In this document: in pieces, positions 1 through 64,000 of the stretch
Layout of the letters: each line of letters begins with the position of its first letter
Numbering within the stretch: the stretch's first letter is position 1
Assembly (NCBI GenBank): GCA_963777165.1
Contig: CAVZPO010000022.1
Location: forward strand, 12,082-76,081
Source: an uncultured Chloroflexia bacterium
Lineage (GTDB): Bacteria; Chloroflexota; Anaerolineae; Anaerolineales; E44-bin32
Direction of reading: 5' to 3'
Length of the DNA: 64,000 bases
Notes under the pieces: generated by a model
The model's database searches: none
Told to the model about the DNA's origin: nothing
What the model saw: only the letters and a program-made list of their open reading frames with translations
Made by a program: the position numbers and the translations under genes

Positions 1-1557
1 TCGCCGACGGGAACGGCGACGGGCTGGGCGACCTGCCCGGGCTGATCGATCGACTTGACTACCTGAACGGCGCGCCCGACAGCCTGGGTGTCGACGCCAT
101 CTGGATCTCGCCGTGCTTCCCCTCCCCCGACCGTGACTTCGGCTACGACGTCGCCGATTACACCGCCATCGATCCGCGCTACGGCAGCCTGGACGATTTC
201 GACCGCTTGATCGCCGAGGCTCACCGGCGCGGCATCCGCGTCCTGCTCGACCTGGTCTACAACCACACGTCGGACCAGCATCCGTGGTTCGTCGACGCGC
301 GATCCTCGCGCACGAGTGCGCATCGGGATTGGTACGTCTGGCGTGACGGGCGCCCCGGCGGCGGTCCCCCGAACAACTGGCAGTCGGTCTTCGGCGGGAA
401 GGCCTGGGAATGGGATCCGGCGACGGGTCAGTACTACTACCACATGTTCCTGCGCCAGCAGCCGGATCTGAACTGGCACAACCCGGAAGTGCGCCGGGCG
501 CTGATGGACGCCACGCGCTTCTGGCTCGATCGCGGCGTCGATGGGTTCCGCCTGGACGTGTTCAACACCTGGTACGAGCATGCCGGCTACCCCGACAACC
601 CGCCGAAGCTCGGGCTGCGCGGTTTCGACCGCCAGCACCACATCCACGATGTCGACCAGCCGGAGATGCACCCGGCTTTGGCGGAGCTGCGTGGGCTGCT
701 GGACGCGTATCCCCAGCGCGCATCGGTCGGCGAGCTGTTCGGCGACGATCCCCAACTTGCCGCATCGTATTGCGGCGACCGCGGCCTGCATATGGTCTTC
801 AATTTCGAATTCACCCATCGGCGCTGGGACCCGCGGGCCTTCGGCGAGGCGATCGAGCGCGCCGACCGCAGCCTGGCGGGCGCCGGCTGGCCGTGCTACG
901 TGCTCAGCAACCACGACCTGCCGCGCCACGTCACGCGTTACGGCGGGCGCAACCCGGACGAGGTGGCCCGCGTCGCCGCCGCGCTCTTGCTCACGCAGCG
1001 CGGCACGCCGTTCGTCTACTACGGCGAGGAGATCGGCTTGCCGGACGTGCCCCTGCGACGCAATCAGATCGTCGACCCGCCCGGCCGGCGCTACTGGCCG
1101 TTCTACAAGGGACGCGACCCGAACCGCGGGCCGATGGCGTGGGATTCCAGCCTCAACGCCGGCTTCACCAGTGGATCCCCGTGGCTCCCGCTCCGGAGTG
1201 ACCATCGCACGCTGAACGTCGATGTCCAGCGCCGCGACCCGCGCTCGGTGTGGTCGTTCTACCGCGACCTGCTGCGTTTGCGTCGCGAAACCCCGGCGCT
1301 GCGCTGCGGAACGTTCCAGCGCGTGAGCCGGCCATCCGCGCGATGGCCTGGTCTACCTGCGGAGTGATCCGGGAGGGCAAGCGCTGGTGGCGCTCAACTT
1401 CCACGCCACTCCGGTACGCCTCAAATTCGAACACCCGATTGAGCCATCCGCCTGGTCGCTCGCACTTGCCGCACAACCCGAACGCGCAGCCAGTCTGTCG
1501 CCGGATGCAATCGCACTTGGGGCATTCCAGGCGGCCGTGTTCATCCATTCGGGCTGA
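1..1557 (+). pseudogene. GH13 alpha-glucosidase / oligo-1,6-glucosidase-like enzyme; 5' end outside window, frame broken near 1326
   Basis: Frame 3 from nt 3 reads ADGNGDGLGDLPGLIDRLDYLNG. GH13 regions I-IV follow: DLVYNHTS, GVDGFRLDV, VGELFG, LSNHDLPR. That frame stops at 1367. The expected C-terminal beta-domain (HPRDGLVYLRSDPGGQALVALNFHATPVRL...AAVFIHSG*) continues in frame 1 from about 1327 to TGA 1555-1557. Confidence 0.85.
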
Positions 1558-1674
1558 GGCGATCCCGGCGCCACCAGCAGCCGAGAATGTGCGGCCGATC
1601 TTCCGGCCGAACGCGCCGGACGATTGTCGCCCATCGATCCCGCCCGGCATCTTCTGGAATAGAGGGAGTGACGC

Positions 1675-2103
1675 ATGTCGACGCAAATGATCCGACTGCT
1701 TATCGCCGGAGCGCTGTTGCTCCATGGCCTCGGCCACGGTGGCGCGCTCGGCGCGCTGGCATACGTCGGCCGCGGTCGCGACGGCGGGGCATGGCGCCCC
1801 GCCCGCACCTGGCTGCTGTCCTCCCTGCCCCAACGCACGGCGACCATCGTCGCCAGTTCGTTTTGGGTCCTGTCGCTGGTCGGCTTCGTCGCCGCGGCGA
1901 TGTCGTTCTGGGGCATCCTGATCCCCGCTGAGGCATGGCGGGCGCTGGCCTTGATCTCGGCCTGCATCTCCGGCCTCGGGATCGTGTTGTTCTTTGGGAC
2001 CTGGCCGATGTTCAACACCCTCGCCGCCCTGGCGATGAACGTCGCCGTGCTGGTCACCCAACTGTGGACGCATTGGCCGCCACACGACATGTTCGGCCGT
2101 TAG
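1675..2103 (+). CDS. hypothetical integral membrane protein (about 4 TM segments)
   Basis: 142-aa ORF with GGAG 8 nt upstream of the ATG. Hydrophobic segments include LLIAGALLLHGLG, IVASSFWVLSLVGFVAAAMSFWGIL, ALALISACISGLGIVLFFG and LAALAMNVAVLV. Confidence 0.6.
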   Translation: MSTQMIRLLIAGALLLHGLGHGGALGALAYVGRGRDGGAWRPARTWLLSSLPQRTATIVASSFWVLSLVGFVAAAMSFWGILIPAEAWRALALISACISGLGIVLFFGTWPMFNTLAALAMNVAVLVTQLWTHWPPHDMFGR

Positions 2104-2192
2104 GCAGGCGCGGTCCGCGCTCGCTGCTCATCAACCGACGCGCCGAGGCCTGTGGCCGCGGACGTTTGAGGCCACCGCCGTCCTCCACGGAA

Positions 2193-2830
2193 GGGCACGG
2201 CATGCCGTGCCCCTACGGTTCGGTCGCACATCACATTCGTCGATCAGCGACTTACCTCTCTCGCCCCCTCCTTCGGGCTTCCTTCCCGCCGCGGCCCAGA
2301 ATGACAGGCGGGTCACAGACCCGACCCTGCGAAACCCTCGGCTGCCGCCGTCGACACCGCATATGCATCGCGCAATTCGCGAATGGGTGCGGTGTCAGAC
2401 CGCGGTGCGAGCCGCCCGCGAGGCTCGATCTTCGCACGACGCCTGTGGCCGTGGCCCTATGACGCCGACGTTGTCATCCACGTAGGGGCACGGCATGCCG
2501 TGCCCCTACCGGCCGCTCGCGCGTCACATTCGTCGCTCCGCCACCCACCTCCTTCGCCCGCGGACTCCAGGTCTCATGCCCTGCACGCCCAAGGACCGGC
2601 GGGCGGGTCACGGACCCGATCCTACGAAACCCTCGGCTGCCGCCCACACCGCGTATGTCTTGCGGAAATCGCGAATGGGGGGCTGCCAGCCCGCGATGCG
2701 GGTTACCCAACAAGCGAGGTCTCCTTCACGACGCACGTAGCCGCAGCCTTTGGGCTGCGTTCCCGCCGCGGCCGCAAGGGCTCGGGCGGGTCACAGACCC
2801 GCCCCTACGAATGCCTCGGCGACCGCGCCA
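2193..2830. repeat. tandem degenerate ~290-bp composite intergenic repeat (2 full units plus a partial third)
   Basis: GGGCACGGCATGCCGTGCCCCTAC (18-bp perfect palindrome core) occurs at 2193-2216 and 2485-2509. GGCGGGTCAC(A/G)GACCCG(A/C)(C/T)CCT(G/A)CGAA..CCTCGGC occurs at about 2307, 2601 and 2785. TTCGCGAATGGG modules lie at about 2370 and 2670. No credible ORF. Confidence 0.7.
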
Positions 2831-2932
2831 TTCCGCGAAATACCTCTGGAGGGAAGGTAGAATTGCAGGCCAGGTATCGGCGCACGCCGGCCACGCAGCG
2901 GCCGAGCACATTTTGTGACGGAGGTTTGTGTC

Positions 2933-3331
2933 ATGAAGAAGCCAGCCCCGGGCCCGACTTCGAAGGCCTCGCAGTTGATCACAGGCTACATCGCATCGCA
3001 TGACGATTGGAGAGGCACGACCCTCGCCCGGCTCCGGGCGGTTATCCGTGAAGCCTCCCCGGAGCTCTCGGAAGAATGGAAATGGGGCAGCCCCGTATGG
3101 GCGCACAATGGTCTTGTCTGCGCGGCGAGCGCGTTCAAAGATCATGTCAAGGTCAACTTCTTCAAGGGCGCCACGATCAAGGATCCGAAACGCACGTTCA
3201 ATGCCGGCCTCGATGCAAAGGCCATGCGATCGATTGATTTCCACCAGGGTGACAAGATCGACGCCGCCGCCCTGAAAGCCCTGGTGAAAGCTGCCGTCGC
3301 CCAGAACATGCCAACCAAGGGAGGGAAGTGA
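2933..3331 (+). CDS. DUF1801 (YdhG-like) domain protein
   Basis: GGAGG lies 7 nt upstream of ATG 2933. The pattern WRG..L..LR..I....PEL.EEWKWG.PVW...G.V.....FK.HVK.NFF.G is typical of DUF1801. Confidence 0.75.
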   Translation: MKKPAPGPTSKASQLITGYIASHDDWRGTTLARLRAVIREASPELSEEWKWGSPVWAHNGLVCAASAFKDHVKVNFFKGATIKDPKRTFNAGLDAKAMRSIDFHQGDKIDAAALKALVKAAVAQNMPTKGGK

Positions 3332-3385
3332 TCTCGGTCGAACAAAGGATCAACAATCTGACCTGCGCCTCCCAGGAGGACTCTC

Positions 3386-3808
3386 ATGGCCGAGCTGAAG
3401 ACGAAACAGACCCAAGGTTCCGTCGTCAAGTTCCTCTCCTCGATCAAGGATGAAGGCACCCGCAAGGACTGCCTCGCCCTGGCCAGGCTGATGACCCAGG
3501 CCACAGGCTCCAAGCCCAAGATGTGGGGATCTGCCATCGTCGGGTTCGGCTCCTGTCACCTGCGCTACCCCAGCGGCCGGGAACTCGATTGGTTCACCAC
3601 GGGCTTCTCCCCACGCAAGCAGAACCTGACGCTTTACGTCATGGGCGGCTTCGCGCAGTACGGAACCCTGCTCGAGAAGCTGGGCAAGCACAGCCTCGGC
3701 AAGGGCTGCCTCTACATCAAGCGCCTGGACGACGTGCACCTTCCGACGCTCAAGAAGCTGATCCAGCAATCGGTCAAGGACGCTCCCAAGGTCCAACAGT
3801 ACGCCTAG
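3386..3808 (+). CDS. DUF1801 domain protein (second paralog type)
   Basis: AGGAGG lies upstream of the ATG. Motifs KMWGSAIVGFG, LTLYVMGGF and CLYIKRLDDV are typical of the DUF1801/YdhG family. Confidence 0.75.
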   Translation: MAELKTKQTQGSVVKFLSSIKDEGTRKDCLALARLMTQATGSKPKMWGSAIVGFGSCHLRYPSGRELDWFTTGFSPRKQNLTLYVMGGFAQYGTLLEKLGKHSLGKGCLYIKRLDDVHLPTLKKLIQQSVKDAPKVQQYA

Positions 3809-4135
3809 GGGTCCGCGGATCGGCGCCGCCTGACACGTCGCGGCCGTGGACAAACGCCCCCGCGCAAAGCGCCTCGCCAAGAAAGCACCGCCAACAACGT
3901 CCTGCCTACTACGCGGGACCTTCGGCGGGGCCCGCGGCGAGATCCTGGAAAGCACATCCGGGACAGCCTTCGGCTGAACCAGCGAGCGCACAGACTTCTT
4001 GTCCCAGCAGCCGGCCGGGCGTAGAGTAGGGAGAAGTTGCCCCCATTCACCGGGCAGCCCGCCTCGAGCCCGAACGGCGTGAGATACGACGCCGAATACG
4101 ACACGCCAACAAAGAGGCAAGGAGCTTCTGCTCTC

Positions 4136-5248
4136 ATGACCGATCCACGCATCGAGAAACTTGCCAGGATCCTGGTGCAGTACTCTACGAGAGTGAAAGA
4201 AGGCGACCAGGTGATGATTTGGGGTTTCCCGCTGGAGCCCATTGCGACCCCCCTGATTGCCGAGGTCTTTCGTGAAGTGCTCAAGGCAGGTGGGCATCCA
4301 CATATCGCTGTTGATCTGGAGGACATCCGTTACATCTTCCTTACCGAAGCCTCTGAACATCAACTGCAGCAGCCCGACCTTGTTTCCAAGCTGGTTGCCG
4401 AGGAGTTCGATGTAGACATCCGAATCGGATGTGATTCGAACACTCGCAGTCTGATGGGTGTGAAACCGGAAGCGTGGAGCCTGCGCAATCGTGCCAATGC
4501 GGAGGTTAATGAGGCCTGGTCTCGACGGAGCGCTTCAGGGGCATTGCGCTGGGTCGTGACCCGATTTCCCACGGCTGCCTACGCTCAAGATGCCGGCATG
4601 AGCTTGATCGAGTTTAGCGACTTCTTCTATCACAGTGTCTATGCCGATTCCGAAGATGCCATCTCACGCTGTGAGCAGATGCAGAAGCACCAGGAAAGGC
4701 TGGTCGCGTGGCTTGCGGGCAAACAGCATGTCCACATCCTGGGAAAGAGTGTGGATCTGGAGATGTCGATCGTGGGCAGGACGTTCATCAGCTGTCACGG
4801 ACGCGGCAATCTGCCTGATGGAGAGATCTTCACCGGCCCCGTTGAGGATTCCGTTAACGGGACGGTTCGGTTCTCCTTCCCATGTCTCTGGTCCGGGGTT
4901 GAGGTAGACGGTGTTCAGCTAGTCTTCGAACGGGGGAAGGTTGTGAGGGCCACCGCTGAGAAGAATGAGGCGTTCTTGCACGAGATGTTGAAGGCAGATG
5001 AAGGCGCACAAAGGCTGGGCGAATTCGGGATCGGCACAAATGACCAGATCAAGCGATTCACCAGGAACATGCTCTTCGATGAGAAAACCGGCGGCACGAT
5101 CCACCTCGCTCTGGGCAACGGCTATTCGGAGAGCGGCTCAGAGAACAGGAGCACCATTCACTGGGACATGCTGTGCGATATGCGGGAAGGGGGTCGGATC
5201 CTCGTGGATGGAGAGTTGTTCTACGACTCGGAAGTCTTCAAGATCTGA
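4136..5248 (+). CDS. aminopeptidase, peptidase family M29 (AmpS/PepS-like)
   Basis: 370 aa from ATG 4136, with AAGGAG about 10 nt upstream. The N-terminus LARILVQYSTRVKEGDQV and the C-terminal GEFGIGTN....TRNMLFDEK.GGTIHLALG...HWDM block are family M29 signatures. GC is visibly lower (31/60 on the line starting at 4141). Confidence 0.85.
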   Translation: MTDPRIEKLARILVQYSTRVKEGDQVMIWGFPLEPIATPLIAEVFREVLKAGGHPHIAVDLEDIRYIFLTEASEHQLQQPDLVSKLVAEEFDVDIRIGCDSNTRSLMGVKPEAWSLRNRANAEVNEAWSRRSASGALRWVVTRFPTAAYAQDAGMSLIEFSDFFYHSVYADSEDAISRCEQMQKHQERLVAWLAGKQHVHILGKSVDLEMSIVGRTFISCHGRGNLPDGEIFTGPVEDSVNGTVRFSFPCLWSGVEVDGVQLVFERGKVVRATAEKNEAFLHEMLKADEGAQRLGEFGIGTNDQIKRFTRNMLFDEKTGGTIHLALGNGYSESGSENRSTIHWDMLCDMREGGRILVDGELFYDSEVFKI

Positions 5249-5319
5249 GCACTCCCAGGCCATTACCCAAGAGCTGCGTCTGACCCTGCAGGCGGCCGAC
5301 TTGCGTCGGATTGCGTCCG

Positions 5320-5545
5320 CAGCTCCGTGCCCTTACCGTTCGCCCGCGCGCCGGACTCGTCGGTATGCCTTCCATCGCCCTCGCGTGCATTCGCATTTCT
5401 CAGGTCATCGATCGGCGGCAACCGGCCCGCGAAGCGGGTCACGCGCCAAAGTCGGCTTCCCTCAAGACGCCCGTGGCCGCGGCGGTTGGGCTGCGTCCTC
5501 GCCGTCCGACCATCGACGGGCGGTCACAGTCCCGCCTCTGAGGAG
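5320..5545. repeat. degenerate copy of the composite intergenic repeat family seen at 2193-2830
   Basis: Contains CCGTGCCCTTAC (5326-5337), TTGGGCTGCGTCCTCGCCG (compare 2751-2770) and GGGCGGTCACAGTCCCGCCTCTGAGG (5518-5543). Confidence 0.5.
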
Positions 5546-5620
5546 TCCCACTCACGGCGCTATACTTCCGCCGTGGCCGGTCCCCCGACTCACGCTGCGT
5601 ATCCTTCCACCCTCCCCGCC

Positions 5621-6316
5621 ATGGCCTGGCTCGCACTCCAGCGCCGCCCGCGCTCGTTCTGCCGTGATGCCCGGGTGCTCGTCGATCGGCTCTCTCCCCC
5701 GCTGCGGGTCGACGGAGCAATCCCGGACATCGCGCGCGGATCGTGGCTGGTGGTCGTCAACCACTACACCCGCCCCGGCTTCCGCGCCTGGTGGATCACG
5801 ATGGCGGTTTCCGCCACGCTCCCTCGCGAGGTGTGCTGGGTGACGACCAGCACGTTGACTTTCCGGGACCCGCTCCGTGCTGCGACGATCACGCCTGCCA
5901 GCCGATGGTTCTTGCGTCATGTTGCCCGGCTGTATGGTTTCGTCCCCATGCCCCCGATGCCGCCACGCGACTTCGAGGTCGAAGCGCGCGCCGAGGCGGT
6001 CCGCCGTGCCCTGCATGGGGCGTCCGAACCGGATGCGCTCCTCGGCCTGGCGCCCGAGGGCGGTGACATGCCCGGAGGAGTGCTCACCCGGCCCCCGCCC
6101 GGCGCTGGCCGCTTCCTCTTTCATCTCGCCCGCCGCGGTCTGCGCTTCCTGCCCGTCGGCGCCTTCGAAGACCAGGGCAGGTTGTGCCTGCACTTCGGCG
6201 CACCGTTCGACCTCCCGCGCTCCCTCCCCAAGCCCATCGACGACAGCGCCTCGCGCCTGGTCATGTCGGCCATCGCCGCCTGCTTGCCCGATCGCCTGAG
6301 GGGAGCCTATGCCTGA
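5621..6316 (+). CDS. lysophospholipid (PlsC-like) acyltransferase family protein
   Basis: Start chosen at ATG 5621 because the upstream part of the ORF reads through the repeat region. Contains VVVNHYTRPG (variant NHxxxxD block) and LGLAPEGG (PEG block). The stop overlaps the next gene's start by 8 nt. Confidence 0.65.
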   Translation: MAWLALQRRPRSFCRDARVLVDRLSPPLRVDGAIPDIARGSWLVVVNHYTRPGFRAWWITMAVSATLPREVCWVTTSTLTFRDPLRAATITPASRWFLRHVARLYGFVPMPPMPPRDFEVEARAEAVRRALHGASEPDALLGLAPEGGDMPGGVLTRPPPGAGRFLFHLARRGLRFLPVGAFEDQGRLCLHFGAPFDLPRSLPKPIDDSASRLVMSAIAACLPDRLRGAYA

Positions 6317-7586
6317 CGTACACACGCCGCCCCGCGCGCGTCCGTTCGATCTGTTCGCCGTCAACGCCTACTGGCCCGGCCTGTCGTTCATGTGGAACAG
6401 CCTGCACCTGATCGTCCTGCCGGCCGTGCTGCTCGGCTTCGTCGATGACGCGCGCAAGAACACGGCCCTCGGCCTGCTGACCTTCGTCGGCTTGATCATC
6501 GCCCTGCTCGTTCAGCCGCTCTCGGGGGCGTTGAGCGACGCCTGGCCTTCGCGTTTCGGCCGGCGCCGCCCGCTGCTGATCCTGGGAACGCTGGCCGATC
6601 TGCTGTTCCTGTACCTGATCGCCACTGCCACCAGCCTGGGCGCGCTGGCCGTCGGCTACGTCGGCCTGCAATTCACTTCCAACATCGCCCACGGCCCGGC
6701 GCAGGGGCTGATGCACGATCGCGTCCCTCTCGCCCAGATGGGCCTGGCGTCGGGGGTCAAGAACTTTCTCGACATGTCGGGCATGGTGATCTCGTCGCTG
6801 GTGATGGCCCGCCTGATCGCCTCTGAGAATCCCGATCCCCTGCCTGGCCTCACCCTGGTGGCGGCGCTGATGATCGCCGGCCTGCTGGTCACAGTATTCG
6901 GTGTCAAAGAGACATCGTCGCGTGCCGCCGGCGTCGATTTCCGCGCCGGGATTCGCCAGGCCTTCCGGATCGACCTGCGCGGCAACACCGCCTACTGGCG
7001 GTTGATCTGGTCCCGCTTTCTATTCCTCATCGGCGTGTATGGCATCCAGGCCTTCGCCCAGTATTTCGTGCGCGACAAGCTGCAGACCGACAATCCCGTG
7101 AAGCTGACCGGTGATCTGATGGCGGTGATCGTGCTGTCGTTGATCGCCTTCTCGATCCTGGCCGGCTACCTGGCTGACCGCGTGGGGCGGAAGCCGCTGC
7201 ACGTTGTCGCCGCCATCCTGGTCGCCATCGGCAGCCTGTTGATGATGACCGCCGTGACGCCGGCGGCCGTGCTGGCCTTCGGCTGCATCGTCGGCGCCGG
7301 GATCGGATTGTTCATCACCGCCAATTGGGCGCTGGCCAACGATCTGGCCCCGGCGGGCGAGGCGGGGAAATTCCTGGGCCTGACCAACCTTGCGACGGCC
7401 GGTGCCGGCGCCGCCAGCCGGCTGACCGGGCCGGGGATCGACGCGCTGAACGCCTGGCGGCCGGGCGCCTTCCTTGGTTACGCGGCCCTGTTCTCCGGCG
7501 GTGCGGTGCTCGTCCTGCTTAGCTTGCTCGCGCTGCGCCGCGTCCCCGATCGCAAACCGGGTCTCCCCGCGAATCCCAACCCTTGA
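6309..7586 (+). CDS. MFS transporter (GPH/LplT-like)
   Basis: 425 aa with about 12 hydrophobic segments. Loop motif LSDAWPSRFGRRRPLLILG between TM2 and TM3. Translationally coupled to the acyltransferase. Confidence 0.85.
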   Translation: MPDVHTPPRARPFDLFAVNAYWPGLSFMWNSLHLIVLPAVLLGFVDDARKNTALGLLTFVGLIIALLVQPLSGALSDAWPSRFGRRRPLLILGTLADLLFLYLIATATSLGALAVGYVGLQFTSNIAHGPAQGLMHDRVPLAQMGLASGVKNFLDMSGMVISSLVMARLIASENPDPLPGLTLVAALMIAGLLVTVFGVKETSSRAAGVDFRAGIRQAFRIDLRGNTAYWRLIWSRFLFLIGVYGIQAFAQYFVRDKLQTDNPVKLTGDLMAVIVLSLIAFSILAGYLADRVGRKPLHVVAAILVAIGSLLMMTAVTPAAVLAFGCIVGAGIGLFITANWALANDLAPAGEAGKFLGLTNLATAGAGAASRLTGPGIDALNAWRPGAFLGYAALFSGGAVLVLLSLLALRRVPDRKPGLPANPNP

Positions 7587-7593
7587 GGTAGCC

Positions 7594-9126
7594 ATGTCGT
7601 CTGCGCTGGTCGAATGTATCCCGAACTTCTCCGAAGGCCGCCGCCTGCCGGTGATCGACGCCATCCAGGAGGCCATCGCCGCCGTGCCCGGCGTGCTGGT
7701 GCTCGATCGGCACGTCGACGCGGACCACAACCGAACGGTGATGACTTTCGCCGCTCCACCGGAGCCCGCCCTTGAGGCTGCCTTTGCCGCCATCCGTAAG
7801 GCCGCCGAGCTGATCGACCTCGATCAGCACACCGGCCAGCATCCCCGCATCGGCGCCACGGACGTCGTCCCCTTCGTGCCGCTGGCCGGCTGCACCCTGG
7901 AGGACTGCGTGGTATTGGCGCGGCGCCTGGGCGAACGCGTCGCCGCCGAACTCTCCATCCCGGTTTACTTCTACGAGGCCGCCGCCACGCGCCCCGAGCG
8001 CACGAACCTGGAGAACCTGCGGCGCGGCGAGTATGAGGGACTTAAGGCCGCGATTGAGACCGATCCCGAGCGCGCACCCGACGTTGGGCCGCGCCGGCTG
8101 GGCAAGGCCGGCGCAACGGTGATCGGAGCTCGGGTGCCGCTGATTGCTTTCAACGCTTATCTCACCACCGAAGACCTAAGCGTCGCCAAGAAGGTCGCCG
8201 CCGCAGTGCGGCAATCCTCGGGGGGACTGCCCTACGTCAAGGCGCTGGGGATGCTGGTCGAGGGACGCGCCCAGGTCTCGATGAACCTGACCGACTTCAC
8301 GCGCACGCCCGTGGCGCGGGTCGTCGAGGCCGTGCGCCAAGAGGCGCTGAAGCACGGCGCCGCCATCCATCACTCCGAACTGGTGGGGTTGATCCCTCAG
8401 GCAGCCCTGGTCGGCGCCGCGCAGTGGTATCTGCAGCTCGACCAATTCCATCCCGAGCAGGTACTCGAGTCGCGGTTGTACGCTGCACAGAAGTCTGGCG
8501 GCGCGGCGCGCCAGGTCTTCCTGGACGAGCTGGCCGACGGCACACCCACGCCCGGCGGCGGGTCCGCCGCAGCATACGCCGCGGCGATGGCGGCATCGCT
8601 GGTCGCCATGGTGGCGCGGCTGACGATCGGTAAGAAGAAGTACGCCGCGGTCGAGGGCCGGATGCAGGTCATCGCCGCCCAGGCCGACGGATTGCGCTCG
8701 GAGCTCTCGGCCGCCGTCGAGCGTGATGCGCAGGCGTTCGAAGGCGTGCTCACCGCGTCGCGCCTGCCCAAGGCGACCGAGGCTGAGAAGGCCGCCCGAC
8801 AGGTGACGCTCGAGCACGCGACGCTCCAGGCCGCCGCCGTCCCGCTCGATGTCGCACGCCAGGCGGCGCAGGTGATCGAGCTGGCGGCAGAAGTCGCCGA
8901 GACCGGAAACCCCAACGCCGTCAGCGATGCACTGTCGGCCGCTGCGCTGGCGCACGCCGGGTTGAAGGCCGCTGCGGCCAATGTTCGCGTCAACATGGCG
9001 GAGCTGCAGGATATGTCCGCCGCGAAGCCGTGGCTGGTTGTCCTCGGCAAGCTCGAGGCAAGGGGGGCGGCCGGTGAGGGCAAGGCGCAGGCGGCGCTGG
9101 CGGCGCGCGTAGCTCTCCCCGCCTGA
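7594..9126 (+). CDS. ftcD: bifunctional glutamate formimidoyltransferase / formimidoyl-THF cyclodeaminase
   Basis: The N-terminus MSSALVECIPNFSEGRR...HPRIGATDVVPF is the formiminotransferase domain. The C-terminal GGGSAAAYAAAMAASLVAMVARLTIGKKKY is the cyclodeaminase domain. ATG 7594 lies 8 nt after the MFS stop. Confidence 0.85.
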   Translation: MSSALVECIPNFSEGRRLPVIDAIQEAIAAVPGVLVLDRHVDADHNRTVMTFAAPPEPALEAAFAAIRKAAELIDLDQHTGQHPRIGATDVVPFVPLAGCTLEDCVVLARRLGERVAAELSIPVYFYEAAATRPERTNLENLRRGEYEGLKAAIETDPERAPDVGPRRLGKAGATVIGARVPLIAFNAYLTTEDLSVAKKVAAAVRQSSGGLPYVKALGMLVEGRAQVSMNLTDFTRTPVARVVEAVRQEALKHGAAIHHSELVGLIPQAALVGAAQWYLQLDQFHPEQVLESRLYAAQKSGGAARQVFLDELADGTPTPGGGSAAAYAAAMAASLVAMVARLTIGKKKYAAVEGRMQVIAAQADGLRSELSAAVERDAQAFEGVLTASRLPKATEAEKAARQVTLEHATLQAAAVPLDVARQAAQVIELAAEVAETGNPNAVSDALSAAALAHAGLKAAAANVRVNMAELQDMSAAKPWLVVLGKLEARGAAGEGKAQAALAARVALPA

Positions 9127-9152
9127 GCCTTAATCCCTCAGGGGAGACGTTG

Positions 9153-9184
9153 GCGGCCGGCGCATCGATCGATGCGCCGGCCGC
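9153..9184. terminator. 32-bp perfect GC-rich palindrome between convergent genes (bidirectional terminator candidate)
   Basis: GCGGCCGGCGCATCGATCGATGCGCCGGCCGC lies between the ftcD stop (9126) and the CapA stop (9251). The T-tract is weak (TTGGTG). Confidence 0.45.
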
Positions 9185-9250
9185 TTGGTGCCTTCAGCGA
9201 GACCGAACTACGCGGCGACGCGTCAACCCCGCTCAAGCATCCGCGAGACC

Positions 9251-10903
9251 CTACCAGCCGCTGGCCTTGAACAGCGCCGCCAGGAACTCCGCCCGCTCTT
9301 CGGGCGTCATCGGGCGCGGCTGGGAGAAGTCCTCCAGAAAGGTCGTCAGCAGTTCGGTGCTGATGTGGCGGCCGGCGTAGATCACATGCCGATCGAGGAA
9401 TTCCTGACGGACGGAGGCGTTGGCCATCTGGTCGAAAAACAGATTCCCGAGCCCGTAGTGAATCAGTGCGCCGTTCCAGAACTCGAACGACTGCGGCTGG
9501 TGTGCCTGGCTGCCGCTGACGATTGCTGCCCCGGCATCCGCAGCTGCCCGAAAGTCGACCACCTGTGCCGGCACTGGACTCGGCCGGTAGGACTCGGCCC
9601 ACTGGTAGGTAAACACCACCACGTAACCATCCTGCCGGAGGCGTGCCGCTTCGGTGAACAGCCGATCGAACTCGCACGGCGCCGCACCGGGACGGTCGGC
9701 CGTGGCCCAGGCCGTCGAAGGACCGGCCTGGTTGCATCCCAGAAACGCCACGCGGTTGCCGTTGTGCTCGAAGAGCGCCGGCTGGAGCGAGTCCTCCAGA
9801 TCGGCGCCGCCGCCGAAGTCGAGCCAGCCGCGGGCGCGCTGCTGCTCGAGCGTGTACTGCAGCGCCTCGGCCCCCCAATCCATGACGTGGTTCCCGGTGA
9901 GTTCGACGACGTCCACCCCGATCGACTCCAGCAGCCCGATCTGCTGCGGCTGGCTGCAGAAGCGCAGGCTGGACTGCGCCGGATCGGCCTTGGGACAGGT
10001 CGGGGAGAAGGCGACCTCGTTGCTGACGTGCAGGATATCAGCCTCGCGCAGCCAGTCGCCGATCAACTGCGCCGGGTAGTCGACGCCCTTCTGATCCATC
10101 TTCCAGGCCGTGGCGCGGGTCAGCGCCGTGACGCCGGTCACCATCACGACCGTCAATCGCGCCGGGTCTCGGTTGGTGGCGGGCCAGACAACCGCCGCGC
10201 GCACCGCCTCGACCGCCTGGGGATCGCCGGAGAAGCCGAAGCCTACGCTCAGCGGGTAGCCGGCAGGGTCGAAGGACTTCCACAGCGGGGATTGACCCTC
10301 GAGCGTCAGGACTTTGAGGCGCGGCTCGAGCTCCTCGAAGGGGACGATGGCCAGCGAGCCGGGCTGCTCCCAGGTGCGATCGGCGACATGCTCACTGACT
10401 TCCTCCCACACGGTGTAGCCCGAAGGACCGAGGACGACGCGAGCTGCGGCGGCATCCTCGGGACGAACGACGACGCGTGCCCATTTGCCTTCGGTGCCTC
10501 CCCACAAGGTCCGGAGCTCGCCGAGCGGGATCGAATCGTCCACCGTCGGGAACGGCGCCGCCACGGCGTAGATCCAGAGGGCGAGGGGCGAGTCACTGAC
10601 CGGTTCTGCCCGCACGTCGGCCTCGTCGGGCGCCGCAACGAAGACGACGGCGCGATCACCCACGACCTGCAGCGCCTCCAGCGGCTGGCGCAGCGCCTCA
10701 GGCAGCGCCGGCGACAGCCAGACGCGAATCGGTTCAGGCGTCGGAGGCAGCGGCGGGAGAGGCGTGTCGGTGGGCGAGGCAGCCGTTGGGACCGGCGGGA
10801 TGGCGGACGGATTGCCTGCGAGGGGTAGGTTACATGCGGCCAGGAGTGCGCCGGCGGTTGCGGTGGCGAGCGCCAGGTGAGCGATGCGATGGGTGATGTC
10901 CAC
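9251..10903 (-). CDS. CapA / PGA_cap family metallophosphatase-like lipoprotein with N-terminal extra domain
   Basis: Signal peptide plus lipobox (ALLAAC). The C-terminal half has ADILHVSNE, VDVVELTGNH, VVVFTYQW and GSQAHQPQ, typical of CapA family proteins. Confidence 0.8.
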   Translation of the reverse strand: MDITHRIAHLALATATAGALLAACNLPLAGNPSAIPPVPTAASPTDTPLPPLPPTPEPIRVWLSPALPEALRQPLEALQVVGDRAVVFVAAPDEADVRAEPVSDSPLALWIYAVAAPFPTVDDSIPLGELRTLWGGTEGKWARVVVRPEDAAAARVVLGPSGYTVWEEVSEHVADRTWEQPGSLAIVPFEELEPRLKVLTLEGQSPLWKSFDPAGYPLSVGFGFSGDPQAVEAVRAAVVWPATNRDPARLTVVMVTGVTALTRATAWKMDQKGVDYPAQLIGDWLREADILHVSNEVAFSPTCPKADPAQSSLRFCSQPQQIGLLESIGVDVVELTGNHVMDWGAEALQYTLEQQRARGWLDFGGGADLEDSLQPALFEHNGNRVAFLGCNQAGPSTAWATADRPGAAPCEFDRLFTEAARLRQDGYVVVFTYQWAESYRPSPVPAQVVDFRAAADAGAAIVSGSQAHQPQSFEFWNGALIHYGLGNLFFDQMANASVRQEFLDRHVIYAGRHISTELLTTFLEDFSQPRPMTPEERAEFLAALFKASGW

Positions 10904-10971
10904 GGGGCGGGATTATCCCACACCCCGCCATCCGCCGCGCAGTGCGGCTCGCGGCCGACGGGCGCGCCCGG

Positions 10972-11883
10972 CTATTCCCCGGCCAGGGCCAGGAACACGT
11001 CCTCCAGTGTCGGCTCCACGGCCTCCACCCGAGTGGCGTTTACCCCCGCTGCGGCCAGCGCCGCGGTCAGCACGCCCGCCGTCGTTTCTGCGTCGGTGAT
11101 CGCCCGCAGGTGATCACCGGTCAGACCGGCACGCTCGACCGAAGGAAGCGCCTGCAGGACGCGCAGCGCATCCAGCATCGGCGAGGCGACGACGTCCCAG
11201 GCCAGCCCGGACAACGCCGAGCGCTTGAGCGCCGAGGGCGTATCCATCGCCAGCAGGCGTCCCCGCCGCATGATGCCTACCCGGTTGCAGTACTCGGCTT
11301 CGTCCATGTAGTGCGTGGTGACGAGCGCCGTCACCCCCTGCTCGGCCAGATCGTAGATCAGGTTCCAGAAGGCGCGGCGGGCGATCGGGTCGACGCCGCT
11401 GGTCGGTTCATCCAGCACCAGCAGCGCCGGTTGGTGGACGATGGCCGTGGCGAGCGCCAGCCGCTGGCGCCAGCCGATCGGGAGGTCGCCTGCGCGCAAC
11501 CCGATCATGCCGCCCAGCCCGACGGTTTGGATGGCGCGTTGCACGTGCTCGGCCTCCCCCACCCCGTAGACGCCGGCGTAGAAGGACAAGTTCTCGAGCG
11601 CGGTCAGCTCGTCATACAACGCGAAACGCTGCGACATGTATCCGACGCGCCGGCGGATCTCCTCCGACTGGCGGGTGACATCGAAGCCGAAGACCGATGC
11701 CCGGCCGCCGCTCGGCAGCAACAGTCCGAGCAGCATGCGGATCGTGGTCGTCTTCCCCGAGCCGTTCGGTCCGAGGTAGCCGAGGATCTCGCCCCGCCGA
11801 ATCTCGAAGCTCACGCTGTCGACGGCCGTGAAACCGCCGAAGCGTTTGGAGAGCTCGAAGACTTCAGCCACCGTCTCGGTCAT
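10972..11883 (-). CDS. ABC transporter ATP-binding protein (ABC-2/DrrA type)
   Basis: Walker A GPNGSGKTT, signature/Walker B LLVLDEPTSGVD, C-terminal PTLEDVFL. GAGGGG RBS upstream. Confidence 0.9.
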   Translation of the reverse strand: MTETVAEVFELSKRFGGFTAVDSVSFEIRRGEILGYLGPNGSGKTTTIRMLLGLLLPSGGRASVFGFDVTRQSEEIRRRVGYMSQRFALYDELTALENLSFYAGVYGVGEAEHVQRAIQTVGLGGMIGLRAGDLPIGWRQRLALATAIVHQPALLVLDEPTSGVDPIARRAFWNLIYDLAEQGVTALVTTHYMDEAEYCNRVGIMRRGRLLAMDTPSALKRSALSGLAWDVVASPMLDALRVLQALPSVERAGLTGDHLRAITDAETTAGVLTAALAAAGVNATRVEAVEPTLEDVFLALAGE

Positions 11884-11985
11884 CTACCCCTCGCGCCCCA
11901 CCGGGCGCCTCCCCGGCGAGCACTGCAGCGGACTCTTCCTCCGCCGCATCGACGATCCCTCGGCCGTCCGGATCGGCAGCGGCCC

Positions 11986-12657
11986 TCAGGACAGTGCCCA
12001 GAACTCGCCCGTCAGGCCGAGCGTAGTGAACAGCGCCTGCGCTTCGGATGGTGACCGGCGCCTCCACGCGGGATCGCGCCGGTCTGACGCGTACCACGCC
12101 TGAGCCAGCCCCCAGATCTGCTCCCGGCTCAGGATCCCGCCTCGAGGCTGACGCCAGATCGCCGCCCACCGAGCGATGTGCTCTTCCGACCGGAAGAGGA
12201 GCATCGTCCGTCAGGTGAAGACGACGTCGTCCCACCACGACCGTGCGGGCACGGCAAAGTGCGCCAGGCAGGAATCTCCATCGACACGGCCGTTCCGTAC
12301 GCTGAGTGTCAGTGCTTCGCCGCAATCGGGGCAGGCAGTGGCCACACTCCCGTCGGCACCCAGCATCGCCAGAATCCCAAGCCCATCCCAGATGCAGTTG
12401 CCCCACCACGACCTTCCGGCACTGGAGACGACGAAGGCTGTCGGCACGGCCGAAAACGGGTTGGCCATGAGCACGTCGCCGCTCGCCGGCTGCAGGACGA
12501 GGGCGTGCGCGCCGGCCAACCGTTGCAGCGCCTCCCCCACCTCCAGGTCGCGCCTCCCCAGGCGGCGTGCGATCTCACCGATGGTCAACGCCCGACCGGT
12601 GGTGAGGAAGCCCTCGTAGATTTCGCGCCGCACGTCGAGATCGAGTGCCTCATTCAT
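11986..12657 (-). CDS. MerB-like (alkylmercury lyase family) protein with one in-frame TGA (12211-12213); candidate selenoprotein, or a nonsense pseudogene
   Basis: ORFs 12211..12825 and 11986..12204 share one frame and are separated only by TGA. ATG 12657 has GGAGG upstream. There is an N-terminal winged-helix region. WWGNCIWDGLGILAMLG and ATACPDCGEALTLSV resemble the MerB Cys96/Asp99 block. The TGA falls in VVFT-TGA-RTMLLFRSEEH, which aligns with MerB SFCCHVHFFAS. Confidence 0.7.
12175..12205 (-). promoter_or_regulatory. SECIS-like stem-loop downstream of the in-frame UGA
   Basis: The mRNA reads 5'-GAUG CUC CUCUUCC GGUC GGAAGAG CA CAUC-3'. This gives a 7-bp perfect upper stem, a GGUC tetraloop and a 4-bp lower stem, starting 9 nt from the U of UGA. 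Confidence 0.5.
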
Positions 12658-12718
12658 CCAACGCCTCCGTGCCCTGGCGCCGGCCGCTGTGAAATGGGCG
12701 CCCATTCCAGACAACGGT

Positions 12719-13673
12719 TCAAGCTGGGCCGGCCGGTTCGCTCTCCAGCAGCTCGATGAACACGTCCTCCAACTCGGGCGACACAAGACGCACGTGATCC
12801 ATCTGGATGTCCTCGGCCCGGGCAACGACTTGTCAAGCGCTGCATGACCGGCTCGGCCGCGCCCGGGGCGACGCGCAGGTGCAGCCGGTCTCCGAACAAC
12901 TGCACCGCCTCGACGCCTGCCTCCCCTCGGGCCAGCCGCGCCAGCCTGCGCAGCGCCTGGCCGGCAACCTCGAGGATCCTTCCGTCCAGCCGTCCGGTAA
13001 CCTCCGCCGGTGCGCCCTCCACCAGAAGCCGCCCTCGGCTCATGAACCCCAGTCGATGGCAGCGTGCCGCCTCGTCCATGTACGGGGTGCTCACCAGGAC
13101 GGCGACGCCTTCTCCCAATAACCCGATGATCAATTGCCAGAACCCCTGGCGGGTGACCGGGTCCACGCCTCCGGTCGGCTCGTCGAGGAGCAGGATGCGC
13201 GGCCGATGCACGAGCGCCGCGGCCAGCCCAAGCTTCTGGCGCATTCCGCCCGAAAGCGCCTCTGCCCGGCGGTCGGCAAACTCCGCCAGTCCGACGAACT
13301 CGAGGATCTCGTGCGAACGCGAGCGCCAGGCCTCCCTCGGCAGGCCGCGGACCTCGGCGAAGAACCGCAGGTTCTCTTCAACCGTGAGCTCGCCATACAG
13401 GCTGAAGCGCTGCGGAAGATAGCCGATCTCGGCGCGGGCCCGCAATTCGTCGCGTGCCAGATCGATCCCCGCCAGGTGGACTTGGCCGGCGTCGCAGGCC
13501 AGCGCGCCGCACAGCAGCCGCATCGTCGTCGTCTTGCCTGCGCCGTCCGGCCCGACCAGCCCATAGGCTTCCCCGGCCGCGACGCGCAGGCTGACGTCCT
13601 GCACGGCGAGCGTGGATCCGAAGGCGCGCCGTAAGCCTTCGGCGACGATCAGGGGTTCCTGCTCTGTCGTCAT
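12719..13673 (-). pseudogene. ABC transporter ATP-binding protein, frame broken near 12815-12833
   Basis: Walker A GPDGAGKTT, signature LSGGMRQK, Walker B ILLLDEPTGGVD. The expected C-terminus QVVARAEDIQMDHVRLVSPELEDVFIELLESEPAGPA* sits in another frame and ends at 12719-12721. The start overlaps the HlyD stop (ATGA). Confidence 0.85.
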
Positions 13674-14918
13674 GTTTCGAATGCGACGTCCACCGGCATT
13701 CCCGGCTTGAGCTTGCCCTCGGCTTCTGCCACCGTCACCTCAACGGCGAAGACGGTCGTGCGCCGTCCTTCCTCGGTCTGCACATTGCGTGGGGTGAACT
13801 CCGCACGATCGGAGATACGCGTCACCACGGCATCGAAGCTCTCCTTGGGGAAGGCGTCGGCGGAGATGCTCACGTGGTCGCCGAGATCGATCTGCCCGTA
13901 GCGGTCTTCCGGCAGGAAGACGGTGATCGTCAGGTGGTCGAGCTGCCCGATCGAGAGCGCCTGTGCGCCGGCGAGCAGCACCTCACCCGGCTCGATGCTG
14001 CGCGCCAGGATCACCCCTCCGAGCGGTGCACGCACCAGCAGCTTGCCGAGCTGAAGATCGAGCGTCTCCGCATCGACCTTGGCCTGGGCGCGGGCGGCTG
14101 CCAGCCGCGCCTGCGCCAGCGTCAGGCGCGCCTTGGCCTGGTCCAGCAAGTCCGGGTCCGGCCCGGGGTGCAGGTCCTCGAAATTGCGTTGGGCTTCATC
14201 GAGCTGGGCCTGAGCGAGGCTGACCTTGGCGTCCAGGATGGCCTGATCGATGTCGGATGGCTGGCCCTTGTACCAGTTGAGGCTTGCCTGAGCCGCGTCC
14301 CGCTGCCGTCGAGCGGCCTCGAGCGAGGCGCGCGCAGCGGCACGCGTCGGGTTGTCGGCCGGGAGTGAACCCACCCGGTTATAGGCTGCCTCGGCACGGT
14401 CGAGAGCTTGCTCGGCCAGCGTCAAGGTCGCCTTGGCCCCGTCGAGCGTTTCGGTCGTGGCCCGATTGCCCTTCTGCTGATAGGTGTTCAGCCGCACGGC
14501 ATCGTCGAGCGCGTCGCGGGCATTGGCCAGCGTGAGCTCGGCCTGCGCTGCGGCAAGCACGGCGTCGTCGTTCAGCGCGTCGAGGCCTTGCTGCGCGTTG
14601 AGCAGCTCCAGTTCCGCCGCAGCCACGGCTGCCTGCCCGCCCGCCAGCGCCAACTCGCGCTGCGCCTCGAGCAGCCGGTTGTCCAGGCGCAAGATCACAT
14701 CGCCGGCCTGCACCGATCGCGCCCTCGTCGACCAGGACCGCCTCGACCCGACCAGACACCTCGGAGGCGACGTTGACTTGAACTGCCTCGACCGTGCCCG
14801 ACGCCTGCAGCGGGCCGTTGTCTCGAGCCGAGACGGCCGTCAGGTAGATCAGCCCGGCGACGACCAGGCCGACGAAGACCACGATCGGCGCAACACGTCG
14901 TACCTTGTCCAGGTGCAT
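13670..14918 (-). pseudogene. HlyD-family periplasmic adaptor, frame broken near 14714-14722
   Basis: The N-terminal TM anchor plus SGTVEAVQVNVASEVSGRVEAVLVDEG are in ORF 14379..14918. The continuation SVQAGDVILRLDN, the coiled-coil region and the C-terminus KLKPGMPVDVAFET are in ORF 13670..14713. AAGGAGGG RBS upstream. Confidence 0.85.
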
Positions 14919-14928
14919 CCAGCCCTCC

Positions 14929-16062
14929 TTAGTCGAGCCGCTTGCGAAAGCGCAGGGCGGCTGCGGTCAACATCGCCGCGCCGAAGATCGCCAGAGCGAC
15001 GATCTCGCCGGTCAGCGCGCCGGCTCCCACGCCCTTGAGCAGGATCGACCGAATGATGATCAGGTAATGGCGCAGCGGGATGACGTACGAGACGGCGCGC
15101 AGGAGCGGCGGCATGGCCGCCAGCGGAAAGAAGAAGCCCGAGAGGAAGATCGTCGGCAGCATGGTGAAGTACACCAGCATGATCGCTTCCTGCTGCGTCC
15201 GGGCGATGGTGGAGACGAACAGCCCGACGCCGAGCGAGCCGGCCAGGAACAGCCCGGAGAGCAGCAGCAGCAGCCCGAGGCTGCCGCGGATCGGCACGTC
15301 GAACCACAACGTCCCGATCACCAGGATCTCGAGCGTGTTGAGGAAGGCGATCAACGTGTAGGGGATGATCTTGGCCAGGATCAATTCGACGGACCGGATC
15401 GGCGTGACGATCAGCTGCTCGATCGTCCCACGCTCACGTTCGCGCACGATGGCCGTGGCGGTGAGGAGCGAAGTCAGCAGCTGCAGGATCATCCCGATCA
15501 GCGCCGGGATCATGAAGAAGGCGCTGACCAGATCCGGGTTGTACCAGACTCGGGCGCGCACCTCGACGGCGGGACTGGCGGCGGAGGAGGCGGCGAGGGG
15601 ACCCAGGCGCTCGACGGTCAGCCGAGCCGAGTGTGCCTGGCCGATCAGCGTCGCCGCCGCCAGCGAGGTGGAGGCGACGTTCGGGTCGCTGCCGTCGAGG
15701 ATGAAGGCCACCTCGGCCGTCTTGCCGGCGAGCACGCTGGCCTCGAAATCGGGCGGGATGATCAGCCCGGCACGCGCCTGGCCGTTGTCGATCAGCGTGC
15801 GGAGTTCGTCGGCCGAGGCGACGTCGTAGGCCAGGCGGAAATAGTCCGCCGACCGGTAGGCGTCCAGCAGGCGGCGGGCCGCCGGCCCCCGCGACTGGTC
15901 GAACACGGCCAACGGGACGTTGCGCACATCGGTCGTGGCGGTGTAGCCGAGCAGGAAGATCTGGATAACCGGGATCGCCAGGACGATGTACAACGTCCGC
16001 GGGTCGCGGGCGATCTGGATGAACTCCTTGCGGATCAGGGCCATCATGCGGTGATTGAGCAT
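14929..16062 (-). CDS. ABC-2 type transporter permease (YhhJ/YbhS-like)
   Basis: 377 aa. The N-terminus ALIRKEFIQIARDPRTL is followed by a large periplasmic loop and six C-terminal TM segments. Confidence 0.9.
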   Translation of the reverse strand: MLNHRMMALIRKEFIQIARDPRTLYIVLAIPVIQIFLLGYTATTDVRNVPLAVFDQSRGPAARRLLDAYRSADYFRLAYDVASADELRTLIDNGQARAGLIIPPDFEASVLAGKTAEVAFILDGSDPNVASTSLAAATLIGQAHSARLTVERLGPLAASSAASPAVEVRARVWYNPDLVSAFFMIPALIGMILQLLTSLLTATAIVRERERGTIEQLIVTPIRSVELILAKIIPYTLIAFLNTLEILVIGTLWFDVPIRGSLGLLLLLSGLFLAGSLGVGLFVSTIARTQQEAIMLVYFTMLPTIFLSGFFFPLAAMPPLLRAVSYVIPLRHYLIIIRSILLKGVGAGALTGEIVALAIFGAAMLTAAALRFRKRLD

Positions 16063-16068
16063 GGGCGG

Positions 16069-16707
16069 CTACCCTGTGTCTCGCCGCACGGCGACCGAGG
16101 GCTCTGTGTCCAGGATGCCGTGGAGCAGGATGTTGCCGAAAGCGGTCAGGTCATCAGGCTGAAACTCGATCAGGGCGATGTCCTTGAAGAACGCCACGCT
16201 GACGGCGTACGACATGATCAGGCCGAAGAAGGCACGGGCGATGATCATCGGCGAGTAGCGCCGCAATCGATCGTCCGCGTGCTGCAGGCGAACGATGAAA
16301 TCCACGGCCCCGGGCAGCAGCTCGCCGGCCAGGAACGAAGCGTGCCGCCCCTGAAATTCGAGCAGCTCGATAAACATCAGACGCAAGTTGGCCTGTTGAT
16401 CGGTCAGCGCCTCTGCCATTCGTCGGGTGGCATCGGTGATCAGCGCCTCGATCGAGTCGCCGCTGGCGCGGGACATCGCCGCCACCAGTCGGCGATGAGG
16501 AATCAGATCGGACAGCAACTCGACGAACAGCGCCTCTTTGGAGGGGGTGTGGTTGTAGATGGCAGCCAGGGCTACGCCGGCGCGCCCCGCGATCTGGCGC
16601 ATCGACGTGCCGTGGAAGCCCTGGTCGAGAAACAGGTCGAGAGCGGCCTGCCGGATCCGGCTGCGTGTGTCCTGTGCGGGGAGCGGGGAAGTCGCAAGCT
16701 CGGCCAT
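16069..16707 (-). CDS. TetR/AcrR family transcriptional regulator
   Basis: HTH region RIRQAALDLFLDQGFHGTSMRQIAGRAGVALAAIYNHTPSKEALF. ATG 16707 is preferred over GTG 16719 because the palindromic operator lies directly upstream. Confidence 0.9.
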   Translation of the reverse strand: MAELATSPLPAQDTRSRIRQAALDLFLDQGFHGTSMRQIAGRAGVALAAIYNHTPSKEALFVELLSDLIPHRRLVAAMSRASGDSIEALITDATRRMAEALTDQQANLRLMFIELLEFQGRHASFLAGELLPGAVDFIVRLQHADDRLRRYSPMIIARAFFGLIMSYAVSVAFFKDIALIEFQPDDLTAFGNILLHGILDTEPSVAVRRDTG

Positions 16708-16720
16708 GTCTGCTGGCACG

Positions 16721-16734
16721 AACGAACGTTCGTT
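16721..16734. promoter_or_regulatory. 14-bp perfect palindrome AACGAACGTTCGTT; probable TetR operator
   Basis: Located 14-27 nt upstream of the TetR ATG and just downstream of the predicted -10. Confidence 0.5.
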
Positions 16735-16742
16735 TGGTCAAT

Positions 16743-16771
16743 AGAGTAGGACAATTCCGGGCGGGAGTCAA
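16743..16771 (-). promoter_or_regulatory. sigma70-like promoter of the TetR/ABC operon
   Basis: On the minus strand: TTGACT (16771-16766), 17-nt spacer, TACTCT (16748-16743). Confidence 0.4.
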
Positions 16772-16890
16772 GCAAGGACTACTCCGCCCGCCGGTCGCCC
16801 ACCCAGCGAGCCGTCCCATCCCGGGACCGGAACGCCCGCCTCCCACCCACTCCGGCTTCGGGGAGAAACGACCGGCATGGCCCCGCCGCA

Positions 16891-16923
16891 AACCAAACGA
16901 AATGCGCCCCGGACCGGGGCGCA
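16891..16923 (-). terminator. intrinsic terminator after the small membrane-protein genes
   Basis: The minus strand reads GCGCCCCGG-TC-CGGGGCGC followed by ATTTCGTTTGGTTT. Confidence 0.55.
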
Positions 16924-16957
16924 GATACAAAACTGGATCCGTCGGCGGCGAGTGCGC

Positions 16958-17176
16958 TCAGCTCTCGCCGCGATCAGGCAGCGCCGCCACCTCCCGCAGC
17001 AGGCCCATCACCAGCAGCCCGATCCGCAGCCCCTCCCCCGTACTCACACTCAGCGATACGCCGCTCCGCTCGGACCGGCGCACCAGCATCAGCGCCGCCG
17101 CCACCCCCGTAAGCGCGCCGGCCACCGCACCCACCACAATCGCCGTCGTCTTCCAGTTCCCAGCCCTGGTCTGCAT
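16958..17176 (-). CDS. small membrane protein, hypothetical
   Basis: 72 aa. Strong GAGGAGG RBS 4 nt upstream of the ATG. One TM segment (TTAIVVGAVAGALTGVAAALML). Confidence 0.55.
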   Translation of the reverse strand: MQTRAGNWKTTAIVVGAVAGALTGVAAALMLVRRSERSGVSLSVSTGEGLRIGLLVMGLLREVAALPDRGES

Positions 17177-17185
17177 TCCGCCTCC

Positions 17186-17623
17186 TCAGCTCTTTCCGAA
17201 CAGGCTTCCCCACGCCGTCCTCACCGCCGCCCAGACGGACTTCGGCGCCACCACCGACTGCGCCGCACCCCGAGCGATCCGGTCCGTCTGGTAGGCGACC
17301 TCACCGAACAGGCGCTGCGCCTTGTGCGTCCATGTTGGCAGCCAGCCAATCAGCCGGGCCACGCCCAGCGCGAGCAGCGACGCTCCCACCAATGCGATCA
17401 AGCCAAAGATCATCACCGGGATGAGCAGCGCGACCATCGCCACATCCGCCATCCCGCTCGGCGTAGCGCCGCCCGGCCCGCCGGCGACCAGGCTGAGGAC
17501 GATCGTCCCCAACACGAGCACCGCCCCCAAGACCAGCGGCAGATAGACCTGCAGCAGCACGGCGCGGCGGAAGGCGGAGGCTCGTGCACGGCTCCCCTGC
17601 GGCCTGCGAATCGTCTCCATCAA
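17186..17623 (-). CDS. hypothetical membrane protein (3 TM)
   Basis: 145 aa. TM segments include LPLVLGAVLVLGTIVLSLV and VAMVALLIPVMIFGLIALVGASLLALGV. It ends 9 nt before the next start. Confidence 0.55.
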   Translation of the reverse strand: MMETIRRPQGSRARASAFRRAVLLQVYLPLVLGAVLVLGTIVLSLVAGGPGGATPSGMADVAMVALLIPVMIFGLIALVGASLLALGVARLIGWLPTWTHKAQRLFGEVAYQTDRIARGAAQSVVAPKSVWAAVRTAWGSLFGKS

Positions 17624-17753
17624 CCCCTTCCGGCACCGGCGCGCACGCTGCGCGGCGGCTTCTGCGCTGCCTGGATTCTAGCACGGGTGGACCGGACCTC
17701 CCACTTCCGGCACGCCCGACGCTGCGATAGAATCCGACCTGGAGACCCAGACC

Positions 17754-18965
17754 ATGACCGACTTTCCGGGCAAAGGCACAGTCGCCGTCGTCAAGACCAA
17801 CCCAGCCAGCGTGCTCGACGATATCGGCCGCGTGATGCACCTGGCCGGCGTCGAGGCCGCCCTGCCGCATTCGGCGCGCACCGGCCTGAAGATCAACATC
17901 TCCTGGCAGACGTGGTATCCGGCCTGCTCGTCGACGCCCTGGCAAATCGAGGGCGCCATCCGGGCTCTGCAAGCCGCCGGCTACCCCGACCTGGTCGGGG
18001 TGCACAACGATACCGTCGTCGTCGACACGCGCGTAGGCGAGTTCAACAACAAGCACCGTTTTGTCACCGATCAGTACGCCATCCCATGCATCTACCTGTA
18101 TGAGCAGGATTTCGAGTGGTTCGAGTTCAAGCCGAAGCAGCCGTTCCTGGTGCTGGACAAGGTCTATCCTCAGGGCGTGTTCATCCCCAAGGCGCTGGTC
18201 GGGCTCAACATGGTCCACCTGCCGACGGTCAAGACCCATGTCTTCACCACCATCACCGGGGCGATGAAGAACGCCTTCGGCGGGCTGCTGCACCGCAACC
18301 GACATTGGACGCATGCCGACATCCACGACACGCTGGTCGACCTGCTCATGATCCAGCGGGAGATCCATCCCGGGCTGTTCGCGTTGATGGACGGCACCTT
18401 CGCCGGCGACGGACCCGGGCCGCGCGCCATGCGCTGGCACGAGAAGAACATCCTGCTCGCCTCCGCCGACCAGGTGGCGATCGACGCCATTTCGGCCCGA
18501 TTGCAGGGTTTCGACCCGATGCAGATCAGGTTCTTGCGCCGGGCGCACGAGCTCGGCCTGGGCGTGGCCGACCCGCGCCAGATCCGCATCGCCGGCTACG
18601 ACATCGAAACGGAGCCGGCCTGGAACTTCCGACGCGAAGACACCTTCGCCAGCTGGGGCCAGAGGCAGATCTACCACGGGCCGCTCAAACCCTTCGAGAA
18701 GCTCCTGCTCCAGAGCCCGCTCGTCCCGTGGTCGTACTTCGCCAGCAACTTCTATCACAACGTCTACTGGTACCCGTTCATCGGGCGCAAACGCGTCGCC
18801 GCCGCCCTGCAGACGCCGTGGGGCCGGCTGTTCCAACAGTATGGCGACGGTAAGGTCGTCATGCCGGGCATGGAGCCCAAGACTGTCGTCCAGGCGGCGG
18901 TCGGCGCGGCGGCGACAATGCTGGCGGTCGTGGCGCTGGTGGCGTTCCTCCGCCGCAGCGGATGA
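17754..18965 (+). CDS. DUF362 domain protein with C-terminal TM anchor
   Basis: VAVVKT....LDDI, GLKINISW, THVFTTITGAMKNAFGGL, DGTFAGDGPGP and ASADQVAIDA are DUF362 hallmarks. Confidence 0.85.
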   Translation: MTDFPGKGTVAVVKTNPASVLDDIGRVMHLAGVEAALPHSARTGLKINISWQTWYPACSSTPWQIEGAIRALQAAGYPDLVGVHNDTVVVDTRVGEFNNKHRFVTDQYAIPCIYLYEQDFEWFEFKPKQPFLVLDKVYPQGVFIPKALVGLNMVHLPTVKTHVFTTITGAMKNAFGGLLHRNRHWTHADIHDTLVDLLMIQREIHPGLFALMDGTFAGDGPGPRAMRWHEKNILLASADQVAIDAISARLQGFDPMQIRFLRRAHELGLGVADPRQIRIAGYDIETEPAWNFRREDTFASWGQRQIYHGPLKPFEKLLLQSPLVPWSYFASNFYHNVYWYPFIGRKRVAAALQTPWGRLFQQYGDGKVVMPGMEPKTVVQAAVGAAATMLAVVALVAFLRRSG

Positions 18966-19958
18966 CGAACCTGCGCCGGCGGCTGTTGGCCGGCCTCGCC
19001 TTCGGCTTCATCGTCCTCTTGGTCCTGATCTTCCTCGGGGATGCGCGCCAGGTCGCCGGCCGGCTGGCCGGTTTTCCCTGGGCGCTGGCGCCGTTGGTCC
19101 TCGGCTGCACGCTGTTCAACTACACGCTGCGCTTCCTCAAGTGGCACTTCTACCTGCATCAGATCGGGGTGGTCGAGCTCTCGGTGCGCGAGAGCGCCCG
19201 CCTGTTTGTTGGCGGTTTTCCGCTGGCCGTCACGCCCGGCAAGGTGGGCGAAGTGCTCAAGGCAGTGTGGCTGCAGCAGAAGACCGGCATGCCTGTGACG
19301 CGCGGCGTCGCCGTGGTGCTGGCCGAGCGGATCAGCGACGGCCTGGCCGTGCTGGCGCTTTCGGCGCTGGGTGTGGTGGCTTACCCGCGCTACGCACCCG
19401 CCTTCGCGGCCGCGCTTGGCGTGCTCATCGCCATTCTCATCGTGTCACAGATCCGGCCGCTCGCCCTGCGGCTGCTCGCATGGGCAGAGCGGATCCCCGG
19501 GGTTCGTCGCTTTTCCGGCGGGCTGCACGAACTCTACGAAGGGTCGTATGCCTTGTTCCGCCCGCGCGCGACGCTCGTCGCCGTCGGCCTCGGGACGCTC
19601 TCCTGGCTTGGCGAGGGCATCGGGTTCTACCTGATCCTGCTCGGTCTGGGCGTTCCCGGCGGATGGGAGACGGCCGGCAGTGCGGTCTTCATCCTGTCGT
19701 TCGCCACGGTCATCGGCGCGATCTCCACGCTGCCCGGCGGGCTGGGCGCCGCCGAGGCGCCCGGGCGCCGCCGAGGGGACGATCGCCGGAATGCTGGCGC
19801 TTGTGCTGTCCCTCCCGGGCAGCGTCGCCGCCGCCGCCACGCTCTTGATCCGCTTCGCCACGCTGTGGTTCGGCGTGACCCTCGGCCTGCTCGTCTGGGC
19901 CCGCTCGCCCGAGTTGCTGGGGCTGGCCAGCACCCGCACACCGACCGACCCGGCATAG
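18962..19958 (+). pseudogene. UPF0104 / flippase-like (lysyl-PG synthase TM-region) membrane protein, disrupted by a 19-nt imperfect tandem duplication
   Basis: ATGA overlap with the DUF362 gene. Reads ...LPGGLGAAE, then the 19 inserted nt CGCCCGGGCGCCGCCGAGG (19757-19775). Without the insert it continues GTIAGMLALVLSLPGSVAAAATLLIRFATLWFGV...* (stop at 19956-19958). Confidence 0.8.
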
Positions 19959-20196
19959 AAACTTCGGACCGGTCGCGATCCACTCACCGCCCCGCGGTAC
20001 CCGCCTCTATGCCTCCGGCCGGTGTGGATGGGGTGGGATCCGGGTTCGACAGTCCGACCAAGCTCTCAGCCCGACATCCTGTTCGCACATGACCCAGGCC
20101 GCGGATGCCTTCCCGGCCGCCACAGGACGGGAGAGACGATTGCCTGGCTTCGGCCCGGCCTTCGTCGGGCTCTGACAGCCGGCTGCAAGCGGGCGA

Positions 20197-20545
20197 TCAG
20201 CTCAGCATGAGCGCGTAGGAGAAGCCGAACATGTAGACGAGAGGGATCGAGATCAGCAGCCCCGCCGCAAACAACCCGGCTGTCACCCACCGGGAACGTA
20301 GACCGAGCCACGACAGGTACGCGTCTGCCAAGGGGCCCGCCATGAAGCACAGGTTGGCCGAGCGCGGCACCGACCGCCAGCACAGGCAGCTCGCGCAGGC
20401 TCGGGAGCTGGAAGGCTCCCCCCGTTGGAATCAGCACCAGCCCAACCAACATGAGGTTGTACAGGATCCGAAGGCGCTCCCACTTCAGAAGGATCAACCG
20501 GAGCATGGGCAGCCACGAAGGGGTTGCAAAGTGTGTCTCATGCAT
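20197..20545 (-). pseudogene. small hypothetical membrane protein, frame broken near 20355-20362
   Basis: The N-terminal part WLPMLRLILLKWERLRILYNLMLVGLVLIPTGG..LPVLAVGAAL is in ORF 20066..20611. The hydrophobic tail ANLCFMAGPLADAYLSWLGLRSRWVTAGLFAAGLLISIPLVYMFGFSYALMLS* is in another frame and ends at 20197-20199. The start is uncertain. Confidence 0.4.
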
Positions 20546-21041
20546 GTTGGCACCGCACGCGGCATGATGTGAGGGATCGGGATACTCTCTCAGCCGCATG
20601 CCGACCATCATCCCCGGACGGTCCTCTCAATCGCCATCGGACGGCTATCAAGTGGTGCCGCGGGCGACTGTTCGCTGAGCTGCGTGTCCCACAACGGCAT
20701 TTTGCCACGAGAGAAGTCCCCCCTCGGCTTTTCCGAGTTTCCGATCCAGGTGTAAGGCGGCCGCTGGCGCGGGCTCTTACGTGTTCTGGGAGCCAGGAAC
20801 CGGTCAGCCCTCCGACGGGCAGTTGTCGGCGGACGACGGGAGAAGAGCCAGGTGTCTGAGAATACCCGGGGATTCCCCCATGGAGCCAGGCCCATCGCTC
20901 CACGGACTGAGGGGACGGGTCGCCCTTTCTGGTCTTGCGGCTTGAATCTCGGCGGCCGGTGAACGCCGTCATGGTACAGTACGCCGCGATCCTGAGTGAC
21001 CAGCCCGCTGCGGGGCACCTCGAGGCCTGCGACGCCCTTCC

Positions 21042-21710
21042 GTGCTCACCATCGAATTGCATTGCCACACCTGCTACTCGAAGGACAGCCTGATGCTCCC
21101 GGGGCGTTTGATCGACGTCGCCCGGCGGCGCGGGCTCCAGCGGCTGGCGATCACCGACCACAACGTCTTCGACGGGGCGCAGCACGCGGCGCACATCGAT
21201 CCTGAGCTGATCATCCCCGGGGAGGAAATCATGACCACCGGGGGCGAGTTGCTGGCGTACTACGTCGTCGAGGTGGTCCCCCCCGGCCTCAGCCCGGAAC
21301 GGACGATCGAGATCCTCCGCCAGCAGGGTGCCGTGGTCAGTGTTGCCCACCCGTTCGACGCCGTCCGCGCCGGTCACTGGGATGAGGCACAGCTGCAGGA
21401 AATACTGCCCTTGGTGGATGCCATCGAGGTCTTCAATGCCCGGGTCGGAATCGGTGCGTACAACCGCCGGGCGGCGGCGCTGGCCGCGGCGACCGGCAAG
21501 CCCGCCACCGCCGGATCGGATGCACATGCCTACTTGGAGATCGGGCGGACGACGATGCGCATGCCCGCTTTCGAGGACGCTGAGGGCCTGCGGGTCGCAC
21601 TTCGATCCGGCGAAGTCCGCGGCCGCCGGTCTCCGTACTGGGTGCACCTACTCTCGCGCTATGCCGCCTGGCGCAAGAAGGCCGGCTGGCGGATGCCGCC
21701 CGGCGCCTGA
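21042..21710 (+). CDS. PHP-domain metal-dependent phosphoesterase
   Basis: GTG start. Motifs ELHCHTCYSKDS, LAITDHN, SVAHPF and AGSDAH are PHP metal-ligand blocks. Confidence 0.85.
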   Translation: MLTIELHCHTCYSKDSLMLPGRLIDVARRRGLQRLAITDHNVFDGAQHAAHIDPELIIPGEEIMTTGGELLAYYVVEVVPPGLSPERTIEILRQQGAVVSVAHPFDAVRAGHWDEAQLQEILPLVDAIEVFNARVGIGAYNRRAAALAAATGKPATAGSDAHAYLEIGRTTMRMPAFEDAEGLRVALRSGEVRGRRSPYWVHLLSRYAAWRKKAGWRMPPGA

Positions 21711-21834
21711 ACCATACCGTCGCGCTTGCCCAGCGCGCGTCGGGTGTTCCTTGACCCGCCTCCCGCGCCGAACTGCCCGCAGGGTCAGAAACATGAGGCC
21801 GCGTCGGAAACAGGGTGCGGAACTCCCTCCCCTT

Positions 21835-22059
21835 TCATGGGGAGGGAAGGGGTGAGGGTAGCTCACAGGCCGCGCGGATCGCTTCAAGCACAGACGACAA
21901 ATTCGTCTCAACCTCGCCATTCGTGAACCGAAGTACGCGGTATCCGCTCCGGTTCAGCGCAGCCGTGCGGGCCTCGTCGTATGCCGCCTGGCGTAGCCCC
22001 ACGTGCGAGTCTCCGTCGATCTCGATGCAAAGGCGCGCCCGTGCGCCGTAGGAATCCAC
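21835..22059 (-). pseudogene. 5'-truncated DUF559 (Vsr-like endonuclease domain) fragment
   Basis: Reads ...VVDSYGARARLCIEIDGDSHVG....YDEARTAALNRSGYRVLRFTNGEV...VLEAIRAA..LPSPLPSP*. The N-terminal third (helix plus FRRQ block) is absent and replaced by the 3' tail of the upstream copy. Confidence 0.6.
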
Positions 22060-22070
22060 AACACAGCGAT

Positions 22071-22471
22071 TCAGGAGGGCTTGCTCCCTCTCCCATCGGG
22101 AGAGGGTGGGGGTGAGGGGGTAGAGAGAGCGTCGCGGATCGCCTCAAGCACGCCGTCAGGTTTTCCAGGACCTCGGGGTTCGGGAAGCGCATGATGCGCA
22201 AGCCGCGTGCCTGGATGCGGGAGCTGCGCACCTGGTCGGCGGCCTCGGCAGACTCGCCGGCGTGGGTGTCACCGTCAACCTCGATCACCAGGTGCAACTC
22301 AAGGCAGACGAAATCGACGATGTAATCCTCGATGGGAAACTGCCGGCGGAACTTTGCACCCAGCCCACGCGCTCGCAAGTGCTGCCAGAGCACATGCTCA
22401 GCGGCAGTCTCAGCTCGCCTGAGTTTCCGGGCCAACGGAGTGAGGCGACCGTGCCCTGATGAATCTGGCAT
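22071..22471 (-). pseudogene. DUF559 domain protein, frame broken near 22155-22158
   Basis: Reads LARKLRRAETAAEHVLWQHLRARGLGAKFRRQFPIEDYIVDFVCLELHLVIEVDGDTH...RGLRIMRFPNPEVLENL. The expected tail DGVLEAIRDALSTPSPPPSPDGRGSKPS* follows in the +1 frame (stop 22071-22073). One G appears to be missing in CTG(G)ACGGC. Confidence 0.75.
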
Positions 22472-22614
22472 CGTATCCCGTTCCTTCCGTGGAAACGACC
22501 TGCTACCGTGGCCGAGGGGACTCCGTTCGCCCCCTCACCCCCCGCCACGGAGGGAGTTCGCCCCCTATCACAACCACCCTCACCCTGCCCTCCCCCTTCG
22601 GGGGAGGGAGGAGG

Positions 22615-24120
22615 TCATTCCTTCGAGCGCAAGTGCGGGAAGAGGATCACCTCGCGGATCGTCGGGCGGCCGGTGAGCAGCATCGTCAGCCGGTCGATGC
22701 CCATGCCGAATCCGCCGTTGGGGGGCATGCCGTAGCGCATCGCCTGCAGGTAGTCCTCATCCATCGGGTGCCGTTCTTCATCATCGGCGGCGTAGTCCCG
22801 CCCCATCTCGGCGAAGCGCGCCTCCTGGTCCACCGGGTCGTTCAGTTCGGTGAAGGCGTTGCACAGTTCCATGCCGGCGACGTAGCCCTCGAAGCGCTCG
22901 ACCGTCCCGGGGTCCCCCGGCTTGCTCTTCGCCAGCGGCGAGATGTCGCGCGGGTAGTCGTAGATGAACGTCGGCTGGATCAGCGCCGGCTCGACGTAGT
23001 GCGAGAGGAGCAACTCGATCAGCTTGCCGCGCGTCGACGCCTCCGCCGGCGCATGCCCCTTGGCATTCATCGCCGCTCGCAGCGACTCGGCCGATGGGTG
23101 GGCGGCGAAGTCGATCCCCGAGCGCTCGAGAATTGCCGAGCGCAGATCCTCACGCCGCCAGGGCGGAGCCAGGTCGATGGTGTGGCCGTCGTACTCGACC
23201 GTCGTTGTGCCGATGGCCTGGCGCGCCACGGCGGCAACCAGTTCCTCGGTCACCACCATCACCTGGCGGTAGTCGGCGTAGGCCATGTAGAACTCGAGCT
23301 GGGTGAATTCGGGGTTGTGCTTGAAGGACACACCTTCATTCCGAAAATCCCGCCCGATCTCATAGACGCGCTCGAGCCCGCCCACGAGCAGGCGCTTCAG
23401 GTACAGCTCGAACGAGATGCGCAGGTACAGGTCCTGATGCAGCTGATTGTGGTGCGTGACGAACGGCCGGGCCGCCGCGCCGCCGTAGATCGGCTGCAGG
23501 ATCGGCGTCTCGACCTCGATGAAACCCTGTTGGTCGAGGTACGCACGCGCGGCGCTCACCACCCGCGCCCGCATGCGGAACACCTCGCGCACCTCGGGGT
23601 TGACCGCCAGGTCGGCATAGCGCTGCCGGTAGCGCGCCTCCGGGTTGGCGAAGGCGGCGTGCACCACTCGCTGTCCGTCGACGGTCTCCTCTTTGCCGGC
23701 CGGGAGCGGCGAGACCGCCTTGGCCAGCATGCGGAACTCGGTGACGTGCAGGGAGATCTCGCCGGTCTTGGTGCGGAAGAGCGTCCCGGTCGCCTGGACG
23801 AAGTCGCCCAGGTCGAACAGGTCGGCGAACTGCGCCACCTTCTCGGCGCCCAGGTCGTCGGCCCGTAAGTAGAGTTGAAGACGGCCATGGCCGTCTTCAA
23901 CGTGAGCGAAAGTGACCTTGCCCATACGCCGCATGGAGCGCAGCCGGCCGACGACGGTCGCCGCCACCGGGCTGGCATCGGGCGCGGCATCGAATGCCGC
24001 TTGCGCTTCGGCCGTCGTGTGCGTGCGCGCCGCGGTCGTCGGGTACGGCTCCATCCCGGCGCGGCGCAGCGCTTCGGCCTTCTCCAGGCGGACTCGCTCG
24101 AGGTCGTTCAACTCAGCCAT
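22615..24120 (-). CDS. lysS: lysine--tRNA ligase, class II
   Basis: 501 aa from ATG 24120. OB-fold region VAATVVGRLRSMRRMGKVTFAHVEDGHGRLQLY. Class II motifs RDFRNEG, FTQLEFY and GGFGMGIDRLTMLLTG. Confidence 0.95.
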   Translation of the reverse strand: MAELNDLERVRLEKAEALRRAGMEPYPTTAARTHTTAEAQAAFDAAPDASPVAATVVGRLRSMRRMGKVTFAHVEDGHGRLQLYLRADDLGAEKVAQFADLFDLGDFVQATGTLFRTKTGEISLHVTEFRMLAKAVSPLPAGKEETVDGQRVVHAAFANPEARYRQRYADLAVNPEVREVFRMRARVVSAARAYLDQQGFIEVETPILQPIYGGAAARPFVTHHNQLHQDLYLRISFELYLKRLLVGGLERVYEIGRDFRNEGVSFKHNPEFTQLEFYMAYADYRQVMVVTEELVAAVARQAIGTTTVEYDGHTIDLAPPWRREDLRSAILERSGIDFAAHPSAESLRAAMNAKGHAPAEASTRGKLIELLLSHYVEPALIQPTFIYDYPRDISPLAKSKPGDPGTVERFEGYVAGMELCNAFTELNDPVDQEARFAEMGRDYAADDEERHPMDEDYLQAMRYGMPPNGGFGMGIDRLTMLLTGRPTIREVILFPHLRSKE

Positions 24121-24213
24121 GATTTCACTCTCGGATGCGGACGAGACCCGCTGCCCGGCCGGCGCCGGGCGGGAGCCCGGCGGCTGCCGGGCGGCGGCCA
24201 GAGTCAAATCCTA

Positions 24214-24250
24214 CAAAAAAAGCCCCGCGCAAGCCAGGCCGGCGCGGGGC
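24214..24250 (-). terminator. intrinsic terminator of greA
   Basis: The minus strand reads GCCCCGCGCCGGCCTGGCTTGCGCGGGGC followed by TTTTTTTTG. Confidence 0.65.
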
Positions 24251-24270
24251 ATGATCCCGGACCTGGGGGA

Positions 24271-24738
24271 CTACTTGATCTTGGCCAACTTGAAGCGCAG
24301 CTTGCCGGCCGGGGCATGCACCTCGACCTCATCGCCGACCCGGTGGTCGAGCAGCGCCTGCCCCAGCGGCAACTCGTTCGAGATCAGCCCTTGCTTGGGG
24401 TTGGCTTCGGCCGCGCCGACGATGGTGTAGGTTTCGGGCTTGTTGCCGGCTTCCTGCACGACGACGGTGCTGCCGATCTTGACTACGTCCTTCGAGCCGC
24501 CCGGCTCGATCAACTTGGCCTGCGCCAGCATGTGCTCGAGCTCGAGGATCCGGCCCTCAACGAAGGCTTGCTCGTTTTTGGCGGCCTCGTACTCGGCATT
24601 CTCGATCAACTCGCCGTCTTCCATCGCCTCGTGCAGGCGCGTGGCAACTTCCTGACGCTTCACCGTCCTCAGCTGCTCGAGCTCTTCCTCCAGCTTCTTC
24701 AGGCCTTCCGCGGTGACGTAGACGGCATGCATACTCAT
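24271..24738 (-). CDS. greA: transcription elongation factor GreA
   Basis: Contains YVTAEGLKKLEEELEQL...ENAEYEAAKNEQAFVEGRILELE and C-terminal ISNELPLGQALLDHRVGDEVEV. ATG 24738 has GAGG 5 nt upstream. Confidence 0.9.
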   Translation of the reverse strand: MSMHAVYVTAEGLKKLEEELEQLRTVKRQEVATRLHEAMEDGELIENAEYEAAKNEQAFVEGRILELEHMLAQAKLIEPGGSKDVVKIGSTVVVQEAGNKPETYTIVGAAEANPKQGLISNELPLGQALLDHRVGDEVEVHAPAGKLRFKLAKIK

Positions 24739-24818
24739 CCCGACCTCAACCTTTGGCGCCACGGTGTAGACAAAAGGACTGAGAGGATTCTCTCAGCCCA
24801 GGCGGCACTGCTGACTGG

Positions 24819-24847
24819 ATGATAGCACATCTGAAAGGGGCTGTCTA
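24819..24847 (-). promoter_or_regulatory. sigma70-like promoter upstream of greA
   Basis: Minus strand: TAGACA (24847-24842), 17-nt spacer, TATCAT (24824-24819). The 5' UTR then contains the small hairpin CTGAGAG-AATC-CTCTCAG. Confidence 0.4.
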
Positions 24848-24964
24848 GTCGAGTGAGTTCCCGCGAGGGGGGCCACAGGTGGCCCGTGGTGGCACGTGGT
24901 CCAACAAGTGGGCATCTCTGGCGTAGGACTCAAGTCCCAGCTGACGCCGCAGAGGCTGGGGGTT

Positions 24965-25705
24965 TCAGTCCGCGCCCACCGGGCGAAGGAAGCGCAGCCC
25001 GCCAGATCGCTCGAGGGTCCCGATCAGCTCGAGGTACAGGGCATTTTCGGTGGCCCAGAAGGTTGCCGACTGCGAACGGTACTCCCCGATGGAGTCGATC
25101 CACTGACGGACTTCTTCCTCGGCCAGGGGGATGGTTGCCATGACCCCGGTGGGCAGGGGGAGGTCTGCCGGCAGCACGCCACCGCGAGCGGCATAGGGCA
25201 TGTCCTGGTAATACCACAGAGGCCGGCCGAGGCGTTCCGCCGCCATGCGGGTGAGGCGGTGGTCGACATGTCCGCCGACGACGGAGGGGCAGTACAACCG
25301 GGCGTCCGGAGGGCATTTCTCCACGAGCAGGGCGGCCAGGCGAGCCACCAGCTCCTGGTCGGCCGGGTGGAGTGAGCCGAAGATGGCACCTTCATCCGGG
25401 TAGAGCGGTTCGCCGGCGGCCCAGCGGTAGACGGCGTCGGGGACTTCGAGGTGAACGGCGGAGGCGCCCAGGCGGCCGCAGGCCATGCGGTCCTCCGCCC
25501 TTCGGGCGGCGATCGGCGAGCCGGCCCCGCCCCAGCGCCGGTGGAGCTCGACGGCGAAAGGCGTGAGCTCGCCGACCGGTGTATCCCCGGCGCAGACGGT
25601 GACGACTGTCACGCCCTCATCGTTCGCCGTCTGGCGTGCGATCAGGCCGCCGCAGGAGAAGACGGCATCGTCGAGGTGCGGCGCCAAGTAGACGTGGGAC
25701 GCCAT
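24965..25705 (-). CDS. PIG-L / LmbE family deacetylase
   Basis: N-terminal LAPHLDDAVFSCGG, and the later HVDH motif (GGHVDHRL). TATAAT ends 7 nt before the ATG, so the transcript may be leaderless. Confidence 0.85.
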   Translation of the reverse strand: MASHVYLAPHLDDAVFSCGGLIARQTANDEGVTVVTVCAGDTPVGELTPFAVELHRRWGGAGSPIAARRAEDRMACGRLGASAVHLEVPDAVYRWAAGEPLYPDEGAIFGSLHPADQELVARLAALLVEKCPPDARLYCPSVVGGHVDHRLTRMAAERLGRPLWYYQDMPYAARGGVLPADLPLPTGVMATIPLAEEEVRQWIDSIGEYRSQSATFWATENALYLELIGTLERSGGLRFLRPVGAD

Positions 25706-26043
25706 GTCAGGGATTATAGCGGAGTCAGGTCGAAACTACGCGCAAGGCCCCGAAGCCCCAATACTGGCCAGTTTCTGGTTGGCGAAGGGGCAAGCCCCCA
25801 TCCCTTGGGGCCGACTGGGGCCGTCTTCCGGCCGTGATGCCGGGTCAGCGACTTCAGGGCCCGGGCAATGGCGAAGGCTGGCGCTTTGCGGTTGTCACGC
25901 GTGCCGCTGAGGCTGCTGAGATTGCAGTGTTGGGCTGTGCCCTCATTGCAGTAGGGTGTCGTCCCCTCATCCTCGACCTACCCAAGGAACTGTGGGTGCG
26001 CGCACCTGAAAGCCGGCCGCGGTCACCGCTCGCCGCGAGCTGC

Positions 26044-26099
26044 TAGTTGCTAACTGCTAATTGCCAATTGCTGATCGCTGGTTGCCAATCGCTGACAGC
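26044..26099. repeat. eight tandem degenerate heptamers (consensus TAATTGC) upstream of tRNA-Lys
   Basis: TAGTTGC TAACTGC TAATTGC CAATTGC TGATCGC TGGTTGC CAATCGC TGACAGC. Strict 7-nt period, with every unit ending in GC. Confidence 0.45.
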
Positions 26100-26105
26100 C
26101 GCCCG

Positions 26106-26114
26106 TGATAGAAT
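26106..26114 (+). promoter_or_regulatory. extended -10 promoter element TGATAGAAT for tRNA-Lys
   Basis: TGnTAGAAT ends 8 nt before tRNA position +1. No good -35 at 17 nt. Confidence 0.4.
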
Positions 26115-26122
26115 CCCGCCGC

Positions 26123-26194
26123 GGGCCGTTAGCTCAATGGCAGAGCAGGTGCCTTTTAAGCACAAGGTTACAGGTTCAAGTCCTGTACGGCCCA
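26123..26194 (+). tRNA. tRNA-Lys (anticodon UUU)
   Basis: Manual fold. Acceptor GGGCCGT/ACGGCCC. D arm GCTC-AATGGCA-GAGC. Anticodon stem GTGC/GCAC with loop CTTTTAA. Variable loop AGGTT. T arm ACAGG-TTCAAGT-CCTGT. Discriminator A. CCA is not encoded. Confidence 0.9.
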
Positions 26195-26310
26195 TTCTAC
26201 GGCGTAGCTCTCCCCACTCGGGAGGCACGTTCTCCATCCGCATGCCTCCCGGCCTAAGGGATTCGGTGAATGCAAACCGCCCTCACCCTGCGGCAGAGTT
26301 AACCCCCGCC

Positions 26311-27759
26311 ATGGAATCCCCCGCCACCTCACCTGGAACCCCATCGATGCCGGTAAGAATCTTCATCCTCTTCATGCTCCTGTTCGCCATCTCGACCAAG
26401 CGATCCGTGTCGTCCTGGAATGACGCTTCACGAATGGCAACCATCCAATCCCTGGTGGAGCAACAGACCCTGATCATTGATGATACGGCGTTTGTCGACA
26501 AGACTTCGGACACCTATGTCTTCCGCGGACACACCTACTCCAGCAAACCTCCGGCCCTGGCCATCATCGGTGCCCTTGTTTATGCCCCGATGTACCTGGC
26601 CGGACTCACCTTTGACCGCGATCCCTCGTTGCCTTACTTCCTCATCACCCTCTTGACCATCGGGACCATCTCTGCCCTGGGGCTGGTCTTCTTCTGGAAG
26701 ATGCAGGTTGACGAGTTTCGCGTCGACGTCGAATGGGCAAAGATCACGACCTTCGTTGCCGGTACCGGGACGTTGGTGCTCCCCTACTCCACCGTGTTCA
26801 ATAGCCACGCGGTTGGCGGAGCCCTTGTGCTCATCGGCTTCTACTACGCCTTCAAGGGCCCCATCCGGTCGGAGACCCGCCACGCCATCTTCTCTGGACT
26901 GCTGCTTGCCCTTGCCGGGAGCGTCGAGACGACCTGCTTGATCTTTCTCCCCTTCGCTCTCTTGATCTTCCTCAGAAGGTCGCTCAGGGATGCTCTGCGA
27001 TTTGCAGCTGCCTGTACGCCAATCGTAGTGTTCTACTTCGGCGCAAACCTCATCCTCTCCGGGAGCCTGCTCCCACCCACATTAAACGCTCCCTTGCGGT
27101 CATTGCCTGGGTCGGCATTCTCAGGCGAGAACCTGTCCGGGCTGACCAGCCACGCGACTCTCGCCGACGGCTTGGTCTATGCGTTTCACATGCTGATCGG
27201 CAATCGGGGGCTCTTTTCCCACACACCGATCCTTCTCTTCGCTATCCCGGGGGTCGTCCTAGCCTACAGGCTCAGAAGATCGCAGTTGCCCTATTCGGAC
27301 ACTCTGTTGCTTGTGCTGGCCTGCTGCCTGTTCATCGGACTGGCGATCCTGCGGACGAACAACTATGGTGGCAACTCCTTCGGGGTCCGATGGTTCGCAA
27401 CGATCATGCTGATCCTCTTTCTTCCCATCGCGTTCCTCTCGGAAGAGATGGGGTCGAGAGGGTGGTTGCGCTCTCTATTCTGGGTGGTCAGCGCGCTGTC
27501 AATCGCCATAGCCCTGGTTGGCTCCTACCGACCCTTCCTTCCCTCTCCGAATCCCGTCCCTGGATTGCCCGGAATCGTTGATAACACCATGTGGCTCGCG
27601 ATCGTGAGGATTGCGACTCTCTCCACGCCGCTGGGGAAGGTGCGCTTCCTCCTCGTCGCCGCAATCGTGTACGCCGCGTTCTTCTTGCTCAAGAGGGGCC
27701 ACGATCGGAGCAGCTTGAGAGGGCCGGCCCCCTCATTCCCCGCGCAATCCTCCGGGTAG
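26311..27759 (+). CDS. GT-C fold membrane glycosyltransferase (PMT_2/ArnT-like)
   Basis: The start is set after the tRNA (ATG 26311, alternative 26347). The first-loop motif SWNDASRMATIQSLVEQQTLIIDD....TSDTYVFRGHTYSSKPPA is followed by more than 10 TM segments. Confidence 0.75.
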   Translation: MESPATSPGTPSMPVRIFILFMLLFAISTKRSVSSWNDASRMATIQSLVEQQTLIIDDTAFVDKTSDTYVFRGHTYSSKPPALAIIGALVYAPMYLAGLTFDRDPSLPYFLITLLTIGTISALGLVFFWKMQVDEFRVDVEWAKITTFVAGTGTLVLPYSTVFNSHAVGGALVLIGFYYAFKGPIRSETRHAIFSGLLLALAGSVETTCLIFLPFALLIFLRRSLRDALRFAAACTPIVVFYFGANLILSGSLLPPTLNAPLRSLPGSAFSGENLSGLTSHATLADGLVYAFHMLIGNRGLFSHTPILLFAIPGVVLAYRLRRSQLPYSDTLLLVLACCLFIGLAILRTNNYGGNSFGVRWFATIMLILFLPIAFLSEEMGSRGWLRSLFWVVSALSIAIALVGSYRPFLPSPNPVPGLPGIVDNTMWLAIVRIATLSTPLGKVRFLLVAAIVYAAFFLLKRGHDRSSLRGPAPSFPAQSSG

Positions 27760-29358
27760 CTAGCGTCCGAAGATCGCGTAGTTGGAACCTTCGATCAAAG
27801 GGGCTTGCGGCGGTCTTTCGTGCCGGCTGAGACTCTGCGGCCTGTCAACCCAAATGTAGACTTGATAGTCGTTCTCGTCCCACGTGTAATCCCTCAGGTA
27901 GTACTTGGTCAACCGGAACTTCTCGTTCGACGAGTAGATCGAGACGCCTAGGTCTCCAACCTTCGACCCAATCTCCCGCCAATTCCGGTTGTAGGGGAAG
28001 CCGAAGATCCCCTCAATCGCCTCGCCGCTGCTCAATGCTTCAGACATCCTGCCGAAGACATAGGTCTTGCTGTTCCAAGGGTATTCGGGCGTGGCATTCA
28101 CAAATGCCTGGTAGTTGAAGGATGTTGCTGACAGGCCCACCGTCAAGATGATCGCCATGGAGATACCGGGGTAGCGCTCCAGGGCATGCTCCAGGGCCAC
28201 CGCCAACCCGACAAGAAGCGGGGTCATGAAGGTATAGATGTGGGTCAAGGGCATCGCGAACCACAGGCCATACGCCGTGAAGGAAATCAGCAACCACAGG
28301 TCCAACGCCACATCGGCCCGCCCCCGGCCGGACTCCGGTCCTCGCCGAATGAGCAGGCTGCCCGCCATTGCCGCACCCACCAGCGTGCTTGCGTAGACCA
28401 GAAGTCTGACGCGTTCCACGTGGAGGATCCGGCCGACGACGAGTCCGGTCAGCAACACCACCATCACCACAACAACCCGGCCGCCTTTCTTCATCCGGGC
28501 TCCTGCGAACACCGAGAGACCCAGGAACAGAAGGATGAGGAATTCCTTGGAGTGATAGATCGCCAGCAGCCTCAGGCTGTAGTACAACGAATCGTAACGA
28601 AACTCCGAGGTGATCCTCTGGCCGAGCAAGTACGAAGCGGTGGATGAGAACTCGGGATTGAGGATGAAGGGGATATAGAAGACGCCGCTGACCAAGGCCA
28701 AGGGCGCCAGGTAGTAGAGGAGGCTCGTCCCGCGCCGCTCGGATCGAACGCTCTGCGTCGCCAAGAACAGGGCGATCGGGACGATGAAGCTCAGCGCATC
28801 GTAGTGGAACAACAAGGCCGCGCCGGACAAACTCCCTGCGGTCACAAGCCGCCATGTCGCACCGTCTTCCAGGTGGCCGATGAATTCGTAATAGGTAAGG
28901 ATCGACAGCAAGACGACAAAGGATTGGTATTGGGCGACCCTGGAAAAAGCCAGGAACAACCCCGACCCAGCCAACAGGAAGGCGGCGATCGAGCCTGCGC
29001 GTCTTGACCAGTATCGGGCACCCAGTAGGTAGACGGCCACAACCGAGAGGATCCCTGCCAGGAGAAACGGCTCGCGGAGGAAGCCTTCAGGCTGGTCCAC
29101 CTTCCCGAGAACAATCCCGTTTACGGCATAGGTCAGCAGATACTGCAGAGGGCCCTTCGACCTGGTCAAGAGGAATTGCAGAATACCCTGGTTTCCGAAC
29201 AGGTAGTCCTGGGCGGCGACCTCGTCGCCCTGGAAGTTCGAATAACCGAGACTTGCAGCCCGCAGGACGGTGTTCACTCCCGCGAAGGCAAGGAGCGAGA
29301 TCATGGAGATCCGTCTCCACGTCTCTCGGCGCTGATTACCGACCAGAGAGCTGGCCAT
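27760..29358 (-). CDS. GT-C fold membrane glycosyltransferase (GT39/ArnT-like)
   Basis: 532 aa, polytopic. First loop FQGDEV. The C-terminal soluble domain is rich in Y/W. Its stop abuts the stop of the convergent gene (TAG|CTA). Confidence 0.7.
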   Translation of the reverse strand: MASSLVGNQRRETWRRISMISLLAFAGVNTVLRAASLGYSNFQGDEVAAQDYLFGNQGILQFLLTRSKGPLQYLLTYAVNGIVLGKVDQPEGFLREPFLLAGILSVVAVYLLGARYWSRRAGSIAAFLLAGSGLFLAFSRVAQYQSFVVLLSILTYYEFIGHLEDGATWRLVTAGSLSGAALLFHYDALSFIVPIALFLATQSVRSERRGTSLLYYLAPLALVSGVFYIPFILNPEFSSTASYLLGQRITSEFRYDSLYYSLRLLAIYHSKEFLILLFLGLSVFAGARMKKGGRVVVVMVVLLTGLVVGRILHVERVRLLVYASTLVGAAMAGSLLIRRGPESGRGRADVALDLWLLISFTAYGLWFAMPLTHIYTFMTPLLVGLAVALEHALERYPGISMAIILTVGLSATSFNYQAFVNATPEYPWNSKTYVFGRMSEALSSGEAIEGIFGFPYNRNWREIGSKVGDLGVSIYSSNEKFRLTKYYLRDYTWDENDYQVYIWVDRPQSLSRHERPPQAPLIEGSNYAIFGR

Positions 29359-29552
29359 TGCCTTTTCGATGTGCCCCAGCGGGCCCGCCGCTTAGCTCCA
29401 CTCGGGAGCCGCCTTGGGCCCCAACCGGCATCCATAACGGACGCCACGACGGCCCGCTAGGGGACGTGCCCGGACCGCCAAGGAAGCGGTTCGGTCTTGG
29501 TGCGATTGGGACGCCCATCCGAATGTGCATGGGGCAACCACGCTCCGATCGT

Positions 29553-31040
29553 TCATGGCGTCGAGGAGGCACGCCGGAACATCCACACCTGTGCGCCCTG
29601 GTACTTCCTCGTGTCCGCAAGTTCTAGCGTGGCCATCAGATGTTCCATGAGTGCCGGACTCGGCGAACCGTGTGCCGCGACGTACCATATCCGCTCCGGA
29701 TTATGAAGACGGATGTACTCGTCAAAGGCAGCCACATCCTCGGGTTCTCCGGCAATCAACTCGACCCGCTCGCGCGAACCGAAGCGCTCGAAGTAATAGT
29801 TGAAGTAGTCCGGATGTTTGGCGAAGCCGACGATTACCCGGCTTCGCGTGGGGTCGGTCCGCTCAATGATGTACTGCACAGCTTCTCGGAATTGCTCCTT
29901 GGAGGGAACTCGGTAGTAGCCCACCAGGAAGATCATCTGGTAGAGCGCAACACCGCCAAGAACCAGCACGAAGCCTGCCTTGGTCCACCCCCGGAAAGGC
30001 AGCTTGACAATAGCCCGAGAGAGTAGCAGGTAGGCTGCGGGGAGGGAAACGATCAGGTTTCTTTGGGTATAGATCGGGGTGCGAACGCTGGAGAAGATCC
30101 ACGTGAGGACCAGAGGGACCACGAGCCAGTACCCAAGGACGAACTCGGAAGACCCCCAGAGCGCCCTCCTACTCTCCCCCACGGTTTCCTTGTGTTGGCG
30201 GAGCTTTGAATAGAGTAGGTAAGCGTAGAGCAGCAGGACGACGACAGCCAGGATCTTCGAACGGTTGAATAGGAAGCTGATGTACGCCGGGAAGGCGGTC
30301 AGCTTCGGCGGGTCAATCCACGAGATCAGGTTGGTATGGGACAACTGCTCGACCATGGAGGGGACCCACGGGGAATACCCCACCAAGATCGCCAGATACA
30401 GTAAGGCCGCAGTCCGGAGATAGCGGGCGGTACCCGCGGCAAGCGTCAACAATCCTATGCCTTGGAGTGCCACAAGCAGCAATCCGTAGTAATGCGAGTA
30501 ACAGGTCAGAAGCGCCGTGAAGATGTACCCGAGGGCAGTGCCAATCCCGACCTTCGACTCTCGTTTGACCGAGCTCGCCACTTCCGCCCACAGCGCGGAT
30601 GAGAGCAGCGCGGCAAGCAGCACCAGCGAGTAGTTGCGGGCCTCCTGACTGAAGGAAATGGGGCACCACAGAACAGCCATCAGAAAGGCCGCGATCAGCC
30701 CTTCGCGGTAGGAAAACCATCTCCACCCAATCCAGAAGATGGCAAGGATCGAAAGGATCCCGAAGACAGCGGAAGGGAGACGCAACGCCTGTTCCGTGTC
30801 CCCCAGGGACCGCTCGACGGCAAATAGGATGATCTGGAAAGCAGGGGGATGGGTATCTGGCCTGACCCCGTTGTCGATCACCTCACCGATCGTCTTGAAG
30901 CTGCTCTGCCGCCAGCTTTCCAGTTCATCGGTCCACAGCGATTCGCTCCCGAGATGGTACAGACGGAGTGTGGCGCCAGCCAGGACGATGAGAGCGACGG
31001 TCAGCCAGATACGGGGCGTGATGTGTTCGAGTTCCTTCAT
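29553..31040 (-). CDS. glycosyltransferase family 39 (ArnT/PMT-like) membrane protein
   Basis: The N-terminus LRLYHLGSESLWTDELESW...THPPAFQI...RLPSAVFGILSILAIFWIG is the canonical GT39 start with the DE motif. About 11 TM segments plus a C-terminal periplasmic domain. Confidence 0.85.
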   Translation of the reverse strand: MKELEHITPRIWLTVALIVLAGATLRLYHLGSESLWTDELESWRQSSFKTIGEVIDNGVRPDTHPPAFQIILFAVERSLGDTEQALRLPSAVFGILSILAIFWIGWRWFSYREGLIAAFLMAVLWCPISFSQEARNYSLVLLAALLSSALWAEVASSVKRESKVGIGTALGYIFTALLTCYSHYYGLLLVALQGIGLLTLAAGTARYLRTAALLYLAILVGYSPWVPSMVEQLSHTNLISWIDPPKLTAFPAYISFLFNRSKILAVVVLLLYAYLLYSKLRQHKETVGESRRALWGSSEFVLGYWLVVPLVLTWIFSSVRTPIYTQRNLIVSLPAAYLLLSRAIVKLPFRGWTKAGFVLVLGGVALYQMIFLVGYYRVPSKEQFREAVQYIIERTDPTRSRVIVGFAKHPDYFNYYFERFGSRERVELIAGEPEDVAAFDEYIRLHNPERIWYVAAHGSPSPALMEHLMATLELADTRKYQGAQVWMFRRASSTP

Positions 31041-31925
31041 TCGCGCCTTGCCCCTACGTCTAGGATCAACCCGATATCATAAGCGATTCTGCCACCGGCG
31101 ATCGTGCTCCACTGTCCCTGTGCCGAGAATGCGGGCGGTCCTTCGACCCGCGGCAATGGATTGAGAAAGGCCTCCCGCGGGGTGGAACCTTCGCCGGTCG
31201 CCGACCACCTCTAACAGCCACCGACAATCCCGCCGAAAGGCGTTTTCTGCGCTGTCCCTGACCTTCGTCGGAGGACCTGATACGCGTCCGTGTCCCCAGG
31301 TGCACAGCCCGCCAGGGGGCAGGCCAGGGGCTCTGTTCCCCAACCTTGCCGCGGGCGCCAGGGTTGTTGACCTGAGCGCAGAGTCGACCGGATCGATGGG
31401 CCGATAACGTGGGCAATTGGGCTTCAAAGCTCCAGGCTGCAAGTCCGACCTCTGCACGGCCCTCCCCCTTCTCCATCTATCGAGAAGCTGCCCGTCAGGC
31501 AACTGAACCCGCCAAGGAAGGGCGGCCATCTCAGGTGACCTCGTCTCCCCGCAAGGGCGTATCTATCACGATCCAGCTCGGGGGTGTCACGGCATGTGGG
31601 GGAGATTACGCTACTCCTCCCTAGTCAGATCATTGTTGAGATCACCTCTCCTGTCAGCGGCCGATGGCTGCCAGCCCACATGCCTCACTCCGCCATGGTC
31701 CCCGTCAACGGGTACATTACGCTCGATGGCGACCGGTCAGCCGAGATCACCATGGGCGGCATGCGCAGGCGCCAGAATTTCCTCAGGGAGCTTGACGACC
31801 GCAGCAGAGATGATGCACTGAGTTTGCGCCTCCCACGCCCAGCGCCGTGGGTTTCCCTCCTCGCCACCCGGCGCTGCGTGCGAAGCGCCCGACCGGACAA
31901 AGACCTGATAGAATGCCTTGCCAGA

Positions 31926-31972
31926 GGGGGGTTCTAGGCACAAGGTTACAGGTTCAAGTCCTGTACCTCCCC
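31926..31972 (+). other. tRNA-like minihelix / internally deleted tRNA-Lys pseudogene with its own TGATAGAAT element (31906-31914)
   Basis: GGGGGGT-TCTAGGCACAAGGTT-ACAGG-TTCAAGT-CCTGT-ACCTCCC-C. The acceptor stem (6 Watson-Crick pairs plus one G-T) and the T arm are intact. The D and anticodon arms are missing. The promoter 9-mer is identical to the one upstream of the intact tRNA. Confidence 0.5.
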
Positions 31973-32039
31973 GCCGGCGGCGGGGCTCTTCATAACCTTC
32001 GGCCGCCGCCGATCTTCCCCGGCCGACCCAACCGGCGCC

Positions 32040-32945
32040 ATGGACCCCACCCTGCTCGGTGAACTCGCCTCGCTCGCCACCGCCGTGTGCTGGACCGGCT
32101 CGGCGACGTTCTTCTCGATCGCCAGCCGGCGCCTCGGGTCGATCGTCCTCAACCGCACCCGCTTGCTGCTGGCCGTTGTGTTCCTCCTGATCACACACAC
32201 GCTGGTGCTCGGCACGCCGCTCCCCCTCGACGCCGCGCCCGACCGCTGGCTGTGGCTCGGCCTCTCCGGCGTCGTCGGTCTGGCGATCGGCGATGCGATG
32301 CTCTTTCAGGCCTACGTGCTGATCGGACCGCGCCTGGGCATGCTGATGATGAGCACCGCACCGGTGATGAGCGCGCTGCTGGCGCTGGCGCTCCTCGGCG
32401 AACGGCTGCGAACTCTGGAGTGGTTTGGCATCCTGCTCACGGTGGCCGGCATCGGTTGGGTCGTCACGCGCGGCGGCGGCCCGCTTCTCGACCGCCACCA
32501 GCCGCACTACGTGCGCGGCCTGATCCTGGGCTTCGGCGCGGCCGTCTGTCAGGCCGGCGGTCTGACGCTTTCCAAACTCGGCCTGGGCGGCGATTTCCCT
32601 GCCCTCTCCGGCGTCGTCATTCGCATGCTGGCGGCGTTCGTCGCGCTGTGGGGTTGGACGCTCGTGCGGCGCGAGATCGGCGCCACCTTCACGCGCCTCT
32701 CTCAAGAACGCTCCGCCCTGCTCCCTGCCATCGCCGGCGCGATCGTCGGCCCGTTCCTCGGGGTTTGGCTGTCACTGATCGGGGTACAGCTCGCCCGCGT
32801 CGGCGTCGCCAGCACGATCATGGCGCTGCCGCCGGTCTTCCTACTTCCCATCGCGCACTTCGTCCTCAAAGAAGACATCAACTGGCAGGCGTGGGTCGGC
32901 ACGTTCGTCGCCATGGCCGGCATCGCCCTGCTGTTCCTGATCTGA
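32040..32945 (+). CDS. EamA/DMT family transporter
   Basis: 301 aa with 10 TM segments in two EamA-like halves (e.g. WLGLSGVVGLAIGDAMLFQAYVLIGP, STIMALPPVFLLPIAHFVLKE). Confidence 0.85.
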   Translation: MDPTLLGELASLATAVCWTGSATFFSIASRRLGSIVLNRTRLLLAVVFLLITHTLVLGTPLPLDAAPDRWLWLGLSGVVGLAIGDAMLFQAYVLIGPRLGMLMMSTAPVMSALLALALLGERLRTLEWFGILLTVAGIGWVVTRGGGPLLDRHQPHYVRGLILGFGAAVCQAGGLTLSKLGLGGDFPALSGVVIRMLAAFVALWGWTLVRREIGATFTRLSQERSALLPAIAGAIVGPFLGVWLSLIGVQLARVGVASTIMALPPVFLLPIAHFVLKEDINWQAWVGTFVAMAGIALLFLI

Positions 32946-33052
32946 CGCGTTGGGCCTCCGCGGGCTGCCTCGGCTCTAGCCTTGGCCGCCCGCTCCGGCT
33001 GATCCGCACGCGCGGTTCCCGGGTAGGCGTTCGCCGCCTGGCACGGCGCGCT

Positions 33053-33459
33053 TCAAACAACCCCGCTAAACGCCAAGCCGCGATCGAACAACACGACGCA
33101 CCCGTCTTCGATCACCCGCCGCGTGCCGGCATCCAACGGCGCCGATGCCCAGGCGCGATCTGCGATCGCGAACTCGACCTCCAGGCCGTCGGCATACCAC
33201 ACGCGCAGCGAGGTCACGCGCCCCAGTCCTCGCATGCCGTCCGCCGCGGCGTGCCGAAGTCGCGAAGCCACTCGGTGTTCCCGACTAGCTCAGACGGAGA
33301 CTCACACACGATGACCAGATCGACGTCCGACTCGGGTGTCGCCGCCTGGCGGGCATGCGAGCCGACGAGTGCCACGCCATGGACGTCCGGCCGCGCCGCC
33401 GCCCAGGCTTGCACACTCAGGATCAACTCGGCCACTCGTTCAGGAACAGCCGGTGACAT
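33053..33459 (-). pseudogene. nucleotidyltransferase-domain protein, frame broken at the C4 run 33221-33224
   Basis: AGGAGG RBS upstream. Contains VALVGSHARQAATPESDVDLVIV (GS...DxD NTase fold). ...EDWG then continues in the other frame as RVTSLRVWYADGLEVEFAIADRAWA...* One more G in the mRNA GGGG run restores the frame. Confidence 0.7.
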
Positions 33460-33736
33460 CCCCTCGCACCTCCTGCCGCGGCGACCGCCCGACGTCGGCC
33501 TTCCTGCGTGCGGCGCTCTGCAACTCCGACCCCGGCCAAGCATGCATGCGCGATCTCGAACCCTCCCCGAGCGTACACCCTCTCCGGTGCGACCGCATAC
33601 GGCGCTGATCCCCCGATGGCTGGGGTACCCGGCGCCGATCGGCAATCCACAATACGCCGTGACCCGTGGCAGAACCACGGGTCACGGCCTGTTGCCTTCC
33701 GCGCCGGGATCAGGCGCCGGACCTGGGCGAGCGGTG

Positions 33737-34315
33737 CTACGCCCCGTCCGGCACCGTCGCGGGCTGCGGTCGCGGATGTGCCTCGCGCCAGGCCTGGACG
33801 GCAGCGCGCAAGTCCTTGGCTGCGCCCGTCATTACCTGAGCGGCTTCACGCAGCGCGCTGCCGGCGCTCTTGACCGTCTCGAGGGCTTGGGCGGCATCGG
33901 TCACCTTACCCCCGCCGTTGAACCCGGCGTGAGCGTCGAGGATCGCGGCCGCCTCATCGTGCGAATGGTGTGCGCGGGCCATCTGGCCTTTGAATTGCGC
34001 CAACGCCGCTTCGAGGTCGCCGGTATCGACGCCGTTGGCCTTGGCCTTCTCGATCAGCCCCGCCAGCTTGTCGGCGCCTGCCTCGGCCTTGGCCAGGTTG
34101 TCGCCCTGCCGCGCCAGCCAGTCCTTCTCGCGCTCCAGCGCTTTCTCGAGCCGCGTGCCGCGGTCGCGGCTGCGCTCGGCCGACGGCGGCTGGCCCTCGT
34201 CGGCGTAGGCCGGCGTCGCCGGCACAGCCACGATTGCAGTCGCTGTCAGGGCAAGCACGAGCAGTCCGCTGGCAGTTGCCCAGATCATCTTCCGGATACG
34301 TGAAATGGTATGCAT
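33737..34315 (-). CDS. secreted alpha-helical protein, hypothetical
   Basis: Signal peptide (LLVLALTATAIVAVPATPAYA/DEG) followed by charged, helix-rich sequence. Confidence 0.6.
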   Translation of the reverse strand: MHTISRIRKMIWATASGLLVLALTATAIVAVPATPAYADEGQPPSAERSRDRGTRLEKALEREKDWLARQGDNLAKAEAGADKLAGLIEKAKANGVDTGDLEAALAQFKGQMARAHHSHDEAAAILDAHAGFNGGGKVTDAAQALETVKSAGSALREAAQVMTGAAKDLRAAVQAWREAHPRPQPATVPDGA

Positions 34316-34660
34316 CAGTGTGCCTCCTGGTTACCAGTTCTGCCTCGATTCTCCTCGCCGCTGTTATCCAGCCTGGGGGGAAATGTAAGAAGGCTGTAAA
34401 ACGGGGCAGACCGGTGACAGGCGTACCGGTCAGCGGCCGATCTCCGGACGCCATACCCGAACCGGCGTCGCCTCCGCCCGATACACCGGCACACGTCGCC
34501 GCTCCGGGATCGCGCCGACACTCGCTGGACTACACCCACCCGATGTTCGGGTTCCGCTGTGCAGGCGATCCCTCTCCGCCGGAGTCCTTCCCTGGACCGC
34601 GTCGTCGTGCATGGGTTTGGTGGTATACCTGACCCCGCTGGCCCGCGGAGTCGTCGACGC

Positions 34661-35587
34661 ATGCCCCCCACACGGTATGACGTGGTCGGTTTGGGAGTCT
34701 CGACCATCGATCTGTTGATGCAGGTGGAACACCTGCCGGCAGAGGAGGAGATCCTGCGCGCCGACGGTTTCTCCGTGCAGGGCGGCGGACCGGTCGCCAC
34801 GGCGATCGTGGCCCTGGCGCGTCTCGGTGCGCGCACGGCGATGATCGACGCCGTGGGAGATGATTGGCGCGGCCGCCTGATCCACGACGGGTTCGCGCGT
34901 GAAGGGGTGTCCACCGAACTCCTCCGGCTGCGGCCAGGATGCACGTCCGCCACCGCGGTCGTGCTGGTGCACGCGGGGACGGGAAAGCGGACGATCGTGT
35001 GGTCCCCGGGCACTGCTCCCGAACTCTCGGTCGATGAAGTCCCGTGGACGGCCATCGAACAGGCCGCCTACCTGCACGTCAACGGCCGGCACGGCGACGC
35101 ATGCCTTCAGGCGTGCCAGTATGCCCGTGGGCATGGCGTCCAGGTGTCGTTCGACGGCGGCGCCGGGCGGTACCGTGAGGAAACGCGTCGACTGATCCCG
35201 CTTAGCGATGTCTGCATCGTCGCCCGCGAGTTCGCCGCTCAACACACAGGCGAGGAGCTCGCCGAGCAGGCCGGTCCCGCGCTGCTATCGGCAGGTCCGG
35301 CGATCGTCGCCATCACCGACGGCGCCCGCGGCAGTTGGGTGTTCTCGAAGAACGGGACGCGCTTCCATCAGCCCGCCTTCCCGGTCCGAGTCGTCGACAC
35401 GACGGGATGTGGAGACTGTTATCACGGCGCCTTCTTGAGCGGGCTGATCCAGGGGCTGGATCTGCCCTCGACGGCCAGGCTGGCCAGCGCCGCGGCAGCG
35501 CTCAACGCGCAGTCGCTCGGCGGACGGCAAGCACTCCCCACGCTGGCGCAGGTTCAGGTATTCCTCGAGCAACACGCGGAGTTGTAG
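34661..35587 (+). CDS. PfkB-family carbohydrate kinase (ribokinase-like)
   Basis: YDVVGLGVSTIDLL, GGGPVATA, and the C-terminal anion-hole/catalytic motif VVDTTGCGDCYHGAF. Confidence 0.85.
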   Translation: MPPTRYDVVGLGVSTIDLLMQVEHLPAEEEILRADGFSVQGGGPVATAIVALARLGARTAMIDAVGDDWRGRLIHDGFAREGVSTELLRLRPGCTSATAVVLVHAGTGKRTIVWSPGTAPELSVDEVPWTAIEQAAYLHVNGRHGDACLQACQYARGHGVQVSFDGGAGRYREETRRLIPLSDVCIVAREFAAQHTGEELAEQAGPALLSAGPAIVAITDGARGSWVFSKNGTRFHQPAFPVRVVDTTGCGDCYHGAFLSGLIQGLDLPSTARLASAAAALNAQSLGGRQALPTLAQVQVFLEQHAEL

Positions 35588-35878
35588 GGACGGAAACTGC
35601 CGGCCACGGCAGGCGCAATTCCGGGGACGACGTCTAAGTGGGTCTTGACCCAGCGGCGGGCACCGCAGTCGTCCGGGGAGCCGGCACACGGACTTGTGCA
35701 CTCGCAGGTGGGCGATGCGGTGCGTGGAGTCGTGGCGTTCAGCCCGGGTTACATTCGTCACTGCCTGCTGAACCGGCGTCGCGATACTCTGCCCGTGGGC
35801 TCCTCCCCGATTCAAGTTCGGCCGGGGCGAAAGGCCGTCCGGTCCACCGCCGGTCCCAGGTCCAGGCGAGAGGATGGG

Positions 35879-36400
35879 ATGATGGAAGGCAAGGTTCTGG
35901 TGGCCTATGCCACCAAGTACGGCGCCACGCAGGAGATCGCCGCGGCCATTGGCGACGCGCTGAGCAGCGCTGGGCTGAAGGTCGATGTGTTCCAGGTCGA
36001 TCGTGTGAAGGACGTCGCGACTTATCGGGCTGTCGTCCTTGGCAGCGCCGTGTATGTGGGTCAGTGGCGCAAGGAGGCGGTCGCGTTCCTGGTGGCGCAC
36101 GAGAAGGCGCTGTCCGAACGGCCGGTGTGGCTGTTCTCCAGTGGACCCTCCGGGAAGGGCGACCCGGTGCAATTGACGAGCGGGTGGAAGTTCCCCGAAG
36201 CTCAGAAGCCCATCGCCGAACGCATCCACGCGCGGGACACGGCCTTGTTCCACGGCGCACTGGATCCGGCGAAGCTCAACCTGCCCGAGAAGCTCATCCT
36301 CAAGGGGGTCAAGGCGCCCATCGGCGATTTCCGCGACTTTGAGGCGGTGCGCGCCTGGGGCCAAACCATCGCTGCGGCGCTGAAGCAACAAGGCGGATAG
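35879..36400 (+). CDS. flavodoxin-domain protein (HemG-like)
   Basis: ATG 35879 has a GAGAGGA RBS. KVLVAYATKYGATQEIA and VVLGSAVYVGQW are flavodoxin FMN-binding blocks. Confidence 0.8.
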   Translation: MMEGKVLVAYATKYGATQEIAAAIGDALSSAGLKVDVFQVDRVKDVATYRAVVLGSAVYVGQWRKEAVAFLVAHEKALSERPVWLFSSGPSGKGDPVQLTSGWKFPEAQKPIAERIHARDTALFHGALDPAKLNLPEKLILKGVKAPIGDFRDFEAVRAWGQTIAAALKQQGG

Positions 36401-36595
36401 CGGCACCGCGCCCTTACGCTTGGCCGCACGCGCCGGCGGATCCGGGGCGGGCCCATAGGCCCACGTTCGCGATCCACCGCATGTTCTTCACCTGAGGGAT
36501 CTCAGTTGGCTTCCCGCCTGAACGTCATCACCTGCCAGCTGGCGCTGCCAACTGTCAGGTGACGTCTCTTCGCGTGCCGGAGCGTTGAGTGCCGT

Positions 36596-37253
36596 CTAGT
36601 CGACGAATGGAGTAAAGACCGCCCACAGGAGCAGCCCGATCGAAGCGCAGAAACTCAGCAGAGGCGGGAGGAGGAAAGGAGTGCTGGTCTTGCGGTAATA
36701 GCGGGAGGCGTAGAAGGATATAAGTCGCCTGCTGCCGTCCCGCCTGCGTGGCCCGGACCTCGAGCTCCCTTCCGCGGCGACGCATGTCTTCGACGCGATC
36801 ATGATGCGCGCCGGCCAATCGCTCCAGGTCCTCCGTAGGGACATTCCGGACCGACAGCCATTCATCCTCGACCTGGGCTCCCCCGGCGTAATCGCGGGTG
36901 AACACCATGCCTCCGCCGCGCAGCGGCGTGTAGAGATAGACGGAAGCCGGGGCACCGAAAGGTTGTAGGACGATCGAGGCGAAGGCTGTGTGGTCGCGGG
37001 CGGCCAGCGCCACCTCCCGGAATTCCGGCCCCCACCAAGGCAGCTTCTCGACTTTCACGCCGAGCAGGAAGTAGTGCAGCCGCTTCAGCCGGTCCAGGCT
37101 TTCCACCAGCGCGGGCGAGTCCCCGAGGACCTTGGCCTCCTGATCGATGGGCAAGAACCAGCAGCGCAGCATCCCCGGTCGGATGCGCATCAGGAGAGGC
37201 GGGAGCGCACGCCGGCCTGTGAGCAATACCAGCGCCAGTGCCACAAACAACAC
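36596..37253 (-). pseudogene. hypothetical membrane-anchored protein, frame broken near 36712-36726
   Basis: GTG start. N-terminal anchor LFVALALVLLTG. After ...AGRQQATY the plausible tail ISFYASRYYRKTSTPFLLPPLLSFCASIGLLLWAVFTPFVD* is in another frame (stop 36596-36598). Confidence 0.45.
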
Positions 37254-37354
37254 GGCCAGTTCAAGTTAACTCATCACCCGTCCCCTCTGGCGCCCCCAAG
37301 CAGATCTCCGGCTGCCCCGGGTGTGCCGCATCCGCCGCCCCCGTAGCGATCGGA

Positions 37355-38050
37355 TTACGGAGCGGGCGCATAGGTCCCCGTCCAATCGGCTGTGGCTACG
37401 ACGTGCCCCTCCAGCGCGGCCAACACCGCCTGGGGAGGCGAGCCCGTCGGCAATGCCAGCGGCTCGTCCAGCGCAAGCAACCGGAACACGTAGGTGTGCT
37501 CGTCGGGCGGGCAAGGTCCGTCATAGCCTGCGCCGCGGATCACCGCCCCACCCGGGAAGGTGCCCCCGTTGGCGGTGAAGAAGTCGTTGGGGGTTTCGAT
37601 CCCGCCGTCCAACGCCTGCGCGTTGCCCGTCGCGCCCTCCGGTAACCCGGTGGAGGTTGTTGGAAGAGCGTAGACCATCCAGTGGATGAAACCCAAATCG
37701 GTCCCGGCGCCCAACTCAGGACCGGCGTCAGCGTCGTAGACGATCAGCGCCAGCGATCGTGCCTCGGCGGGGACGCCGGACCAGGAGAAGGAGGGCGAGG
37801 CGTTCTCGCCCCTGCAGGTGTAGCGGTTCGGGATCGCGCCGCCGTCCTCAAATGCATCGAGCTGCAGCGCCAAGGTGGGCACGGGAGTGGAAGTGACGCT
37901 TGCGTCTGCAGTGTCCGTCAGCTTCATCCCGTCGCCACCGCTCGGGGCGGACTGCAGTTCCGGCGTCGATGGCGCGTGGGCGGTTGCGCATCCTGCCAGG
38001 CACCCGACAGCGAGCGCGCCTGAGATTAGGATCGCGATCCGTCGGTCCAT
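37355..38050 (-). CDS. YbhB/YbcL (PEBP, Raf-kinase-inhibitor-like) family lipoprotein
   Basis: Lipobox LAGC. Motifs IPNRYTCRGENASPSFSW, LALIVYDADAG.....FIHWMVY and GYDGPCPP...HTYVFRLLAL. Confidence 0.85.
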   Translation of the reverse strand: MDRRIAILISGALAVGCLAGCATAHAPSTPELQSAPSGGDGMKLTDTADASVTSTPVPTLALQLDAFEDGGAIPNRYTCRGENASPSFSWSGVPAEARSLALIVYDADAGPELGAGTDLGFIHWMVYALPTTSTGLPEGATGNAQALDGGIETPNDFFTANGGTFPGGAVIRGAGYDGPCPPDEHTYVFRLLALDEPLALPTGSPPQAVLAALEGHVVATADWTGTYAPAP

Positions 38051-38075
38051 CGAAGGCTCCTGGAGGGGTCAGTTC

Positions 38076-38471
38076 TCAGCGCGCCGTTCGGAAGTAGACC
38101 TTCATCGGCTCGAAGTAGTGATCGATCCAACCCTGGGCATACTCCGCGCCTTGCCCCTCAGGCATCTCCGTGTGACGGAGGACCAACCGGGTGCCGCCGC
38201 GCTCGGCGTGCAGCTCGAGCACCAGCTGCGAGTCCGGCGCATCAGGCGGAAAGTCGGTTGTCCTCCACGACTGCTCGATCCGCTGCGGCGGATCCAGCAC
38301 GAGCGTCGTCCCGCTGATGTATCCGTCCCAGGCCGAAAACGCGCCGCCCGGTACAGGATCGATCTCAGCCTCCCCGCCGGTGAATGCGCCGTGCGCCTCG
38401 CTGTCCAGCCAGGCGCGGTACAACACCTTCGGCGTAACGGCAAACCACTCTTCCAGGATCACCGATTCCAT
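38076..38471 (-). CDS. SRPBCC superfamily protein (AHSA1/Aha1-like domain)
   Basis: LYRAWLDSEAH.AFTGG.A..D...GG.F..WDGYISG....L.P..RI.QSWR...F and GW...YF.P match the AHSA1 pattern. GGGGAG RBS before ATG 38471. Confidence 0.8.
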   Translation of the reverse strand: MESVILEEWFAVTPKVLYRAWLDSEAHGAFTGGEAEIDPVPGGAFSAWDGYISGTTLVLDPPQRIEQSWRTTDFPPDAPDSQLVLELHAERGGTRLVLRHTEMPEGQGAEYAQGWIDHYFEPMKVYFRTAR

Positions 38472-38842
38472 TCTCAACTCCCCTTCGCCGACTCTTCGGC
38501 ACTGTCGCGGCAGCGACCTCGTCTTCTCCGCCTACGGGCCCCTTCCTTGCGGCATTCGCCCCCACTCTACCTTAAGTCGCGAGGCACTCCAAGTGCGGGC
38601 CAATCCTGGGTCCGGTGCGCACCGAGCGACTCTGCGGCCTGCCGCCCGACTCTGTGCGCACCGATGGCTGCGGGTCCTCGACCGAGCGGCGGCTTGCCGA
38701 AGCACGCGACCGATGGAATCAATCGCAGCGACAAACTCATCTCCACGGGGCGCCGGGATCATGTTCACCTGATCTCCGTGCGCGTGGGCGGAGACGGACG
38801 CAGGACCGGTCTTGACCTGGAAAAGGTTCCGCCGGTCCAACG

Positions 38843-38926
38843 GATTCCTTAAAGCTACGCGCGTCGGACCACAACGTGCCCGCGTCTTGAATCTTAAAGG
38901 AATCGGGCGCAAACCCGCCTTTAAGG
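38843..38926. promoter_or_regulatory. AT-rich element with three CCTTAAAGG-like sites, two forming a 12-bp inverted repeat
   Basis: CCTTAAAGC at 38847-38855, TCTTAAAGG at 38892-38900, CCTTTAAGG at 38918-38926. GATTCCTTAAAG (38843-38854) and CTTAAAGGAATC (38893-38904) pair with one central mismatch. Confidence 0.35.
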
Positions 38927-39030
38927 TTTCCCCAGGCAGCGGCGCATTCTCGGTCAACTCGTCGTTATCGATATGACCGCCACGGGTGGTCGGCGGTCGT
39001 GAATAGGAGCCAAGGGCTAGCCTAGAATGC

Positions 39031-39059
39031 TTGACCTAGCCATAATGTCGTGGTAAACT
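39031..39059 (+). promoter_or_regulatory. sigma70-like promoter upstream of the ATP-grasp gene
   Basis: TTGACC (39031-39036), 17-nt spacer, TAAACT (39054-39059). About 70-nt leader to ATG 39134. Confidence 0.45.
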
Positions 39060-39133
39060 TGCAAAGGAATTAGAAACGGACGGTCGGCAAACAACGTTGA
39101 ACCGCCTACCGCCGGGAGCCATATCCGTACACC

Positions 39134-40408
39134 ATGTCAGCCCGCCAGCGACCTGAGGTCGCCAGAACACCGGCGACGCCCTCCCCCAAGGATCTCGAGC
39201 CCGACTCTGAAGAGCCTCCGAGCGCGCGCGAAGCTCGCCGCGTGACGGCCCGCGCGACTCCCACTCGCCGAACCCTAACGCAGACACAATCGGCCGACCC
39301 GCGACTCGAGAATCTCGAGCTCGCTGCGACGGATCCGACTTTCCTTCCCGATGTCCTGGTCGAGCCACGACCGCGCCAGCGCCGTCTACCGCGGCGCATC
39401 ACCGATCTGAGCGCCGTCGAGGTGGTCGTGCTCTACAGCCTGGCCCTCGGGCTGGAGCGCGGACGCCCGGAGGACCTGCTGGCCGACGAAGAGACCGAGC
39501 AGGTCGCGCGTCACGTGGCCCAGGCGCTGGAGGGAGAAGTCGGCGCGGTGCACCTGGCGCCGGTGTGGGACGACGTCACCTCGGCGATGCGCCCGTTCGA
39601 CTCGCGCCGTTCGGTCGTCTTCAACCTGGTCGAGAGCCTGGGCGGACGTGGGTTCAGCGAGGCGGAAGTGCCGCGCCTGCTTCGGTCGATGGGATACATC
39701 CACACCGGCGGCAGCTATCAATCGCTCCGCCGCAGCGGCAACAAGATGGTGGCCAAGCGGCTTCTCGAAAGCAACGGTTTGAAGACGCCGCGCTACCAGG
39801 TCTTCCATCGCCGCAGCGATCGCAACCTGCAGGTGCCGCTCCCGGCGATCGTTAAGCCGGTGGCCGAGGGCGGCAGTTTCGGGGTGACCCAGGACTCGCT
39901 CGCTCAGACCGAAGAGCAGCTCCAGGCTCAGATCGACCTGGTCCTGCGCACCTACCATCAGCCTGCGCTGGTCGAGGAGTATATCGTCGGCCGCGAGATC
40001 AACGTCGCCCTGTGGGGCAACGGCCAGCCCGAAGTCCTGCCGATCTCCGAGATCCTCTTCGAATGGACGCACGACCCGCTGCGCCAGTTCGTGACCTTCG
40101 ACGCCAAATGGGTTGAGGCCTCGCCCGAGTATCAGCACACGCCCGGCGTTTGCCCGGCTCGCCTATCTGCCGAGGACCAGGCGCGGATCGAAGATGCCGC
40201 CGTCCGCACGTACCAATTGCTGGGCATCAAGGGCTTCGCCCGGGTCGACATGCGCCTGCGCGACGGCGAGCCCTACATCCTGGAAGTGAATGTCAACCCG
40301 GACCTGGCTCCGGACGCGGGGTTCTTCCGCTCCGCCCGGGCCGCCGGCCATACCTACCCGTCCATGGTGTTGACGATCCTCAAGATGGCCCTTGCCTCGC
40401 GGCCGTGA
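39134..40408 (+). CDS. D-alanine--D-alanine ligase-family ATP-grasp enzyme with ~95-aa low-complexity N-terminal extension
   Basis: ATP-grasp core: GNKMVAKRLLESNGLKTPRY, PAIVKPVAEGGSFGV, ALVEEYIVGREINVA, FARVDMRLRDGEPYILEVNVNP. The N-terminus is P/R/T/E-rich. An internal GTG at 39422 is an alternative start. Confidence 0.8.
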   Translation: MSARQRPEVARTPATPSPKDLEPDSEEPPSAREARRVTARATPTRRTLTQTQSADPRLENLELAATDPTFLPDVLVEPRPRQRRLPRRITDLSAVEVVVLYSLALGLERGRPEDLLADEETEQVARHVAQALEGEVGAVHLAPVWDDVTSAMRPFDSRRSVVFNLVESLGGRGFSEAEVPRLLRSMGYIHTGGSYQSLRRSGNKMVAKRLLESNGLKTPRYQVFHRRSDRNLQVPLPAIVKPVAEGGSFGVTQDSLAQTEEQLQAQIDLVLRTYHQPALVEEYIVGREINVALWGNGQPEVLPISEILFEWTHDPLRQFVTFDAKWVEASPEYQHTPGVCPARLSAEDQARIEDAAVRTYQLLGIKGFARVDMRLRDGEPYILEVNVNPDLAPDAGFFRSARAAGHTYPSMVLTILKMALASRP

Positions 40409-40881
40409 TCGACATTCGCCCCACGCAATCTGAAGATGCCGACGCTCTGCTCCGTCTGGCCGGAGCAGAGCCGCTTTTCTCCCAGGAAGAAGCGGCCACC
40501 GTGGCCGAGCTGCTCGAGTCCTATCTGGCGGATGAGGATCCCAACGGCTACTTCTTCCTGAGTGCGATGGAGGATGACGAGCTGCTTGGCTTCGTCTGCT
40601 ATGGCCCCACACCGCTCACGCAGGGGACCTTCGATCTGTACTGGATCGCAGTCGGCCTGGGGGCCAAAGGCAAAGGTGTCGGACGCGCCCTCATGGCCCA
40701 GACGGAGAATGAGGTGCTCAAGCAGGGCGGTCGGATGATCGTGCTGGACACCTCGGGGCGCGGCGAGTACGCCCCCACGCGGGCCTTCTACCAGCGCCTG
40801 GGCTACACCCTCGCCGCGACGATCCCGGAGTTCTACGCTCCGGGCGACGACCTGATCATCTTCACCCGCACGCTGGCCTGA
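40405..40881 (+). CDS. GNAT family N-acetyltransferase
   Basis: The GTG start overlaps the ATP-grasp stop (GTGA). Contains IAVGLGAKGKGVGRALM (acetyl-CoA-binding Q/RxxGxG/A block) and FYQRLGY. Confidence 0.85.
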   Translation: MIDIRPTQSEDADALLRLAGAEPLFSQEEAATVAELLESYLADEDPNGYFFLSAMEDDELLGFVCYGPTPLTQGTFDLYWIAVGLGAKGKGVGRALMAQTENEVLKQGGRMIVLDTSGRGEYAPTRAFYQRLGYTLAATIPEFYAPGDDLIIFTRTLA

Positions 40882-40890
40882 ACGAAGCCA

Positions 40891-40912
40891 ACGGGGCCGC
40901 GCGCGGCCCCGT
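40891..40912. terminator. 22-bp perfect palindrome between convergent GNAT and MoaD-like genes
   Basis: ACGGGGCCGCGCGCGGCCCCGT. The flanking T-tract is weak. Confidence 0.45.
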
Positions 40913-40945
40913 GTCGTTCCCTACTCACCTGGTATCTTGCGCCGA

Positions 40946-41197
40946 CTACGCGTGCCGACCACCCCCCGACATCGCAGGGATCAATCGAACCTCGTCACCC
41001 TCGGCAAGCGGCGTGTCGACGTCGGCGATCTTGCCGTTGACGACCAACAGAATGGCATCGTCGCGGAGCGAGACGTCGAGCGCCTCCACCACCGTACGCA
41101 TCGTCGCCCCGGGCGCCAGGTCCAGCGTCAGCCGATCGACGATGCCATCCGGCGTCTCCCGCCGGAGCGTCGTATGCAGACGGACCGTCACGACCAT
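40946..41197 (-). CDS. MoaD/ThiS-family ubiquitin-like sulfur-carrier protein with C-terminal extension past the GG
   Basis: 83 aa. Contains ...LVVNGKIADVDTPLAEGDEVRLIPAMSGGGRHA*. The ATG overlaps the AOR stop by 10 nt. Confidence 0.75.
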   Translation of the reverse strand: MVVTVRLHTTLRRETPDGIVDRLTLDLAPGATMRTVVEALDVSLRDDAILLVVNGKIADVDTPLAEGDEVRLIPAMSGGGRHA

Positions 41198-42897
41198 CCG
41201 GCCACCCGATCCAGGTCGGCATCGTCGACATCGAACACGCTGTTGTGAGGCGGCAACGGCTCCTGAGTCATCCATTCTGGAATGCGGTCATCCGAGGCAT
41301 CAAAGCCGGCGGCCAGATTGAAGGCGCGCTCCAGCCGAAGTGTCTCCAACCCCAGTTCCTGCAGCACGTCATCGCCGACGCCCCAGCCATACCGACCATT
41401 GATCAGGTTGCGGATGGCGCCCGGCGCCTTGGCGAAGCCGAAGCCGCCGAAGATGCACGCGCCGAGCGTGTCGTACCCGGCCATGTTGATCTGCGCCGCA
41501 CGCGATACATCGGCTTGGATCTTCGGGTCGAGGTGGTCGATCTTGGCGCGGATCGTCAGGCCGCAGGTGTGGTCCGCACCCTGGGCCGAGGTGGCATAGG
41601 TCACACCGGTGCCTTTGATGGCGCGCGGGTCGTACGCCGGCATCGCCTGCCCCTTGACGACCGGGACGCGCCGGATGCCAAGCACGCGCCCGGTGACCGC
41701 CGCGCCCGATCCCAGGATTCGCCCGAGCGGTGTGCCGCGACGGATCTCTCCCAACAACTCCGTCGCCCGGGCCGCGTCGCCGAAGGTCATCAGCCCGGCC
41801 TGGGCTGCAACGCCCAGCGCCGCGCCGGTATCGATGGTGTCGAGCCCCAGGTCATTGATCTCCCAGTTCAGGCGCCCGATGTCGTCCAGGTTGTCGATTC
41901 CCAGATTGGCGCCGACCAGCCCGATGGTCTCGTACTCCAGGGGTGAGACGATCTTCTCCCCCTGCGGACCCCCGAAGCAGTTCGAACTCTGGATCACGCA
42001 CCCCGCCATGCAGGCGTGAGACGGCTCGCTCGTTCCGCCGCGCGACAGCATCAGGTCGCGTAACGCCTCTCCACTGATCTTGTCGATCCCCTCGAAGTCC
42101 CCGGTGGAGAAGCCCCGCGTGGGAAGGGCGCCGAAACCATGCGTCATCGACGCCAGCCCCGCCGTGCCGTAATCGCGGTAGAGGGCCGTCTGGGGATGCG
42201 CCATCACTGCCTGCGTGTACAGCTTCTGCCCGGCCTTGAACATCGCGGCGTCGACCAGGGTTGGCTTCTCCCCGCCCGCGCTGTCGATCACCATCGCCTT
42301 CAGCCGACGGGCGCCCATCACGGCGCCCATGCCGCCGCGGGCATTGATCCGCGACGGCTCGCGGTCCTTGTCCAGGTTGAGGATGCCGGAGGCAAGCAGC
42401 TGCATTTCTCCACCGGGGCCGATCAGGCTCAGGGCGACCTTGTCGCCATAGCGGCCACGCAGTTTCTCCGCCGCGGCATAGGCTCCGAGCCCGGCCAGGT
42501 CATCCGCCGGCTCGAAGCGCAATCCGTCCTTGCTCACGTGCAGCACCCACCACCCGTCGGAGGGCAGGCCCCCTTCGAGCACCAGCGCCTTGATGCCGAG
42601 GGAGACCATGTGCAATCCGGTCGTGCCCCCGGCGTTGCTCTCCTTCACGCCGCCGGTGAGCGGGCTCTTGGCGCCGACGGAGATGCGGTCGCACGACGAG
42701 ACCATGTGCCCGACAATCAAGCCCGGAGCCCAGACAAGTTTGTTGCGCGGGCCGAGCGGGTCGCAGCGCGGGGGCACTTCGTCCATGAGTATCCGGGCGA
42801 TCAGGCCGCGTCCCCCGAGACGCTGCCAGGACGGAGGCACAGGTTCGCGGCCTGTTTGCCTGTTGGCCATATCCACCCGCCAGACCCGCTCCTCCAT
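41188..42897 (-). CDS. aldehyde:ferredoxin oxidoreductase (AOR) family protein, divergent cluster motif
   Basis: N-terminal AOR domain (LGGRGLIARIL, GAKSPLTGG, SNAGG), then EYETIG..GANLGI and GLDTIDTG. The Fe-S Cys block is HACMAGCVIQSSNC rather than CxxCxxxC. GAGGAG RBS before ATG 42897. Confidence 0.85.
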   Translation of the reverse strand: MEERVWRVDMANRQTGREPVPPSWQRLGGRGLIARILMDEVPPRCDPLGPRNKLVWAPGLIVGHMVSSCDRISVGAKSPLTGGVKESNAGGTTGLHMVSLGIKALVLEGGLPSDGWWVLHVSKDGLRFEPADDLAGLGAYAAAEKLRGRYGDKVALSLIGPGGEMQLLASGILNLDKDREPSRINARGGMGAVMGARRLKAMVIDSAGGEKPTLVDAAMFKAGQKLYTQAVMAHPQTALYRDYGTAGLASMTHGFGALPTRGFSTGDFEGIDKISGEALRDLMLSRGGTSEPSHACMAGCVIQSSNCFGGPQGEKIVSPLEYETIGLVGANLGIDNLDDIGRLNWEINDLGLDTIDTGAALGVAAQAGLMTFGDAARATELLGEIRRGTPLGRILGSGAAVTGRVLGIRRVPVVKGQAMPAYDPRAIKGTGVTYATSAQGADHTCGLTIRAKIDHLDPKIQADVSRAAQINMAGYDTLGACIFGGFGFAKAPGAIRNLINGRYGWGVGDDVLQELGLETLRLERAFNLAAGFDASDDRIPEWMTQEPLPPHNSVFDVDDADLDRVAGWS

Positions 42898-42980
42898 ACC
42901 CGCTCCTCTCACACCCCGGCACGTCCAGGTCTGATCCTGTCAGGGCAGGAAGCCCTGACGTGGGATCTACCGTCACGGCA

Positions 42981-44876
42981 TCAGAGGACCCACTCCAGGT
43001 CCAGTCGTCTCAGCGTCTCCACCGTTGGGTTCCCGGTCTTCGAATCCCAACCGGCCTGCGCGTAGTATTCTTGCAGGGCCCCATCGACCTCTTCATGCGT
43101 CAGCGCCACACCGTCCGTCGGGCCTCCGCCGGTCAGCGGACGATAGAACTTGTCCGGCAGCCGGTCGGCCTCCTTGCCGATGCCCATGCGGGCGTTGAAG
43201 GCGCGCAGCATGTTCAGGCGTCGCTCGCCGATCGCCAAGAGCTCGTCGAGCGTGAAGTCTTCCCACCCGGTGGCGGCGCGCACGAACTCGACGGTTTCCT
43301 GGGGACCGTACAGCGTCCAGGCCGGCCCCCACACGAACTGACACAGAGCCGCCGTGTCGAGGAAGGAGTAGAAGTATTGCCCCTTGAGGGCGTAGCGCAC
43401 TTTCTCTGCATCCAGGGAACGCGGCGCCAGCGTATGGTCAAAGCCCATCAGCTTGAGCCGGCCCATGTACAGGTCGGAGGCACCCTCCTCGATCATCGGA
43501 TCATGCTCGGAGGACTGATGGTCGGCGCCAAAGGGGTTGACCGCATAGATCACCGCCAGCGAACGTTTCGCCTGCGGCATGTGGGCCGGCGCCTCGGCGC
43601 CCTTGACCGTGATCAGCAGTGCCTCCCCCTTCCCCAACTTCTCCGCCGCACGCTGCGAGCCCTCGGCCAGCAGGTCTCCGAATCCCTCCCGCCGGGCGAT
43701 CCCCTGCGTCAGACGGATCATGGCCCCGGCGTCGCCGAAAGGTGCCGGAAATCCGATCTCCTTGTCCGTCAGAATGCCTTTCTCGTAGCACTCCATCGCC
43801 CAGGCGACAGTCGCCCCTGTGCCGATGGTGTCGAGGCCGTACGCATTGCAGATCTGGTTCGCCAGCGAGACCGCCTCAAGCTCCTTGACGCCGCAGTACG
43901 ATCCGAAGGTGCCGATGGTCTCGTACTCCGGACCGCCGTAGCGACGCTCGACAGGGGTCCCTTCCCATTCCGTCTCCACGACGCGCTTGCAGCGTACGGC
44001 ACATGCATAGCAGGTGTCGTTGGCTTTGAGGATCGTGTCGGCCATCGTCTCGCCCTGCAAGCCCTCAAAGTGCTCGAATTGCCCGGCGTTGTAGTTGAAG
44101 GTCGGAAGGGTGCCGCTGAAGTGCTGGAAGGAAACGACGCCAGCCGTGCCGTACTTCTGCAGCCCGAGGACGTCACCGTTGTTCTCGATGTCGGCAGCCC
44201 CGGCCTTCGCCATCGCGCTGATGCGCCTGGCATCGGCCCAATCCAGCCGCTTGCTCTTGCCCCGTGCCACGACGGCCTTCAGGTTCTTCGAGCCCATGAC
44301 TGCGCCCAAGCCCGTCCGCCCGTTGGCGCGGTTGGCCATGTTGATGATCGCCGCCAGCCGGACCAGCTTCTCCCCCGCCGGCCCGCACTGGGCGATTTCG
44401 ATCTTGTCATCGCCGAGCTCCGCCTTGAGCGCCTCGTCCACCTGGGACGTCGTCTTGCCCCACAGGTGATCGGCGGGCCGCAGCTCGGCCTGCCCGTCGT
44501 GCAGCCACAGGTAGACGGGGGATGCCGCCTTTCCGGTGATCACCAACCCGTCGAAGCCGGCAAAACGCATCTCGGCCGGGAAGAAGCCGCCGCTCTGCGC
44601 ATCCCCGATGCCGTCGACGAGTGGCGACAGCGCGTTGGCGCACATGCGGCTCTGCCCGGAGATCGGCGCCCCGGTCAGCAGGCTGACAAACATGGTCAGT
44701 ACGTTCTCCGGACCGAGCGGATCGATGCCGGGGCGGGTGTGCTTGAGGATGTAGTACATCCCCATCGCCGAGCCGCCGAAGTACCGACGGTAGAACGACT
44801 CGGGCGGCGTCTCCATCTCCACCACGCCGTTCGTCAGATCGACGTGTGCAATCCGGCCGGTGCGTGCGTCTGGCAT
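42981..44876 (-). CDS. aldehyde:ferredoxin oxidoreductase (tungsten/molybdopterin AOR family)
   Basis: AGGAGG lies 6 nt before ATG 44876. Contains RIAHVDLTNG, FGGSAMGMYY, the canonical CYACAVRCKR [4Fe-4S] motif, EYETIGTFGSYCG and GLDTIGTG. Confidence 0.9.
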   Translation of the reverse strand: MPDARTGRIAHVDLTNGVVEMETPPESFYRRYFGGSAMGMYYILKHTRPGIDPLGPENVLTMFVSLLTGAPISGQSRMCANALSPLVDGIGDAQSGGFFPAEMRFAGFDGLVITGKAASPVYLWLHDGQAELRPADHLWGKTTSQVDEALKAELGDDKIEIAQCGPAGEKLVRLAAIINMANRANGRTGLGAVMGSKNLKAVVARGKSKRLDWADARRISAMAKAGAADIENNGDVLGLQKYGTAGVVSFQHFSGTLPTFNYNAGQFEHFEGLQGETMADTILKANDTCYACAVRCKRVVETEWEGTPVERRYGGPEYETIGTFGSYCGVKELEAVSLANQICNAYGLDTIGTGATVAWAMECYEKGILTDKEIGFPAPFGDAGAMIRLTQGIARREGFGDLLAEGSQRAAEKLGKGEALLITVKGAEAPAHMPQAKRSLAVIYAVNPFGADHQSSEHDPMIEEGASDLYMGRLKLMGFDHTLAPRSLDAEKVRYALKGQYFYSFLDTAALCQFVWGPAWTLYGPQETVEFVRAATGWEDFTLDELLAIGERRLNMLRAFNARMGIGKEADRLPDKFYRPLTGGGPTDGVALTHEEVDGALQEYYAQAGWDSKTGNPTVETLRRLDLEWVL

Positions 44877-44908
44877 CGGAGCCTCCTGTACCCGTGACCC
44901 AATTCTAC

Positions 44909-46169
44909 CTAGGCTTGCAGCGCCGCCTGGAACTTTTCGAGCCCGTCCTCGATCTGGCTGGCGTTGACCACCAGCGGCGGGATCCAGCGGATTACGTTTT
45001 CGTACGATCCGCAGGTGAGCAGCAGGAGCCCCTGTTGGTAGGCGGCCTTGGCCACCGCTTTGGCGCGATCGGTCCACGGCTCGCCGTGGCGCGTCGGTGA
45101 ATTCGCTGGCGATCATCAGGCCGCGGCCGCGCACATCGCCGATCGCCGGGTGCTGTTTCTGCAGCTGCCGCAGACCACCCAGCAGCACTTCTCCCATGGC
45201 GGCGGCGTTCTCGATCAACTTCTCGTCGTGCATGAGCTGGATGGTCGCCACGGCAGCGGCGCAGGCGACGGCGTTGCCGCCGTAGGTGCCGCCGTGCGAG
45301 CCCGGGATCCACTTCGCCATGAGGTCCCGCCGGGCCGCCAATCCTGCCAGTGGCATCCCGGAGGCCATCCCTTTGGCCATCACCAGGATATCCGGGACCA
45401 CACCGCTGTACTCGATCGAGAACCACCTGCCCGCCCGGCCGAAACCGGCCTGCACCTCATCCGCCACCAGCAGGATGCCGTAGTGATCGCAGACCTCACG
45501 CAGCCCTTGGAGAAACGCGTCGGGAGCCGGAACGTAGCCGCCCTCACCGAGAATCGGCTCGATGACGATGGCGGCCGTCTCGTCCGGCGCGGTCTGGGTC
45601 TTGAGCAGCAGCTTGAGCTCGCGCAGGCAGAAGCGAACGGTCGTCGCCTCATCCCATCCGTAGTAGTAGGCATAGGGGAAAGGCGCCACGAAGACACCGC
45701 TGGCGAGGGGGGCATACCCGGAACGGTAGATCGATTTCGAGGTGGTCATGGCCATCGTGGCGTTGGTGCGGCCATGGAAAGACCCCTGGAAGACGATCAC
45801 ATTCGGCCGCCGGGTGGCATGCCGCGCCAGCTTCACCGCGCCTTCGATGGCCTCGGCACCGGAGTTGGTGAAAAAGAACGTGTCCAGAGGCTTCGGCACA
45901 ATGGGCAGGAGCTGTTGGACCAGGCGCAACATGGGTTGATGCGCCACCAACGCTGCCTGTCCATGGAGAAGCTTGGCGGCCTGCTCCTGAATGGCCTGGA
46001 CGACGCGCGGGTGGGAGTGGCCGGTGTTGGTGACCCCGATCCCGCTGGTGAAATCAAGATAGCGTCGGCCGGCGGTATCGATCAGGTACGGTCCCTCGCC
46101 GTGATCGACCACCAGCGGCCAGGCGCGGTTCCACACGGGGGCGAGGTGCGATAGACCTTCAGGTTCCAT
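44909..46169 (-). pseudogene. class-III aminotransferase, 4-aminobutyrate aminotransferase-like, frame broken near 45084-45097
   Basis: DFTSGIGVTNTGHSHP, FFTNSGAEAIEGAVKLAR, FQGSFHGRT, LLVADEVQAGFGRAGRWF and the PLP-Lys in MAKGMASG. After ...MIASEFTD the true tail RHGEPWTDRAKAVAKAAYQQGLLLLTCGSYENVIRWIPPLVVNASQIEDGLEKFQAALQA* is in the +1 frame (stop 44909-44911). One extra G in GAC(G)CGCCAC. Confidence 0.85.
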
Positions 46170-46199
46170 GCGTACCCTCTCCTTCAGGCCGCCGAGGCT

Positions 46200-47696
46200 T
46201 CAGAAGGTCCGCGACCATTCCTTCGGCCAGCGCTCGATCACTACCTTCTTCTGCGTGAAGAACTCGACCGCATCCCAGCCCTGGCCATGCAGGTCCCCGA
46301 AGAAGCTCTCCTTCCAGCCGCTGAACGGGAAGAAGGCCATCGGCGCAGCAATCCCGACGTTGATGCCGATGTCTCCGGCCTCGGCCTCGTAGCGGAACCG
46401 GCGCGCCGCCGCGCCGCTGCTGGTGAACAGGCAGGCCATGTTTCCGTGCGGGCGATCGTTCACCAGCCCCAAGGCCTCGTCGAGGGTCGCGGCGTGCATC
46501 ACACCCAGCACCGGCCCGAAGATCTCCGTCGTGGCCAGCTGCCCTGCCGGCGGCACATCGGTCAGGATCGTCGGCCGCACGAAGCTCCCCCGCTCGTACC
46601 CGGGGATTCGCGGCCGGCGCCCATCAATCGGCAACCCGGCCCCTTCCGCCAGTCCAGCGCCGATCAACCCCTCGATCCTTTGCTGGCTCTCCGGCGAGAT
46701 CACCGGCCCCATCTGCACGCCCTCGTCCAGTCCGTAGCCGGTCACCCGGCTTGCGGCGGCGTCGCAGATCATCTCGGGGAACCACTCGCGCGCCTCGCCG
46801 ACGGTGATGGCCACCGAGGCCGCGGCGCAGCGCTGCCCTGCGCATCCGAAGGCGCTGTCGGCAGTGATCCGGGTCGTCATCTCCCGGTCGGCGTCCGGCA
46901 TGATCACCAGCGGGTTCTTCGCCCCGCCCTGACACTGGGCACGCTTGCCCTGCTCCGCCGAGCGGCGGTAGAGGTATCGTGCCACCGGCGTGGAGCCCAC
47001 GAAGCTGATCGCGCGGATCGCCGGGTGATCCAGGATCGCATCGACCGTCTCAGCGGCTCCGTTGACCAGGTTGACCACGCCGCGCGGGACGCCCGTCTGT
47101 TCGATCAGGCCGAAGATGCGCTGCATCGTCAGCGGCACCTTCTCGGACGGTTTGACGATGTAGGTGTTGCCGCAGGCGATGGCGTAGGGCATGAACCAGA
47201 ACGGGATCATGCCCGGGAAGTTGAAGGGACAGATGGCGGCGCACACGCCCACAGGCTGGCGGATCATCGTCTCGTCGAACCCGCGGGCGATGTCCTCCGA
47301 GTGGTAGCCCTGCATCAGGATCGGCATGCCGCAGGCGATCTCGACGTTCTCGATCGCCCGGCGCATCTCGCCGCGCGCCTCGTCCAGCGTCTTGCCGCAC
47401 TCGATCGTGATCAGGCGCGACAGCCCTTCCAGATCCTCTTCCAGAAGCGCCTTGAGCTTGAACAGGTACTGGACGCGTTCGGGGGCCGGCGTCCGCCTCC
47501 ATTCCGGAAGCGCCCGCGCCGCCGCCTCGGCCGCGCGTGCCACATCGGCTGCCGTCGAGAGCGGCGTCCGCCCGATCCGCTCGGCCGTCGCCGGGTTGAC
47601 GACGTCGACGAAGTCGCCGCCGCTGGATGCCACCCAGGCGTGGTCGATGAAGTTCAGCACCTGTCCCGGGATGCCCTCAGGCTGTGGCGATGGCAT
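46200..47696 (-). CDS. mmsA: CoA-acylating methylmalonate/malonate-semialdehyde dehydrogenase
   Basis: 498 aa from ATG 47696. Contains [43 protein letters not shown] (catalytic Cys), and the C-terminal [16 protein letters not shown]...FFTQKKVV typical of MmsA/IolA. Confidence 0.9.
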
Positions 47697-49014
47697 CGGT
47701 GATCTCCAGCGCCCGCTCGATGATCGCCAGGCCCTCGTCCACTTGCGCCGCGGTGATGCACAGCGGCGGCACGGCAAAGACAACGTTGTGGAAGATGAAG
47801 GTGAACAAGCCTTGGCTGCGCAGGAATGCGCCGACTTCGGTGAGCGGGTCGATGGGTTCACGGGTGGATTTGCTCTTGACGATCTCCAGGGCGGAGAACA
47901 GGCCGATGTACCTCACGTCACCCACCGAGGCGTGCCGGGCCTTGATCTCCTCGAGCCGCCGGCCCAGGTGCTTCCCGACCCGCGCGGCGTTCTCGAGCAG
48001 GCCGTCGTCCTCGTACGCCTGGAGTGTGGCGACGCCCGCGGCGCAAGCCAGGGGGTGGCCACTGTAGGTCAGCCCGCACCAGAGCATCTTGTCCTCGAAG
48101 TAGTCGGCGATCGGTTGGCTGACGATCACCGCCCCGAGGGGCACGTAGCCGGCGGTGATGCCCTTGGCGGTGGTGATCATGTCGGGCACCACGTTCCAGT
48201 GATCGACGGCGAACCACTTCCCGGTGCGGCCCCAGCCGCTCATCACCTCATCCGAGATGAGCAGGATGCCATGGCGGTCGCAGATCTCGCGCACCCGGGG
48301 CCAGTAGTCGTCGGGCGGCACGATCAGCCCATTGGTCCCGGTGACGCCCTCCATGATGATCGCTGCCACGCGGTCGGTTCCTTCATAAGACAACACTTCC
48401 TCGACGTGGGCGATGCACTCGCGGTGGCAGGTCTCCCGCGTCCAGCCGAAGGGACATCGGTAGCAGAATGGATCGAGGAAATGCACCACGCCGGGGATCG
48501 TCGGCTCGGCCGGGAGACGCCGGTAGTCCCCGGTCAGCGCCAGCGCGCCCTGCGTGGCGCCGTGATACGAGCGGTAGCGGGCCAGGATCTTGTGCCGGCC
48601 GGTGTAGAAGCGGGCGATCTTGATGGCGTTCTCATTCGCCTCCGCGCCGCCCAGACAGAAGAACGTCTTCTTCAGGTTTCCGGGGGCGACCTCGGCGATC
48701 TTCTTCCCCAGGAGCCCGCGCGGCTCGGTGGCCATGCCCGGATGGGCGTAACACAGCCGGGCGGCCTGCTCCTGGATTGCGCGAACCACCTTCGGGTGCT
48801 GATGGCCGATGTTGAGGTTCATCAGCTGCGACGAGAAATCCAGATAGCGCTTCCCGTCCGCGTCCCAGAAGTAGATGCCCTCGGCCCGGGTGATGGGGAT
48901 CGGCGCAGTCGCCGATTGGATCGACCAGGAGAACAGGGTGTATTCCCGGTTCATCCGCACCATCTCTTCAGAGCTCATCGCTGTCGTGGCTGCCACCTTC
49001 CCCTCCGCAAGCAT
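47677..49014 (-). CDS. class-III (omega-)aminotransferase, beta-alanine/taurine:pyruvate type
   Basis: [63 protein letters not shown] and the PLP-Lys in TTAKGITAG. Start 49014 (alternative 48978). Confidence 0.85.
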
Positions 49015-49040
49015 GTGAGTGTCCGCCGTGCGGACGCCGC

Positions 49041-50345
49041 CTACTTCCTGACGCTCCGGGCGGCATCCGCCATCACGTTCAGCGTCTCGTCGATGTCGGC
49101 ATCCGTGTGTGCATAGCACAGGAACCAGGGCTCGCGCGGATCGTGATCGGGCATGACCCCGCGTTCCATCGCCGCCTCGACCAGGCGCAGGTACAACTCC
49201 TTGTCCGACGCGTCCCACTCCCGCTGACAGGTCACAGTCTCTACGCCGAAGGCGAAGGAGAACATGGACGGATGCCCGCGAAAGGAGACCGGCAGGCCCG
49301 CCGCCTCGAACACCTGCTTCAGGCCGTCCATCAGCCGTCGACCGCGCAGGGCGATCGTCTCCAGGATCGGGTGCCTCTGGAGCAAGTCGAGCGTGGCATA
49401 GGCGGCCGCCACGCCGGGCTTGTTGTTGTTGAACGTCCCCCCCTGTGAGACCCCATGCCCGATGAGGCTCATGATCTCCCGCCTTCCGCCCAGTGCCGCC
49501 AGCGGGTAGCCGTTGGCCAGCGACTTGGCGTAGGTCGCCAGGTCGGGCTGCAATCCGAAGGCCTCCTGCGCCCCGCCGCGCGCGATGCGGAATCCGGTCT
49601 TGACCTCGTCCAGGATGAAGACGATGCCGTACTCGTCGCATTTCTGCCGCACGAACTGCAGGAACCCGGGCAGCGGCTCGATCGCGCCGCAGTTGTCCTG
49701 CATGGGCTCAGTGATGATCGCGGCGATCTCGTGGCCGACGCGTCTCAGCGCGTTCTCCAGCGCCTCGAAATCATTGAACGGCAAGGTGACGATCAGCGAC
49801 TGCAGGCAGTTCGGCAGACCCGAGCTGGCCGGCACGGGGATCGGGCTGCGCCGGCTGCCGTAGGTCTCCGAAGGAGCATAGGTCGAGAAAAGCAGGTAGT
49901 CCTGAAAGCCGTGGTAGTTGCCTTCGAATTTGACGATCTTCTCCCGGCCGGTGTACGCCCGGGCGACCCGCAGCGCGTGCATCGTCGCCTCGGTCCCCGA
50001 GCATGCGAAACGCACCATCTCGACCGCCGGACACATGGCGACGATCATCTCGGCCACCGCCACTTCGAGCTCGCCGGTCATGGCGAAGAGCGACCCCTGG
50101 TCGATCTCGGCGTGGACTTTCGCATCCACCTCCGGGTAGGCGTGCCCGAGGATGATCGGACCGAACGCAAGCCGATAGTCGATGTACCGGTTCCCATCCA
50201 CATCCCACAGGTAGCCGCCTTTGGCCTTCTGGACATAGGGCGTGATCCCCTCGCCCCAGTAGCGGAAGTTGGAGTGGACTCCCAGCGGCATCACGGCTGA
50301 TGCCCGGCGCTGCATGGCGATGCTCTTGTCGTGCAAGTTCGTCAC
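49041..50345 (-). CDS. class-III aminotransferase, glutamate-1-semialdehyde 2,1-aminomutase-like
   Basis: GTG 50345 has an AAGGAGAAGG RBS. Contains MPLGVHSNFRYW, YIDYRLAFGPIILGHAYP, FACSGTEATMHALRVARAYTGR, FILDEVKTGFRIA and the PLP-Lys in YAKSLANG. Confidence 0.85.
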   Translation of the reverse strand: MTNLHDKSIAMQRRASAVMPLGVHSNFRYWGEGITPYVQKAKGGYLWDVDGNRYIDYRLAFGPIILGHAYPEVDAKVHAEIDQGSLFAMTGELEVAVAEMIVAMCPAVEMVRFACSGTEATMHALRVARAYTGREKIVKFEGNYHGFQDYLLFSTYAPSETYGSRRSPIPVPASSGLPNCLQSLIVTLPFNDFEALENALRRVGHEIAAIITEPMQDNCGAIEPLPGFLQFVRQKCDEYGIVFILDEVKTGFRIARGGAQEAFGLQPDLATYAKSLANGYPLAALGGRREIMSLIGHGVSQGGTFNNNKPGVAAAYATLDLLQRHPILETIALRGRRLMDGLKQVFEAAGLPVSFRGHPSMFSFAFGVETVTCQREWDASDKELYLRLVEAAMERGVMPDHDPREPWFLCYAHTDADIDETLNVMADAARSVRK

Positions 50346-50494
50346 GGCCTTCTCCTTGCCAGTCTCGTCGCGCGCCCGCCGTACCCACCACCGGATCCGG
50401 CGGCTCGGCCCGGTTCGCAAGCGGGAGCGGCAGGCCTGTCGTCAAGCATCTCCCTCACGCCGGGCAGAAAGGCACTCCAGGCGCGAGGGGCGAC

Positions 50495-51858
50495 CTAAAG
50501 CGCCTTCTTCAACTCCACCAGCGTGTCGGACAGGCGATCGATCACTTGATCCAGCACTTCGAACGGGATGACCAGCGGCGGTTCGATGCGGACGGTGTGA
50601 GCATTGGTGAGCGTGCCGCCGACCAACACGCCGCGTTTGAACAGCCCGGCCGCCACCTTGTAGCCGATCTCCGGGTTGTGGAAGTGCATCCCAATGAGCA
50701 GGCCGCGGCCGGTGATACGGTCGTAGATCTCCGGATACTGGGCGGCGAGCGCCTCCAGCTTCGGGATCAGGTAGGCACCCTTGGCAGCCGCCTGCTCCCA
50801 CAGCTTCTCCCGCAACGTGAATCGAATGGCGGCGATCGCCGCGCTGCAGGCCAGACGCCCCGCCCCCGGTGGTGGTGGTGTGGATGAAGGGGTTGGGCTG
50901 CATCATGACCTGCCAGATCTCCTCCGTCGCGCAGAAGGCGCTGATCGGCATCACGCCGCCGCCCAGCGCCTTGGCCGCCGCCAGGATATCCGGGACGACT
51001 TCCCAGTGATCGACGCCCCACAGTTTGCCGGTCCGTCCCATCCCGGTCTGCACTTCATCAGCGATGAGCAGGACGCCGTAGTGGCGTGTCAGCTCGCGCA
51101 GCCGCGGCCAGTAGTCGTCCGGCGGGACAATCGCTCCGGCCTCGCCCTGGATCGGCTCCATGAGCACGCCGGCAATGTCGACCCCGACCGTCCGGCAGAT
51201 CTCGAGCTGCCGCTCCACGGCATCCGCCTCCCCGAAGGGCACGTGGTAGACGGGCCCGCCGTACAGGATCCCGGCCGGCTGCCGGTAGTCGGCCTTGCCC
51301 ATCATCGACAGCGAGCCCATCGTCTTACCGTGGAAGGCCTTGACGGCGACGATGAAGCCGCTCTTGCGCGTGTAGAGCTTGGCCAGCTTGATGGCGCCTT
51401 CGATGGCCTCGGTCCCGCTGGCGCAGAAGAAGCTGTACTTGATATCGCCCGGCGTGATCTGCGCCATCAAACGCGCCAGCACGCCGCGCAGGGGGTCGAT
51501 CAGCTCCTGGCTGGGCATCGGGCGTGCGCAGGGTCAGTTGGGCGCGCACCGTGTCGACGATTTCAGGGTTCGCCCAGCCGTGCACGAGCAGGCCGTATCC
51601 GCCGAGGCAGTCGATGTACTCCCGCCCGAGGACGTCGCGGAACAGCGCCCCACTGCCCGTCCATTCGGTCGCCGCCCAGTCGCCCGCCTCGGTCACGGAC
51701 TTGCGGTACTCCAGCCAGCCGCGGTTGAAGTACTCGGCGAAGTTGAGTTTGGATTCCTCGATGATCTGCTTGCCCAAGGACTCCGGCACCGAAGGCTGGT
51801 GGATCAGTTCCACCCAGCGGTCGGCGTATGTCAATGCATCGTCGAGCGATTGAGGCAC
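50495..51858 (-). pseudogene. patA: putrescine aminotransferase (PatA/YgjG-like), two frame breaks at homopolymers (51520-51522 and 50858-50861)
   Basis: Collinear with my memory of E. coli PatA: EYFNRGWLEYRKSVTEAGDWAATEW, YIDCLGGYG, SQELIDPLR, YSFFCASGTEAIEGAIKLAK, IADEVQTGMGRTGK, AAKALGGGVMPI, NPFIHTTT.GG, then (other frame) LACSAAIAAI...TIRIEPPL. GGAGG RBS before GTG 51858. Confidence 0.85.
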
Positions 51859-51865
51859 GTCGAGC

Positions 51866-51901
51866 CTCCGTAGGAGGCGGGCGGGCCGCGGCCCGCCCGC
51901 C
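51866..51901 (-). promoter_or_regulatory. 26-bp perfect GC palindrome overlapping an anti-SD/SD hairpin in front of patA
   Basis: GGCGGGCGGGCCGCGGCCCGCCCGCC lies at 51876-51901. On the mRNA its 3' end runs into CCUCC-UAC-GGAGG, where GGAGG is the patA Shine-Dalgarno sequence. Confidence 0.35.
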
Positions 51902-51916
51902 AGACGGCTATCCGCG

Positions 51917-53126
51917 TTAGCCCATTTCCTTCATCCCGTAGGGGAAGTCATATTGGGCCATGCGCTGCATGAACGGGTCGGGATCGAAGGCTTCCGGCCC
52001 GAAGACCCCGGCGCCCTTCCAGATCCCCGCCTCGAGCAGTTCCATGGCGATCACCGGGTTGACCGCCGTCTGCCATACCACCGCCTGCACCCGATACTTC
52101 TTCATGCAGGTCTCGTTGTCCGCCACCTGGTACAGGTAGACCTGACGCGGTCGTGCCGTCCTTGCGGCCTTTCACCCACGTCCCGGCGCAGGTCTTGCCG
52201 AACATGCGGTCCCCCAGGTGCGCCGGGTCCGGCAAGCAGGCGGCAACGACATCGCGTGGGGCGACTTTGACGCCGCCGACTTTGATCGGGTTCTTGTTGT
52301 CCAGGCCGAGCATCTTGATCGTCTTGAGCACGCGGATGAAGTCATCGCCCAGGCCGTACTTGAAGGTTACCCGCTTGCACTTGACCCAGCGCGGCACGAG
52401 CAGCACTTCCTCGTGTTCGACGTTGACGCACCCCTGCGCGCCGATGCCCTCCGGGAACTCGAAGGTCTCGAGCTCGGAGAACGGCTCGGTCGTGTACCAG
52501 CCACGGGCCTTCTCCCAGATGATGGGCGGATTGAGGCATTCCTCAATCGTGGTCCAGATCGAAAAGTTCGGCGCGAACTCGTAGCCCCGCACCTCGAGGT
52601 TGGCGCCGTCGCGCACGTTGATCTCGTCGATCTCGTCGAACAGGTGCTTCTCGGCGTACTTGGCGAAGACATCCGCCATGCCCGGTTCGACCCCCATGCC
52701 GAGCAGGGCGAGCAGACCCTTCTTCACCCACTTCTCGGCGCGCTCGAACTGGTAGTCGCCCAGCTTCACGCCCGGCTCCTGGAACGGCCGGGTGGGATGC
52801 GGCGACGACAGCGTCATGGCCATGTCCATGTAGGTGCAGCCGTACTGGTACGCGGCGTCGAAGATCTTCTCGTTGAACAGCGGCTCGACGGCGTTCATGA
52901 TCAGGTCGACCTTGTGCTTGCGCGCCAGCTCGACGATGCGCGCCTTGTTGCCGGCGTCGATCGCCTCGATCGGGAACTTCTTCGGGTCGCGCAGCTTGCC
53001 CCGCACCTCACGGCAGCGCTTGGGATTGATGTCCGTCAGCACCATGCGCTCCAGCCATGGAGCCTTCTGCGCCACCACGGCGATCGCTTCGCCGACGCCC
53101 CCCGTCCCTACCAGTAGCACTCTCAT
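51917..53126 (-). pseudogene. saccharopine dehydrogenase-family NAD(P)-dependent oxidoreductase, frame broken near 52152-52157
   Basis: Rossmann N-terminus MRVLLVGTGGVGEAIA. Then FNEKIFDAAYQYGCTYMDMA, GVEPGMADVFA, NVEHEE. ...GTWVKGRKDG then continues in another frame as RPRQVYLYQVADNETCMKKYRVQAVVWQTAVNPVIAMELL...MKEMG* (stop 51917-51919). Confidence 0.85.
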
Positions 53127-53210
53127 GTTTGCCTCCCGGGCTCGAGGGCCCTCGTGCCATCGCCCCCGGGGCGAGGGATCCCCTCGTCCCGAGTCAGGTT
53201 CAAGCCACAG

Positions 53211-54800
53211 CTACGCGTCTGCGCCCTCAGGGTTGAATGGATCGACGTCCGGCACCCCCGGTTTGAGGGTCCGCCGGATCGGGAAATACAACAGGGCGCC
53301 GATCGCCATGGCCGCCAGCGCCAGCCACAGCGAGCTCAGGCCTTCCTCCTGGATCTGACTGTAGATGGCCAGCAGGATGATCGCCGTCGGCCCGAGCGTC
53401 ACCAGCAGCATCCCCAGCCACCCGCCGGGCACTTTCTGGCGCGGCAGGTCGGGCCGGGTGATGCGCAGCTTCCACATCGCCCCGAACTCCGCCAGGATCA
53501 CGAGCGTCTGCAGGAAGACATCGACGACGACCAGGAAGGCGAATGCCTGCAGCGAGAACAGCGTGAAGGCAAAGGCGCAGACCAGGATCGCCACCCAGGG
53601 CGTGCCGTAGCGCGGGTGGACACGCACCAGCCACTTGGGCATCATCCCGTCCTCGGCCAGCGCGAAGGGGATACGCGATCCGCCCAGGCTGTTGCCGATG
53701 AACAGGCCGATCATGCTCAGCACGGCGGCGACGGTCAGGAACCCGCCGAGCACTCGCGGCAGGGCGCTGTCGGGGCCGGTCAGCTTGGCGGCAATGGCAT
53801 GTCCGATGTCGGGGAACTCCCATCCGACGGCACTCGTCGGATCGACGCCCCAGGCCTCGTACTGCTCGGGCGCCACCCCGTATTCCTCGAGGACGACGCC
53901 GACGCCCTCGCCGTCGGCGTACTCCTCGATCCCCCACGCCTGATAGCGCCCGCCCTCACCGCCGCCCCCGTACAATCCGGCCAGCGTCGGCAGGGCGTAG
54001 GTGGCGACGGCGGCGATCAAGACCAGCAGCATGGCGCGCGGGTAGGTCTTGCGCGGGTTGACGATCTCATCGCCGGCGGCCGCCGGCAGTTCCCAGCCCA
54101 TGTAGTTCCACATCACGACAAACAGCCCGACGCTCAGCGCGCCCCCCAGCGTCTCGCCCTCGGGCAGGAACGGCAGCGACGCCGTCGTGCCGCTCTGGAT
54201 CCAGACGATGAATCCCAGGACGGTCATCACCACCAGCGGCGCCATCACCAGCACGCCCAGCCAGCTGGTGGTCAGCCCGGCCAGGCGCGCGCCGCGCACC
54301 TGGAGCGCCGACATGGCCCAGATGATGATGGCGGCGACCAGGAACGACATGAATCCGCCGCTCAACTCAAGACCGCCGAGCGTGATGCCGTTCCGGATCG
54401 CGGGGAAGAAGTACCCGAGGTAGTAGGCGGCCAGCACCGGATAGATGGCCACGTCGACGAACGACATGATCCAGTTCATCCAGCCGGCCATGAAGCCGGA
54501 GAAGGGACCGAACGCCTGTTTGATCCAGTGGTAGTAGCCGCCCTCGACCGGCATCATCGAGTTGAGCTCGCGCACCATCAACATGTTCGGCAGGCTGAAG
54601 ATCAGCGGGGTGATGATGATCAGCAGCATCGCCAACCCGGGCCCCGACCACCCCACCAGCGCCTCGATGCCGAAGGACCCGCCCGAGACGGTGAAGTAGA
54701 TCAGGCCGAACAGGGGCAAGAGGGTCAGCTCGCGTTTGAGCTTGCGTCGCTCGGCGACAATCTCCACGGCGGCCACGTTCGATCCGGATTGTGCCATCAT
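53211..54800 (-). CDS. APC-superfamily amino acid / polyamine permease
   Basis: 529 aa with about 12-13 TM segments. N-terminal LTLLPLFGLIYFTVSGGSFGIE... and MPVEGGYYHW. Strong AGAGGAGGAG RBS. Confidence 0.9.
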   Translation of the reverse strand: MMAQSGSNVAAVEIVAERRKLKRELTLLPLFGLIYFTVSGGSFGIEALVGWSGPGLAMLLIIITPLIFSLPNMLMVRELNSMMPVEGGYYHWIKQAFGPFSGFMAGWMNWIMSFVDVAIYPVLAAYYLGYFFPAIRNGITLGGLELSGGFMSFLVAAIIIWAMSALQVRGARLAGLTTSWLGVLVMAPLVVMTVLGFIVWIQSGTTASLPFLPEGETLGGALSVGLFVVMWNYMGWELPAAAGDEIVNPRKTYPRAMLLVLIAAVATYALPTLAGLYGGGGEGGRYQAWGIEEYADGEGVGVVLEEYGVAPEQYEAWGVDPTSAVGWEFPDIGHAIAAKLTGPDSALPRVLGGFLTVAAVLSMIGLFIGNSLGGSRIPFALAEDGMMPKWLVRVHPRYGTPWVAILVCAFAFTLFSLQAFAFLVVVDVFLQTLVILAEFGAMWKLRITRPDLPRQKVPGGWLGMLLVTLGPTAIILLAIYSQIQEEGLSSLWLALAAMAIGALLYFPIRRTLKPGVPDVDPFNPEGADA

Positions 54801-54944
54801 GCTCCTCCTCTGAAGCCTTCAGGTGTTCGCAGCGCGGATGCCCGCGTCAAGAATTGTTCTCGTGTTCCGGGTTGCCGTTCTCCGGCCCGGTGGACCGCCA
54901 AGGCCCGCCTTCCGCAGCCACGCGGTGTTCTCTCCAGCGCCGAA

Positions 54945-55454
54945 TCAATTCACCCCACCGGCCTTGTCTTCCCGGACGGGCTTCTCCATGCAACCGGATC
55001 TTGGGATGCGCCACTGATACACGTCTTTGAGGACCATGGGAACGATCACGGTGGAAGTCTTACGCACACCGGGGATGTTGGCGATGACCTCGGTGGTGAA
55101 CCGATAGACCTCGGCATTGTCTCGAGCCACGACTTGCGTGCTGATGTCGGTCTCCCCCATCGAGCAGCCGACGTAGCTGACGCATTCGTACTCGGTCAAC
55201 TTGCGGGCGACGTCGAGGATGCTGGCGGCATCGACTTGAATGAAGACGTCGGCGGTGACGCCGTATCCGAGCGCCCGTGGATTCGGGATGGCGCCGACGT
55301 GCACCAACCCGGCGGCGATCATCCGATCCAGACGATAGCGGACAACGCGTTCCGAGACCGCCCCCAGCCGGCGTGCAATCTCGGCACACGGCATCCGCCC
55401 ATCCTCGATGAGCAGGTCGACGATTCGGCGATCGACTTCGTCGATTTCCGACAT
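54945..55454 (-). CDS. Lrp/AsnC family transcriptional regulator
   Basis: D.VDRRIVDLLIEDGRMPCAEIARRLG.VSERVVRYRLDRM (HTH_AsnC) plus a RAM-like C-terminal domain. Confidence 0.9.
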   Translation of the reverse strand: MSEIDEVDRRIVDLLIEDGRMPCAEIARRLGAVSERVVRYRLDRMIAAGLVHVGAIPNPRALGYGVTADVFIQVDAASILDVARKLTEYECVSYVGCSMGETDISTQVVARDNAEVYRFTTEVIANIPGVRKTSTVIVPMVLKDVYQWRIPRSGCMEKPVREDKAGGVN

Positions 55455-55487
55455 ATTTCACTTCAGAACTGTTGGGAATGTACATCA

Positions 55488-55516
55488 AAGTTAGCATGGC
55501 TGGAGTTTCGAGTCAA
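55488..55516 (-). promoter_or_regulatory. sigma70-like promoter of the Lrp gene in an AT-rich divergent region
   Basis: Minus strand: TTGACT (55516-55511), 17-nt spacer, TAACTT (55493-55488). Confidence 0.4.
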
Positions 55517-55688
55517 TCATGGGTATCCGGTCCCCGATACTGGCGAAGCGTTCTGGTCAAAATTGATAAGATCTCACCTGTCCGCGCCGCCTCTGTCTGG
55601 ATTAGCCATGCCCCGGGGTCAGCCCGGTTGGAACCCAGAGGCGCCGGAGCGCCAGCGCATGCCGCGGCGCCAAGGAGCCGTCCCTACG

Positions 55689-56264
55689 ATGCCCGGTCTT
55701 GACCATTTCGGCCTGCTGGCTCCACTCTACGACCGGCTGATCCGACCCCCGGACCTGGGTCGACTGGTGGACCTGGCCGGGCTACCGACGCGTGGTCGGC
55801 TGCTGGACGTGGGGGGTGGCACAGGACGCATCGCCCAGGGGCTGGCCGTCCTTGCGGAGCACGTCGTGGTGGTGGATGAGTCTTGGCGGATGCTCTCGCA
55901 CGCGCGCGCCAAATCGGGCCTGCGCCTGACCGCAGGTCACGCCGAACGGCTGCCCTTCCCCCCGGGGTCATTCGCACGCGTGATCATGGTCGATGCCTAC
56001 CATCATCTGGAGGACCAGGAGCGCAGCCTGGCAGAACTGATACGCGTGTGCGCTCCTGGCGGCCGGGTCGTCGTCGAAGAGCCGGATATCGATCGCGTCG
56101 GCGTGTGGGCGATCGCGCTGTTCGAGCGGCTGACACTCATGCGCAGCCGCTTCCGCCGCGCCGAAGAGATCGCATCCGGGTTCCGGGCACTCGGCGCCGA
56201 CGTGAGCGTCCATCGCCAGGCGACGACTGCCTGGATCGTCGCCCAGGCTCCCGCCCGCGGCTAA
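55689..56264 (+). CDS. class I SAM-dependent methyltransferase
   Basis: AAGGAG lies 12 nt upstream of ATG 55689. SAM motif I is LLDVGGGTGRIA. Later blocks are VIMVDAYHHL and GGRVVVEEP. The 1036-aa ORF containing it is otherwise antisense to real genes. Confidence 0.8.
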   Translation: MPGLDHFGLLAPLYDRLIRPPDLGRLVDLAGLPTRGRLLDVGGGTGRIAQGLAVLAEHVVVVDESWRMLSHARAKSGLRLTAGHAERLPFPPGSFARVIMVDAYHHLEDQERSLAELIRVCAPGGRVVVEEPDIDRVGVWAIALFERLTLMRSRFRRAEEIASGFRALGADVSVHRQATTAWIVAQAPARG

Positions 56265-56443
56265 CCGCAGTCCGCTTTCATGTCGACGCGGACGCGCGCA
56301 GCCTCGGCGCCGCGGTCGCCCATCTGCCGGGCCGAGCGGTTGCGCCGCGCGCCTGTCGCGCCTGAGCTGCGGGGTCTCCCTCGCCAGCGGGCGATCAAGA
56401 CGGCGACTGCCGCGCCTCTCGACCAACCCTTGAGCTTGCCGCG

Positions 56444-58072
56444 CTAGTCGTAGACCGGATAGAAGCAGCCCAGGGTCTTTCCCCGCGGGTCCCTGACCGT
56501 CCAGCCGTAGCGCGGCCCTTCGCTGTCGACGTGATATCCCGACAGGATCGCCCGCCACGGCTCGAGCGCCGATCGCGCCTGGAGGACGGACAGGTGCGTG
56601 GAAGGCCAAGCCTGTGAAGCGCGTTGATCGAGGGACGCCAATTGGCATGCCAGCCGCGGCAGCAGGTCCTTCTGGATCTCCGGCGACGCCTCCCCCGCCA
56701 GTGCGGCCAGCGCCGGAACGGAATCCTCGCTCAACCCCGTGAGGTACACGATGTCGAGCTCACTGCCGGCGCGGGCGCGTTCTGTATTCCGTCGCACGAT
56801 GAAGTCGTCGACGTTCAGGACATTGAGCGTGAGGGCGAACCCGAGTACGGTGCCGACCGCCGCAGGCGCGAAGGCACGCAGGTTACCGGCGAGGAGCGTC
56901 ACCAGGAACAGCAGGAAGGAAACACCTATCCACAGGATCGCGGCGTGGGTATAGGCTCGCAAGCGGGTGAATCCGTAGGCCGCCTCGTATAGCTGCAGTC
57001 GCATAAAGGCCGAGGTCAAGATCACACCCACCAGCGCTACCATCAAGGCGCTCAGGCCGAGGAACCAGCCTTGCTGTCCTCGCGTTCCCCGGCGCGTATA
57101 TGCGCCGAGGCCAAGGATGAGCGCCAGGGTCAGGAAGGCGACCGCCACCAGTTCCCCGAACCCGCGCCGGGCATACTCCGAGTAGGTGAACCCTGAGGCG
57201 GTGATGTTCGCCTCGCCTCCGAAGAGATAGCGGATCTGGATGAAGACGAACAATGCGAACAACAGATCGACCGCCGCCAGGACGACCACCGATTCGGTGA
57301 ACCCCAGGAACGGCGCCAGAAGCGGTTTGTGTTCTCCGATCAGTTTTCGGTCCCCGGGGTCGCGCAGCGCCGCAACCAGCGCGCCGAGGAAGAAGATCGC
57401 ACAGACCAGGACGACGACCGTCCGGCGGGCGAGATCGGCCAGGCGCTCGAGGTCGAGCCACTCGAGCGCACGGCGCAGGTAGTCGGCGAAGATCAGATCG
57501 GCGGCCGTCAGCAGCGCGGCGAAGACCACCAGGATCGGCAGCGCCAGGAGCAGGCCGCGCAGGATGGCCACCAGCCGGCTGTTCGCGCCGCGGTCTCCCA
57601 GAGCTTGACGGTTGGCGGCCGAGAGCACCTGCCACGGGCGAAGGAGCGCTTCCAGCGGAACCCAGGCCATCGCGACCAAGTAGTCCACCCAGCCGAAGGC
57701 GAGCAGCCTGCCGGTCCGGAACGTGCGCACCCAGAAGGCCAGCAGCGCAAGCACCACGACGATGTTAAGGAACAGAGTCAGTGGTTCGAGGCGCACGAAA
57801 GCCAGCGCGGCGAAGCCCACGATCGGCACGACGAGCCAGAGACTACCTGCGGCCGGCCGGCGGGACTCTGCCCATGCCATCCCGACCCCCACCAGGCAGA
57901 CGAGGGCGGCCCAGATGGGAAAGGAGATCCCGACGGGTCGGGCGTAGAACAGGATCTCGACCGCCAATCCGAGCGCCAGCGCGGCGAGGCTCAGTCGAAG
58001 GGGATGACGGAAGACGTCGACCTGAGGCACCGGCTCACCGGCGCCGGGCAATGAAGAGCTCGAGTTAGTCAT
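56444..58072 (-). CDS. polytopic membrane protein (DUF4153/DUF4173-like)
   Basis: AAGGAG RBS before ATG 58072. About 12 TM segments followed by a soluble C-terminal ~110 aa. Family assignment is from memory only. Confidence 0.65.
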   Translation of the reverse strand: MTNSSSSLPGAGEPVPQVDVFRHPLRLSLAALALGLAVEILFYARPVGISFPIWAALVCLVGVGMAWAESRRPAAGSLWLVVPIVGFAALAFVRLEPLTLFLNIVVVLALLAFWVRTFRTGRLLAFGWVDYLVAMAWVPLEALLRPWQVLSAANRQALGDRGANSRLVAILRGLLLALPILVVFAALLTAADLIFADYLRRALEWLDLERLADLARRTVVVLVCAIFFLGALVAALRDPGDRKLIGEHKPLLAPFLGFTESVVVLAAVDLLFALFVFIQIRYLFGGEANITASGFTYSEYARRGFGELVAVAFLTLALILGLGAYTRRGTRGQQGWFLGLSALMVALVGVILTSAFMRLQLYEAAYGFTRLRAYTHAAILWIGVSFLLFLVTLLAGNLRAFAPAAVGTVLGFALTLNVLNVDDFIVRRNTERARAGSELDIVYLTGLSEDSVPALAALAGEASPEIQKDLLPRLACQLASLDQRASQAWPSTHLSVLQARSALEPWRAILSGYHVDSEGPRYGWTVRDPRGKTLGCFYPVYD

Positions 58073-58310
58073 CCTGTGCTCCTTGGATCGATGTGTGACT
58101 CGTCTGAGGGCAGCAGCCACAGCTGCTGGGCTTGGCGGTCGAGGATCAGGTGGACTTGCCCGCCGTCGCCACAATCCGCCCAGGCGCGCCAAGCTTGAAT
58201 GGGCGTCGGGCCCGCTGAGGTCTCCGCGTCGGAAACCCGCGACCCCTGATGTCGTTCCACGAGCCCCTCTCTCCAACACTCCGGGCGCGGGTTCCTCTGC
58301 GGGAGGCTGT

Positions 58311-59051
58311 TCATCCGGCCCTCCTGGAGTGTACTTCTACTGCCTGCCGCCCTTCTGCAATCGTCGTGTTCGAGGCTTGAGGGACAAGGGAGTGAAGCAT
58401 GAACCCGGCACAGGCGCCGACTGCGGCCACCAGAAGGAACGGGACGGGCAGAAGGACAAGCCCGATCGCTTCCGCTGCGCCGGGCGGTGCCTCGGCACCA
58501 GCCGCCGAAGCGTAGCCTGGCATCAACCGCACCATCATGCTGCCGACCAGGAGCCAGATCACCAGGCTGCCTACCCCGACCAGCATCCCTCGCGCGGCCG
58601 GGGCCCATCCATCCGGGAAACCCGGAACGACGATCACCCCACCGAGCAGGCTTCCCAGAATGAGGGCCAGTAACAGTGGAGCCAGGTACACGTAAGCCAA
58701 GGCGAACGCCCCCCACTGCCAGGCAGCCAGTCCTCCGATCAAGCGCGCCTGCGCCACCAGCACGGGCAGGGCGAATAGCGCCTGACCCACCAGCAGGCCG
58801 GCGGCAGCCGCGAACCACAGCCCAGAGAACGCCTTTGGGTTCTCCACCGCCCATCGACTCAAGCCTGAGCGCGGAGTTCTTGAGATTGGGACAACTTGTG
58901 ACTCGGCTGGATCAGGAATTGGAGCCTCCGTTGGGCAGCTCGCCTTGGCGGACTGCGAGCTGTCTGCCTGGGCGCCATGGTGGCGGGTCGCGTCTGTCAG
59001 ACGACCACGGCCGGCTTCCAGAAAACCGCGGAGACTCTCAAAGACTCTCAT
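58311..59051 (-). CDS. hypothetical membrane protein
   Basis: 246-aa ORF. The C-terminal 170 aa form about 5 TM segments (e.g. LWFAAAAGLLVGQALFALPVLV, LAPLLLALILGSLLGGVIVV). The start is uncertain and there is no clear RBS. Confidence 0.5.
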   Translation of the reverse strand: MRVFESLRGFLEAGRGRLTDATRHHGAQADSSQSAKASCPTEAPIPDPAESQVVPISRTPRSGLSRWAVENPKAFSGLWFAAAAGLLVGQALFALPVLVAQARLIGGLAAWQWGAFALAYVYLAPLLLALILGSLLGGVIVVPGFPDGWAPAARGMLVGVGSLVIWLLVGSMMVRLMPGYASAAGAEAPPGAAEAIGLVLLPVPFLLVAAVGACAGFMLHSLVPQASNTTIAEGRQAVEVHSRRAG

Positions 59052-59212
59052 CGGCCCGCGGCGGGGGGCGTCGCCACGTCAGTGAGCTGGCGGATGCGCC
59101 CACGTAGCGGAGTGAGATGGGGGGTCCTGCACTGCACAGGGCAATGCTGTCACAATGAACAGGCGGCGCCCTTCCGGGCGCCGCCTTCGCACGAGTTCCA
59201 TCCCGAGTGGGA

Positions 59213-59530
59213 TTACTTCCGCTTTCGGCTCTCTGCTGCCGACTCGTCGTCTTCCTTGGATCTCGGCTGCACCATCCCCCAGATCAGCAGCCCGGCGCCG
59301 GCGCCCAGCCCGTACGCTCCCAAAGTCGCCCCGCCGACCACCCAGTGGCCCAGAAGTACGAAGCTGGCCAACAGCCCGAGATAGACGGCCACCAGCAGCT
59401 GCCACGCCACCATCTCCTGCTTCACCATGCGGATGGTCAGCCAGCCAACGCCCAGCCCAAACACGAGCGCACCCAGGAACCTGAACACGTACCCCGCGAT
59501 GTCGAGCACATCCAGAAACGTCATGGCCAT
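59213..59530 (-). CDS. small membrane protein, hypothetical
   Basis: GAGAGGAGAC RBS before ATG 59530. 105 aa with 3 TM segments and an acidic/basic tail. Confidence 0.55.
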   Translation of the reverse strand: MAMTFLDVLDIAGYVFRFLGALVFGLGVGWLTIRMVKQEMVAWQLLVAVYLGLLASFVLLGHWVVGGATLGAYGLGAGAGLLIWGMVQPRSKEDDESAAESRKRK

Positions 59531-59644
59531 GTCTCCTCTCTCCGGCTCCCCCCAGTATACCGGCCCGACCGAGAGAGGCAATAGGAGCATAGCTGGACAG
59601 GCTCTCCCCGCCGTGTTACCATCGCGGAAGCCTGCAGAATCAGT

Positions 59645-59776
59645 ATGGCCGCCAAGCGCACTCGCTCCGCCAACAAACGACCTCGCCGCCGGATCAACTG
59701 GCAGCGTGTGCTGTTCATGTCCCTTGGCCTTCTGGTCGTCCTGGCTTTCGTCCTCAGCATGATCACGAAGGGCTGA
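59645..59776 (+). CDS. possible 43-aa tail-anchored small membrane protein
   Basis: MAAKRTRSANKRPRRRINWQRVLFMSLGLLVVLAFVLSMITKG*. Basic N-terminus plus one TM segment. Below the ORF-track cutoff, and the RBS is weak. Confidence 0.35.
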   Translation: MAAKRTRSANKRPRRRINWQRVLFMSLGLLVVLAFVLSMITKG

Positions 59777-59830
59777 GCCTGCGGGCCGGTCTTCGTCCTC
59801 CCGCCGCAGATCGATTCATAAGGAGACCCT

Positions 59831-60352
59831 ATGACCAACGAGCGTTTTGGGTTGATCCAGTTCGATGGTGTCGACCGGACAGTCATTGGCCCGGACCTTA
59901 AGCCGGGCGATTCGGCGCCCGAATTCGTTGCCGTCGGCAACGACTGGGCAGAGGTACATCCGCTGAAGGCCAGCGCCGGCAAGGTCATCGTCCTGGCCGC
60001 CGTGCTGTCCCTCGAAACCAGTGTCTGCGACCGGGAGATCCGACGCTTCAACACCGAGGCTTCCAGCCTCGGGCCCGCGGTCCAGATCTATGTCATCAGC
60101 ACCGACCTGCCTTTCACATTGAAGCGCTCGTGCGTCGCCTCCGGCATCGACCAGGTGACGACGCTGACTGACCAACTGCACTCTGACTTCGGCCCACGCT
60201 ACGGCTGCTGGGTCAAGGAGATGCGGGTCCTGCGCAGGGCGGTGTTCGTCATCGGTCGTGACGGCAAGCTGACCTATGTCGACTACATGAAGGTATTCGG
60301 GGACGAGCCGCGCTATGACGACGTCCTGGCGGCGGTCAAGAAGGCTCTCTGA
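59831..60352 (+). CDS. tpx: thiol peroxidase (atypical 2-Cys peroxiredoxin)
   Basis: AAGGAG RBS. APEFVAVGNDW, VIVLAAVLSLETSVCDRE (peroxidatic Cys), then the resolving-Cys region ISTDLPFTLKRSCVASG, and RAVFVIGRDGKLTY. Confidence 0.9.
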   Translation: MTNERFGLIQFDGVDRTVIGPDLKPGDSAPEFVAVGNDWAEVHPLKASAGKVIVLAAVLSLETSVCDREIRRFNTEASSLGPAVQIYVISTDLPFTLKRSCVASGIDQVTTLTDQLHSDFGPRYGCWVKEMRVLRRAVFVIGRDGKLTYVDYMKVFGDEPRYDDVLAAVKKAL

Positions 60353-60675
60353 TTCCCGATCCGGCATGCCCGCCTGCCCACCATCGCCGGCATCCGGCAT
60401 GGCTTGCTGCCCGAAGACCGCTGAGCAGTTGCGCGCCAGTACCCGGGTCCTCTTCGTTGAAGCCACGCGACAGTTGCGCACGCCAGTGCTGGGCGCGTCG
60501 CCGGCAACCAGCCACCCCTGTGGCACGCGGCTTGCACGGAGACTGCAAGGGGACCGTAAGGTCCAGCCCGCGGCGGGCGTGCTATCCTCTGGTCGTTGAA
60601 GGACGTTTCCGCCGCAACCTAGCGCTCTGCCTGAAGCGCAATGCAGGCAATACTTGAGGAAAGGAGGATACGCCG

Positions 60676-60822
60676 ATGTTGTTCGCCCCGAAGGAACGTG
60701 GTCAGGGTCTTGTTGAGTATGCGCTCATCCTCGTCTTGGTCGCCGTGGTCGTGATCGTCATCCTGGCGCTGCTCGGGCCCGCGATCGGGAATGTTTTCAG
60801 CAATATCGTTGGAAACATCTAG
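60676..60822 (+). CDS. flp: Flp family type IVb pilin (copy 1)
   Basis: 48 aa: MLFAPKERGQG/LVEYALILVLVAVVVIVILALLGPAIGNVFSNIVGNI. G/xxxEY prepilin motif. AAGGAGGA RBS. Confidence 0.8.
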   Translation: MLFAPKERGQGLVEYALILVLVAVVVIVILALLGPAIGNVFSNIVGNI

Positions 60823-60844
60823 TCCGTGCCGTGATCGTTGATCG

Positions 60845-60878
60845 GGAGCCCCGCCGCAAGGTGGGGCTCCTTGCTTTT
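60845..60878 (+). terminator. intrinsic terminator after flp copy 1
   Basis: GGAGCCCCGCC-GCAA-GGTGGGGCTCC followed by TTGCTTTT. Confidence 0.6.
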
Positions 60879-61145
60879 GAAGGCGGGAGCGCGGTGAAGG
60901 GGCCACGTTCTGCCCTGGTGACTGTCCAAGATGGTGCAAGCGATGGTACGAAGGTCCTCTCCGATGCAGCCGCCAGGCTTCCCGGCTTCTGCGCACTCGA
61001 CGTGCAGACCGGGTGTAAGCCAACTGAAAGGCCGGAGGCGGGGCAGATGTGTTATTCTGTTGCTGTAGGGTTTCGACTTCGCTGCAAACCTGCGCTCTGC
61101 CTGAGGCGCACATCAGGCGAAACTTAAGGAAAGGAGGATCCACCA

Positions 61146-61292
61146 ATGTTGTTCGCCCCGAAGGAACGTGGTCAGGGTCTTGTTGAGTATGCGCTCATCC
61201 TCGTCTTGGTCGCCGTGGTCGTGATCGTGATTTTGGCGCTGCTCGGGCCCGCGATCGGAAACGTCTTCAGCAATCTGGTCGCCAACATCTAG
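61146..61292 (+). CDS. flp: Flp family type IVb pilin (copy 2)
   Basis: Identical to copy 1 except for the last residues (..SNLVANI). The duplication includes about 60 nt of leader and the RBS. Confidence 0.8.
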   Translation: MLFAPKERGQGLVEYALILVLVAVVVIVILALLGPAIGNVFSNLVANI

Positions 61293-61324
61293 TCTTGTTC
61301 TGCCGGGAGATCCTTCTCCCTGAG

Positions 61325-61360
61325 AAGGAGCCCCACCTTCGGGTGGGGCTCCTTCTCGTT
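61325..61360. terminator. 13-bp stem / UUCG-loop terminator shared by flp copy 2 and the convergent SHMT-GcvT gene
   Basis: AAGGAGCCCCACC-TTCG-GGTGGGGCTCCTT followed by CTCGTT. Confidence 0.55.
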
Positions 61361-61386
61361 CCAGAGTGAACGCGCGGCCGGAGTGC

Positions 61387-64000
61387 CTAGCGCGGGAACC
61401 GGGTGAGGACCGTCGCCGCGGCCGGCACCGGCGTCCGATCGCCCGTGCGCAGTCGCTTGACCGGCTTCACCGGGTCGGCTGTCGCACCCTGATAGACGGC
61501 GACAGGCGTCCCCTCGGCGGTCGACTTGCGCTGCAGGTAGGCCTGCCCGAGCAAGTACCCGTCTCGGTCGACGGCGCACGACGTGACCGTGCCGATCACC
61601 TTGCCGCGCGGATCGACCACCGGGTCGCCATTGTGCGCCATGCGCACGCCCTTCTCGTTGAAGCGGAAGCGCACCACTTCGCCGTCGCGGGCGGTCTCCT
61701 GTTCCAGAAACGCCTGCCGGCCAATGAACCACGGCTTGTTCGTCTTGCAGTACGAGCCGAAGCCGGCGTGCCCGACACCCAGGCCCAGAGCGCCGGCCAT
61801 CTCATGTCCATAGAGCGGCAGCCCTGCTTCGGTGCGGAGGGAATCACGCGCCCCCAGGCCGATCGGTTTGAGCCCCATCGGCGCCCCCACCTTGAACAGC
61901 GCCTTCCACAATGCCACGCTCTTCTCCGGGTGGACGAACAACTCGAAGGCCACGCGCTCGCCGGTGTATCCGGTGCGGCTGACCACCAGATCCAACCCGC
62001 CGAAGGTGCCCTCCATCACGCCCGCCCAGGGGAGCTTCTTCAGCTTGCGGGCCGTTCCGGCATCGCAGCCCAGCGCCAGCAGGATGTCGCGGCTCTTCGG
62101 ACCTTGCAGGGCGATGTCGACGCGCTGTTCGTCACCCGCCTTCGGATCGCGCAGGTTGCGAAGCCGGCAGGTCGCGGCCGAAGGCCAGCGCCCACGGGCG
62201 GGCATTGTCGATGCGGACCTGCCCGTCCTTGACGGCGTTCAACCACGCCCAGTCTTTGTCGTCGTTCGAGGCGTTGACCACCACCAGGTACATCGCTTCC
62301 CGGCGACGATAGACCATCGTGTCGTCGATGACCTGCCCGTCCGGGTCGAGGAACTGCGTGTAGAGCGACTCGCCGACGGCCAGCGAGGCAACATCGTTGG
62401 TGACCACGCTGTCGAGGAACGCGCACGCCTGCGGGCCCTCCACCTGGTAGACACCCATATGGCTGACGTCGAACAGCCCGGCGGCGTTGCGCGTCGCCAG
62501 ATGTTCTTCGATGACCGACGTGTACCACACGGGCATGTCCCAGCCGGCGAACGGGACCATCCTGGCGCCCATCTCCCGGTGGGTGGCGTGCAGGGCGGTC
62601 TTCTTCGGCTCCCCCTCCGCCGGCTCGACCCACTTGAAGCGCGGCAGGGCGCGGCCTTTCGCCTCCGGCATCCCGACGAACCACGGCTTGTCGCCGCCTG
62701 CGTCGCTCGAGCCTTCGGGCAGCTTGGGGACGGTGCCGGCGAGGGTGACCACCACCGGACCGGGAATGCGCTTCAAGAAATCGGAGGCATCGAAGGCGAC
62801 GAACCCATCCGAGAGATCGCGCAGCCACGTGGCGACGCGCTGGGCGTCCTCCCCGGGAACCGTCAGCTGCCACGCCTCCAGCGTGCGGGTGACGACGGCC
62901 TTGAGGGGAGCGCCGGCGACGCTCAGCGTGCAGCGCGCCGAGACGCCCGGCTTCAGGTCCTCCGTTCGAGCGCTGATCGCCCAGCGCAGCATGTCCTCCG
63001 CCAGCGGGCCGCGCAGCTCCAGGACGGCATACTTGCCTCGGGGCGCCGGGTCGTCCGGGTAGGCGAAGTGCGGGTACCCGTGGCTGGTGGCGCGGAAGTC
63101 GATGCCTTTGGATTGCGCCAGGTCACGCACCTTGATCTGCGTAGCGTGCAGCACGTCGAAATCAACCTTGGCGCGCGGCTGCGGCCCCTTGCGCGCCGAC
63201 TGCACGTAGGGAACGCAGGCCTTGAGCAGCTCAGCGATCCAGGTCCCCAGCGACTCACTCTCGCCGGTGGTGAAGCCGCGCTGCGTGATCCACGGCGTCC
63301 CCAGGCGTACTCCGGACGGATTGGCGGCGGTCGTGTCGCCCGGGATGGTGTTGCGGTTGACGACGATGCCTGCCAGATCGAGGACCCGCGCCGCGACGTC
63401 GCCCGAGAGCGGCGTCCCCAGCGGGCCGGTGACCGACTTACAGTCGACGTTGGTCATGTGCGTGTCGGTGCCGCCGAAGGAGATGCGCATCCCGGCGCGT
63501 TCGAGGCCGCGGGTCAGCGCGGCGGCGTTGGCGACGATCTGCTTCTGCAAGGCGGCGAATTCCGGGGTGCGGGCGAGCTTGAAGGTCAGCGCCTGGGCAG
63601 CCATCGTGTTGACGTGCGGCCCGCCCTGCTCGCCGGGGAAGACGGCCCGGTCGAGCAGCTTGGAGAGCGGCTCGAGGTGGGTGACGATCGCCGCGCCGCG
63701 TGGGCCGCACAGCGACTTGTGCGTGGTGAAGGTGACGACATGGGCGATCCCGACCGGGGACGGGTAGGCGCCACCGGCCACCAGCCCGGCCACGTGGGCA
63801 ATATCGGCCAGCAGGTAGGCGCCGACCTCATCGGCGATCGCCCGAAACTTCTTCCAATCCACCGACCAGGGGTAGGACGAATAACCGGCAATGATCATCT
63901 TGGGGCGGTGCTCGCGGGCAAGCGCGGCCACAGCCTCGTAGTCGATGCGCTCGGTCGCCGGGTCGACCTTGTAGTGCACTGCCTTGTATAGCTTGCCCGA
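61387..64000 (-). pseudogene. glyA: fused serine hydroxymethyltransferase / ~150-aa linker domain / aminomethyltransferase (GcvT-like); 5' end outside window, frame broken near 62150-62190
   Basis: SHMT part: YLLADIAHVAGLVAGG, VVTFTTHKSLCGPRG (PLP-Lys), GGTDTHM, SGVRLGTPWITQRGF. With no stop, it continues into MVPFAGWDMPVWY, GLFDVSHMG and LYTQFLDPDGQVIDD (GcvT N-domain). In the other frame it reads DIALQGPKS, SRTGYTGE.AFE, ARDSLRTEAGLPLYGHE ... FPR* (stop 61387-61389). Confidence 0.85.

Follow-up and report, generated by a model that had tools for sequence, protein, structure and literature searches.

In this study, we asked whether a TGA triplet that interrupts a MerB-like gene in a stretch of 64,000 nucleotides (the window, meaning the whole of the DNA analysed) terminates translation or specifies selenocysteine (Sec). 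Translation of positions 11986-12657 on the minus strand yields 149 codons, a single TGA (12213-12211), 73 further codons and a terminal TGA. Because this is the only interruption, the open reading frames 12211..12825 and 11986..12204 share one frame, as the first-pass annotation of this DNA had held. Read as a selenoprotein gene, the complete unit (11986..12657, minus strand) would comprise 223 codons including Sec150, from the ATG at 12657-12655 to the terminal TGA at 11988-11986, and a putative Shine-Dalgarno-like GGAGG, read from the sequence, lies 6 nt 5' of the ATG (12664..12668, minus strand). The in-frame UGA at codon 150 (12211..12213, minus strand) is the proposed Sec codon, and the 73 codons of the post-Sec segment (11989..12210, minus strand) correspond to the C-terminal third of the MerB fold. 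The reading that we favour, with a probability of roughly 0.88, is a single 223-residue MerB-family selenoprotein in which UGA 150 would be read as Sec through a SECIS element and which probably catalyses carbon-metal protonolysis. An enzyme related to MerB, with Sec at the TGA and a SECIS of the fdhF type, had already been proposed for this locus, and our results support it: three contrary outcomes were examined, namely a codon other than TGA at 12211-12213, homologues with a residue other than Cys at that column, and a hairpin shared equally by the Cys-containing forms, and none of them occurred.

The joined product matched the Pfam family MerB (PF03243) over residues 68-189, across the TGA, with 103.3 bits against a cut-off of 27 bits. 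In a profile search against the PDB, its WWGNCIWD was aligned with YAWCALD of MerB (Cys96/Asp99) and its TACPDCGE with SSHCAATGAP; the collinearity with organomercurial lyase that had been suggested earlier holds in both the Pfam match and the Cys96/Asp99 alignment. The TGA, which had been placed opposite Cys159/Cys160 to within about one residue, coincided exactly with Cys159 of MerB and with the 'TC' of MerB2 (5c17), and the post-Sec segment aligned with the C-termini of both MerB and MerB2. The equivalents of the catalytic triad, Cys88, Asp91 and Sec150, thus match MerB Cys96, Asp99 and Cys159, with Sec as the third member. Specifically, the codon of Cys88 (12394..12396, minus strand), the counterpart of the catalytic Cys96, is invariant in alignments A1 and A4, and that of Asp91 (12385..12387, minus strand), the counterpart of the proton donor Asp99, is conserved in at least 90% of sequences.

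The distribution of the TGA among relatives bears directly on its meaning. At least 501 tblastn-confirmed matches were found in GTDB species-representative genomes, and the best 80, from at least nine phyla, were inspected. TGA occupied the Sec column in 80 of 80 genome loci and in 78 of 80 metagenome loci; all 158 TGA-form orthologues fetched, again from at least nine phyla, carried TGA there, with 0 TAA and 0 TAG. In the 80 genome loci the matches spanned residues 3-222 of the window protein, and in 80 of the 81 matches that were in frame, the conserved coding sequence ran on for 69-86 codons beyond the TGA. The residues preceding the UGA across the clade were FT, YT, FN or HT. Most carriers were soil and sediment MAGs, assigned to Chloroflexota, Acidobacteriota, Actinomycetota, Gemmatimonadota, Eremiobacterota and others. 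Of the sequence clusters that could be classified, about two thirds used Sec, and Sec forms outnumber Cys forms in the clade.

Protein databases give the complementary picture. Among the best 120 protein matches, approximately 110 were 136-177 aa long, and all seven of the short proteins that were aligned stopped at ...FT, directly before the Sec column. The post-Sec segment was either omitted by gene callers or called as a separate ORF of 69-72 aa (L170, P0246, P0257). Full-length homologues among the same 120 had Cys at the column in eight of nine cases and Trp in one. When the best 150 representatives of 50%-identity clusters were considered, 74 stopped exactly before the Sec column and 35 spanned it, and 17 full-length representatives of 50%-identity clusters, placed on the column by motif search, had Cys there. 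The column in homologues is accordingly Cys (eight of nine full-length matches and the 17 representatives) or TGA (158 loci), which is the pattern that the first-pass annotation had proposed to look for. The Cys forms P0028, P0039, P0078 and P0085 shared 41-47% identity with the window protein over the full length and had the same architecture; P0085, from Kocuria flava, is a Cys-containing 'alkylmercury lyase family protein' of Actinomycetota, and the codon at the column in the Cys forms was TGC or TGT. A pseudogene, in which the TGA would have arisen by nonsense mutation or through faulty assembly, is effectively refuted already. The window assembly does have at least one gene-breaking indel nearby, one extra nucleotide inserted near 12829 in comparison with L001. 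However, the TGA of 12211-12213 is also found in L001 itself, which was assembled independently from short reads of a strain 99.06% identical, and the sole difference of that strain within the gene is synonymous; the 158 TGA-form orthologues share the triplet, and the downstream frame is open and conserved.

Directly 3' of the UGA, the message can fold into a SECIS-like stem-loop (12174..12206, minus strand) with a lower stem GAUG/CAUC (12206-12202 with 12178-12174), a 7-bp upper stem CUCUUCC/GGAAGAG (12198-12192 with 12187-12181) and a GGUC loop (12191-12188). The upper stem begins 12 nt after the TGA and the loop occupies nt 23-26 from the U of UGA. The 31-nt element folds with an energy of -12.1 kcal/mol, and the upper hairpin by itself with -9.8 kcal/mol. 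Sequence and fold thus agree with the stems and the loop position claimed earlier; the claim that the hairpin starts nine nt after the U needs correction, as the lower stem begins at nt 9 when the U is taken as nt 1, and hence eight nt after it. The bacterial SECIS (bSECIS) model of Zhang and Gladyshev, as summarised in PMC13188914 (Fig. 2), specifies a loop of 3-9 nt, a stem of 4-16 bp, a G in the first two loop positions, a spacing of 16-37 nt and an MFE of at most -7.5 kcal/mol. The present hairpin, with a 4-nt loop starting with GG, a 7-bp stem, a spacing of 19 nt and an MFE of -9.8 to -12.1 kcal/mol, falls within all four constraints of the model.

Folding of the window sequence alone over 76 nt was no better than that of shuffled sequences (z = -1.06), and the case that the hairpin exceeds chance therefore comes from comparative data. 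Across 80 orthologues the upper stem was paired at 97.3%, with compensatory changes from CG to UA, AU and GC; the closing pair was CG in 66, UA in eight and AU in four, and the basal pair was CG in 59, GC in four, AU in two and UA in two. Covariation gave 27 cells with double changes, where shuffled alignments gave 9.2 +/- 2.5 and none of 500 shuffles reached the observed value. Some compensatory changes came with residue replacements, such as Arg to Trp together with a synonymous Ser change, or Leu to Val together with Glu to Asp. In the Sec forms, synonymous sites within the hairpin were nearly frozen, with CTC for Leu in 135/135, TTC for Phe in 150/151, TCG for Ser in 136/148 and CGG for Arg in 137/141, although CGC dominates for Arg elsewhere. 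Third-position divergence was 0.18 within the hairpin versus 0.55 outside, and the structure was near-invariant across about 50% protein divergence. Four distinct Cys forms retain the FRS(E/D) peptide that the hairpin encodes, written in other codons, and the 7-bp stem and GGUC loop were lost in all four, one of them keeping a weak remnant hairpin; a coding coincidence, the concern raised at the outset, is contradicted by this loss. Taken together, these patterns indicate that the hairpin structure is kept by selection, specifically in the UGA forms.

The SECIS of E. coli fdhF is likewise a hairpin in coding sequence directly 3' of a UGA. Its apical loop, which we take to be GGUC, would be the same as that found here, and would presumably sit at nt 22-25, so that the loop at nt 23-26 in the window is 1 nt farther from the UGA. 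The two elements differ in that the fdhF stem has a bulged U, whereas the present stem consists of 7 perfect base pairs without one.

An alternative that takes the TGA at face value is that it is a true stop, and that the locus makes a 149-residue and an approximately 70-residue protein, the second by reinitiation at an ATG 6 nt further on, which then assemble. Met at position +3, encoded by this ATG, is present in 147 of 151 Sec forms, gene callers do emit the separate ORF of 69-72 aa, and the hairpin could in principle modulate such coupling. However, the FRS(E/D) Cys forms also have Met at +3, and this residue is therefore a feature of the protein. Termination would in addition cost the product its catalytic Cys position, which is Cys in eight of nine full-length homologues. 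The choice of triplet argues against a stop as well, since TGA is exclusive at the column (158/158) whereas the true terminators of the same 158 genes are mixed (TAG 79, TGA 57, TAA 22), and the loop sequence and spacing of the hairpin are those of a SelB-binding SECIS. We therefore regard a split gene as most improbable.

Very unlikely, too, is read-through with a standard residue (Trp, Cys or Gly), either by a reassigned code or by near-cognate decoding stimulated by the hairpin. One locus (L083) has TGG, for Trp, at the column with the hairpin intact, which such decoding would accommodate; this Trp variant, like those of P0130 and P0139, may be a real UGA-to-UGG change or may stem from a sequencing error or a table-4 gene call. 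The other point in its favour is that Sec machinery was not seen near the gene: tblastn searches in which SelA, SelB and SelD of E. coli served as queries revealed no selA, selB or selD, either in the 64 kb of the window or across the roughly 0.95 Mb of flanking sequence that was fetched, and no tRNA-Sec was detected in the window, where ARAGORN and Rfam reported tRNA-Lys only, nor in L002-L061. The sole match, in L092, proved to be a TetM/EF-G-like GTPase and not SelB, and was rejected. On the other side, TGA also terminates the window gene itself (11986-11988) and 57 of the orthologues, and the code is therefore not reassigned; to our knowledge, none of the carriers, which span at least nine phyla, belongs to a lineage known to reassign UGA. 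Moreover, the hairpin fits the SelB-type model and not a generic read-through signal, and the pairing of Cys and UGA at a catalytic Cys, the standard signature of selenoproteins (PMC13188914), is what the catalytic Cys column displays. We infer the decoding of UGA 150 as Sec from this comparative sequence evidence, and Sec machinery is presumably present in the source genome.

For the favoured selenoprotein, we propose the following mechanism. First, the UGA at codon 150 would be decoded as selenocysteine under the direction of a SelB-type SECIS lying 12-36 nt after it, which would put Sec150 at the position of MerB Cys159, beside Cys88 and Asp91. Second, the thiolate and the selenolate may together act as ligands of the soft metal in an organometallic substrate, for which organomercurials are the prototype, and the selenolate would be the softer, lower-pKa and more nucleophilic ligand. 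Third, the leaving carbon would receive its proton from Asp91. Analogy with MerB points to protonolysis of a carbon-metal bond as the likeliest activity, and we infer lyase chemistry for the window protein from homology only. It shares with MerB and MerB2 (EC 4.99.1.2; PDB 3F0P, 3F0O, 5C17) the Cys96/Asp99/Cys159 positions and, as judged from the model of a Cys homologue, the fold. It differs in that Cys159 is replaced by Sec, Cys160 is absent and an extra CxxC is present, and the mer operon context (merR, merT, merP, merA) is absent around the gene. Scores fell far short of the cut-offs of the NCBIfam MerB equivalogs NF009710 and NF033555 (32.8 versus 193 and 25.9 versus 200), and membership of classical MerB was rejected on equivalog scores, motif and context.

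A Sec-containing member of the MerB family, the existence of which the first-pass annotation had left as a question, is in fact known: SaoL, a MerB-like selenoprotein described as an organometallic lyase and defined by NCBIfam NF040728 (Haft and Gwadz 2022, bioRxiv 10.1101/2022.07.06.499078; J Bacteriol 2023). Both proteins belong to the PF03243 family, have Sec in the same column, equivalent to MerB Cys159, carry an upstream CxxC (SSCIECGE in SaoL, TACPDCGE here) and are routinely cut at the UGA in databases. In the window protein this CxxC is the CPDC motif of Cys109 and Cys112 (12322..12333, minus strand), which is invariant in the clade and common to SaoL; MerB has the first Cys of the pair only (Cys117), and the extra CxxC is without a counterpart in MerB chemistry. 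Identity to SaoL (WP_238493467.1) was nevertheless 27% over 129 residues, and the NF040728 score was 31 bits against a cut-off of 140 bits, with a match limited to residues 9-125. In addition, the Sec is preceded by C in SaoL but by T or N here, and SaoL lies in a nine-gene SAO neighbourhood, none of which surrounds the window gene. SaoL carriers are anaerobic Firmicutes, spirochaetes and deltaproteobacteria, whereas the present clade comes from soil and sediment MAGs. Identity with SaoL was rejected, as the NF040728 score, the CU motif and the SAO context all disagree with it, and the window gene belongs to a distinct clade. The MerB-like selenoproteins listed in BSepDB, in the deep-Sep supplement and in reviews of 2022 and 2026 are of the SaoL type only, although the literature consulted was incomplete and silence there is no proof of novelty.

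The strongest alternative concerns the function and not the decoding. In a selenoprotein without a lyase role, Cys88, Cys109, Cys112 and Sec150 would form a metal(loid)-binding or redox site, for example in a sensor, a chaperone or a thiol/selenol oxidoreductase derived from the MerB fold and its N-terminal winged-helix-like domain; both the general proposal and these particular roles are possible, if on balance unlikely. The CxxC, invariant here and in SaoL and absent from MerB, is compatible with such a site, as are the scores far under the MerB equivalog cut-offs. Residues 8-60 gave weak GntR and HTH_20 matches, and secondary Foldseek matches to MntR, DtxR and LexA were obtained with the fold model, which is an AlphaFold2 model of the Cys homologue P0028 (pLDDT 96.6) standing in for the window protein. 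Clustering of the flanking ORFs in 80 genome loci yielded no recurrent neighbour, mer genes included; the clusters contained the gene itself and spurious antisense ORFs only. For SaoL, it has been argued that action on mercury is not required (Haft and Gwadz, bioRxiv 10.1101/2022.07.06.499078). Against these points, the full catalytic triad of MerB is conserved, the Asp proton donor included, and MerB and MerB2 were the sole PDB matches of the P0028 model at E < 1e-3, with TM scores of 0.68/0.73 to 5c17; we therefore retain the putative lyase as the preferred reading.

In a broader interpretation, which we hold to be somewhat better than an even bet, the gene represents a second, undescribed clade of Sec-dependent MerB-like proteins that would be much wider in distribution than SaoL, near-universally equipped with a SECIS, standalone outside mer and SAO loci, truncated by annotation and perhaps directed at an organometal(loid) substrate outside mer. 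The Sec-form entries of the clade that were inspected in databases end at residue 136-177 or are labelled 'hypothetical protein' or 'organomercurial lyase'. Protein databases, and with them merB-based surveys of mercury cycling, therefore lack the catalytic Sec and everything encoded after it, the last third of the enzyme. If this interpretation is true, a common selenoenzyme of soil bacteria has been systematically truncated by public annotation, and its substrate may be an organometal(loid) outside the classical targets of the mer operon. The use of Sec in organometal chemistry would no longer be confined to the SAO system of anaerobes but would reach abundant soil phyla. With Sec and Cys paired at the metal site of MerB, the contribution of selenium to the cleavage of carbon-metal bonds could also be tested directly. 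Finally, the hairpin is a clean natural case of overlapping constraint on RNA structure and protein, and provides a ready search motif.

Regarding the immediate surroundings, the gene lies between two ABC transporter ATPase genes (both Pfam ABC_tran, minus strand), one upstream (12720..13673) and one downstream (10972..11883), and Pfam assigned the window neighbours to ABC ATPases, HlyD, an ABC-2 permease and PGA_cap. The insertion near 12829 frameshifts the 3' end of the upstream ATPase gene relative to L001. The earlier statement that all other gene disruptions in the window are indels held for the one case examined, this insertion. Both ATPase genes are lineage-specific context: this ABC-exporter setting is restricted to close relatives of the window, and the gene order around the downstream ABC gene is repeated in L001, L170 and L171.

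The MerB-like gene at window positions 11986-12657 (minus strand) is, at a probability of roughly 0.88, a selenoprotein gene, and it is best classed as belonging to a second branch of the MerB family that uses Sec, beside SaoL and much more widespread. Translation gave 149 codons, a TGA (12213-12211), 73 codons and a terminal TGA, in agreement with the two same-frame ORFs parted by one TGA in the first-pass annotation, and a GGAGG motif precedes the ATG by 6 nt on the same strand. With Cys put at the stop, the 223-residue product scored 103.3 bits against Pfam MerB (PF03243; cut-off 27 bits), and the match spans residues 68-189, crossing the TGA. A profile of the window protein and its homologues matched only MerB2 (5c17, E = 2.5e-18) and MerB (3f2g, 1s6l, others) in the PDB. 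These alignments bore out the proposed collinearity with organomercurial lyase, setting WWGNCIWD on YAWCALD (Cys96/Asp99) and TACPDCGE on SSHCAATGAP, and they placed the TGA, described earlier as opposite the catalytic Cys, exactly on MerB Cys159. The window protein retains the counterparts of Cys96 and Asp99, which are invariant or nearly so in its homologues, and Sec150 replaces Cys159. A Met codon three codons past the Sec codon (12202-12204, minus strand) is kept in 147 of 151 Sec forms, and as a result the C-terminal third has been called as a separate 69-72 aa "gene", as at the related locus L170:6457-6675 and in the proteins P0246 and P0257.

The same interruption recurs across relatives. 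About 110 of the 120 best protein matches were 136-177 residues long, mostly 147-158, and all seven short proteins aligned stop at ...VVFT, directly before the Cys159 column; nine were full-length, with Cys at the column in eight and Trp in one (P0008). Among the 150 best 50%-identity cluster representatives, 74 ended exactly before the column, 35 spanned it and two consisted of just the C-terminal piece; 17 of the spanning representatives, assigned to the column by a motif search, have Cys there, and two more representatives, P0130 and P0139, read "TW" there at the protein level. At the DNA level, we scanned one genome per GTDB species, and all 80 loci taken (the best 80 of at least 501 tblastn-confirmed matches) carried TGA at the column. 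Their source MAGs carry the labels Chloroflexota, Acidobacteriota, Actinomycetota (Gaiellales, Thermoleophilia, others), Gemmatimonadota, Eremiobacterota, Dormibacterota, Planctomycetota, KSB1 and Proteobacteria. When metagenomes were scanned with the Cys form P0028 as seed, 78 TGA forms and two TGT forms came back. The genuine stop codons of the same 158 genes served as a control: they were TAG in 79, TGA in 57 and TAA in 22, so that a stop-codon preference does not account for the exclusive use of TGA internally. The 80 genome loci gave 81 in-frame matches, and in 80 of these the TGA was followed by an open frame of 69-86 codons, which could be aligned to the query as far as residue 222. The gene encoding P0008 (L083:998-1648) has TGG at the column and retains the perfect CUCUUCC-GGUC-GGAAGAG hairpin, which suggests that UGA changed to UGG very recently or that the TGG is a sequencing error.

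The hairpin folds as originally described, with a GAUG/CAUC lower stem and a CUCUUCC/GGAAGAG upper stem; its GGUC loop takes up nt 23-26, counted from the U of UGA. The 31-nt element has a free energy of -12.1 kcal/mol, and it agrees with every constraint of a bacterial SECIS model (loop of 3-9 nt, stem of 4-16 bp, G in the first two loop positions, UGA-to-loop distance of 16-37 nt, here 19 nt, and MFE <= -7.5 kcal/mol; PMC13188914 Fig. 2). Since the 76-nt fold is unremarkable on the window alone (z = -1.06), the case for the hairpin rests on comparison. Across 80 distinct Sec forms, 97.3% of cells in the upper 7-bp stem were paired, with the loop-closing pair varying among CG (66), UA (8) and AU (4) and the basal pair among CG (59), GC (4), AU (2), UA (2) and UG (3). 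Double-change cells numbered 27 against 9.2 +/- 2.5 in column shuffles (0/500 shuffles reached 27), and pairing fell to 38-52% when the partner strand was slid by 1-3 nt. Some compensations replaced amino acids: a change of Arg (CGG) to Trp (UGG) came with UCG to UCA in a Ser codon, and one of Leu (CUC) to Val (GUC) came with Glu (GAG) to Asp (GAC). Synonymous sites within the hairpin were frozen among 151 unique Sec forms (Leu CTC 135/135, Phe TTC 150/151, Ser TCG 136/148); Arg was CGG in 137/141, whereas CGC dominated at three Arg columns elsewhere in these genes, and Glu was GAA in 118/143, whereas GAG dominated at neighbouring Glu columns. Mean third-position divergence was 0.18 in hairpin codons versus 0.55 in flanking downstream codons. 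These substitution patterns show selection on the hairpin at the RNA level.

In Cys forms with the same peptide, a small sample of four distinct sequences, the structure is not kept: L082 (CTTMNLFRSEEH) reads CTG TTT CGC TCC GAG GAG, and L107 and L110 read CTC TTT CGA TCT GAG GCC. The Cys form L172 (CSTMLLFRSDEH) keeps just a weak hairpin of 3+4 bp, its loop being GCUC, and no comparable hairpin was found in more divergent Cys forms. The family-level Sec/Cys pair at the catalytic position and the selected hairpin support the first-pass proposal of a Sec-containing MerB-like enzyme with a SECIS.

An error of the window assembly was rejected as the source of the TGA, as the same TGA stands in L001, a short-read contig assembled independently from another sample (99.06% identity, with 25 mismatches and 1 gap in 2.7 kb); within the gene, L001 differs only by a synonymous TCA to TCG change downstream of the TGA. 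A reassigned genetic code is excluded because TGA also terminates this very gene.

Neither the window nor ~0.95 Mb of flanking DNA of related loci contained selA, selB, selD or tRNA-Sec, and from the gene alone we infer that the source organism would carry Sec machinery. The sole RNA gene found in the window by ARAGORN and Rfam was a tRNA-Lys (UUU) at 26123-26194 (plus strand). A candidate SelB at L092:59-355 (minus strand), adjoining a Sec-form orthologue, was a weak match only, and its motif LNLGILAHVDAGKTTLTE marks the N-terminus of a TetM/EF-G-like translational GTPase.

SaoL (NF040728) is a MerB-like selenoprotein of anaerobes with a C-U dipeptide, encoded in the nine-gene SAO locus (Haft and Gwadz, bioRxiv 10.1101/2022.07.06.499078). 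The Sec column and a CxxC motif (SSCIECGE in SaoL) are common to SaoL and the window protein, but identity between the two is only 27% over 129 residues, and the window protein reaches 31 bits where the SaoL cut-off is 140 bits, has T-U (relatives also N-U) in place of C-U, and belongs to a clade without the SAO neighbourhood and the anaerobe-restricted range. The 2022 and 2026 prokaryotic selenoproteome reviews and the deep-Sep reference set hold MerB entries of the SaoL type only, and the BSepDB text does not mention MerB. The clade is undescribed in the searchable literature, whose coverage is incomplete, and the balance tips slightly towards its being truly unreported.

The function is most likely a MerB-like protonolysis of a carbon-metal bond, in which the Cys/Sec pair would bind the metal and Asp91 would act as proton donor. 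The AlphaFold2 model of P0028 (45-47% identity to the window protein; mean pLDDT 96.6) matched only MerB2 (TM 0.68/0.73) and MerB in the PDB at E < 1e-3. This fold match, the kept Cys96/Asp99 equivalents and Sec for Cys159 are the grounds for an organometal lyase activity, to which we would give even odds. Mercury as the specific substrate is more doubtful, because the window protein falls far under the NCBIfam MerB equivalog cut-offs, no recurrent neighbour, mer genes included, was found across the 80 genome loci, and the CxxC motif (Cys109, Cys112; 12322-12333, minus strand), invariant in the clade, is unmatched in MerB, which has a single Cys (Cys117) there. Cys109, Cys112, Cys88 and Sec150 could form a four-ligand site.

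Window 9251-16062 (minus strand) holds an operon in the order ABC-2 permease, HlyD, ATPase, ATPase, followed by a PGA_cap gene; only in the window, L001, L170 and L171 does the MerB-like gene lie between both ATPase genes of this HlyD/ABC-2 exporter operon. The ATPase gene at 12720-13673 (minus strand) has one extra base at 12825-12834 (GACAAGTCGT versus GACA-CTCGT in L001), which frameshifts its last ~35 codons and leaves the proper C-terminus (...PELEDVFIELLESEPAGPA*) in another frame; this reflects either an indel introduced in assembly or a pseudogene specific to the strain.

Follow-up and report, generated by a model that had tools for sequence, protein, structure and literature searches.

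In an uncultured Chloroflexota bacterium from fresh water, a tRNA-Lys gene is the site of 5.7 kb of foreign-looking DNA that carries three membrane glycosyltransferases. The 64-kb stretch of DNA analyzed (the window) was compared with 23 related loci, retrieved by using the neighboring EamA-family transporter gene as anchor; all comparison sequences are metagenome assemblies. The interval 26195–31937 is likely to be an island that was recombined site-specifically into tRNA-Lys(UUU) and is now without its own recombinase.

The tRNA-Lys gene and the island junctions

ARAGORN and Rfam concurred on a single plus-strand tRNA-Lys(UUU) at 26123–26194. The features at and around the two junctions, all on the plus strand, are as follows.

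26106–26114, +: TGATAGAAT, extended −10-like box 8 nt 5′ of tRNA-Lys (sequence reading)
26123–26194, +: tRNA-Lys(UUU), probable integration target, its 3′ part being attL of the island (ARAGORN; Rfam tRNA, 71.3 bits)
26160–26188, +: 29-bp direct repeat, left copy, tRNA positions 38–66 (exact match)
26195–26310, +: left island arm, 116 bp, from the tRNA 3′ end to gene 1, with hairpin GGGAGGCA...TGCCTCCC (comparison, folding)
31906–31937, +: attR element-side arm, TGATAGAATGCCTTGCCAGAGGGGGGTTCTAG (alignment with relatives' arms)
31938–31966, +: 29-bp repeat, right copy, a displaced tRNA-Lys 3′ fragment and attR core (exact match)
31969–31985, +: hairpin CCCCGCCGGCGGCGGGG, likely tRNA-Lys terminator (directly 3′ of tRNA-Lys in empty sites)
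32040–32945, +: EamA-family transporter gene, native right neighbor of tRNA-Lys (Pfam EamA, 4.6e-35)

The 29-mer GCACAAGGTTACAGGTTCAAGTCCTGTAC is present in exactly two copies in direct orientation. Chance matches numbered 0 in 100 dinucleotide-preserving shuffles, even with 3 mismatches permitted, and 0 are expected. Both the tRNA-Lys gene and the direct repeat described in an earlier, sequence-only reading of this DNA are confirmed. In tRNA numbering, the repeat runs from G38 to C66: it begins with the anticodon-stem 3′ strand, takes in the variable loop and T arm, and reaches two bases into the acceptor 3′ strand, ending before GGCCCA. Weaker similarity extends beyond the exact 29 bp (26147–26211 versus 31925–31989, 78% over 65 nt). 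The low GC content that had been claimed was borne out by the windowed composition check: island GC is 0.600 (60.0%) against 0.666 ± 0.012 (66.6 ± 1.2%; minimum, 0.643; z = −5.7) in 94 non-overlapping windows of the same size, and its tetranucleotide distance is 0.325 against 0.128 ± 0.016 (z = +12). GC3 is 0.75–0.78 in the three island genes compared with 0.84–0.89 in neighboring genes.

In L007 and L008, whose EamA proteins are 92 and 93% identical to that of the window, tRNA-Lys is followed directly by the hairpin and EamA, and these loci are thus empty sites. Both are collinear with the window on either side (window 16550–26194 corresponds to L007 1–9925, and window 31932–41748 to L007 9885–19708), and their tRNA-Lys is identical to that of the window over the aligned region. 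The surplus in the window, 5.74 kb, begins directly after the tRNA 3′ end and stops directly before the right repeat copy; support for the right junction comes from this window alone. Because tRNA-Lys also adjoins EamA in the more distant L017 (EamA 60% identical), the empty state is taken to be ancestral. Whether the tRNA-Lys/EamA junction is uninterrupted in relatives was the test named in the earlier reading, and its outcome in these three loci supports a tRNA-integrated, horizontally acquired island.

The left arm has no counterpart in the empty sites. Folding of its hairpin region gave −24.6 kcal/mol (z = −1.6). The arm is 98% identical in L037, where it lies 3′ of a tRNA-Lys fragment and not of a full gene, and it is unlike the common ccaaccgatccacgctcaag arm found 3′ of other fragments and in most other islands. 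At the right junction, the attR arm aligns with a conserved cTGATACAATgcc.GACACTGGGGCTyTTAA element 5′ of tRNA-Lys fragments in L003, L010, L012, L022, L023, and L037, retaining GATAgAATGCC at a matching distance, within 2 nt of the relatives. The box TGATAGAAT recurs in this arm at 31906–31914, as it does 5′ of the real tRNA-Lys; it is also present 5′ of tRNA-Lys in L007, L008, and L027, and the copy at 26106–26114 is a putative tRNA promoter.

Immediately after the 29-mer, empty sites have GGCCCACAAG where the window has CT, a net loss of 8 bp. This loss accounts for the early end of the repeat at the acceptor 3′ strand; the truncation had been seen correctly from the sequence, but it is not unusual, as L003 and L012 have rightmost fragments shortened in the same way. 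The hairpin CCCCGCCGGCGGCGGGG lies 3′ of the tRNA in L007 and L008 and 3′ of the rightmost fragment in all relatives, and its L007 copy folds at −18.5 kcal/mol (z = −3.5). In the anticodon-loop region, the right site reads TTCTAG versus TTTTAA in the tRNA. Given this difference and the 8 bp lost from the displaced fragment, acceptor strand included, the window island is probably now immobile.

Gene content of the island

The island carries the following features.

26311–27759, +: gene 1, polytopic membrane protein with predicted GT-C fold, 482 aa (predicted structure)
27760–29358, −: gene 2, PMT_2-family (GT39/ArnT-like) GT-C glycosyltransferase, 532 aa (Pfam PF13231)
29553–31040, −: gene 3, PMT_2-like GT-C glycosyltransferase, 495 aa (weak PMT_2 match, homologues)
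31041–31583, no strand: stretch of ∼540 bp without detectable gene or homologue (null searches)
31584–31937, +: small conserved ORF, 117 aa, at the island right end (phmmer homologues)

GT-C glycosyltransferases use polyprenyl-phosphate-linked sugars to modify envelope targets at the outer face of the membrane. Gene 2 matched Pfam PF13231 (PMT_2) at 1.1e-12 (48.9 bits; cut-off, 26.1). The match of gene 3 to PMT_2 was weak (1.9e-4, 22.1 bits; cut-off, 26.1), as were NCBIfam matches to a mannosyltransferase (3.9e-10) and Agl23 (1.5e-9), both under their cut-offs; it has 522 homologues, and PF13231 is present in nearly all of the 120 that were listed. Gene 1, which starts at 26347 and encodes 470 aa in public records, has 92 homologues, no Pfam match, and a match under the cut-off to the NCBIfam LA_3751/LA_3752 putative glycosyltransferase (1.7e-14). 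Its AlphaFold model is confident (pLDDT 89.5, pTM 0.92), and the best 30 Foldseek matches in the PDB are all GT-C proteins (ALG12, EmbA/B, STT3/PglB, AftB, Pmt4, and ArnT; TM 0.58 to the ArnT structure). All three genes had been described as PMT/ArnT-like; gene 1 is not recognizably so from its sequence and is assigned to the GT-C enzymes by predicted fold only.

The ∼900 bp beyond gene 3, which had been read as lacking a convincing ORF, divides into two parts. The first, 31041–31583, is indeed without matches: no codon-position GC signal was present, the open frames tested gave no Pfam or PHROG match, Rfam returned none, and no significant local alignment to regions flanking other islands was found. 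The second is a conserved small gene with 8 phmmer homologues at E ≤ 1e-3 among 1.84 billion representatives (best, 2.7e-13, 46% identity) and GC1/2/3 of 0.65/0.51/0.72. Its TAG stop abuts the distal repeat, and the N-terminal ∼20 residues of the family are apparently missing; it has no Pfam match, and its AlphaFold model is poor (pLDDT 54.8). One homologue, P0213 in L034 from another metagenome, ends 25 nt 5′ of a tRNA-Lys 3′-half fragment. Homologues also lie within groups of small genes on one strand that include an XRE-type regulator.

Pfam and PHROGs searches (E ≤ 1) with the main stop-free stretches (≥50 codons) of 31041–31937 returned no recombinase, and tblastn with an integrase from a relative's array gave no match, which bears out the earlier failure to recognize an integrase or excisionase in any frame. 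As neither enzyme was detected in the island or elsewhere within the 64-kb window, site-specific integration is inferred from architecture only.

Occupants of the tRNA-Lys site in relatives

Other relatives hold different cargo at this site, arranged in tandem islets separated by tRNA-Lys 3′ halves. The cargo, which is unrelated to that of the window, includes AbiEii, a type IIG restriction-modification enzyme, a ThsB-type TIR protein, a GH10 enzyme, a hydrolase, and a small DUF8292 protein. Most fragments share identity with the tRNA between the anticodon loop (CTTTTAA) and the 3′ terminus (GGCCCA). The fragments lie at the following positions.

L003: 32, 3759, and 5764
L010: 6563, 8098, and 9762
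L012/13: 4065 and 5729
L022: 4400 and 9892
L023: 994
L024: 334, 4211, 5518, 7302, and 9851
L027: 6784
L033 and L034: fragments also present

A regenerated target and a displaced fragment mark the ends of islands, and anticodon-centered attachment sites are a recognized class (PMC4383910). In another Chloroflexota genus, tandem islands without integration modules were read as cis-mobilizable elements spread by accretion (PMC3146451). Elements with an attachment site centered on the anticodon loop would integrate here repeatedly, each insertion restoring the tRNA and shifting the older 3′ fragment and island rightward. The window island would have been mobilized in trans, in a cis-mobilizable-like manner, or would be a stranded remnant.

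An independent assembly, L037, represents a 98.1% identical sibling strain in which an extra element is inserted left of the island, so that a canonical arm and a tRNA fragment precede the left junction seen in the window. L037 also lacks window 28156–29366, a deletion internal to gene 2. The extra element indicates ongoing accretion, and recurrence of the left junction in an independent assembly indicates that it is not an assembly artifact.

The only integrase found at the site is a tyrosine integrase at L022 3452–4399 (Phage_integrase, 2.5e-24), the stop codon of which abuts the fragment at 4400. The provirus that contains it is 20 kb long, is listed in IMG/VR, and also encodes terminase, portal, protease, and major head proteins. 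The integrase is only a candidate for acting on the small islands; the element-side arm of the prophage, formed by the end of the int gene, differs from their TGATACAAT...CACTGGGGCTTTTAA arm. That such a prophage occupies the site in L022, and that homologues of the small right-end ORF are found in the gene groups with an XRE-type regulator noted above, would fit the window island being the remnant of a similar temperate phage stripped of integrase and structural genes, with the GT-C genes as lysogenic-conversion cargo. This origin is nevertheless very improbable: the open frames of 31041–31937 have no meaningful PHROG match, the island has no similarity to the L022 prophage, the prophage arm at the attachment site differs, and the three genes stay together as a block in genomes where they do not adjoin phage genes. 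A search of IMG/VR for the 29-mer gave 0 matches.

Surface-glycosylation genes are classic content of replacement flexible islands, and the cargo of the window would fit such islands. The tRNA-Lys–EamA region could be a variable cassette exchanged between strains by homologous recombination through conserved flanks, the tRNA fragments being fossils of far older integrations. In the right flank, the window is 93% identical to L003, and the shortened rightmost fragment is common to both, while their cargo is wholly different and of similar length (∼5.7 kb). However, the element-side arms of the two diverge far more than the flanks, the window repeat is exact, and L037 carries, directly to the left of the island, a fresh insertion of the site-specific type that has a canonical arm, demonstrating that integration is ongoing. 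Exchange of this kind is considered improbable.

Origin of the glycosyltransferase block

The three-gene block is also found in L024–L030, at ∼70% nucleotide identity and beside tRNA-Lys 3′ ends, with gene 1 starting ∼107–116 bp from the tRNA-Lys 3′ end there as in the window. Homology to the L024/L027 block stops at ∼31085, and no tRNA fragment was found right of the block in L024 or L027. Related GT-C genes likewise lie beside tRNA-Lys-like fragments in L031 and L033. Block proteins of the window and L027 are 64–73% identical, compared with 53–78% for core proteins. GC3 of the L027 block (0.68–0.75) is native-like beside that of L027 core genes (0.71–0.76), whereas GC3 of the window block is 0.07–0.14 under that of window core genes.

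Taken with the net 8-bp loss common to the window, L003, and L012, which could mean an old occupied site, the tie of the block to tRNA-Lys in several genus-level lineages and the equal divergence of block and core proteins could indicate that the island was present in the ancestor of the window clade and was lost from L007 and L008 by excision or repeat recombination. This history is unlikely. The tRNA-Lys/EamA adjacency extends to L017, block GC3 has not ameliorated to the host, and the exact 29-bp repeat, against 7 mismatches in the L003 equivalent, points to a recent event. Moreover, excision following the 8-bp loss would leave a broken tRNA, but the L007 and L008 tRNAs are intact.

Site-specific integration may be specified further, without contradiction, as capture by aberrant excision in a manner resembling specialized transduction, a version that is possible though less likely than not. 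An element at the tRNA-Lys of a ∼60%-GC relative would leave imprecisely, or via a second attachment-like site, in a circle taking its own right end (small ORF, arm, and core), the adjacent tRNA 3′ end, and the native block beside it; the circle would then enter the empty tRNA-Lys of the window's lineage. Recombination of a circle ordered arm-core-GGCCCA-110 bp-block-...-small ORF with tRNA-Lys would yield tRNA, block, small ORF, arm, fragment, and EamA, which is the order observed, and would account for the missing integrase. In L024/L027, the block lies to the right of the last tRNA-Lys fragment, has no further fragment after it, and shows native-like GC3; the spacing from tRNA 3′ end to gene 1 is shared with the window. 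Against this, the 116-bp left junction has no significant similarity to the L024/L027 junctions, and both 29-bp copies carry the window-clade T arm (ACAGGTTCAAGTCCTGT) and not the L024 or L027 type; the immediate donor would therefore be closer than these loci, among unsampled relatives.

With no tRNA fragment found to its right in L024 or L027, the block may there be native chromosome rather than an element. Its native-like codon composition and recurrent tRNA-Lys position in ∼60%-GC relatives point to these members of the same Chloroflexota group (Ca. Limnocylindria), and not a foreign phylum, as the donor pool. Relatives with the same genes at native composition, named in the sequence-only reading as evidence against transfer, were found in part (L027/L030 and L024–26); they identify this pool and do not refute transfer. 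On sequence comparison, the tRNA-Lys site is a hotspot at which integrase-less att-flanked islands are common, so that the missing integrase, earlier considered unusual, reflects ordinary decay. As a genomic island, that of the window is real yet unremarkable, and its own integrase was either lost or never present.

A low-GC island between tRNA-Lys and a displaced tRNA fragment

The only tRNA in the window is a tRNA-Lys(UUU), detected with ARAGORN and Rfam (71.3 bits for the Rfam tRNA model). A 29-mer within it, GCACAAGGTTACAGGTTCAAGTCCTGTAC, recurs as an exact copy in the same orientation 5,743 bp beyond the end of the tRNA. In tRNA numbering, the 29-mer is G38-C66, which spans the 3′ strand of the anticodon stem, the variable loop, the T arm, and 2 bases of the acceptor 3′ strand. 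Zero copies are expected by chance, and no match was obtained in any shuffle with up to 3 mismatches tolerated. The features of the locus are as follows.

Features of the island and its boundaries (window positions)
26106-26114, extended −10-like box TGATAGAAT, 8 nt upstream of the real tRNA-Lys
26123-26194, plus strand, tRNA-Lys(UUU)
26160-26188, 29-mer, copy within the tRNA
26195-26310, left arm
26311-27759, plus strand, gene 1, no Pfam match, sub-threshold match to an NCBIfam "putative glycosyltransferase" family
27760-29358, minus strand, gene 2, clear PMT_2 protein (1e-12; 48.9 bits against a Pfam cut-off of 26.1)
29553-31040, minus strand, gene 3, PMT_2 at 22.1 bits, under the Pfam cut-off of 26.1
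31584-31937, plus strand, small ORF
31906-31914, extended −10-like box TGATAGAAT
31938-31966, 29-mer, displaced copy
32040-32945, EamA gene

The GC content of the island is 0.600, compared with 0.666 ± 0.012 in 94 non-overlapping windows of equal size (z = −5.7), and its tetranucleotide distance is 0.325 versus 0.128 ± 0.016 (z = +12). GC3 is 0.75-0.78 in the three large genes and 0.84-0.89 in neighboring genes. Together with the shuffles, these values confirm the low-GC block between tRNA-Lys and a direct 29-bp repeat that had been proposed in the sequence-only reading, with strong deviation in both windowed GC and tetranucleotide composition. Other GC dips (0.57-0.63) are present in the window at 2500-5500, 54500-56000, and 59000-61500, the first of which includes an M29 aminopeptidase gene (4037-5248; GC 0.56, GC3 0.68).

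Past the 29-mer, the sequence reads GGCCCA in the real tRNA gene and CTCCCCGCC in the distal copy. That the repeat stops short of the acceptor strand, as had been noted, was borne out, and it does so because the displaced fragment is non-functional, decayed DNA: it lacks the last 6 nt of the tRNA, and the right 29-mer is followed by CT in place of the GGCCCACAAG of empty sites, a net loss of 8 bp. The same shortening is present in the rightmost fragments of two related loci, L003 and L012, and reflects either shared history or recurrent slippage between CCCC runs. The right site otherwise comprises a diverged family arm, ccTGATAGAATGCCttGcCAgaGGGGggTTcTAG, followed by the 29-mer, with a GATAnAATGCC box within 2 nt of its usual distance and with TTCTAG at the loop-equivalent bases as opposed to TTTTAA in the tRNA. 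The left arm differs from the arm common to related loci, and the left junction has no significant homology to the junctions of L024 and L027, two loci that carry the same three-gene block.

Many displaced tRNA-Lys fragments are preceded by an arm with a box of the form TGATACAAT, of which TGATAGAAT is the window version; the real tRNA-Lys gene is preceded by this extended −10-like box as well. Three readings are conceivable: the box promotes outward transcription, binds a protein, or is left over from an origin of the arm as a tRNA gene copy. As RNA, the right site (window 31915-31995) folds at −35.2 kcal/mol (z = −2.3, which may be chance), with GGGGGG of the arm paired to the CUCCCC made by the 8-bp loss and, in addition, an extended T-arm hairpin. 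A run of TGCTAAT-like heptamers (4.6 copies; 26041-26072) lies 50-80 nt upstream of tRNA-Lys and is possibly an upstream promoter element; the equivalent stretch of the empty-site relative L007 (~9745-9800) is related and rich in gctagc/ttgcca. The genes adjoining tRNA-Lys at 22615-25705, all on the opposite strand, are lysS (lysyl-tRNA synthetase), greA, and a PIG-L-family deacetylase gene, an arrangement kept in L027 and L030.

Gene content of the island

The claim that the island encodes three GT-C glycosyltransferases holds for all three proteins, in the case of gene 1 on its predicted fold. Genes 2 and 3 match PF13231 (gene 3 under the cut-off), and among the 120 listed of the 522 homologues of gene 3, nearly all carry this domain. 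Members of the GT-C superfamily are expected to use a polyprenyl-phosphate-sugar donor and to have a catalytic acidic residue in extracytoplasmic loop 1. Alignment of gene 1 with 38 homologues revealed a nearly invariant Asp-67 and invariant Ser-77, Lys-79, Pro-80, and Pro-81. The predicted model of gene 1 (pLDDT 89.5, pTM 0.92) has the GT-C superfamily fold: its best 30 Foldseek matches in the PDB are all GT-C, including ALG12, EmbA/B, STT3/PglB, AftB, Pmt4, and ArnT (TM up to 0.58). Like the GT-C enzymes of the PMT_2 and GT39/GT83 families (ArnT and protein O-mannosyltransferases), the three are polytopic membrane proteins, and the gene 1 model superposes on ArnT, ALG12, AftB, PglB, and Pmt4; unlike those named enzymes, gene 1 belongs to an unnamed family that lacks a Pfam model. 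None of the three proteins has a sequence-level match among solved structures, and gene 2 and the sequences P0004 and P0093 were absent from the record in an exact-sequence look-up. The cargo had been said to lack a polyprenyl-phosphate-sugar synthase, and indeed none was found in the island or among the neighboring ORFs scanned.

The ∼900 bp beyond gene 3 had been described as without a convincing ORF. This stands for 31041-31583, which gave no match of any kind, and not for 31584-31937, where a small ORF with a mild coding pattern (GC1/2/3 = 0.65/0.51/0.72) has 8 homologues with a conserved core in common (best E = 2.7e-13, 46% identity; HMMER, 1.84 billion representatives). The family has no Pfam model. 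Its first ∼20 residues are apparently missing from the small ORF in the window, and the C-terminal third of the latter, which extends through the attachment-site arm, is non-homologous to the family. At pLDDT 54.8, the predicted structure was of too low a quality to be used in a fold search. Derivation of 31041-31937 from a decayed islet encoding a DUF8292 protein, a common occupant of related loci, was rejected, with local alignments at shuffle level and tblastn E values of at least 0.6. In a search for non-coding RNA, Rfam (E-value mode) returned only the tRNA and one chance-level match for the island, and promoter and terminator scans gave counts not above those of shuffled sequence.

In 31041-31937, Pfam and PHROGs (E ≤ 1) gave no match to an integrase, excisionase, or other recombinase in the main open frames of 50 codons or more. 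The three large genes have no Pfam or PHROG recombinase match, and tblastn of a tyrosine integrase from the related locus L022 against the whole window found nothing (best E = 0.38), in agreement with the initial failure to recognize an integrase. Nor did the open frames of 31041-31937 have a meaningful PHROG match that would denote phage structural or packaging genes, and the three large genes encode glycosyltransferases. That the island is a decayed prophage fits part of the data, is contradicted by other observations, and is highly improbable.

Empty sites, arrays, and a resident prophage in relatives

With the EamA protein as an anchor, 7 genome loci and 16 metagenome loci were recovered; those that are named are all Chloroflexota metagenome-assembled genomes, one being Candidatus Aquidulcis (class Ca. 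Limnocylindria). L007 (EamA 92% identical) is collinear with window 16550-26194 and 31932-41748. In L007 and L008 (93%), tRNA-Lys runs straight into caag-CCCCGCCGGCGGCGGGG, after which comes the EamA start codon, and tRNA-Lys also adjoins EamA in L017 (60%). The tRNA-Lys/EamA junction is thus uninterrupted in three relatives, which makes the empty site both real and old; the insertion in the window is bounded exactly by the repeat. Ancestral presence of the island followed by its loss would accommodate some of these data, conflicts with other observations, and is improbable.

The EamA protein of L003 is 98% identical to that of the window (right-flank DNA, 93%), and in the same place L003 has about 5.7 kb of low-GC DNA that is unrelated in sequence to the island and has genes for a bPH_2 protein and an AbiEii toxin. 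No similarity between the island and other islands at the tRNA-Lys site was detected with blastn or tblastx. Replacement of one cassette by another through homologous recombination agrees with part of the evidence and is contradicted by the rest, and we regard it as distinctly improbable. L003 additionally has ∼2.7 kb just downstream of EamA (L003 8263-10994, compared with window 34434-34509), a second indel. The regions upstream of EamA in L005 and L001 were rejected as islands, being rearrangements with core-like genes and host GC3. An ATP-grasp/acetyltransferase gene pair located between greA and PIG-L in L027 (2964-4714) lies at a distance of about 14 kb in the window (39134-40875), in inverted orientation, a local rearrangement between lineages.

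A mismatch-tolerant search upstream of EamA revealed tRNA 3′-half fragments at several loci, many of them in tandem.

tRNA-Lys 3′ halves, arm boxes, and DUF8292 genes at related loci (locus positions)
L003: 3′ halves at 32 (real tRNA), 3759, and 5764; arm box ~5737; DUF8292 gene 5205-5609
L005: 3′ half at 169
L010: 3′ halves at 6563, 8098, and 9762; arm box ~9735
L012/13: 3′ halves at 4065 and 5729; arm box ~5702 (L012); DUF8292 gene 1922-2323 (L012)
L022: 3′ halves at 4400 and 9892; arm box ~9865; DUF8292 gene 9180-9575
L023: 3′ half at 994; arm box ~967; DUF8292 gene 22-423
L027: DUF8292 gene 6088-6495
L037: arm box ~601

Most fragments are identical to the tRNA from the anticodon loop (CTTTTAA) through GGCCCA; anticodon-centered attachment sites are a described class for tRNA islands (PMC4383910). 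The fragments are preceded by a conserved arm, "cTGATACAATgcc.GACACTGGGGCTyTTAA", and followed by another, "ccaaccgatccacgctcaagagcccgcc...", with a hairpin. Array cargo includes an alpha/beta hydrolase, a GH10 enzyme, a recurrent 135-amino acid DUF8292 protein, and defense genes. Anti-phage genes in islets at L010 1795-6489 and L003 1963-2499 encode a 1020-amino acid Eco57I/MmeI-like type IIG restriction-modification enzyme, a ThsB-type TIR protein, and an AbiEii toxin. The DUF8292 protein (a weak match) is a membrane protein 77-87% identical across genus-level relatives; its gene forms a widespread ∼1-kb islet, in most of the five loci just upstream of the rightmost tRNA-Lys fragment, and is absent from the window.

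No integrase was found in the array islets except at L022 3452-4399, where a tyrosine integrase gene (2.5e-24) ends in a TGA stop at the base before the fragment at 4400. This gene is the end of a prophage (L022 1-4399, equivalent to L039 1-16362) that corresponds to a 20-kb IMG/VR provirus, IMGVR_UViG_3300031746_005941; a temperate phage therefore uses tRNA-Lys. In addition to the integrase, the prophage, with host-like GC3 (0.8-0.89), encodes terminase, portal, head protease, and major head proteins, a D12 methyltransferase, and an HTH_36/DnaA_N replication-like protein. The 29-mer itself had 0 matches in IMG/VR.

L037, a separate ENA assembly from another sample, is 98.1% identical to window 26148-28155 and has the left junction of the island, GGCCCAttcttcggcgtggctctcccc..., preceded by a canonical arm and tRNA fragment as opposed to a whole tRNA. 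Accordingly, a further element has since integrated into the tRNA regenerated by the island, and array growth is recent. Because L037 reproduces this junction independently at 98% identity, the junction is not an assembly artifact, and a chance repeat or assembly chimera was rejected. L037 also lacks window 28156-29366 (at its position 2628), a 1.2-kb internal deletion of gene 2, so that the block is variable, or decaying, within the population.

Origin of the three-gene block and biological meaning

The closest homologues of gene 1 (72-73% identity) lie in L024-L030 within the same three-gene block (gene 1 plus, PMT_2 minus, PMT_2 minus; about 70% nucleotide identity to the window). The upstream genes of L027 and L030 are those of the window (lysS, greA, PIG-L deacetylase, and tRNA-Lys), and there the block comes after the 1-kb DUF8292 islet and a tRNA fragment; in L024, it comes after five successive tRNA fragments. 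The tRNA-Lys 3′ end lies about 107-116 bp from the start of gene 1 in the window, L024, and L027. Two further loci have related GT-C genes next to tRNA-Lys-like fragments: L031, with a 59% homologue, and L033, with a 78% homologue of gene 3. Block proteins of the window and L027 are 64-73% identical, a range shared by core proteins (LysRS, 74; GreA, 78; PIG-L, 59; ATP-grasp, 53). In L027, GC3 of the block (0.68-0.75) equals that of core genes (0.71-0.76), whereas in the window it is 0.07-0.14 below; it thus has the look of native DNA in ∼60%-GC members of the same group and of foreign DNA in the 67%-GC genome of the window. Both 29-mer copies have the T arm of the clade of the window, unlike L024 or L027, and hence the immediate donor was closer than these two, among genomes outside the sample. 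The proposal of horizontal acquisition is upheld by the foreign composition and the empty sites, with the donor pool placed in the same group at ∼60% GC.

Alongside the observed architecture, empty sites, arrays, integrase-bearing phage, and L037 accretion, the recombination itself is something we infer: the island probably entered tRNA-Lys by tyrosine-integrase-type recombination centered on the anticodon loop and would at present be an att-flanked island without an integrase, either mobilized in trans or stranded. A more specific version, capture by aberrant excision from a donor in which the block is the native neighbor of tRNA-Lys, reproduces the observed gene order and accounts for the missing integrase; it can be put forward only tentatively.

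Among known systems, the island is close to the tRNA/tmRNA-gene islands of Islander (Hudson, Lau & Williams 2015, PMC4383910; Williams 2002 cited there). Like these, it has an intact tRNA gene at one end and a displaced direct 3′ fragment at the other, is missing in close relatives, and is atypical in composition; as in the anticodon-centered class, identity at the hotspot typically runs from the anticodon loop to the 3′ end. Unlike these, it encodes no integrase, a gene whose presence Islander uses as a filter, its displaced fragment is without the acceptor 3′ strand, and it is very small (5.7 kb). The sequence-only recognition of a tRNA-integrated genomic island was correct: tRNA, displaced fragment, and empty sites are all present, and of the defining features only an integrase is missing. 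The island is real, and current understanding is uncontradicted. The island fits the description of a cis-mobilizable element (CIME), being att-flanked with three GT-C enzymes and a small ORF and no recombination or transfer genes, and accretion is seen in the further element at the L037 tRNA and the arrays in relatives, the right site being diverged in its loop region and having a net 8-bp loss.

The closest published parallel to the hotspot is the tandem ssrA array of Dehalococcoides, for which CIMEs and accretion were invoked (McMurdie et al. 2011, PMC3146451): 15 islands lacking integration modules were proposed to be att-flanked CIMEs spread by accretion and moved together with a neighboring element (PMC3146451). 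Both are Chloroflexota systems in which low-GC islands, each bounded by a direct repeat of the RNA-gene 3′ end with a conserved short motif beside it, are stacked downstream of a single small-RNA gene, a sizeable fraction lacking an integration module. They differ in target (tRNA-Lys versus ssrA), recombinase (here only the prophage tyrosine recombinase was seen, versus the CcrB-like serine recombinase DsiB), identity block (about 29-45 versus 20 bp), and cargo (glycosyltransferases and defense genes versus reductive dehalogenases).

It is conceivable, if rather unlikely, that in these Limnocylindria-type Chloroflexota tRNA-Lys is a cassette platform loosely comparable to an integron. Islands of 1-6 kb without an integrase would then be stacked newest first at the tRNA, each closing with about 60-100 bp of conserved recombination site (arm plus tRNA 3′ half). 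An integrase from another locus, such as a prophage gene, would act on them in trans and reshuffle them, and they would supply defense and cell-surface genes, the GT-C block included. The TGATAnAAT box of the arm, identical to the −10-like box of the tRNA, would be an outward-facing promoter that transcribes the tRNA 3′-half fragment and/or restores downstream gene expression.

Taken together, these data resolve an integration hotspot well in an uncultured freshwater/sediment Chloroflexota lineage: the site is empty in some relatives and holds one of several alternative islands or a tandem array in others, and a prophage resides there too. No such hotspot is described in a recent Limnocylindria paper (PMC13212565). 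The hotspot is a tidy system of very small integrase-less islets with conserved ends and a promoter-like box that mimics that of the tRNA. The missing integrase and truncated repeat, which appeared unusual in a single sequence, become ordinary once relatives are compared. In several related genera, the GT-C block either moves together with tRNA-Lys or lies next to it, and strains that are 98% identical already differ in it, a pattern that fits strain-level variation of surface glycans. Such variation is usually linked to phage and grazer pressure, and the same pressure may lie behind the variation of the block.

Follow-up and report, generated by a model that had tools for sequence, protein, structure and literature searches.

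Our analysis covered a 64-kb window from a Chloroflexota bacterium, in which eleven co-directional genes run along the minus strand from 55454 to 40946 (within 40946–55516), separated by intergenic distances of −20 to +149 nt. A preliminary description of the sequence had noted these genes. Families were assigned by Pfam, NCBIfam (HMM) and PDB searches, and nearly all of those first proposed were confirmed:

54945..55454, minus strand: Lrp/AsnC-family transcriptional regulator, the cluster's first gene (Pfam HTH_AsnC-type and AsnC_trans_reg)
53211..54800, minus strand: APC-superfamily amino acid/polyamine permease, 529 aa (intact ORF; Pfam match of an orthologue)
51917..53126, minus strand: saccharopine-dehydrogenase-fold (SDH-like) enzyme, carboxy(nor)spermidine dehydrogenase family, ~401 aa (Pfam Sacchrp_dh_NADP and Sacchrp_dh_C)
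50495..51858, minus strand: PatA/YgjG-type putrescine aminotransferase, ~453 aa (NCBIfam PRK11522 and PDB 4uox)
49041..50345, minus strand: GSAM-fold amine:aldehyde transaminase, "GntE-like", 434 aa (NCBIfam NF041362)
47677..49014, minus strand: PRK06062-subfamily omega-aminotransferase, 445 aa (NCBIfam NF004718, 568 bits, above the cutoff of 472)
46200..47696, minus strand: CoA-acylating malonate/methylmalonate-semialdehyde dehydrogenase MmsA, 498 aa (TIGR01722, 534.8 bits, above the cutoff of 448.5; Pfam Aldedh)
44909..46169, minus strand: GabT-type 4-aminobutyrate aminotransferase, 419 aa (best PDB matches)
42981..44876, minus strand: AOR1, single-subunit aldehyde:ferredoxin oxidoreductase-family protein, 631 aa (Pfam AFOR_N and AFOR_C)
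41188..42897, minus strand: AOR2, divergent AOR-family protein, 569 aa (Pfam AFOR_N and AFOR_C, profile positions 6–346 of 385)
40946..41197, minus strand: MoaD/ThiS-fold small protein, 83 aa (Pfam ThiS, 40 bits; weak MoaD matches)

The identical gene set and order recur in four further species-level genomes (L003, L004, L005 and L006), which places the cluster far beyond chance and, judged by its sequence, identifies it as a real eleven-gene operon. Four insertions in three of its genes had been passed over in the preliminary description. Each is of 1 nt, with one in the SDH-like gene (about 52154), two in the PatA-like gene (about 51522 and 50855) and one in the GabT-like gene (about 45090), whose ORF consequently runs into AOR1 to give 1062 aa. 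Four frame-breaking insertions in 3 of 11 genes, two of them outside homopolymer runs, could mean that the cluster is decaying, with real frameshifts in the SDH-, PatA- and GabT-like genes and a non-functional pathway. We give this reading almost no credence: none of the four insertions is shared by the window's two nearest relatives (94.6% and 90% nucleotide identity), which themselves show ~30 and ~12 frame-breaking indels, likewise private, at other positions in the same 14.5 kb, typical of consensus error. Furthermore, the frames 3' of the insertions are fully conserved at the protein level, a fifth frameshift lies in GcvT, outside the cluster, and every gene is intact and of expected length in L004 and L005, which are short-read-type assemblies. 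Together, these comparisons identify the insertions as consensus errors of an error-prone assembly and exclude pseudogenes.

In most related loci the first gene of the cluster is an Lrp homologue (34–99% identity; 46–99% in GntE-anchored loci), and the permease position is taken in relatives by PotABCD or SSF transporters. The window permease itself had no match in NCBIfam; its APC assignment is based on the L001 orthologue (98% identical), which matches Pfam AA_permease_2/AA_permease. The next enzyme, first described as a member of the saccharopine dehydrogenase family, indeed carries the Pfam Sacchrp_dh domains, and its nearer family by sequence is that of the carboxy(nor)spermidine dehydrogenases (CASDH/CANSDH/CAPADH), with which it has the fold in common. 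Its sole NCBIfam match is carboxynorspermidine synthase, at 219 bits (overall range 219–233) against an equivalog cutoff of 800, and its best PDB matches are solved CASDH-type structures (4ina, 4rl6 and 8deb, carboxyspermidine dehydrogenase). Orthologues are intact at 401–402 aa. In contrast to the known members of this family, the SDH-like gene always occurs with transaminases and transporters, often with an AOR, and no carboxyspermidine decarboxylase lies beside it in any examined locus.

The four class-III aminotransferases share merely 26–40% pairwise identity, and the HMM and PDB searches assigned them to PatA-, GSAM/GntE-, PRK06062 omega- and GabT-type subfamilies. For the PatA-like protein, the top NCBIfam match is PRK11522 at 570 bits (cutoff 612; 559 for the intact L004 orthologue) and in the PDB E. 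coli putrescine aminotransferase 4uox comes first with 419 bits, against 241 for the next unrelated match. The GabT-type protein is best matched in the PDB by E. coli GabT 1sf2 (322 bits) and PuuE (320 bits), and in NCBIfam it scores 526 with PRK08117 (below the cutoff of 574) and 400 with GABA-AT TIGR00700 (below the cutoff of 507). These PDB matches bear out both identities as originally proposed, and the CoA-acylating MmsA call holds likewise by its TIGR01722 score; the fact that the PatA, GabT and SDH scores all fall under NCBIfam equivalog cutoffs counts against our main reading below. The remaining omega-aminotransferase lies immediately 5' of MmsA in almost every related locus, and in the window its 3' end overlaps the MmsA start by 20 nt. 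It had been described as a pyruvate-type omega-aminotransferase, of which the omega-type stands (PRK06062) but not the pyruvate-type, its nearest solved structure being taurine:2-oxoglutarate aminotransferase (6jix, 402 bits).

The GntE-like gene is the cluster's most conserved, and its homologues of at least 71% identity form more than 120 90%-clusters, mostly from Chloroflexota. Its earlier description as GSA-aminomutase-like agrees with its fold and best PDB matches (GSAMs, ~311 bits), but the HemL model TIGR00713 failed (393 bits, cutoff 527), whereas the NCBI equivalog model for the guanitoxin transaminase GntE, NF041362, was passed (659 bits, cutoff 525); PGAP names a Chloroflexota homologue likewise. 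GntE aminates an aldehyde without an alpha-carboxylate (PMC10367076), so the reaction type, amine to aldehyde or the reverse, is probably common to the window enzyme. The name, however, is almost certainly an over-annotation: unlike GntE, the homologues sit in a polyamine catabolic context, in Chloroflexota and one Myxococcota genome, and no further gnt genes were found in any examined locus. The particular substrates suggested below for this transaminase and for the SDH-like enzyme are guesses.

The domain architecture of the two AORs and the ThiS/MoaD fold of the small protein agree with their initial assignments. AOR1, ~30% identical to AOR2, has P. furiosus AOR 1aor as its best PDB match (380 bits) and contains the canonical CxxCxxxC...C, EYE, GLDTI and GADH motifs, with a His in place of the Tyr of "PAYDPR" found in AOR2 and PfAOR. 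AOR2, best matched by 9mqx_D (229 bits), has a serine for the first Fe-S cysteine ("PSHACMAGC" aligned to PfAOR "PCYACPIGC") and a shorter C-terminus; both the serine and the length of 568–569 aa are kept in L005 and L012. The loss of one canonical Fe-S cysteine again counts against our main reading. No AorA/AorC-type subunit genes lie near the AORs, indicating single-subunit archaeal-type enzymes, and no ferredoxin or tungstate-transport gene was found in the cluster or its flanks, a further point against that reading. The MoaD-like gene, whose start overlaps the AOR2 end by 10 nt, is located 3' of AOR2 or of an ALDH in related loci. Its orthologues end in SGG with a tail of 0–4 residues, and the window protein in SGG with a short tail, suggesting a probable pterin-cofactor maturation factor; in A. 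aromaticum, the MoaD-like aorD/aorE adjoin aor genes (PMC6365974).

The polyamine theme put forward in the preliminary description is supported by independent context in homologous clusters. PotABCD occurs within or beside them in L007, L008, L012, L013, L017, L025, L084, L143 and L145 (PotA TIGR01187, 408 bits, above the cutoff of 356). The Ca. Aquidulcis locus L005 has PatA and the GntE-like gene separated by agmatine deiminase and putrescine carbamoyltransferase (TIGR04384, 522 bits, cutoff 500), and in L084 these two genes come after the GntE-like gene (agmatine deiminase TIGR03380, 563 bits, above the cutoff of 382). This suggests that the operon most likely acts on putrescine, including that derived from agmatine, and probably on triamines of the spermidine or norspermidine type. 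The substrates could instead be C5 compounds derived from lysine (cadaverine, 5-aminovalerate or glutarate semialdehyde), in which case the SDH-fold enzyme would take lysine or saccharopine, or else different omega-/beta-amino compounds such as beta-aminoisobutyrate or taurine. PatA- and GabT-type enzymes accept C5 homologues, MmsA takes methylmalonate semialdehyde too, and the taurine enzyme is the nearest solved relative of the omega-aminotransferase. The SDH fold also includes lysine and saccharopine dehydrogenases (Pfam), a succinate-glutarate CoA-transferase-like gene adjoins an AOR in L025, and P. furiosus FOR binds glutarate (PMC12096430). Nevertheless, such substrates appear improbable, because the agmatine deiminase, putrescine carbamoyltransferase and PotABCD genes embedded in relatives all score above or near curated cutoffs, the NCBIfam and PDB matches of the SDH-like enzyme are to carboxy(nor)spermidine rather than saccharopine/lysine dehydrogenases, and no examined locus contains a lysine decarboxylase or a sulfoacetaldehyde-handling gene.

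No PatD/GabD-type NAD(P) aldehyde dehydrogenase is present within the cluster or the 64-kb window, and the unusual trait of the predicted operon is that two ferredoxin-type AORs stand where such NAD(P)-dependent enzymes normally do. The AOR and aminotransferase neighbourhood recurs: an AOR is present in 13 of the 22 species-level, GntE-anchored Chloroflexota loci, and an AOR1-anchored scan of 44 loci, each 8 kb or longer, found orthologous core genes in 20. The linkage takes at least four arrangements: the window clade has GabT-AOR1-AOR2-MoaD, L084 and L008 have SDH-AOR1, L012 has GabT-x-AOR2 lying upstream of Lrp, and L017–L025 and L024 have AOR-[SDH-family]-GntE-like. AOR2 adjoins GabT in most related loci, usually with MoaD next, and loci collected around AOR2 likewise contain GabT-AOR2-ThiS along with SDH, PatA and transporters. 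In L093, L094, L098 and probably L099, the place of AOR2 between AOR1 and MoaD is taken by a generic NAD(P) ALDH, which fits AORs filling the aldehyde-oxidising niche, as does the homologous cluster of Anaeromyxobacteraceae, with ALDHs and no AOR. Replacement is not strict, however, since an AOR and an aminobutyraldehyde-dehydrogenase-like ALDH occur together in L017, L018 and L025. The hexad Lrp/GntE-like/omega-AT/MmsA/PatA/SDH has no AOR within 10 kb in L002, L007, L083 and L086, and ~55% of the longer AOR1-clade loci have no polyamine core gene nearby. The AOR–polyamine gene link is recurrent yet not exclusive.

These AOR-free hexads, core-free AOR1 loci and AOR–ALDH pairs would also suit an arrangement in which the transaminases, MmsA and the SDH-like enzyme form a polyamine and omega-amino-acid module, the AORs and MoaD are a neighbouring broad-specificity detoxification unit, and NAD(P) ALDHs encoded elsewhere perform the main oxidation. 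AORs are often broad-range detoxifying enzymes, a function that reviews give as their usual role (PMC12096430), and the A. aromaticum AOR merely backs up an NAD-dependent dehydrogenase (PMC6365974). We consider such a separate unit unlikely, because AORs lie beside these genes in four independent orders, with gaps of 32–83 nt or overlaps in the window, the GabT-AOR2-MoaD triplet is kept at 60–68% identity, some loci have an ALDH in place of AOR2, and a rough estimate puts chance neighbours within 10 kb at ~1% of loci, against ~50%.

On balance, we lean towards an Lrp-headed operon for the uptake and catabolism of polyamine-type amines in a Limnocylindria-like Chloroflexota bacterium, with the AORs as aldehyde oxidisers, as the best explanation of the whole, based on gene families, conserved co-location and the repeated presence of polyamine transporters and agmatine deiminase pathway genes alongside. 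Counting against it, Limnocylindria are described as aerobes and archaeal-type AORs are oxygen-sensitive. Of the interpretation originally offered, the polyamine theme, the PatA/GabT types and the recurrent AOR linkage are retained, while strict dehydrogenase replacement and a pyruvate-type omega-aminotransferase are not. In the proposed pathway, the permease would bring the amine in, and the carboxyspermidine-dehydrogenase-family enzyme would oxidatively split a triamine at its secondary amine into a diamine and an amino-aldehyde. The PatA-type transaminase would convert putrescine to 4-aminobutanal, and the GSAM/GntE-type transaminase would form the corresponding aldehyde from a second amine such as 1,3-diaminopropane. 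AOR1, which adjoins the SDH-like gene in other genomes, would then oxidise the amino-aldehydes to GABA or beta-alanine. From GABA, the GabT-type enzyme would yield succinate semialdehyde and AOR2 succinate; from beta-alanine, the PRK06062 transaminase would yield malonate semialdehyde and MmsA acetyl-CoA. Electrons from the single-subunit AORs would pass to free ferredoxin encoded elsewhere, with the MoaD-like protein aiding pterin cofactor synthesis.

Run in the biosynthetic direction, the AORs and reduced ferredoxin would turn succinate, GABA and beta-alanine into aldehydes, the transaminases would aminate these, and the carboxynorspermidine-synthase-like enzyme would condense an amino-aldehyde with a diamine into a triamine. 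MmsA, effectively irreversible in the decarboxylating direction, argues against this, as do the binding-protein uptake systems embedded in homologous clusters together with the agmatine deiminase pathway, which is catabolic and yields ATP, and the absence of carboxyspermidine decarboxylase from every examined locus. Transaminases are reversible, all characterised CASDH/CANSDH members are reductive and biosynthetic (PMC11999265), and AORs are able to reduce acids, but this requires very low potential and low pH (PMC6365974). We regard a biosynthetic operon as very unlikely, and infer a catabolic direction for the SDH-like enzyme.

The catabolic operon that we favour resembles several known systems. 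Both genes of the agmatine deiminase pathway (AguA and putrescine carbamoyltransferase) lie inside the cluster in L005, L084 and L095, where they would feed putrescine in, but are missing from the window's own cluster. Pseudomonas aeruginosa degrades spermidine and beta-alanine through the spermidine dehydrogenase SpdH, the polyamine:pyruvate transaminase SpuC, KauB and BauABCD. Triamine cleavage, diamine transamination, amino-aldehyde oxidation and conversion of beta-alanine via malonate semialdehyde to acetyl-CoA by an omega-transaminase and an MmsA-type enzyme would be common to both, whereas the window's candidate for C-N cleavage has an NAD(P)-type saccharopine-dehydrogenase fold instead of the FAD/haem SpdH, its candidate aldehyde oxidisers are AORs instead of KauB, and gamma-glutamylation genes are absent. 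With the E. coli putrescine transaminase pathway (PatA/YgjG, PatD/YdcW, GabT or PuuE, GabD or Sad), the cluster shares PatA- and GabT-type transaminases, for which the E. coli enzymes themselves give the top PDB matches, and the implied chemistry from putrescine via 4-aminobutanal, GABA and succinate semialdehyde to succinate. It differs in having two AOR-family pterin enzymes and a MoaD-like gene in place of PatD/GabD-type enzymes, and in adding a beta-alanine module, a third amine transaminase and the CASDH-family enzyme. P. furiosus AOR/FOR and A. aromaticum AorABC are AOR-family tungstoenzymes whose physiological roles lie in oxidising aldehydes that derive from amino acids. The window AORs have the same two AFOR domains and conserved second-shell motifs, but are of the archaeal type, here in the genome of a mesophilic Chloroflexota bacterium, lack AorA/AorC, and depart from them in the AOR2 serine and shortened C-terminus and the AOR1 histidine. 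P. furiosus FOR is thought to oxidise glutaric semialdehyde, and its structure with bound glutarate is a precedent for AOR-family enzymes taking omega-carboxy semialdehydes (PMC12096430); the A. aromaticum AOR, whose genes have MoaD-like neighbours, can stand in for an NAD-dependent aldehyde dehydrogenase (PMC6365974). Our literature search found no paper tying AOR enzymes to polyamine breakdown, and the word "polyamine" occurs nowhere in the text of a 2025 AOR review (PMC12096430). While the underlying pathway is already known, the AOR variant of polyamine breakdown suggested here would be new.

Translation of the long minus-strand open reading frames (ORFs), combined with HMM scans, places eleven co-directional genes between 55454 and 40946 of the window, in the following order:

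54945–55454, minus strand: Lrp/AsnC regulator
53211–54800, minus strand: APC permease
51917–53126, minus strand: saccharopine-dehydrogenase-fold (SDH-like) enzyme
50495–51858, minus strand: PatA-type aminotransferase
49041–50345, minus strand: GSAM-fold aminotransferase (GntE-like)
47677–49014, minus strand: PRK06062-type omega-aminotransferase
46200–47696, minus strand: CoA-acylating malonate/methylmalonate-semialdehyde dehydrogenase (MmsA)
44909–46169, minus strand: GabT-type aminotransferase
42981–44876, minus strand: aldehyde:ferredoxin oxidoreductase (AOR) family protein AOR1
41188–42897, minus strand: AOR-family protein AOR2
40946–41197, minus strand: MoaD/ThiS-fold protein

Intergenic spacing is 26–149 nt, and two gene pairs overlap, one of them being the omega-aminotransferase and MmsA genes. 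Since the window is GC-rich (~66%), raw ORF lists are noisy. Flanking genes, encoding an ATP-grasp ligase, DUF4153, PEBP and AHSA1 proteins, a flavodoxin-domain protein and a PfkB kinase, were considered as members of the system and rejected as unrelated, so the cluster boundaries drawn in the preliminary description are correct on both sides. The remainder of the window consists of housekeeping or transport genes. A scan of the cluster for promoters and terminators gave counts equal to the shuffled expectation and was uninformative. A Flavodoxin_5 protein (35588–36400, plus strand) is encoded on the strand opposite to the cluster, at a distance of ~4.5 kb; the window offers no other candidate for a low-potential carrier, and no link between this protein and the cluster was found. 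The stretch at 26000–32000 has a GC content of 0.59–0.61, against ~0.67 elsewhere, contains few high-GC3 ORFs and includes a PMT_2 glycosyltransferase-like gene (27760–29391, minus strand); it may be a foreign island.

Three cluster genes are broken in the window, with frame changes in the SDH-like gene (near 52154), the PatA-like gene (near 51522 and 50855) and the GabT-like gene (near 45090), the last producing an ORF that continues into AOR1 and encodes a 1062-aa product. We compared the cluster with related loci from other genomes or metagenomes (denoted by L numbers), namely L006, which shares 94.6% nucleotide identity with the window over 20 kb, and L003/L001 (90%). All four frameshift sites carry a single extra base in the window that is missing from both relatives, and the 1062-aa ORF is thus a read-through caused by the one-base insertion at ~45090 rather than a genuine GabT–AOR1 fusion. 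Decay into pseudogenes was likewise rejected. The three-way alignment showed private frame-breaking indels within the cluster in each sequence (4 in the window, ~30 in L006 and ~12 in L003), all at different positions. Further, in L004 and L005, whose contig names are in the MEGAHIT/SPAdes style, every cluster gene is intact and of the expected length (SDH 401–402 aa, GabT 419, AOR1 631, AOR2 569, and PatA ~453 aa, with extended ORFs of 533–535 codons), and the gene for GcvT (aminomethyltransferase), outside the cluster, is also frameshifted at ~62180. We conclude from these comparisons that the frameshifts in the SDH-like, PatA-like and GabT-like genes are consensus errors. The window assembly is most likely a long-read MAG, as judged from the "contig_NNNN" names of its nearest relatives, and the practical lesson is that apparent pseudogenes in such an assembly are to be read as consensus errors. 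At 61387–64000 (minus strand), one open frame runs through the C-terminal portion of an SHMT domain, a ~200-residue linker and the N-terminus of GcvT, and this could be either a natural fusion or another read-through artefact.

Mutual identities of 26–40% among the four aminotransferases, and of ~30% between the two AORs, indicate that both sets consist of separate subfamilies and not of recent duplicates. Scores above NCBIfam cutoffs were obtained for the omega-aminotransferase (568 bits against a PRK06062 cutoff of 472) and for MmsA (534.8 bits over the full length against a TIGR01722 cutoff of 448.5). The solved structure nearest to the omega-aminotransferase is a taurine:2-oxoglutarate aminotransferase (402 bits). 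The PatA and GabT assignments fell short of their equivalog cutoffs, though these enzymes are the best PDB matches. PRK11522 (cutoff 612) is by far the top NCBIfam match of the PatA-like protein; the window protein, once repaired, scores 570 bits, and its intact counterpart in L004 scores 559. In the PDB, the PatA-like protein is best matched by E. coli PatA (419 bits; next match 241). The GabT-like protein reaches 400–412 bits against the GABA aminotransferase model TIGR00700 (cutoff 506.65), its best PDB matches being E. coli GabT (322 bits) and PuuE (320 bits).

The fourth transaminase, previously called GSA-aminomutase-like, scores 392.8 bits against HemL (TIGR00713, cutoff 527.3) and 659 bits against the equivalog model NF041362 of the guanitoxin enzyme GntE (cutoff 525). 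A role as the HemL of the organism was rejected because of this low score and the gene context. A homologue 58% identical to it (L098, 3652–5070) also exceeds the NF041362 cutoff, at 572 bits, and PGAP labels one Chloroflexota homologue "guanitoxin biosynthesis transaminase GntE". The gnt biosynthetic cluster comprises GntA–J, including an arginine hydroxylase, an enduracididine cyclase and a retro-aldolase; none of these functions was found beside the GntE-like gene in any locus examined, where the neighbours are instead Lrp, the omega-aminotransferase, MmsA, PatA, SDH, polyamine transporters and AORs. We therefore rejected a true guanitoxin gene, and since the other gnt genes are absent, the GntE name on this Chloroflexota transaminase is probably a systematic over-annotation. 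In guanitoxin biosynthesis, GntE aminates the aldehyde that follows retro-aldol cleavage (PMC10367076). The model match suggests that the GntE-like gene encodes an amine-aldehyde transaminase for substrates without an alpha-carboxylate. By giving a common Chloroflexota transaminase the name of a cyanotoxin enzyme, the NCBI model could mislead environmental surveys of toxin genes.

For the SDH-like protein, the only NCBIfam match is carboxynorspermidine synthase (NF043000), at 219–233 bits and far under the cutoff of 800, and its PDB matches are structures of the carboxyspermidine dehydrogenase (CASDH) type (4ina, 4rl6 and 8deb). The carboxyspermidine decarboxylase partner was not found in any locus examined.

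To place these families in context, we examined loci anchored on the GntE-like gene, one genome per species, comprising 22 from Chloroflexota (at least 51% identity) and one from Anaeromyxobacteraceae, read from annotated contigs and from tblastn searches in which the cluster proteins and additional reference sequences served as queries. The GntE-like gene is highly conserved, with more than 120 clusters at 71% identity or above. The full eleven-gene order recurs in L003, L004, L005 (a Candidatus Aquidulcis MAG of the class Ca. Limnocylindria) and L006, and a far wider set of loci shares a core hexad of Lrp, GntE-like, omega-aminotransferase and MmsA genes with PatA and SDH. L007, L008, L012, L013, L017, L025 and L084 have a PotABCD-type polyamine ABC transporter within or adjacent to the cluster, with PotA above the TIGR01187 cutoff (408 bits against 356). 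In L005, genes for agmatine deiminase and putrescine carbamoyltransferase (522 bits against a cutoff of 500) separate PatA from the GntE-like gene; in L084 they come immediately after the GntE-like gene (deiminase 563 bits against 382), and agmatine deiminase also occurs at the cluster flank in L010 and L083. The presence of these genes in homologous clusters independently supports a role of the cluster in polyamine handling, putrescine being one entry point.

Other genes recur around these loci. A trio consisting of a second APC permease, a metallophosphoesterase-like protein (~315 aa) and a ~271-aa protein without a Pfam match is found in or beside the polyamine cluster at L004 (14272–17727) and in L002, L016, L086, L092, L130 and L143. 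Three distant Anaerolineae loci (L018, L021 and L025) have a gene for a C45-family autoproteolytic acyltransferase/hydrolase after the AOR/GntE-like pair (11362–12423 in L025); the AOR of L025 is, in addition, preceded by a CaiB-type succinate-glutarate CoA-transferase-like gene (6554–7834). A type III CRISPR-Cas locus (Cas1, Cas2, Cas6, RAMP and Csm4; 14823–21698) lies just downstream of the AOR2–ThiS end in L089/L090, a digester or sediment metagenome contig.

AOR1 and AOR2 both match AFOR_N and AFOR_C, the domain pair of the AOR family of bis-pterin enzymes with tungsten or molybdenum, with E-values of 1e-55 to 1e-114. In PDB searches AOR1 is closest to P. furiosus AOR (PfAOR; 1aor, 380 bits), and AOR2 is divergent, its best match being 9mqx (229 bits). 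The [4Fe-4S] ligands of PfAOR are C288, C291, C295 and C494; AOR1 has the CxxCxxxC motif, the distal cysteine and the pterin motifs. AOR2 carries a serine at the first Fe-S cysteine position ("PSHACMAGC" against "PCYACPIGC" in PfAOR; residues 295–310 region), which is conserved in two orthologues; a further cysteine follows, 7 residues on in the window and L005 and 4 residues on in L012. It is also shorter by ~35 C-terminal residues, a feature conserved in its orthologues. Both AOR clades are widespread in Chloroflexota, and that of AOR2 contains more than 120 clusters at 90% identity, which together points to a widespread AOR clade with a putatively altered Fe-S site. The second-shell catalytic residues of PfAOR are Glu313, His448, Tyr427 and Thr243 (PMC12096430). 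By alignment, the EYE, GADH and YGTA motifs occur in both proteins, and the tyrosine of "PAYDPR" is kept in AOR2 and aligned to histidine ("APAHMPQ") in the AOR1 clade. The same alignment places a ~35-residue insertion behind the GADH motif in the AOR1 clade.

Three-subunit bacterial AORs of the AorABC type have only a MoaD-like gene in common with the window cluster; genes for the AorA poly-ferredoxin and the AorC FAD subunit are absent from it and from the annotated related loci. In A. aromaticum, a MoaD-like gene beside the aor genes is presumed to encode a cofactor maturation factor (PMC6365974). At its C-terminus the MoaD-like protein has SGG and, after it, a tail that varies between 0 and 4 residues (L001, L005, L088 and L089 compared), being GRHA in the window and absent in L005; where present, this tail would need removal to expose a GG terminus. 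No ferredoxin or tungstate transporter gene was found within the 64-kb window.

The neighbourhood of AORs and aminotransferases on which the preliminary description was built is conserved in related genomes, with an AOR in 13 of the 22 GntE-anchored Chloroflexota loci and in four arrangements. These are GabT–AOR1–AOR2–MoaD in the window clade; SDH–AOR1-like in L084 and L008; GabT–(aminotransferase)–AOR2-like, upstream of Lrp, in L012; and an AOR ~38% identical to AOR1 directly upstream of a Sacchrp_dh-family gene, the GntE-like gene or both in L017–L019, L021, L023 and L025, with L024 similar. Just downstream of this last arrangement, L017 and L025 carry a PotABCD operon that is transcribed divergently. 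AOR2-anchored loci display the same association at ~68% identity, with the orders AT-AT-ALDH-SDH-SSF-AOR-AT-AOR2-ThiS in L088 and AOR | Lrp-AT-SSF-SDH-APC-AT-AOR2-ThiS in L089/L090 (AT, aminotransferase; ALDH, aldehyde dehydrogenase). Among AOR1-anchored metagenome loci, 28 of 80 contain at least one orthologous core gene, as do 20 of the 44 that are 8 kb or longer. As a rough estimate, given a few AORs in a genome of several megabases, chance alone would bring an AOR to within 10 kb of any particular gene in ~1% of cases, and these locus frequencies therefore indicate that the association with polyamine genes is real.

The genomic comparisons indicate equally that the association is not exclusive. 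Many members of the AOR1 clade are found on their own, no AOR accompanies the hexad in L002, L007, L083 and L086, and loci of the L017/L025 type additionally encode an aminobutyraldehyde-dehydrogenase-like ALDH. The absence of NAD(P)-dependent aminobutyraldehyde and succinate-semialdehyde dehydrogenases noted earlier holds for the cluster and the 64-kb window, and some related loci carry such ALDHs. In L093 and L098 (3215–4690 and 9846–11270, respectively), L094 and probably L099, a generic NAD(P) ALDH, whose best NCBIfam match is of the lactaldehyde dehydrogenase type and under cutoff, lies between AOR1 and MoaD, the slot of AOR2 in the window; the homologous Anaeromyxobacteraceae cluster contains ALDHs and no AOR. 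This fits the idea that AOR and ALDH may be interchangeable in the pathway.

From the observed gene families, synteny and polyamine context, we infer a series of catabolic steps. The permease would take up the amine, and the CASDH-family enzyme, working in the oxidative direction, would split a triamine into a diamine and an amino-aldehyde. PatA would convert putrescine to 4-aminobutanal, and the GntE-like transaminase would act on a second amine, for example 1,3-diaminopropane. AOR1, which adjoins SDH in L084, L008 and L088, would oxidise the amino-aldehydes. GabT would yield succinate semialdehyde, to be oxidised by AOR2, which follows GabT in most related loci, usually with MoaD next; finally, the PRK06062 transaminase and MmsA would take beta-alanine to acetyl-CoA. 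The acid/aldehyde couple has a very low potential, making oxidation by AOR effectively irreversible, so that it could pull an unfavourable amine dehydrogenation. A precedent for omega-carboxy semialdehydes is the AOR-family P. furiosus FOR, crystallised with glutarate bound (PMC12096430).

It is possible, though we propose it only tentatively, that the CASDH-family dehydrogenase, the GntE/GSAM transaminase and an AOR, a recurring trio, constitute with polyamine transporters an undescribed route for spermidine-type triamines that gives low-potential ferredoxin. Such a route would dispense with flavin amine oxidases, SpdH and gamma-glutamylation, and, if true, would suggest a catabolic role for one branch of the carboxyspermidine dehydrogenase family, of which only biosynthetic functions are known to date. 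Gene content is equally compatible with two orders of reaction. The SDH-fold enzyme might cleave the secondary amine first, with AOR pulling the reaction by irreversible oxidation of the amino-aldehyde. Alternatively, transaminase and then AOR might turn the aminopropyl end into a carboxyethyl group, giving a putreanine-like acid, after which CASDH-like cleavage of the N-carboxyethyl diamine would release putrescine and malonate semialdehyde for MmsA. In either order, polyamine carbon would yield low-potential ferredoxin in abundant Chloroflexota of soil, sediment and digesters. The ferredoxin-linked, anaerobic character that the preliminary description gave to this catabolism, with AORs in place of the ordinary NAD(P) dehydrogenases PatD/GabD, is retained here as a proposal.

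Full-text searches found no literature linking AOR to polyamine or amino-aldehyde metabolism, or to putrescine, aminobutyraldehyde or aminotransferase clusters, nor do polyamines come up in a 2025 review on tungsten enzymes (PMC12096430); literature on the physiology of Limnocylindria yielded no useful information. The proposed AOR-containing version of the polyamine route appears new, and it is well supported by genomic context. A defined physiological role is known for few bacterial AOR-family enzymes; a role dedicated to polyamines, if true, would provide a concrete, testable set of substrates for two AOR clades and add a ferredoxin-linked variant to polyamine catabolism. The known putrescine transaminase and beta-alanine routes involve the same chemistry as that predicted for the window cluster, which differs from them in its aldehyde-oxidising enzymes, its candidate C–N cleaving enzyme and its extra GntE-like transaminase.
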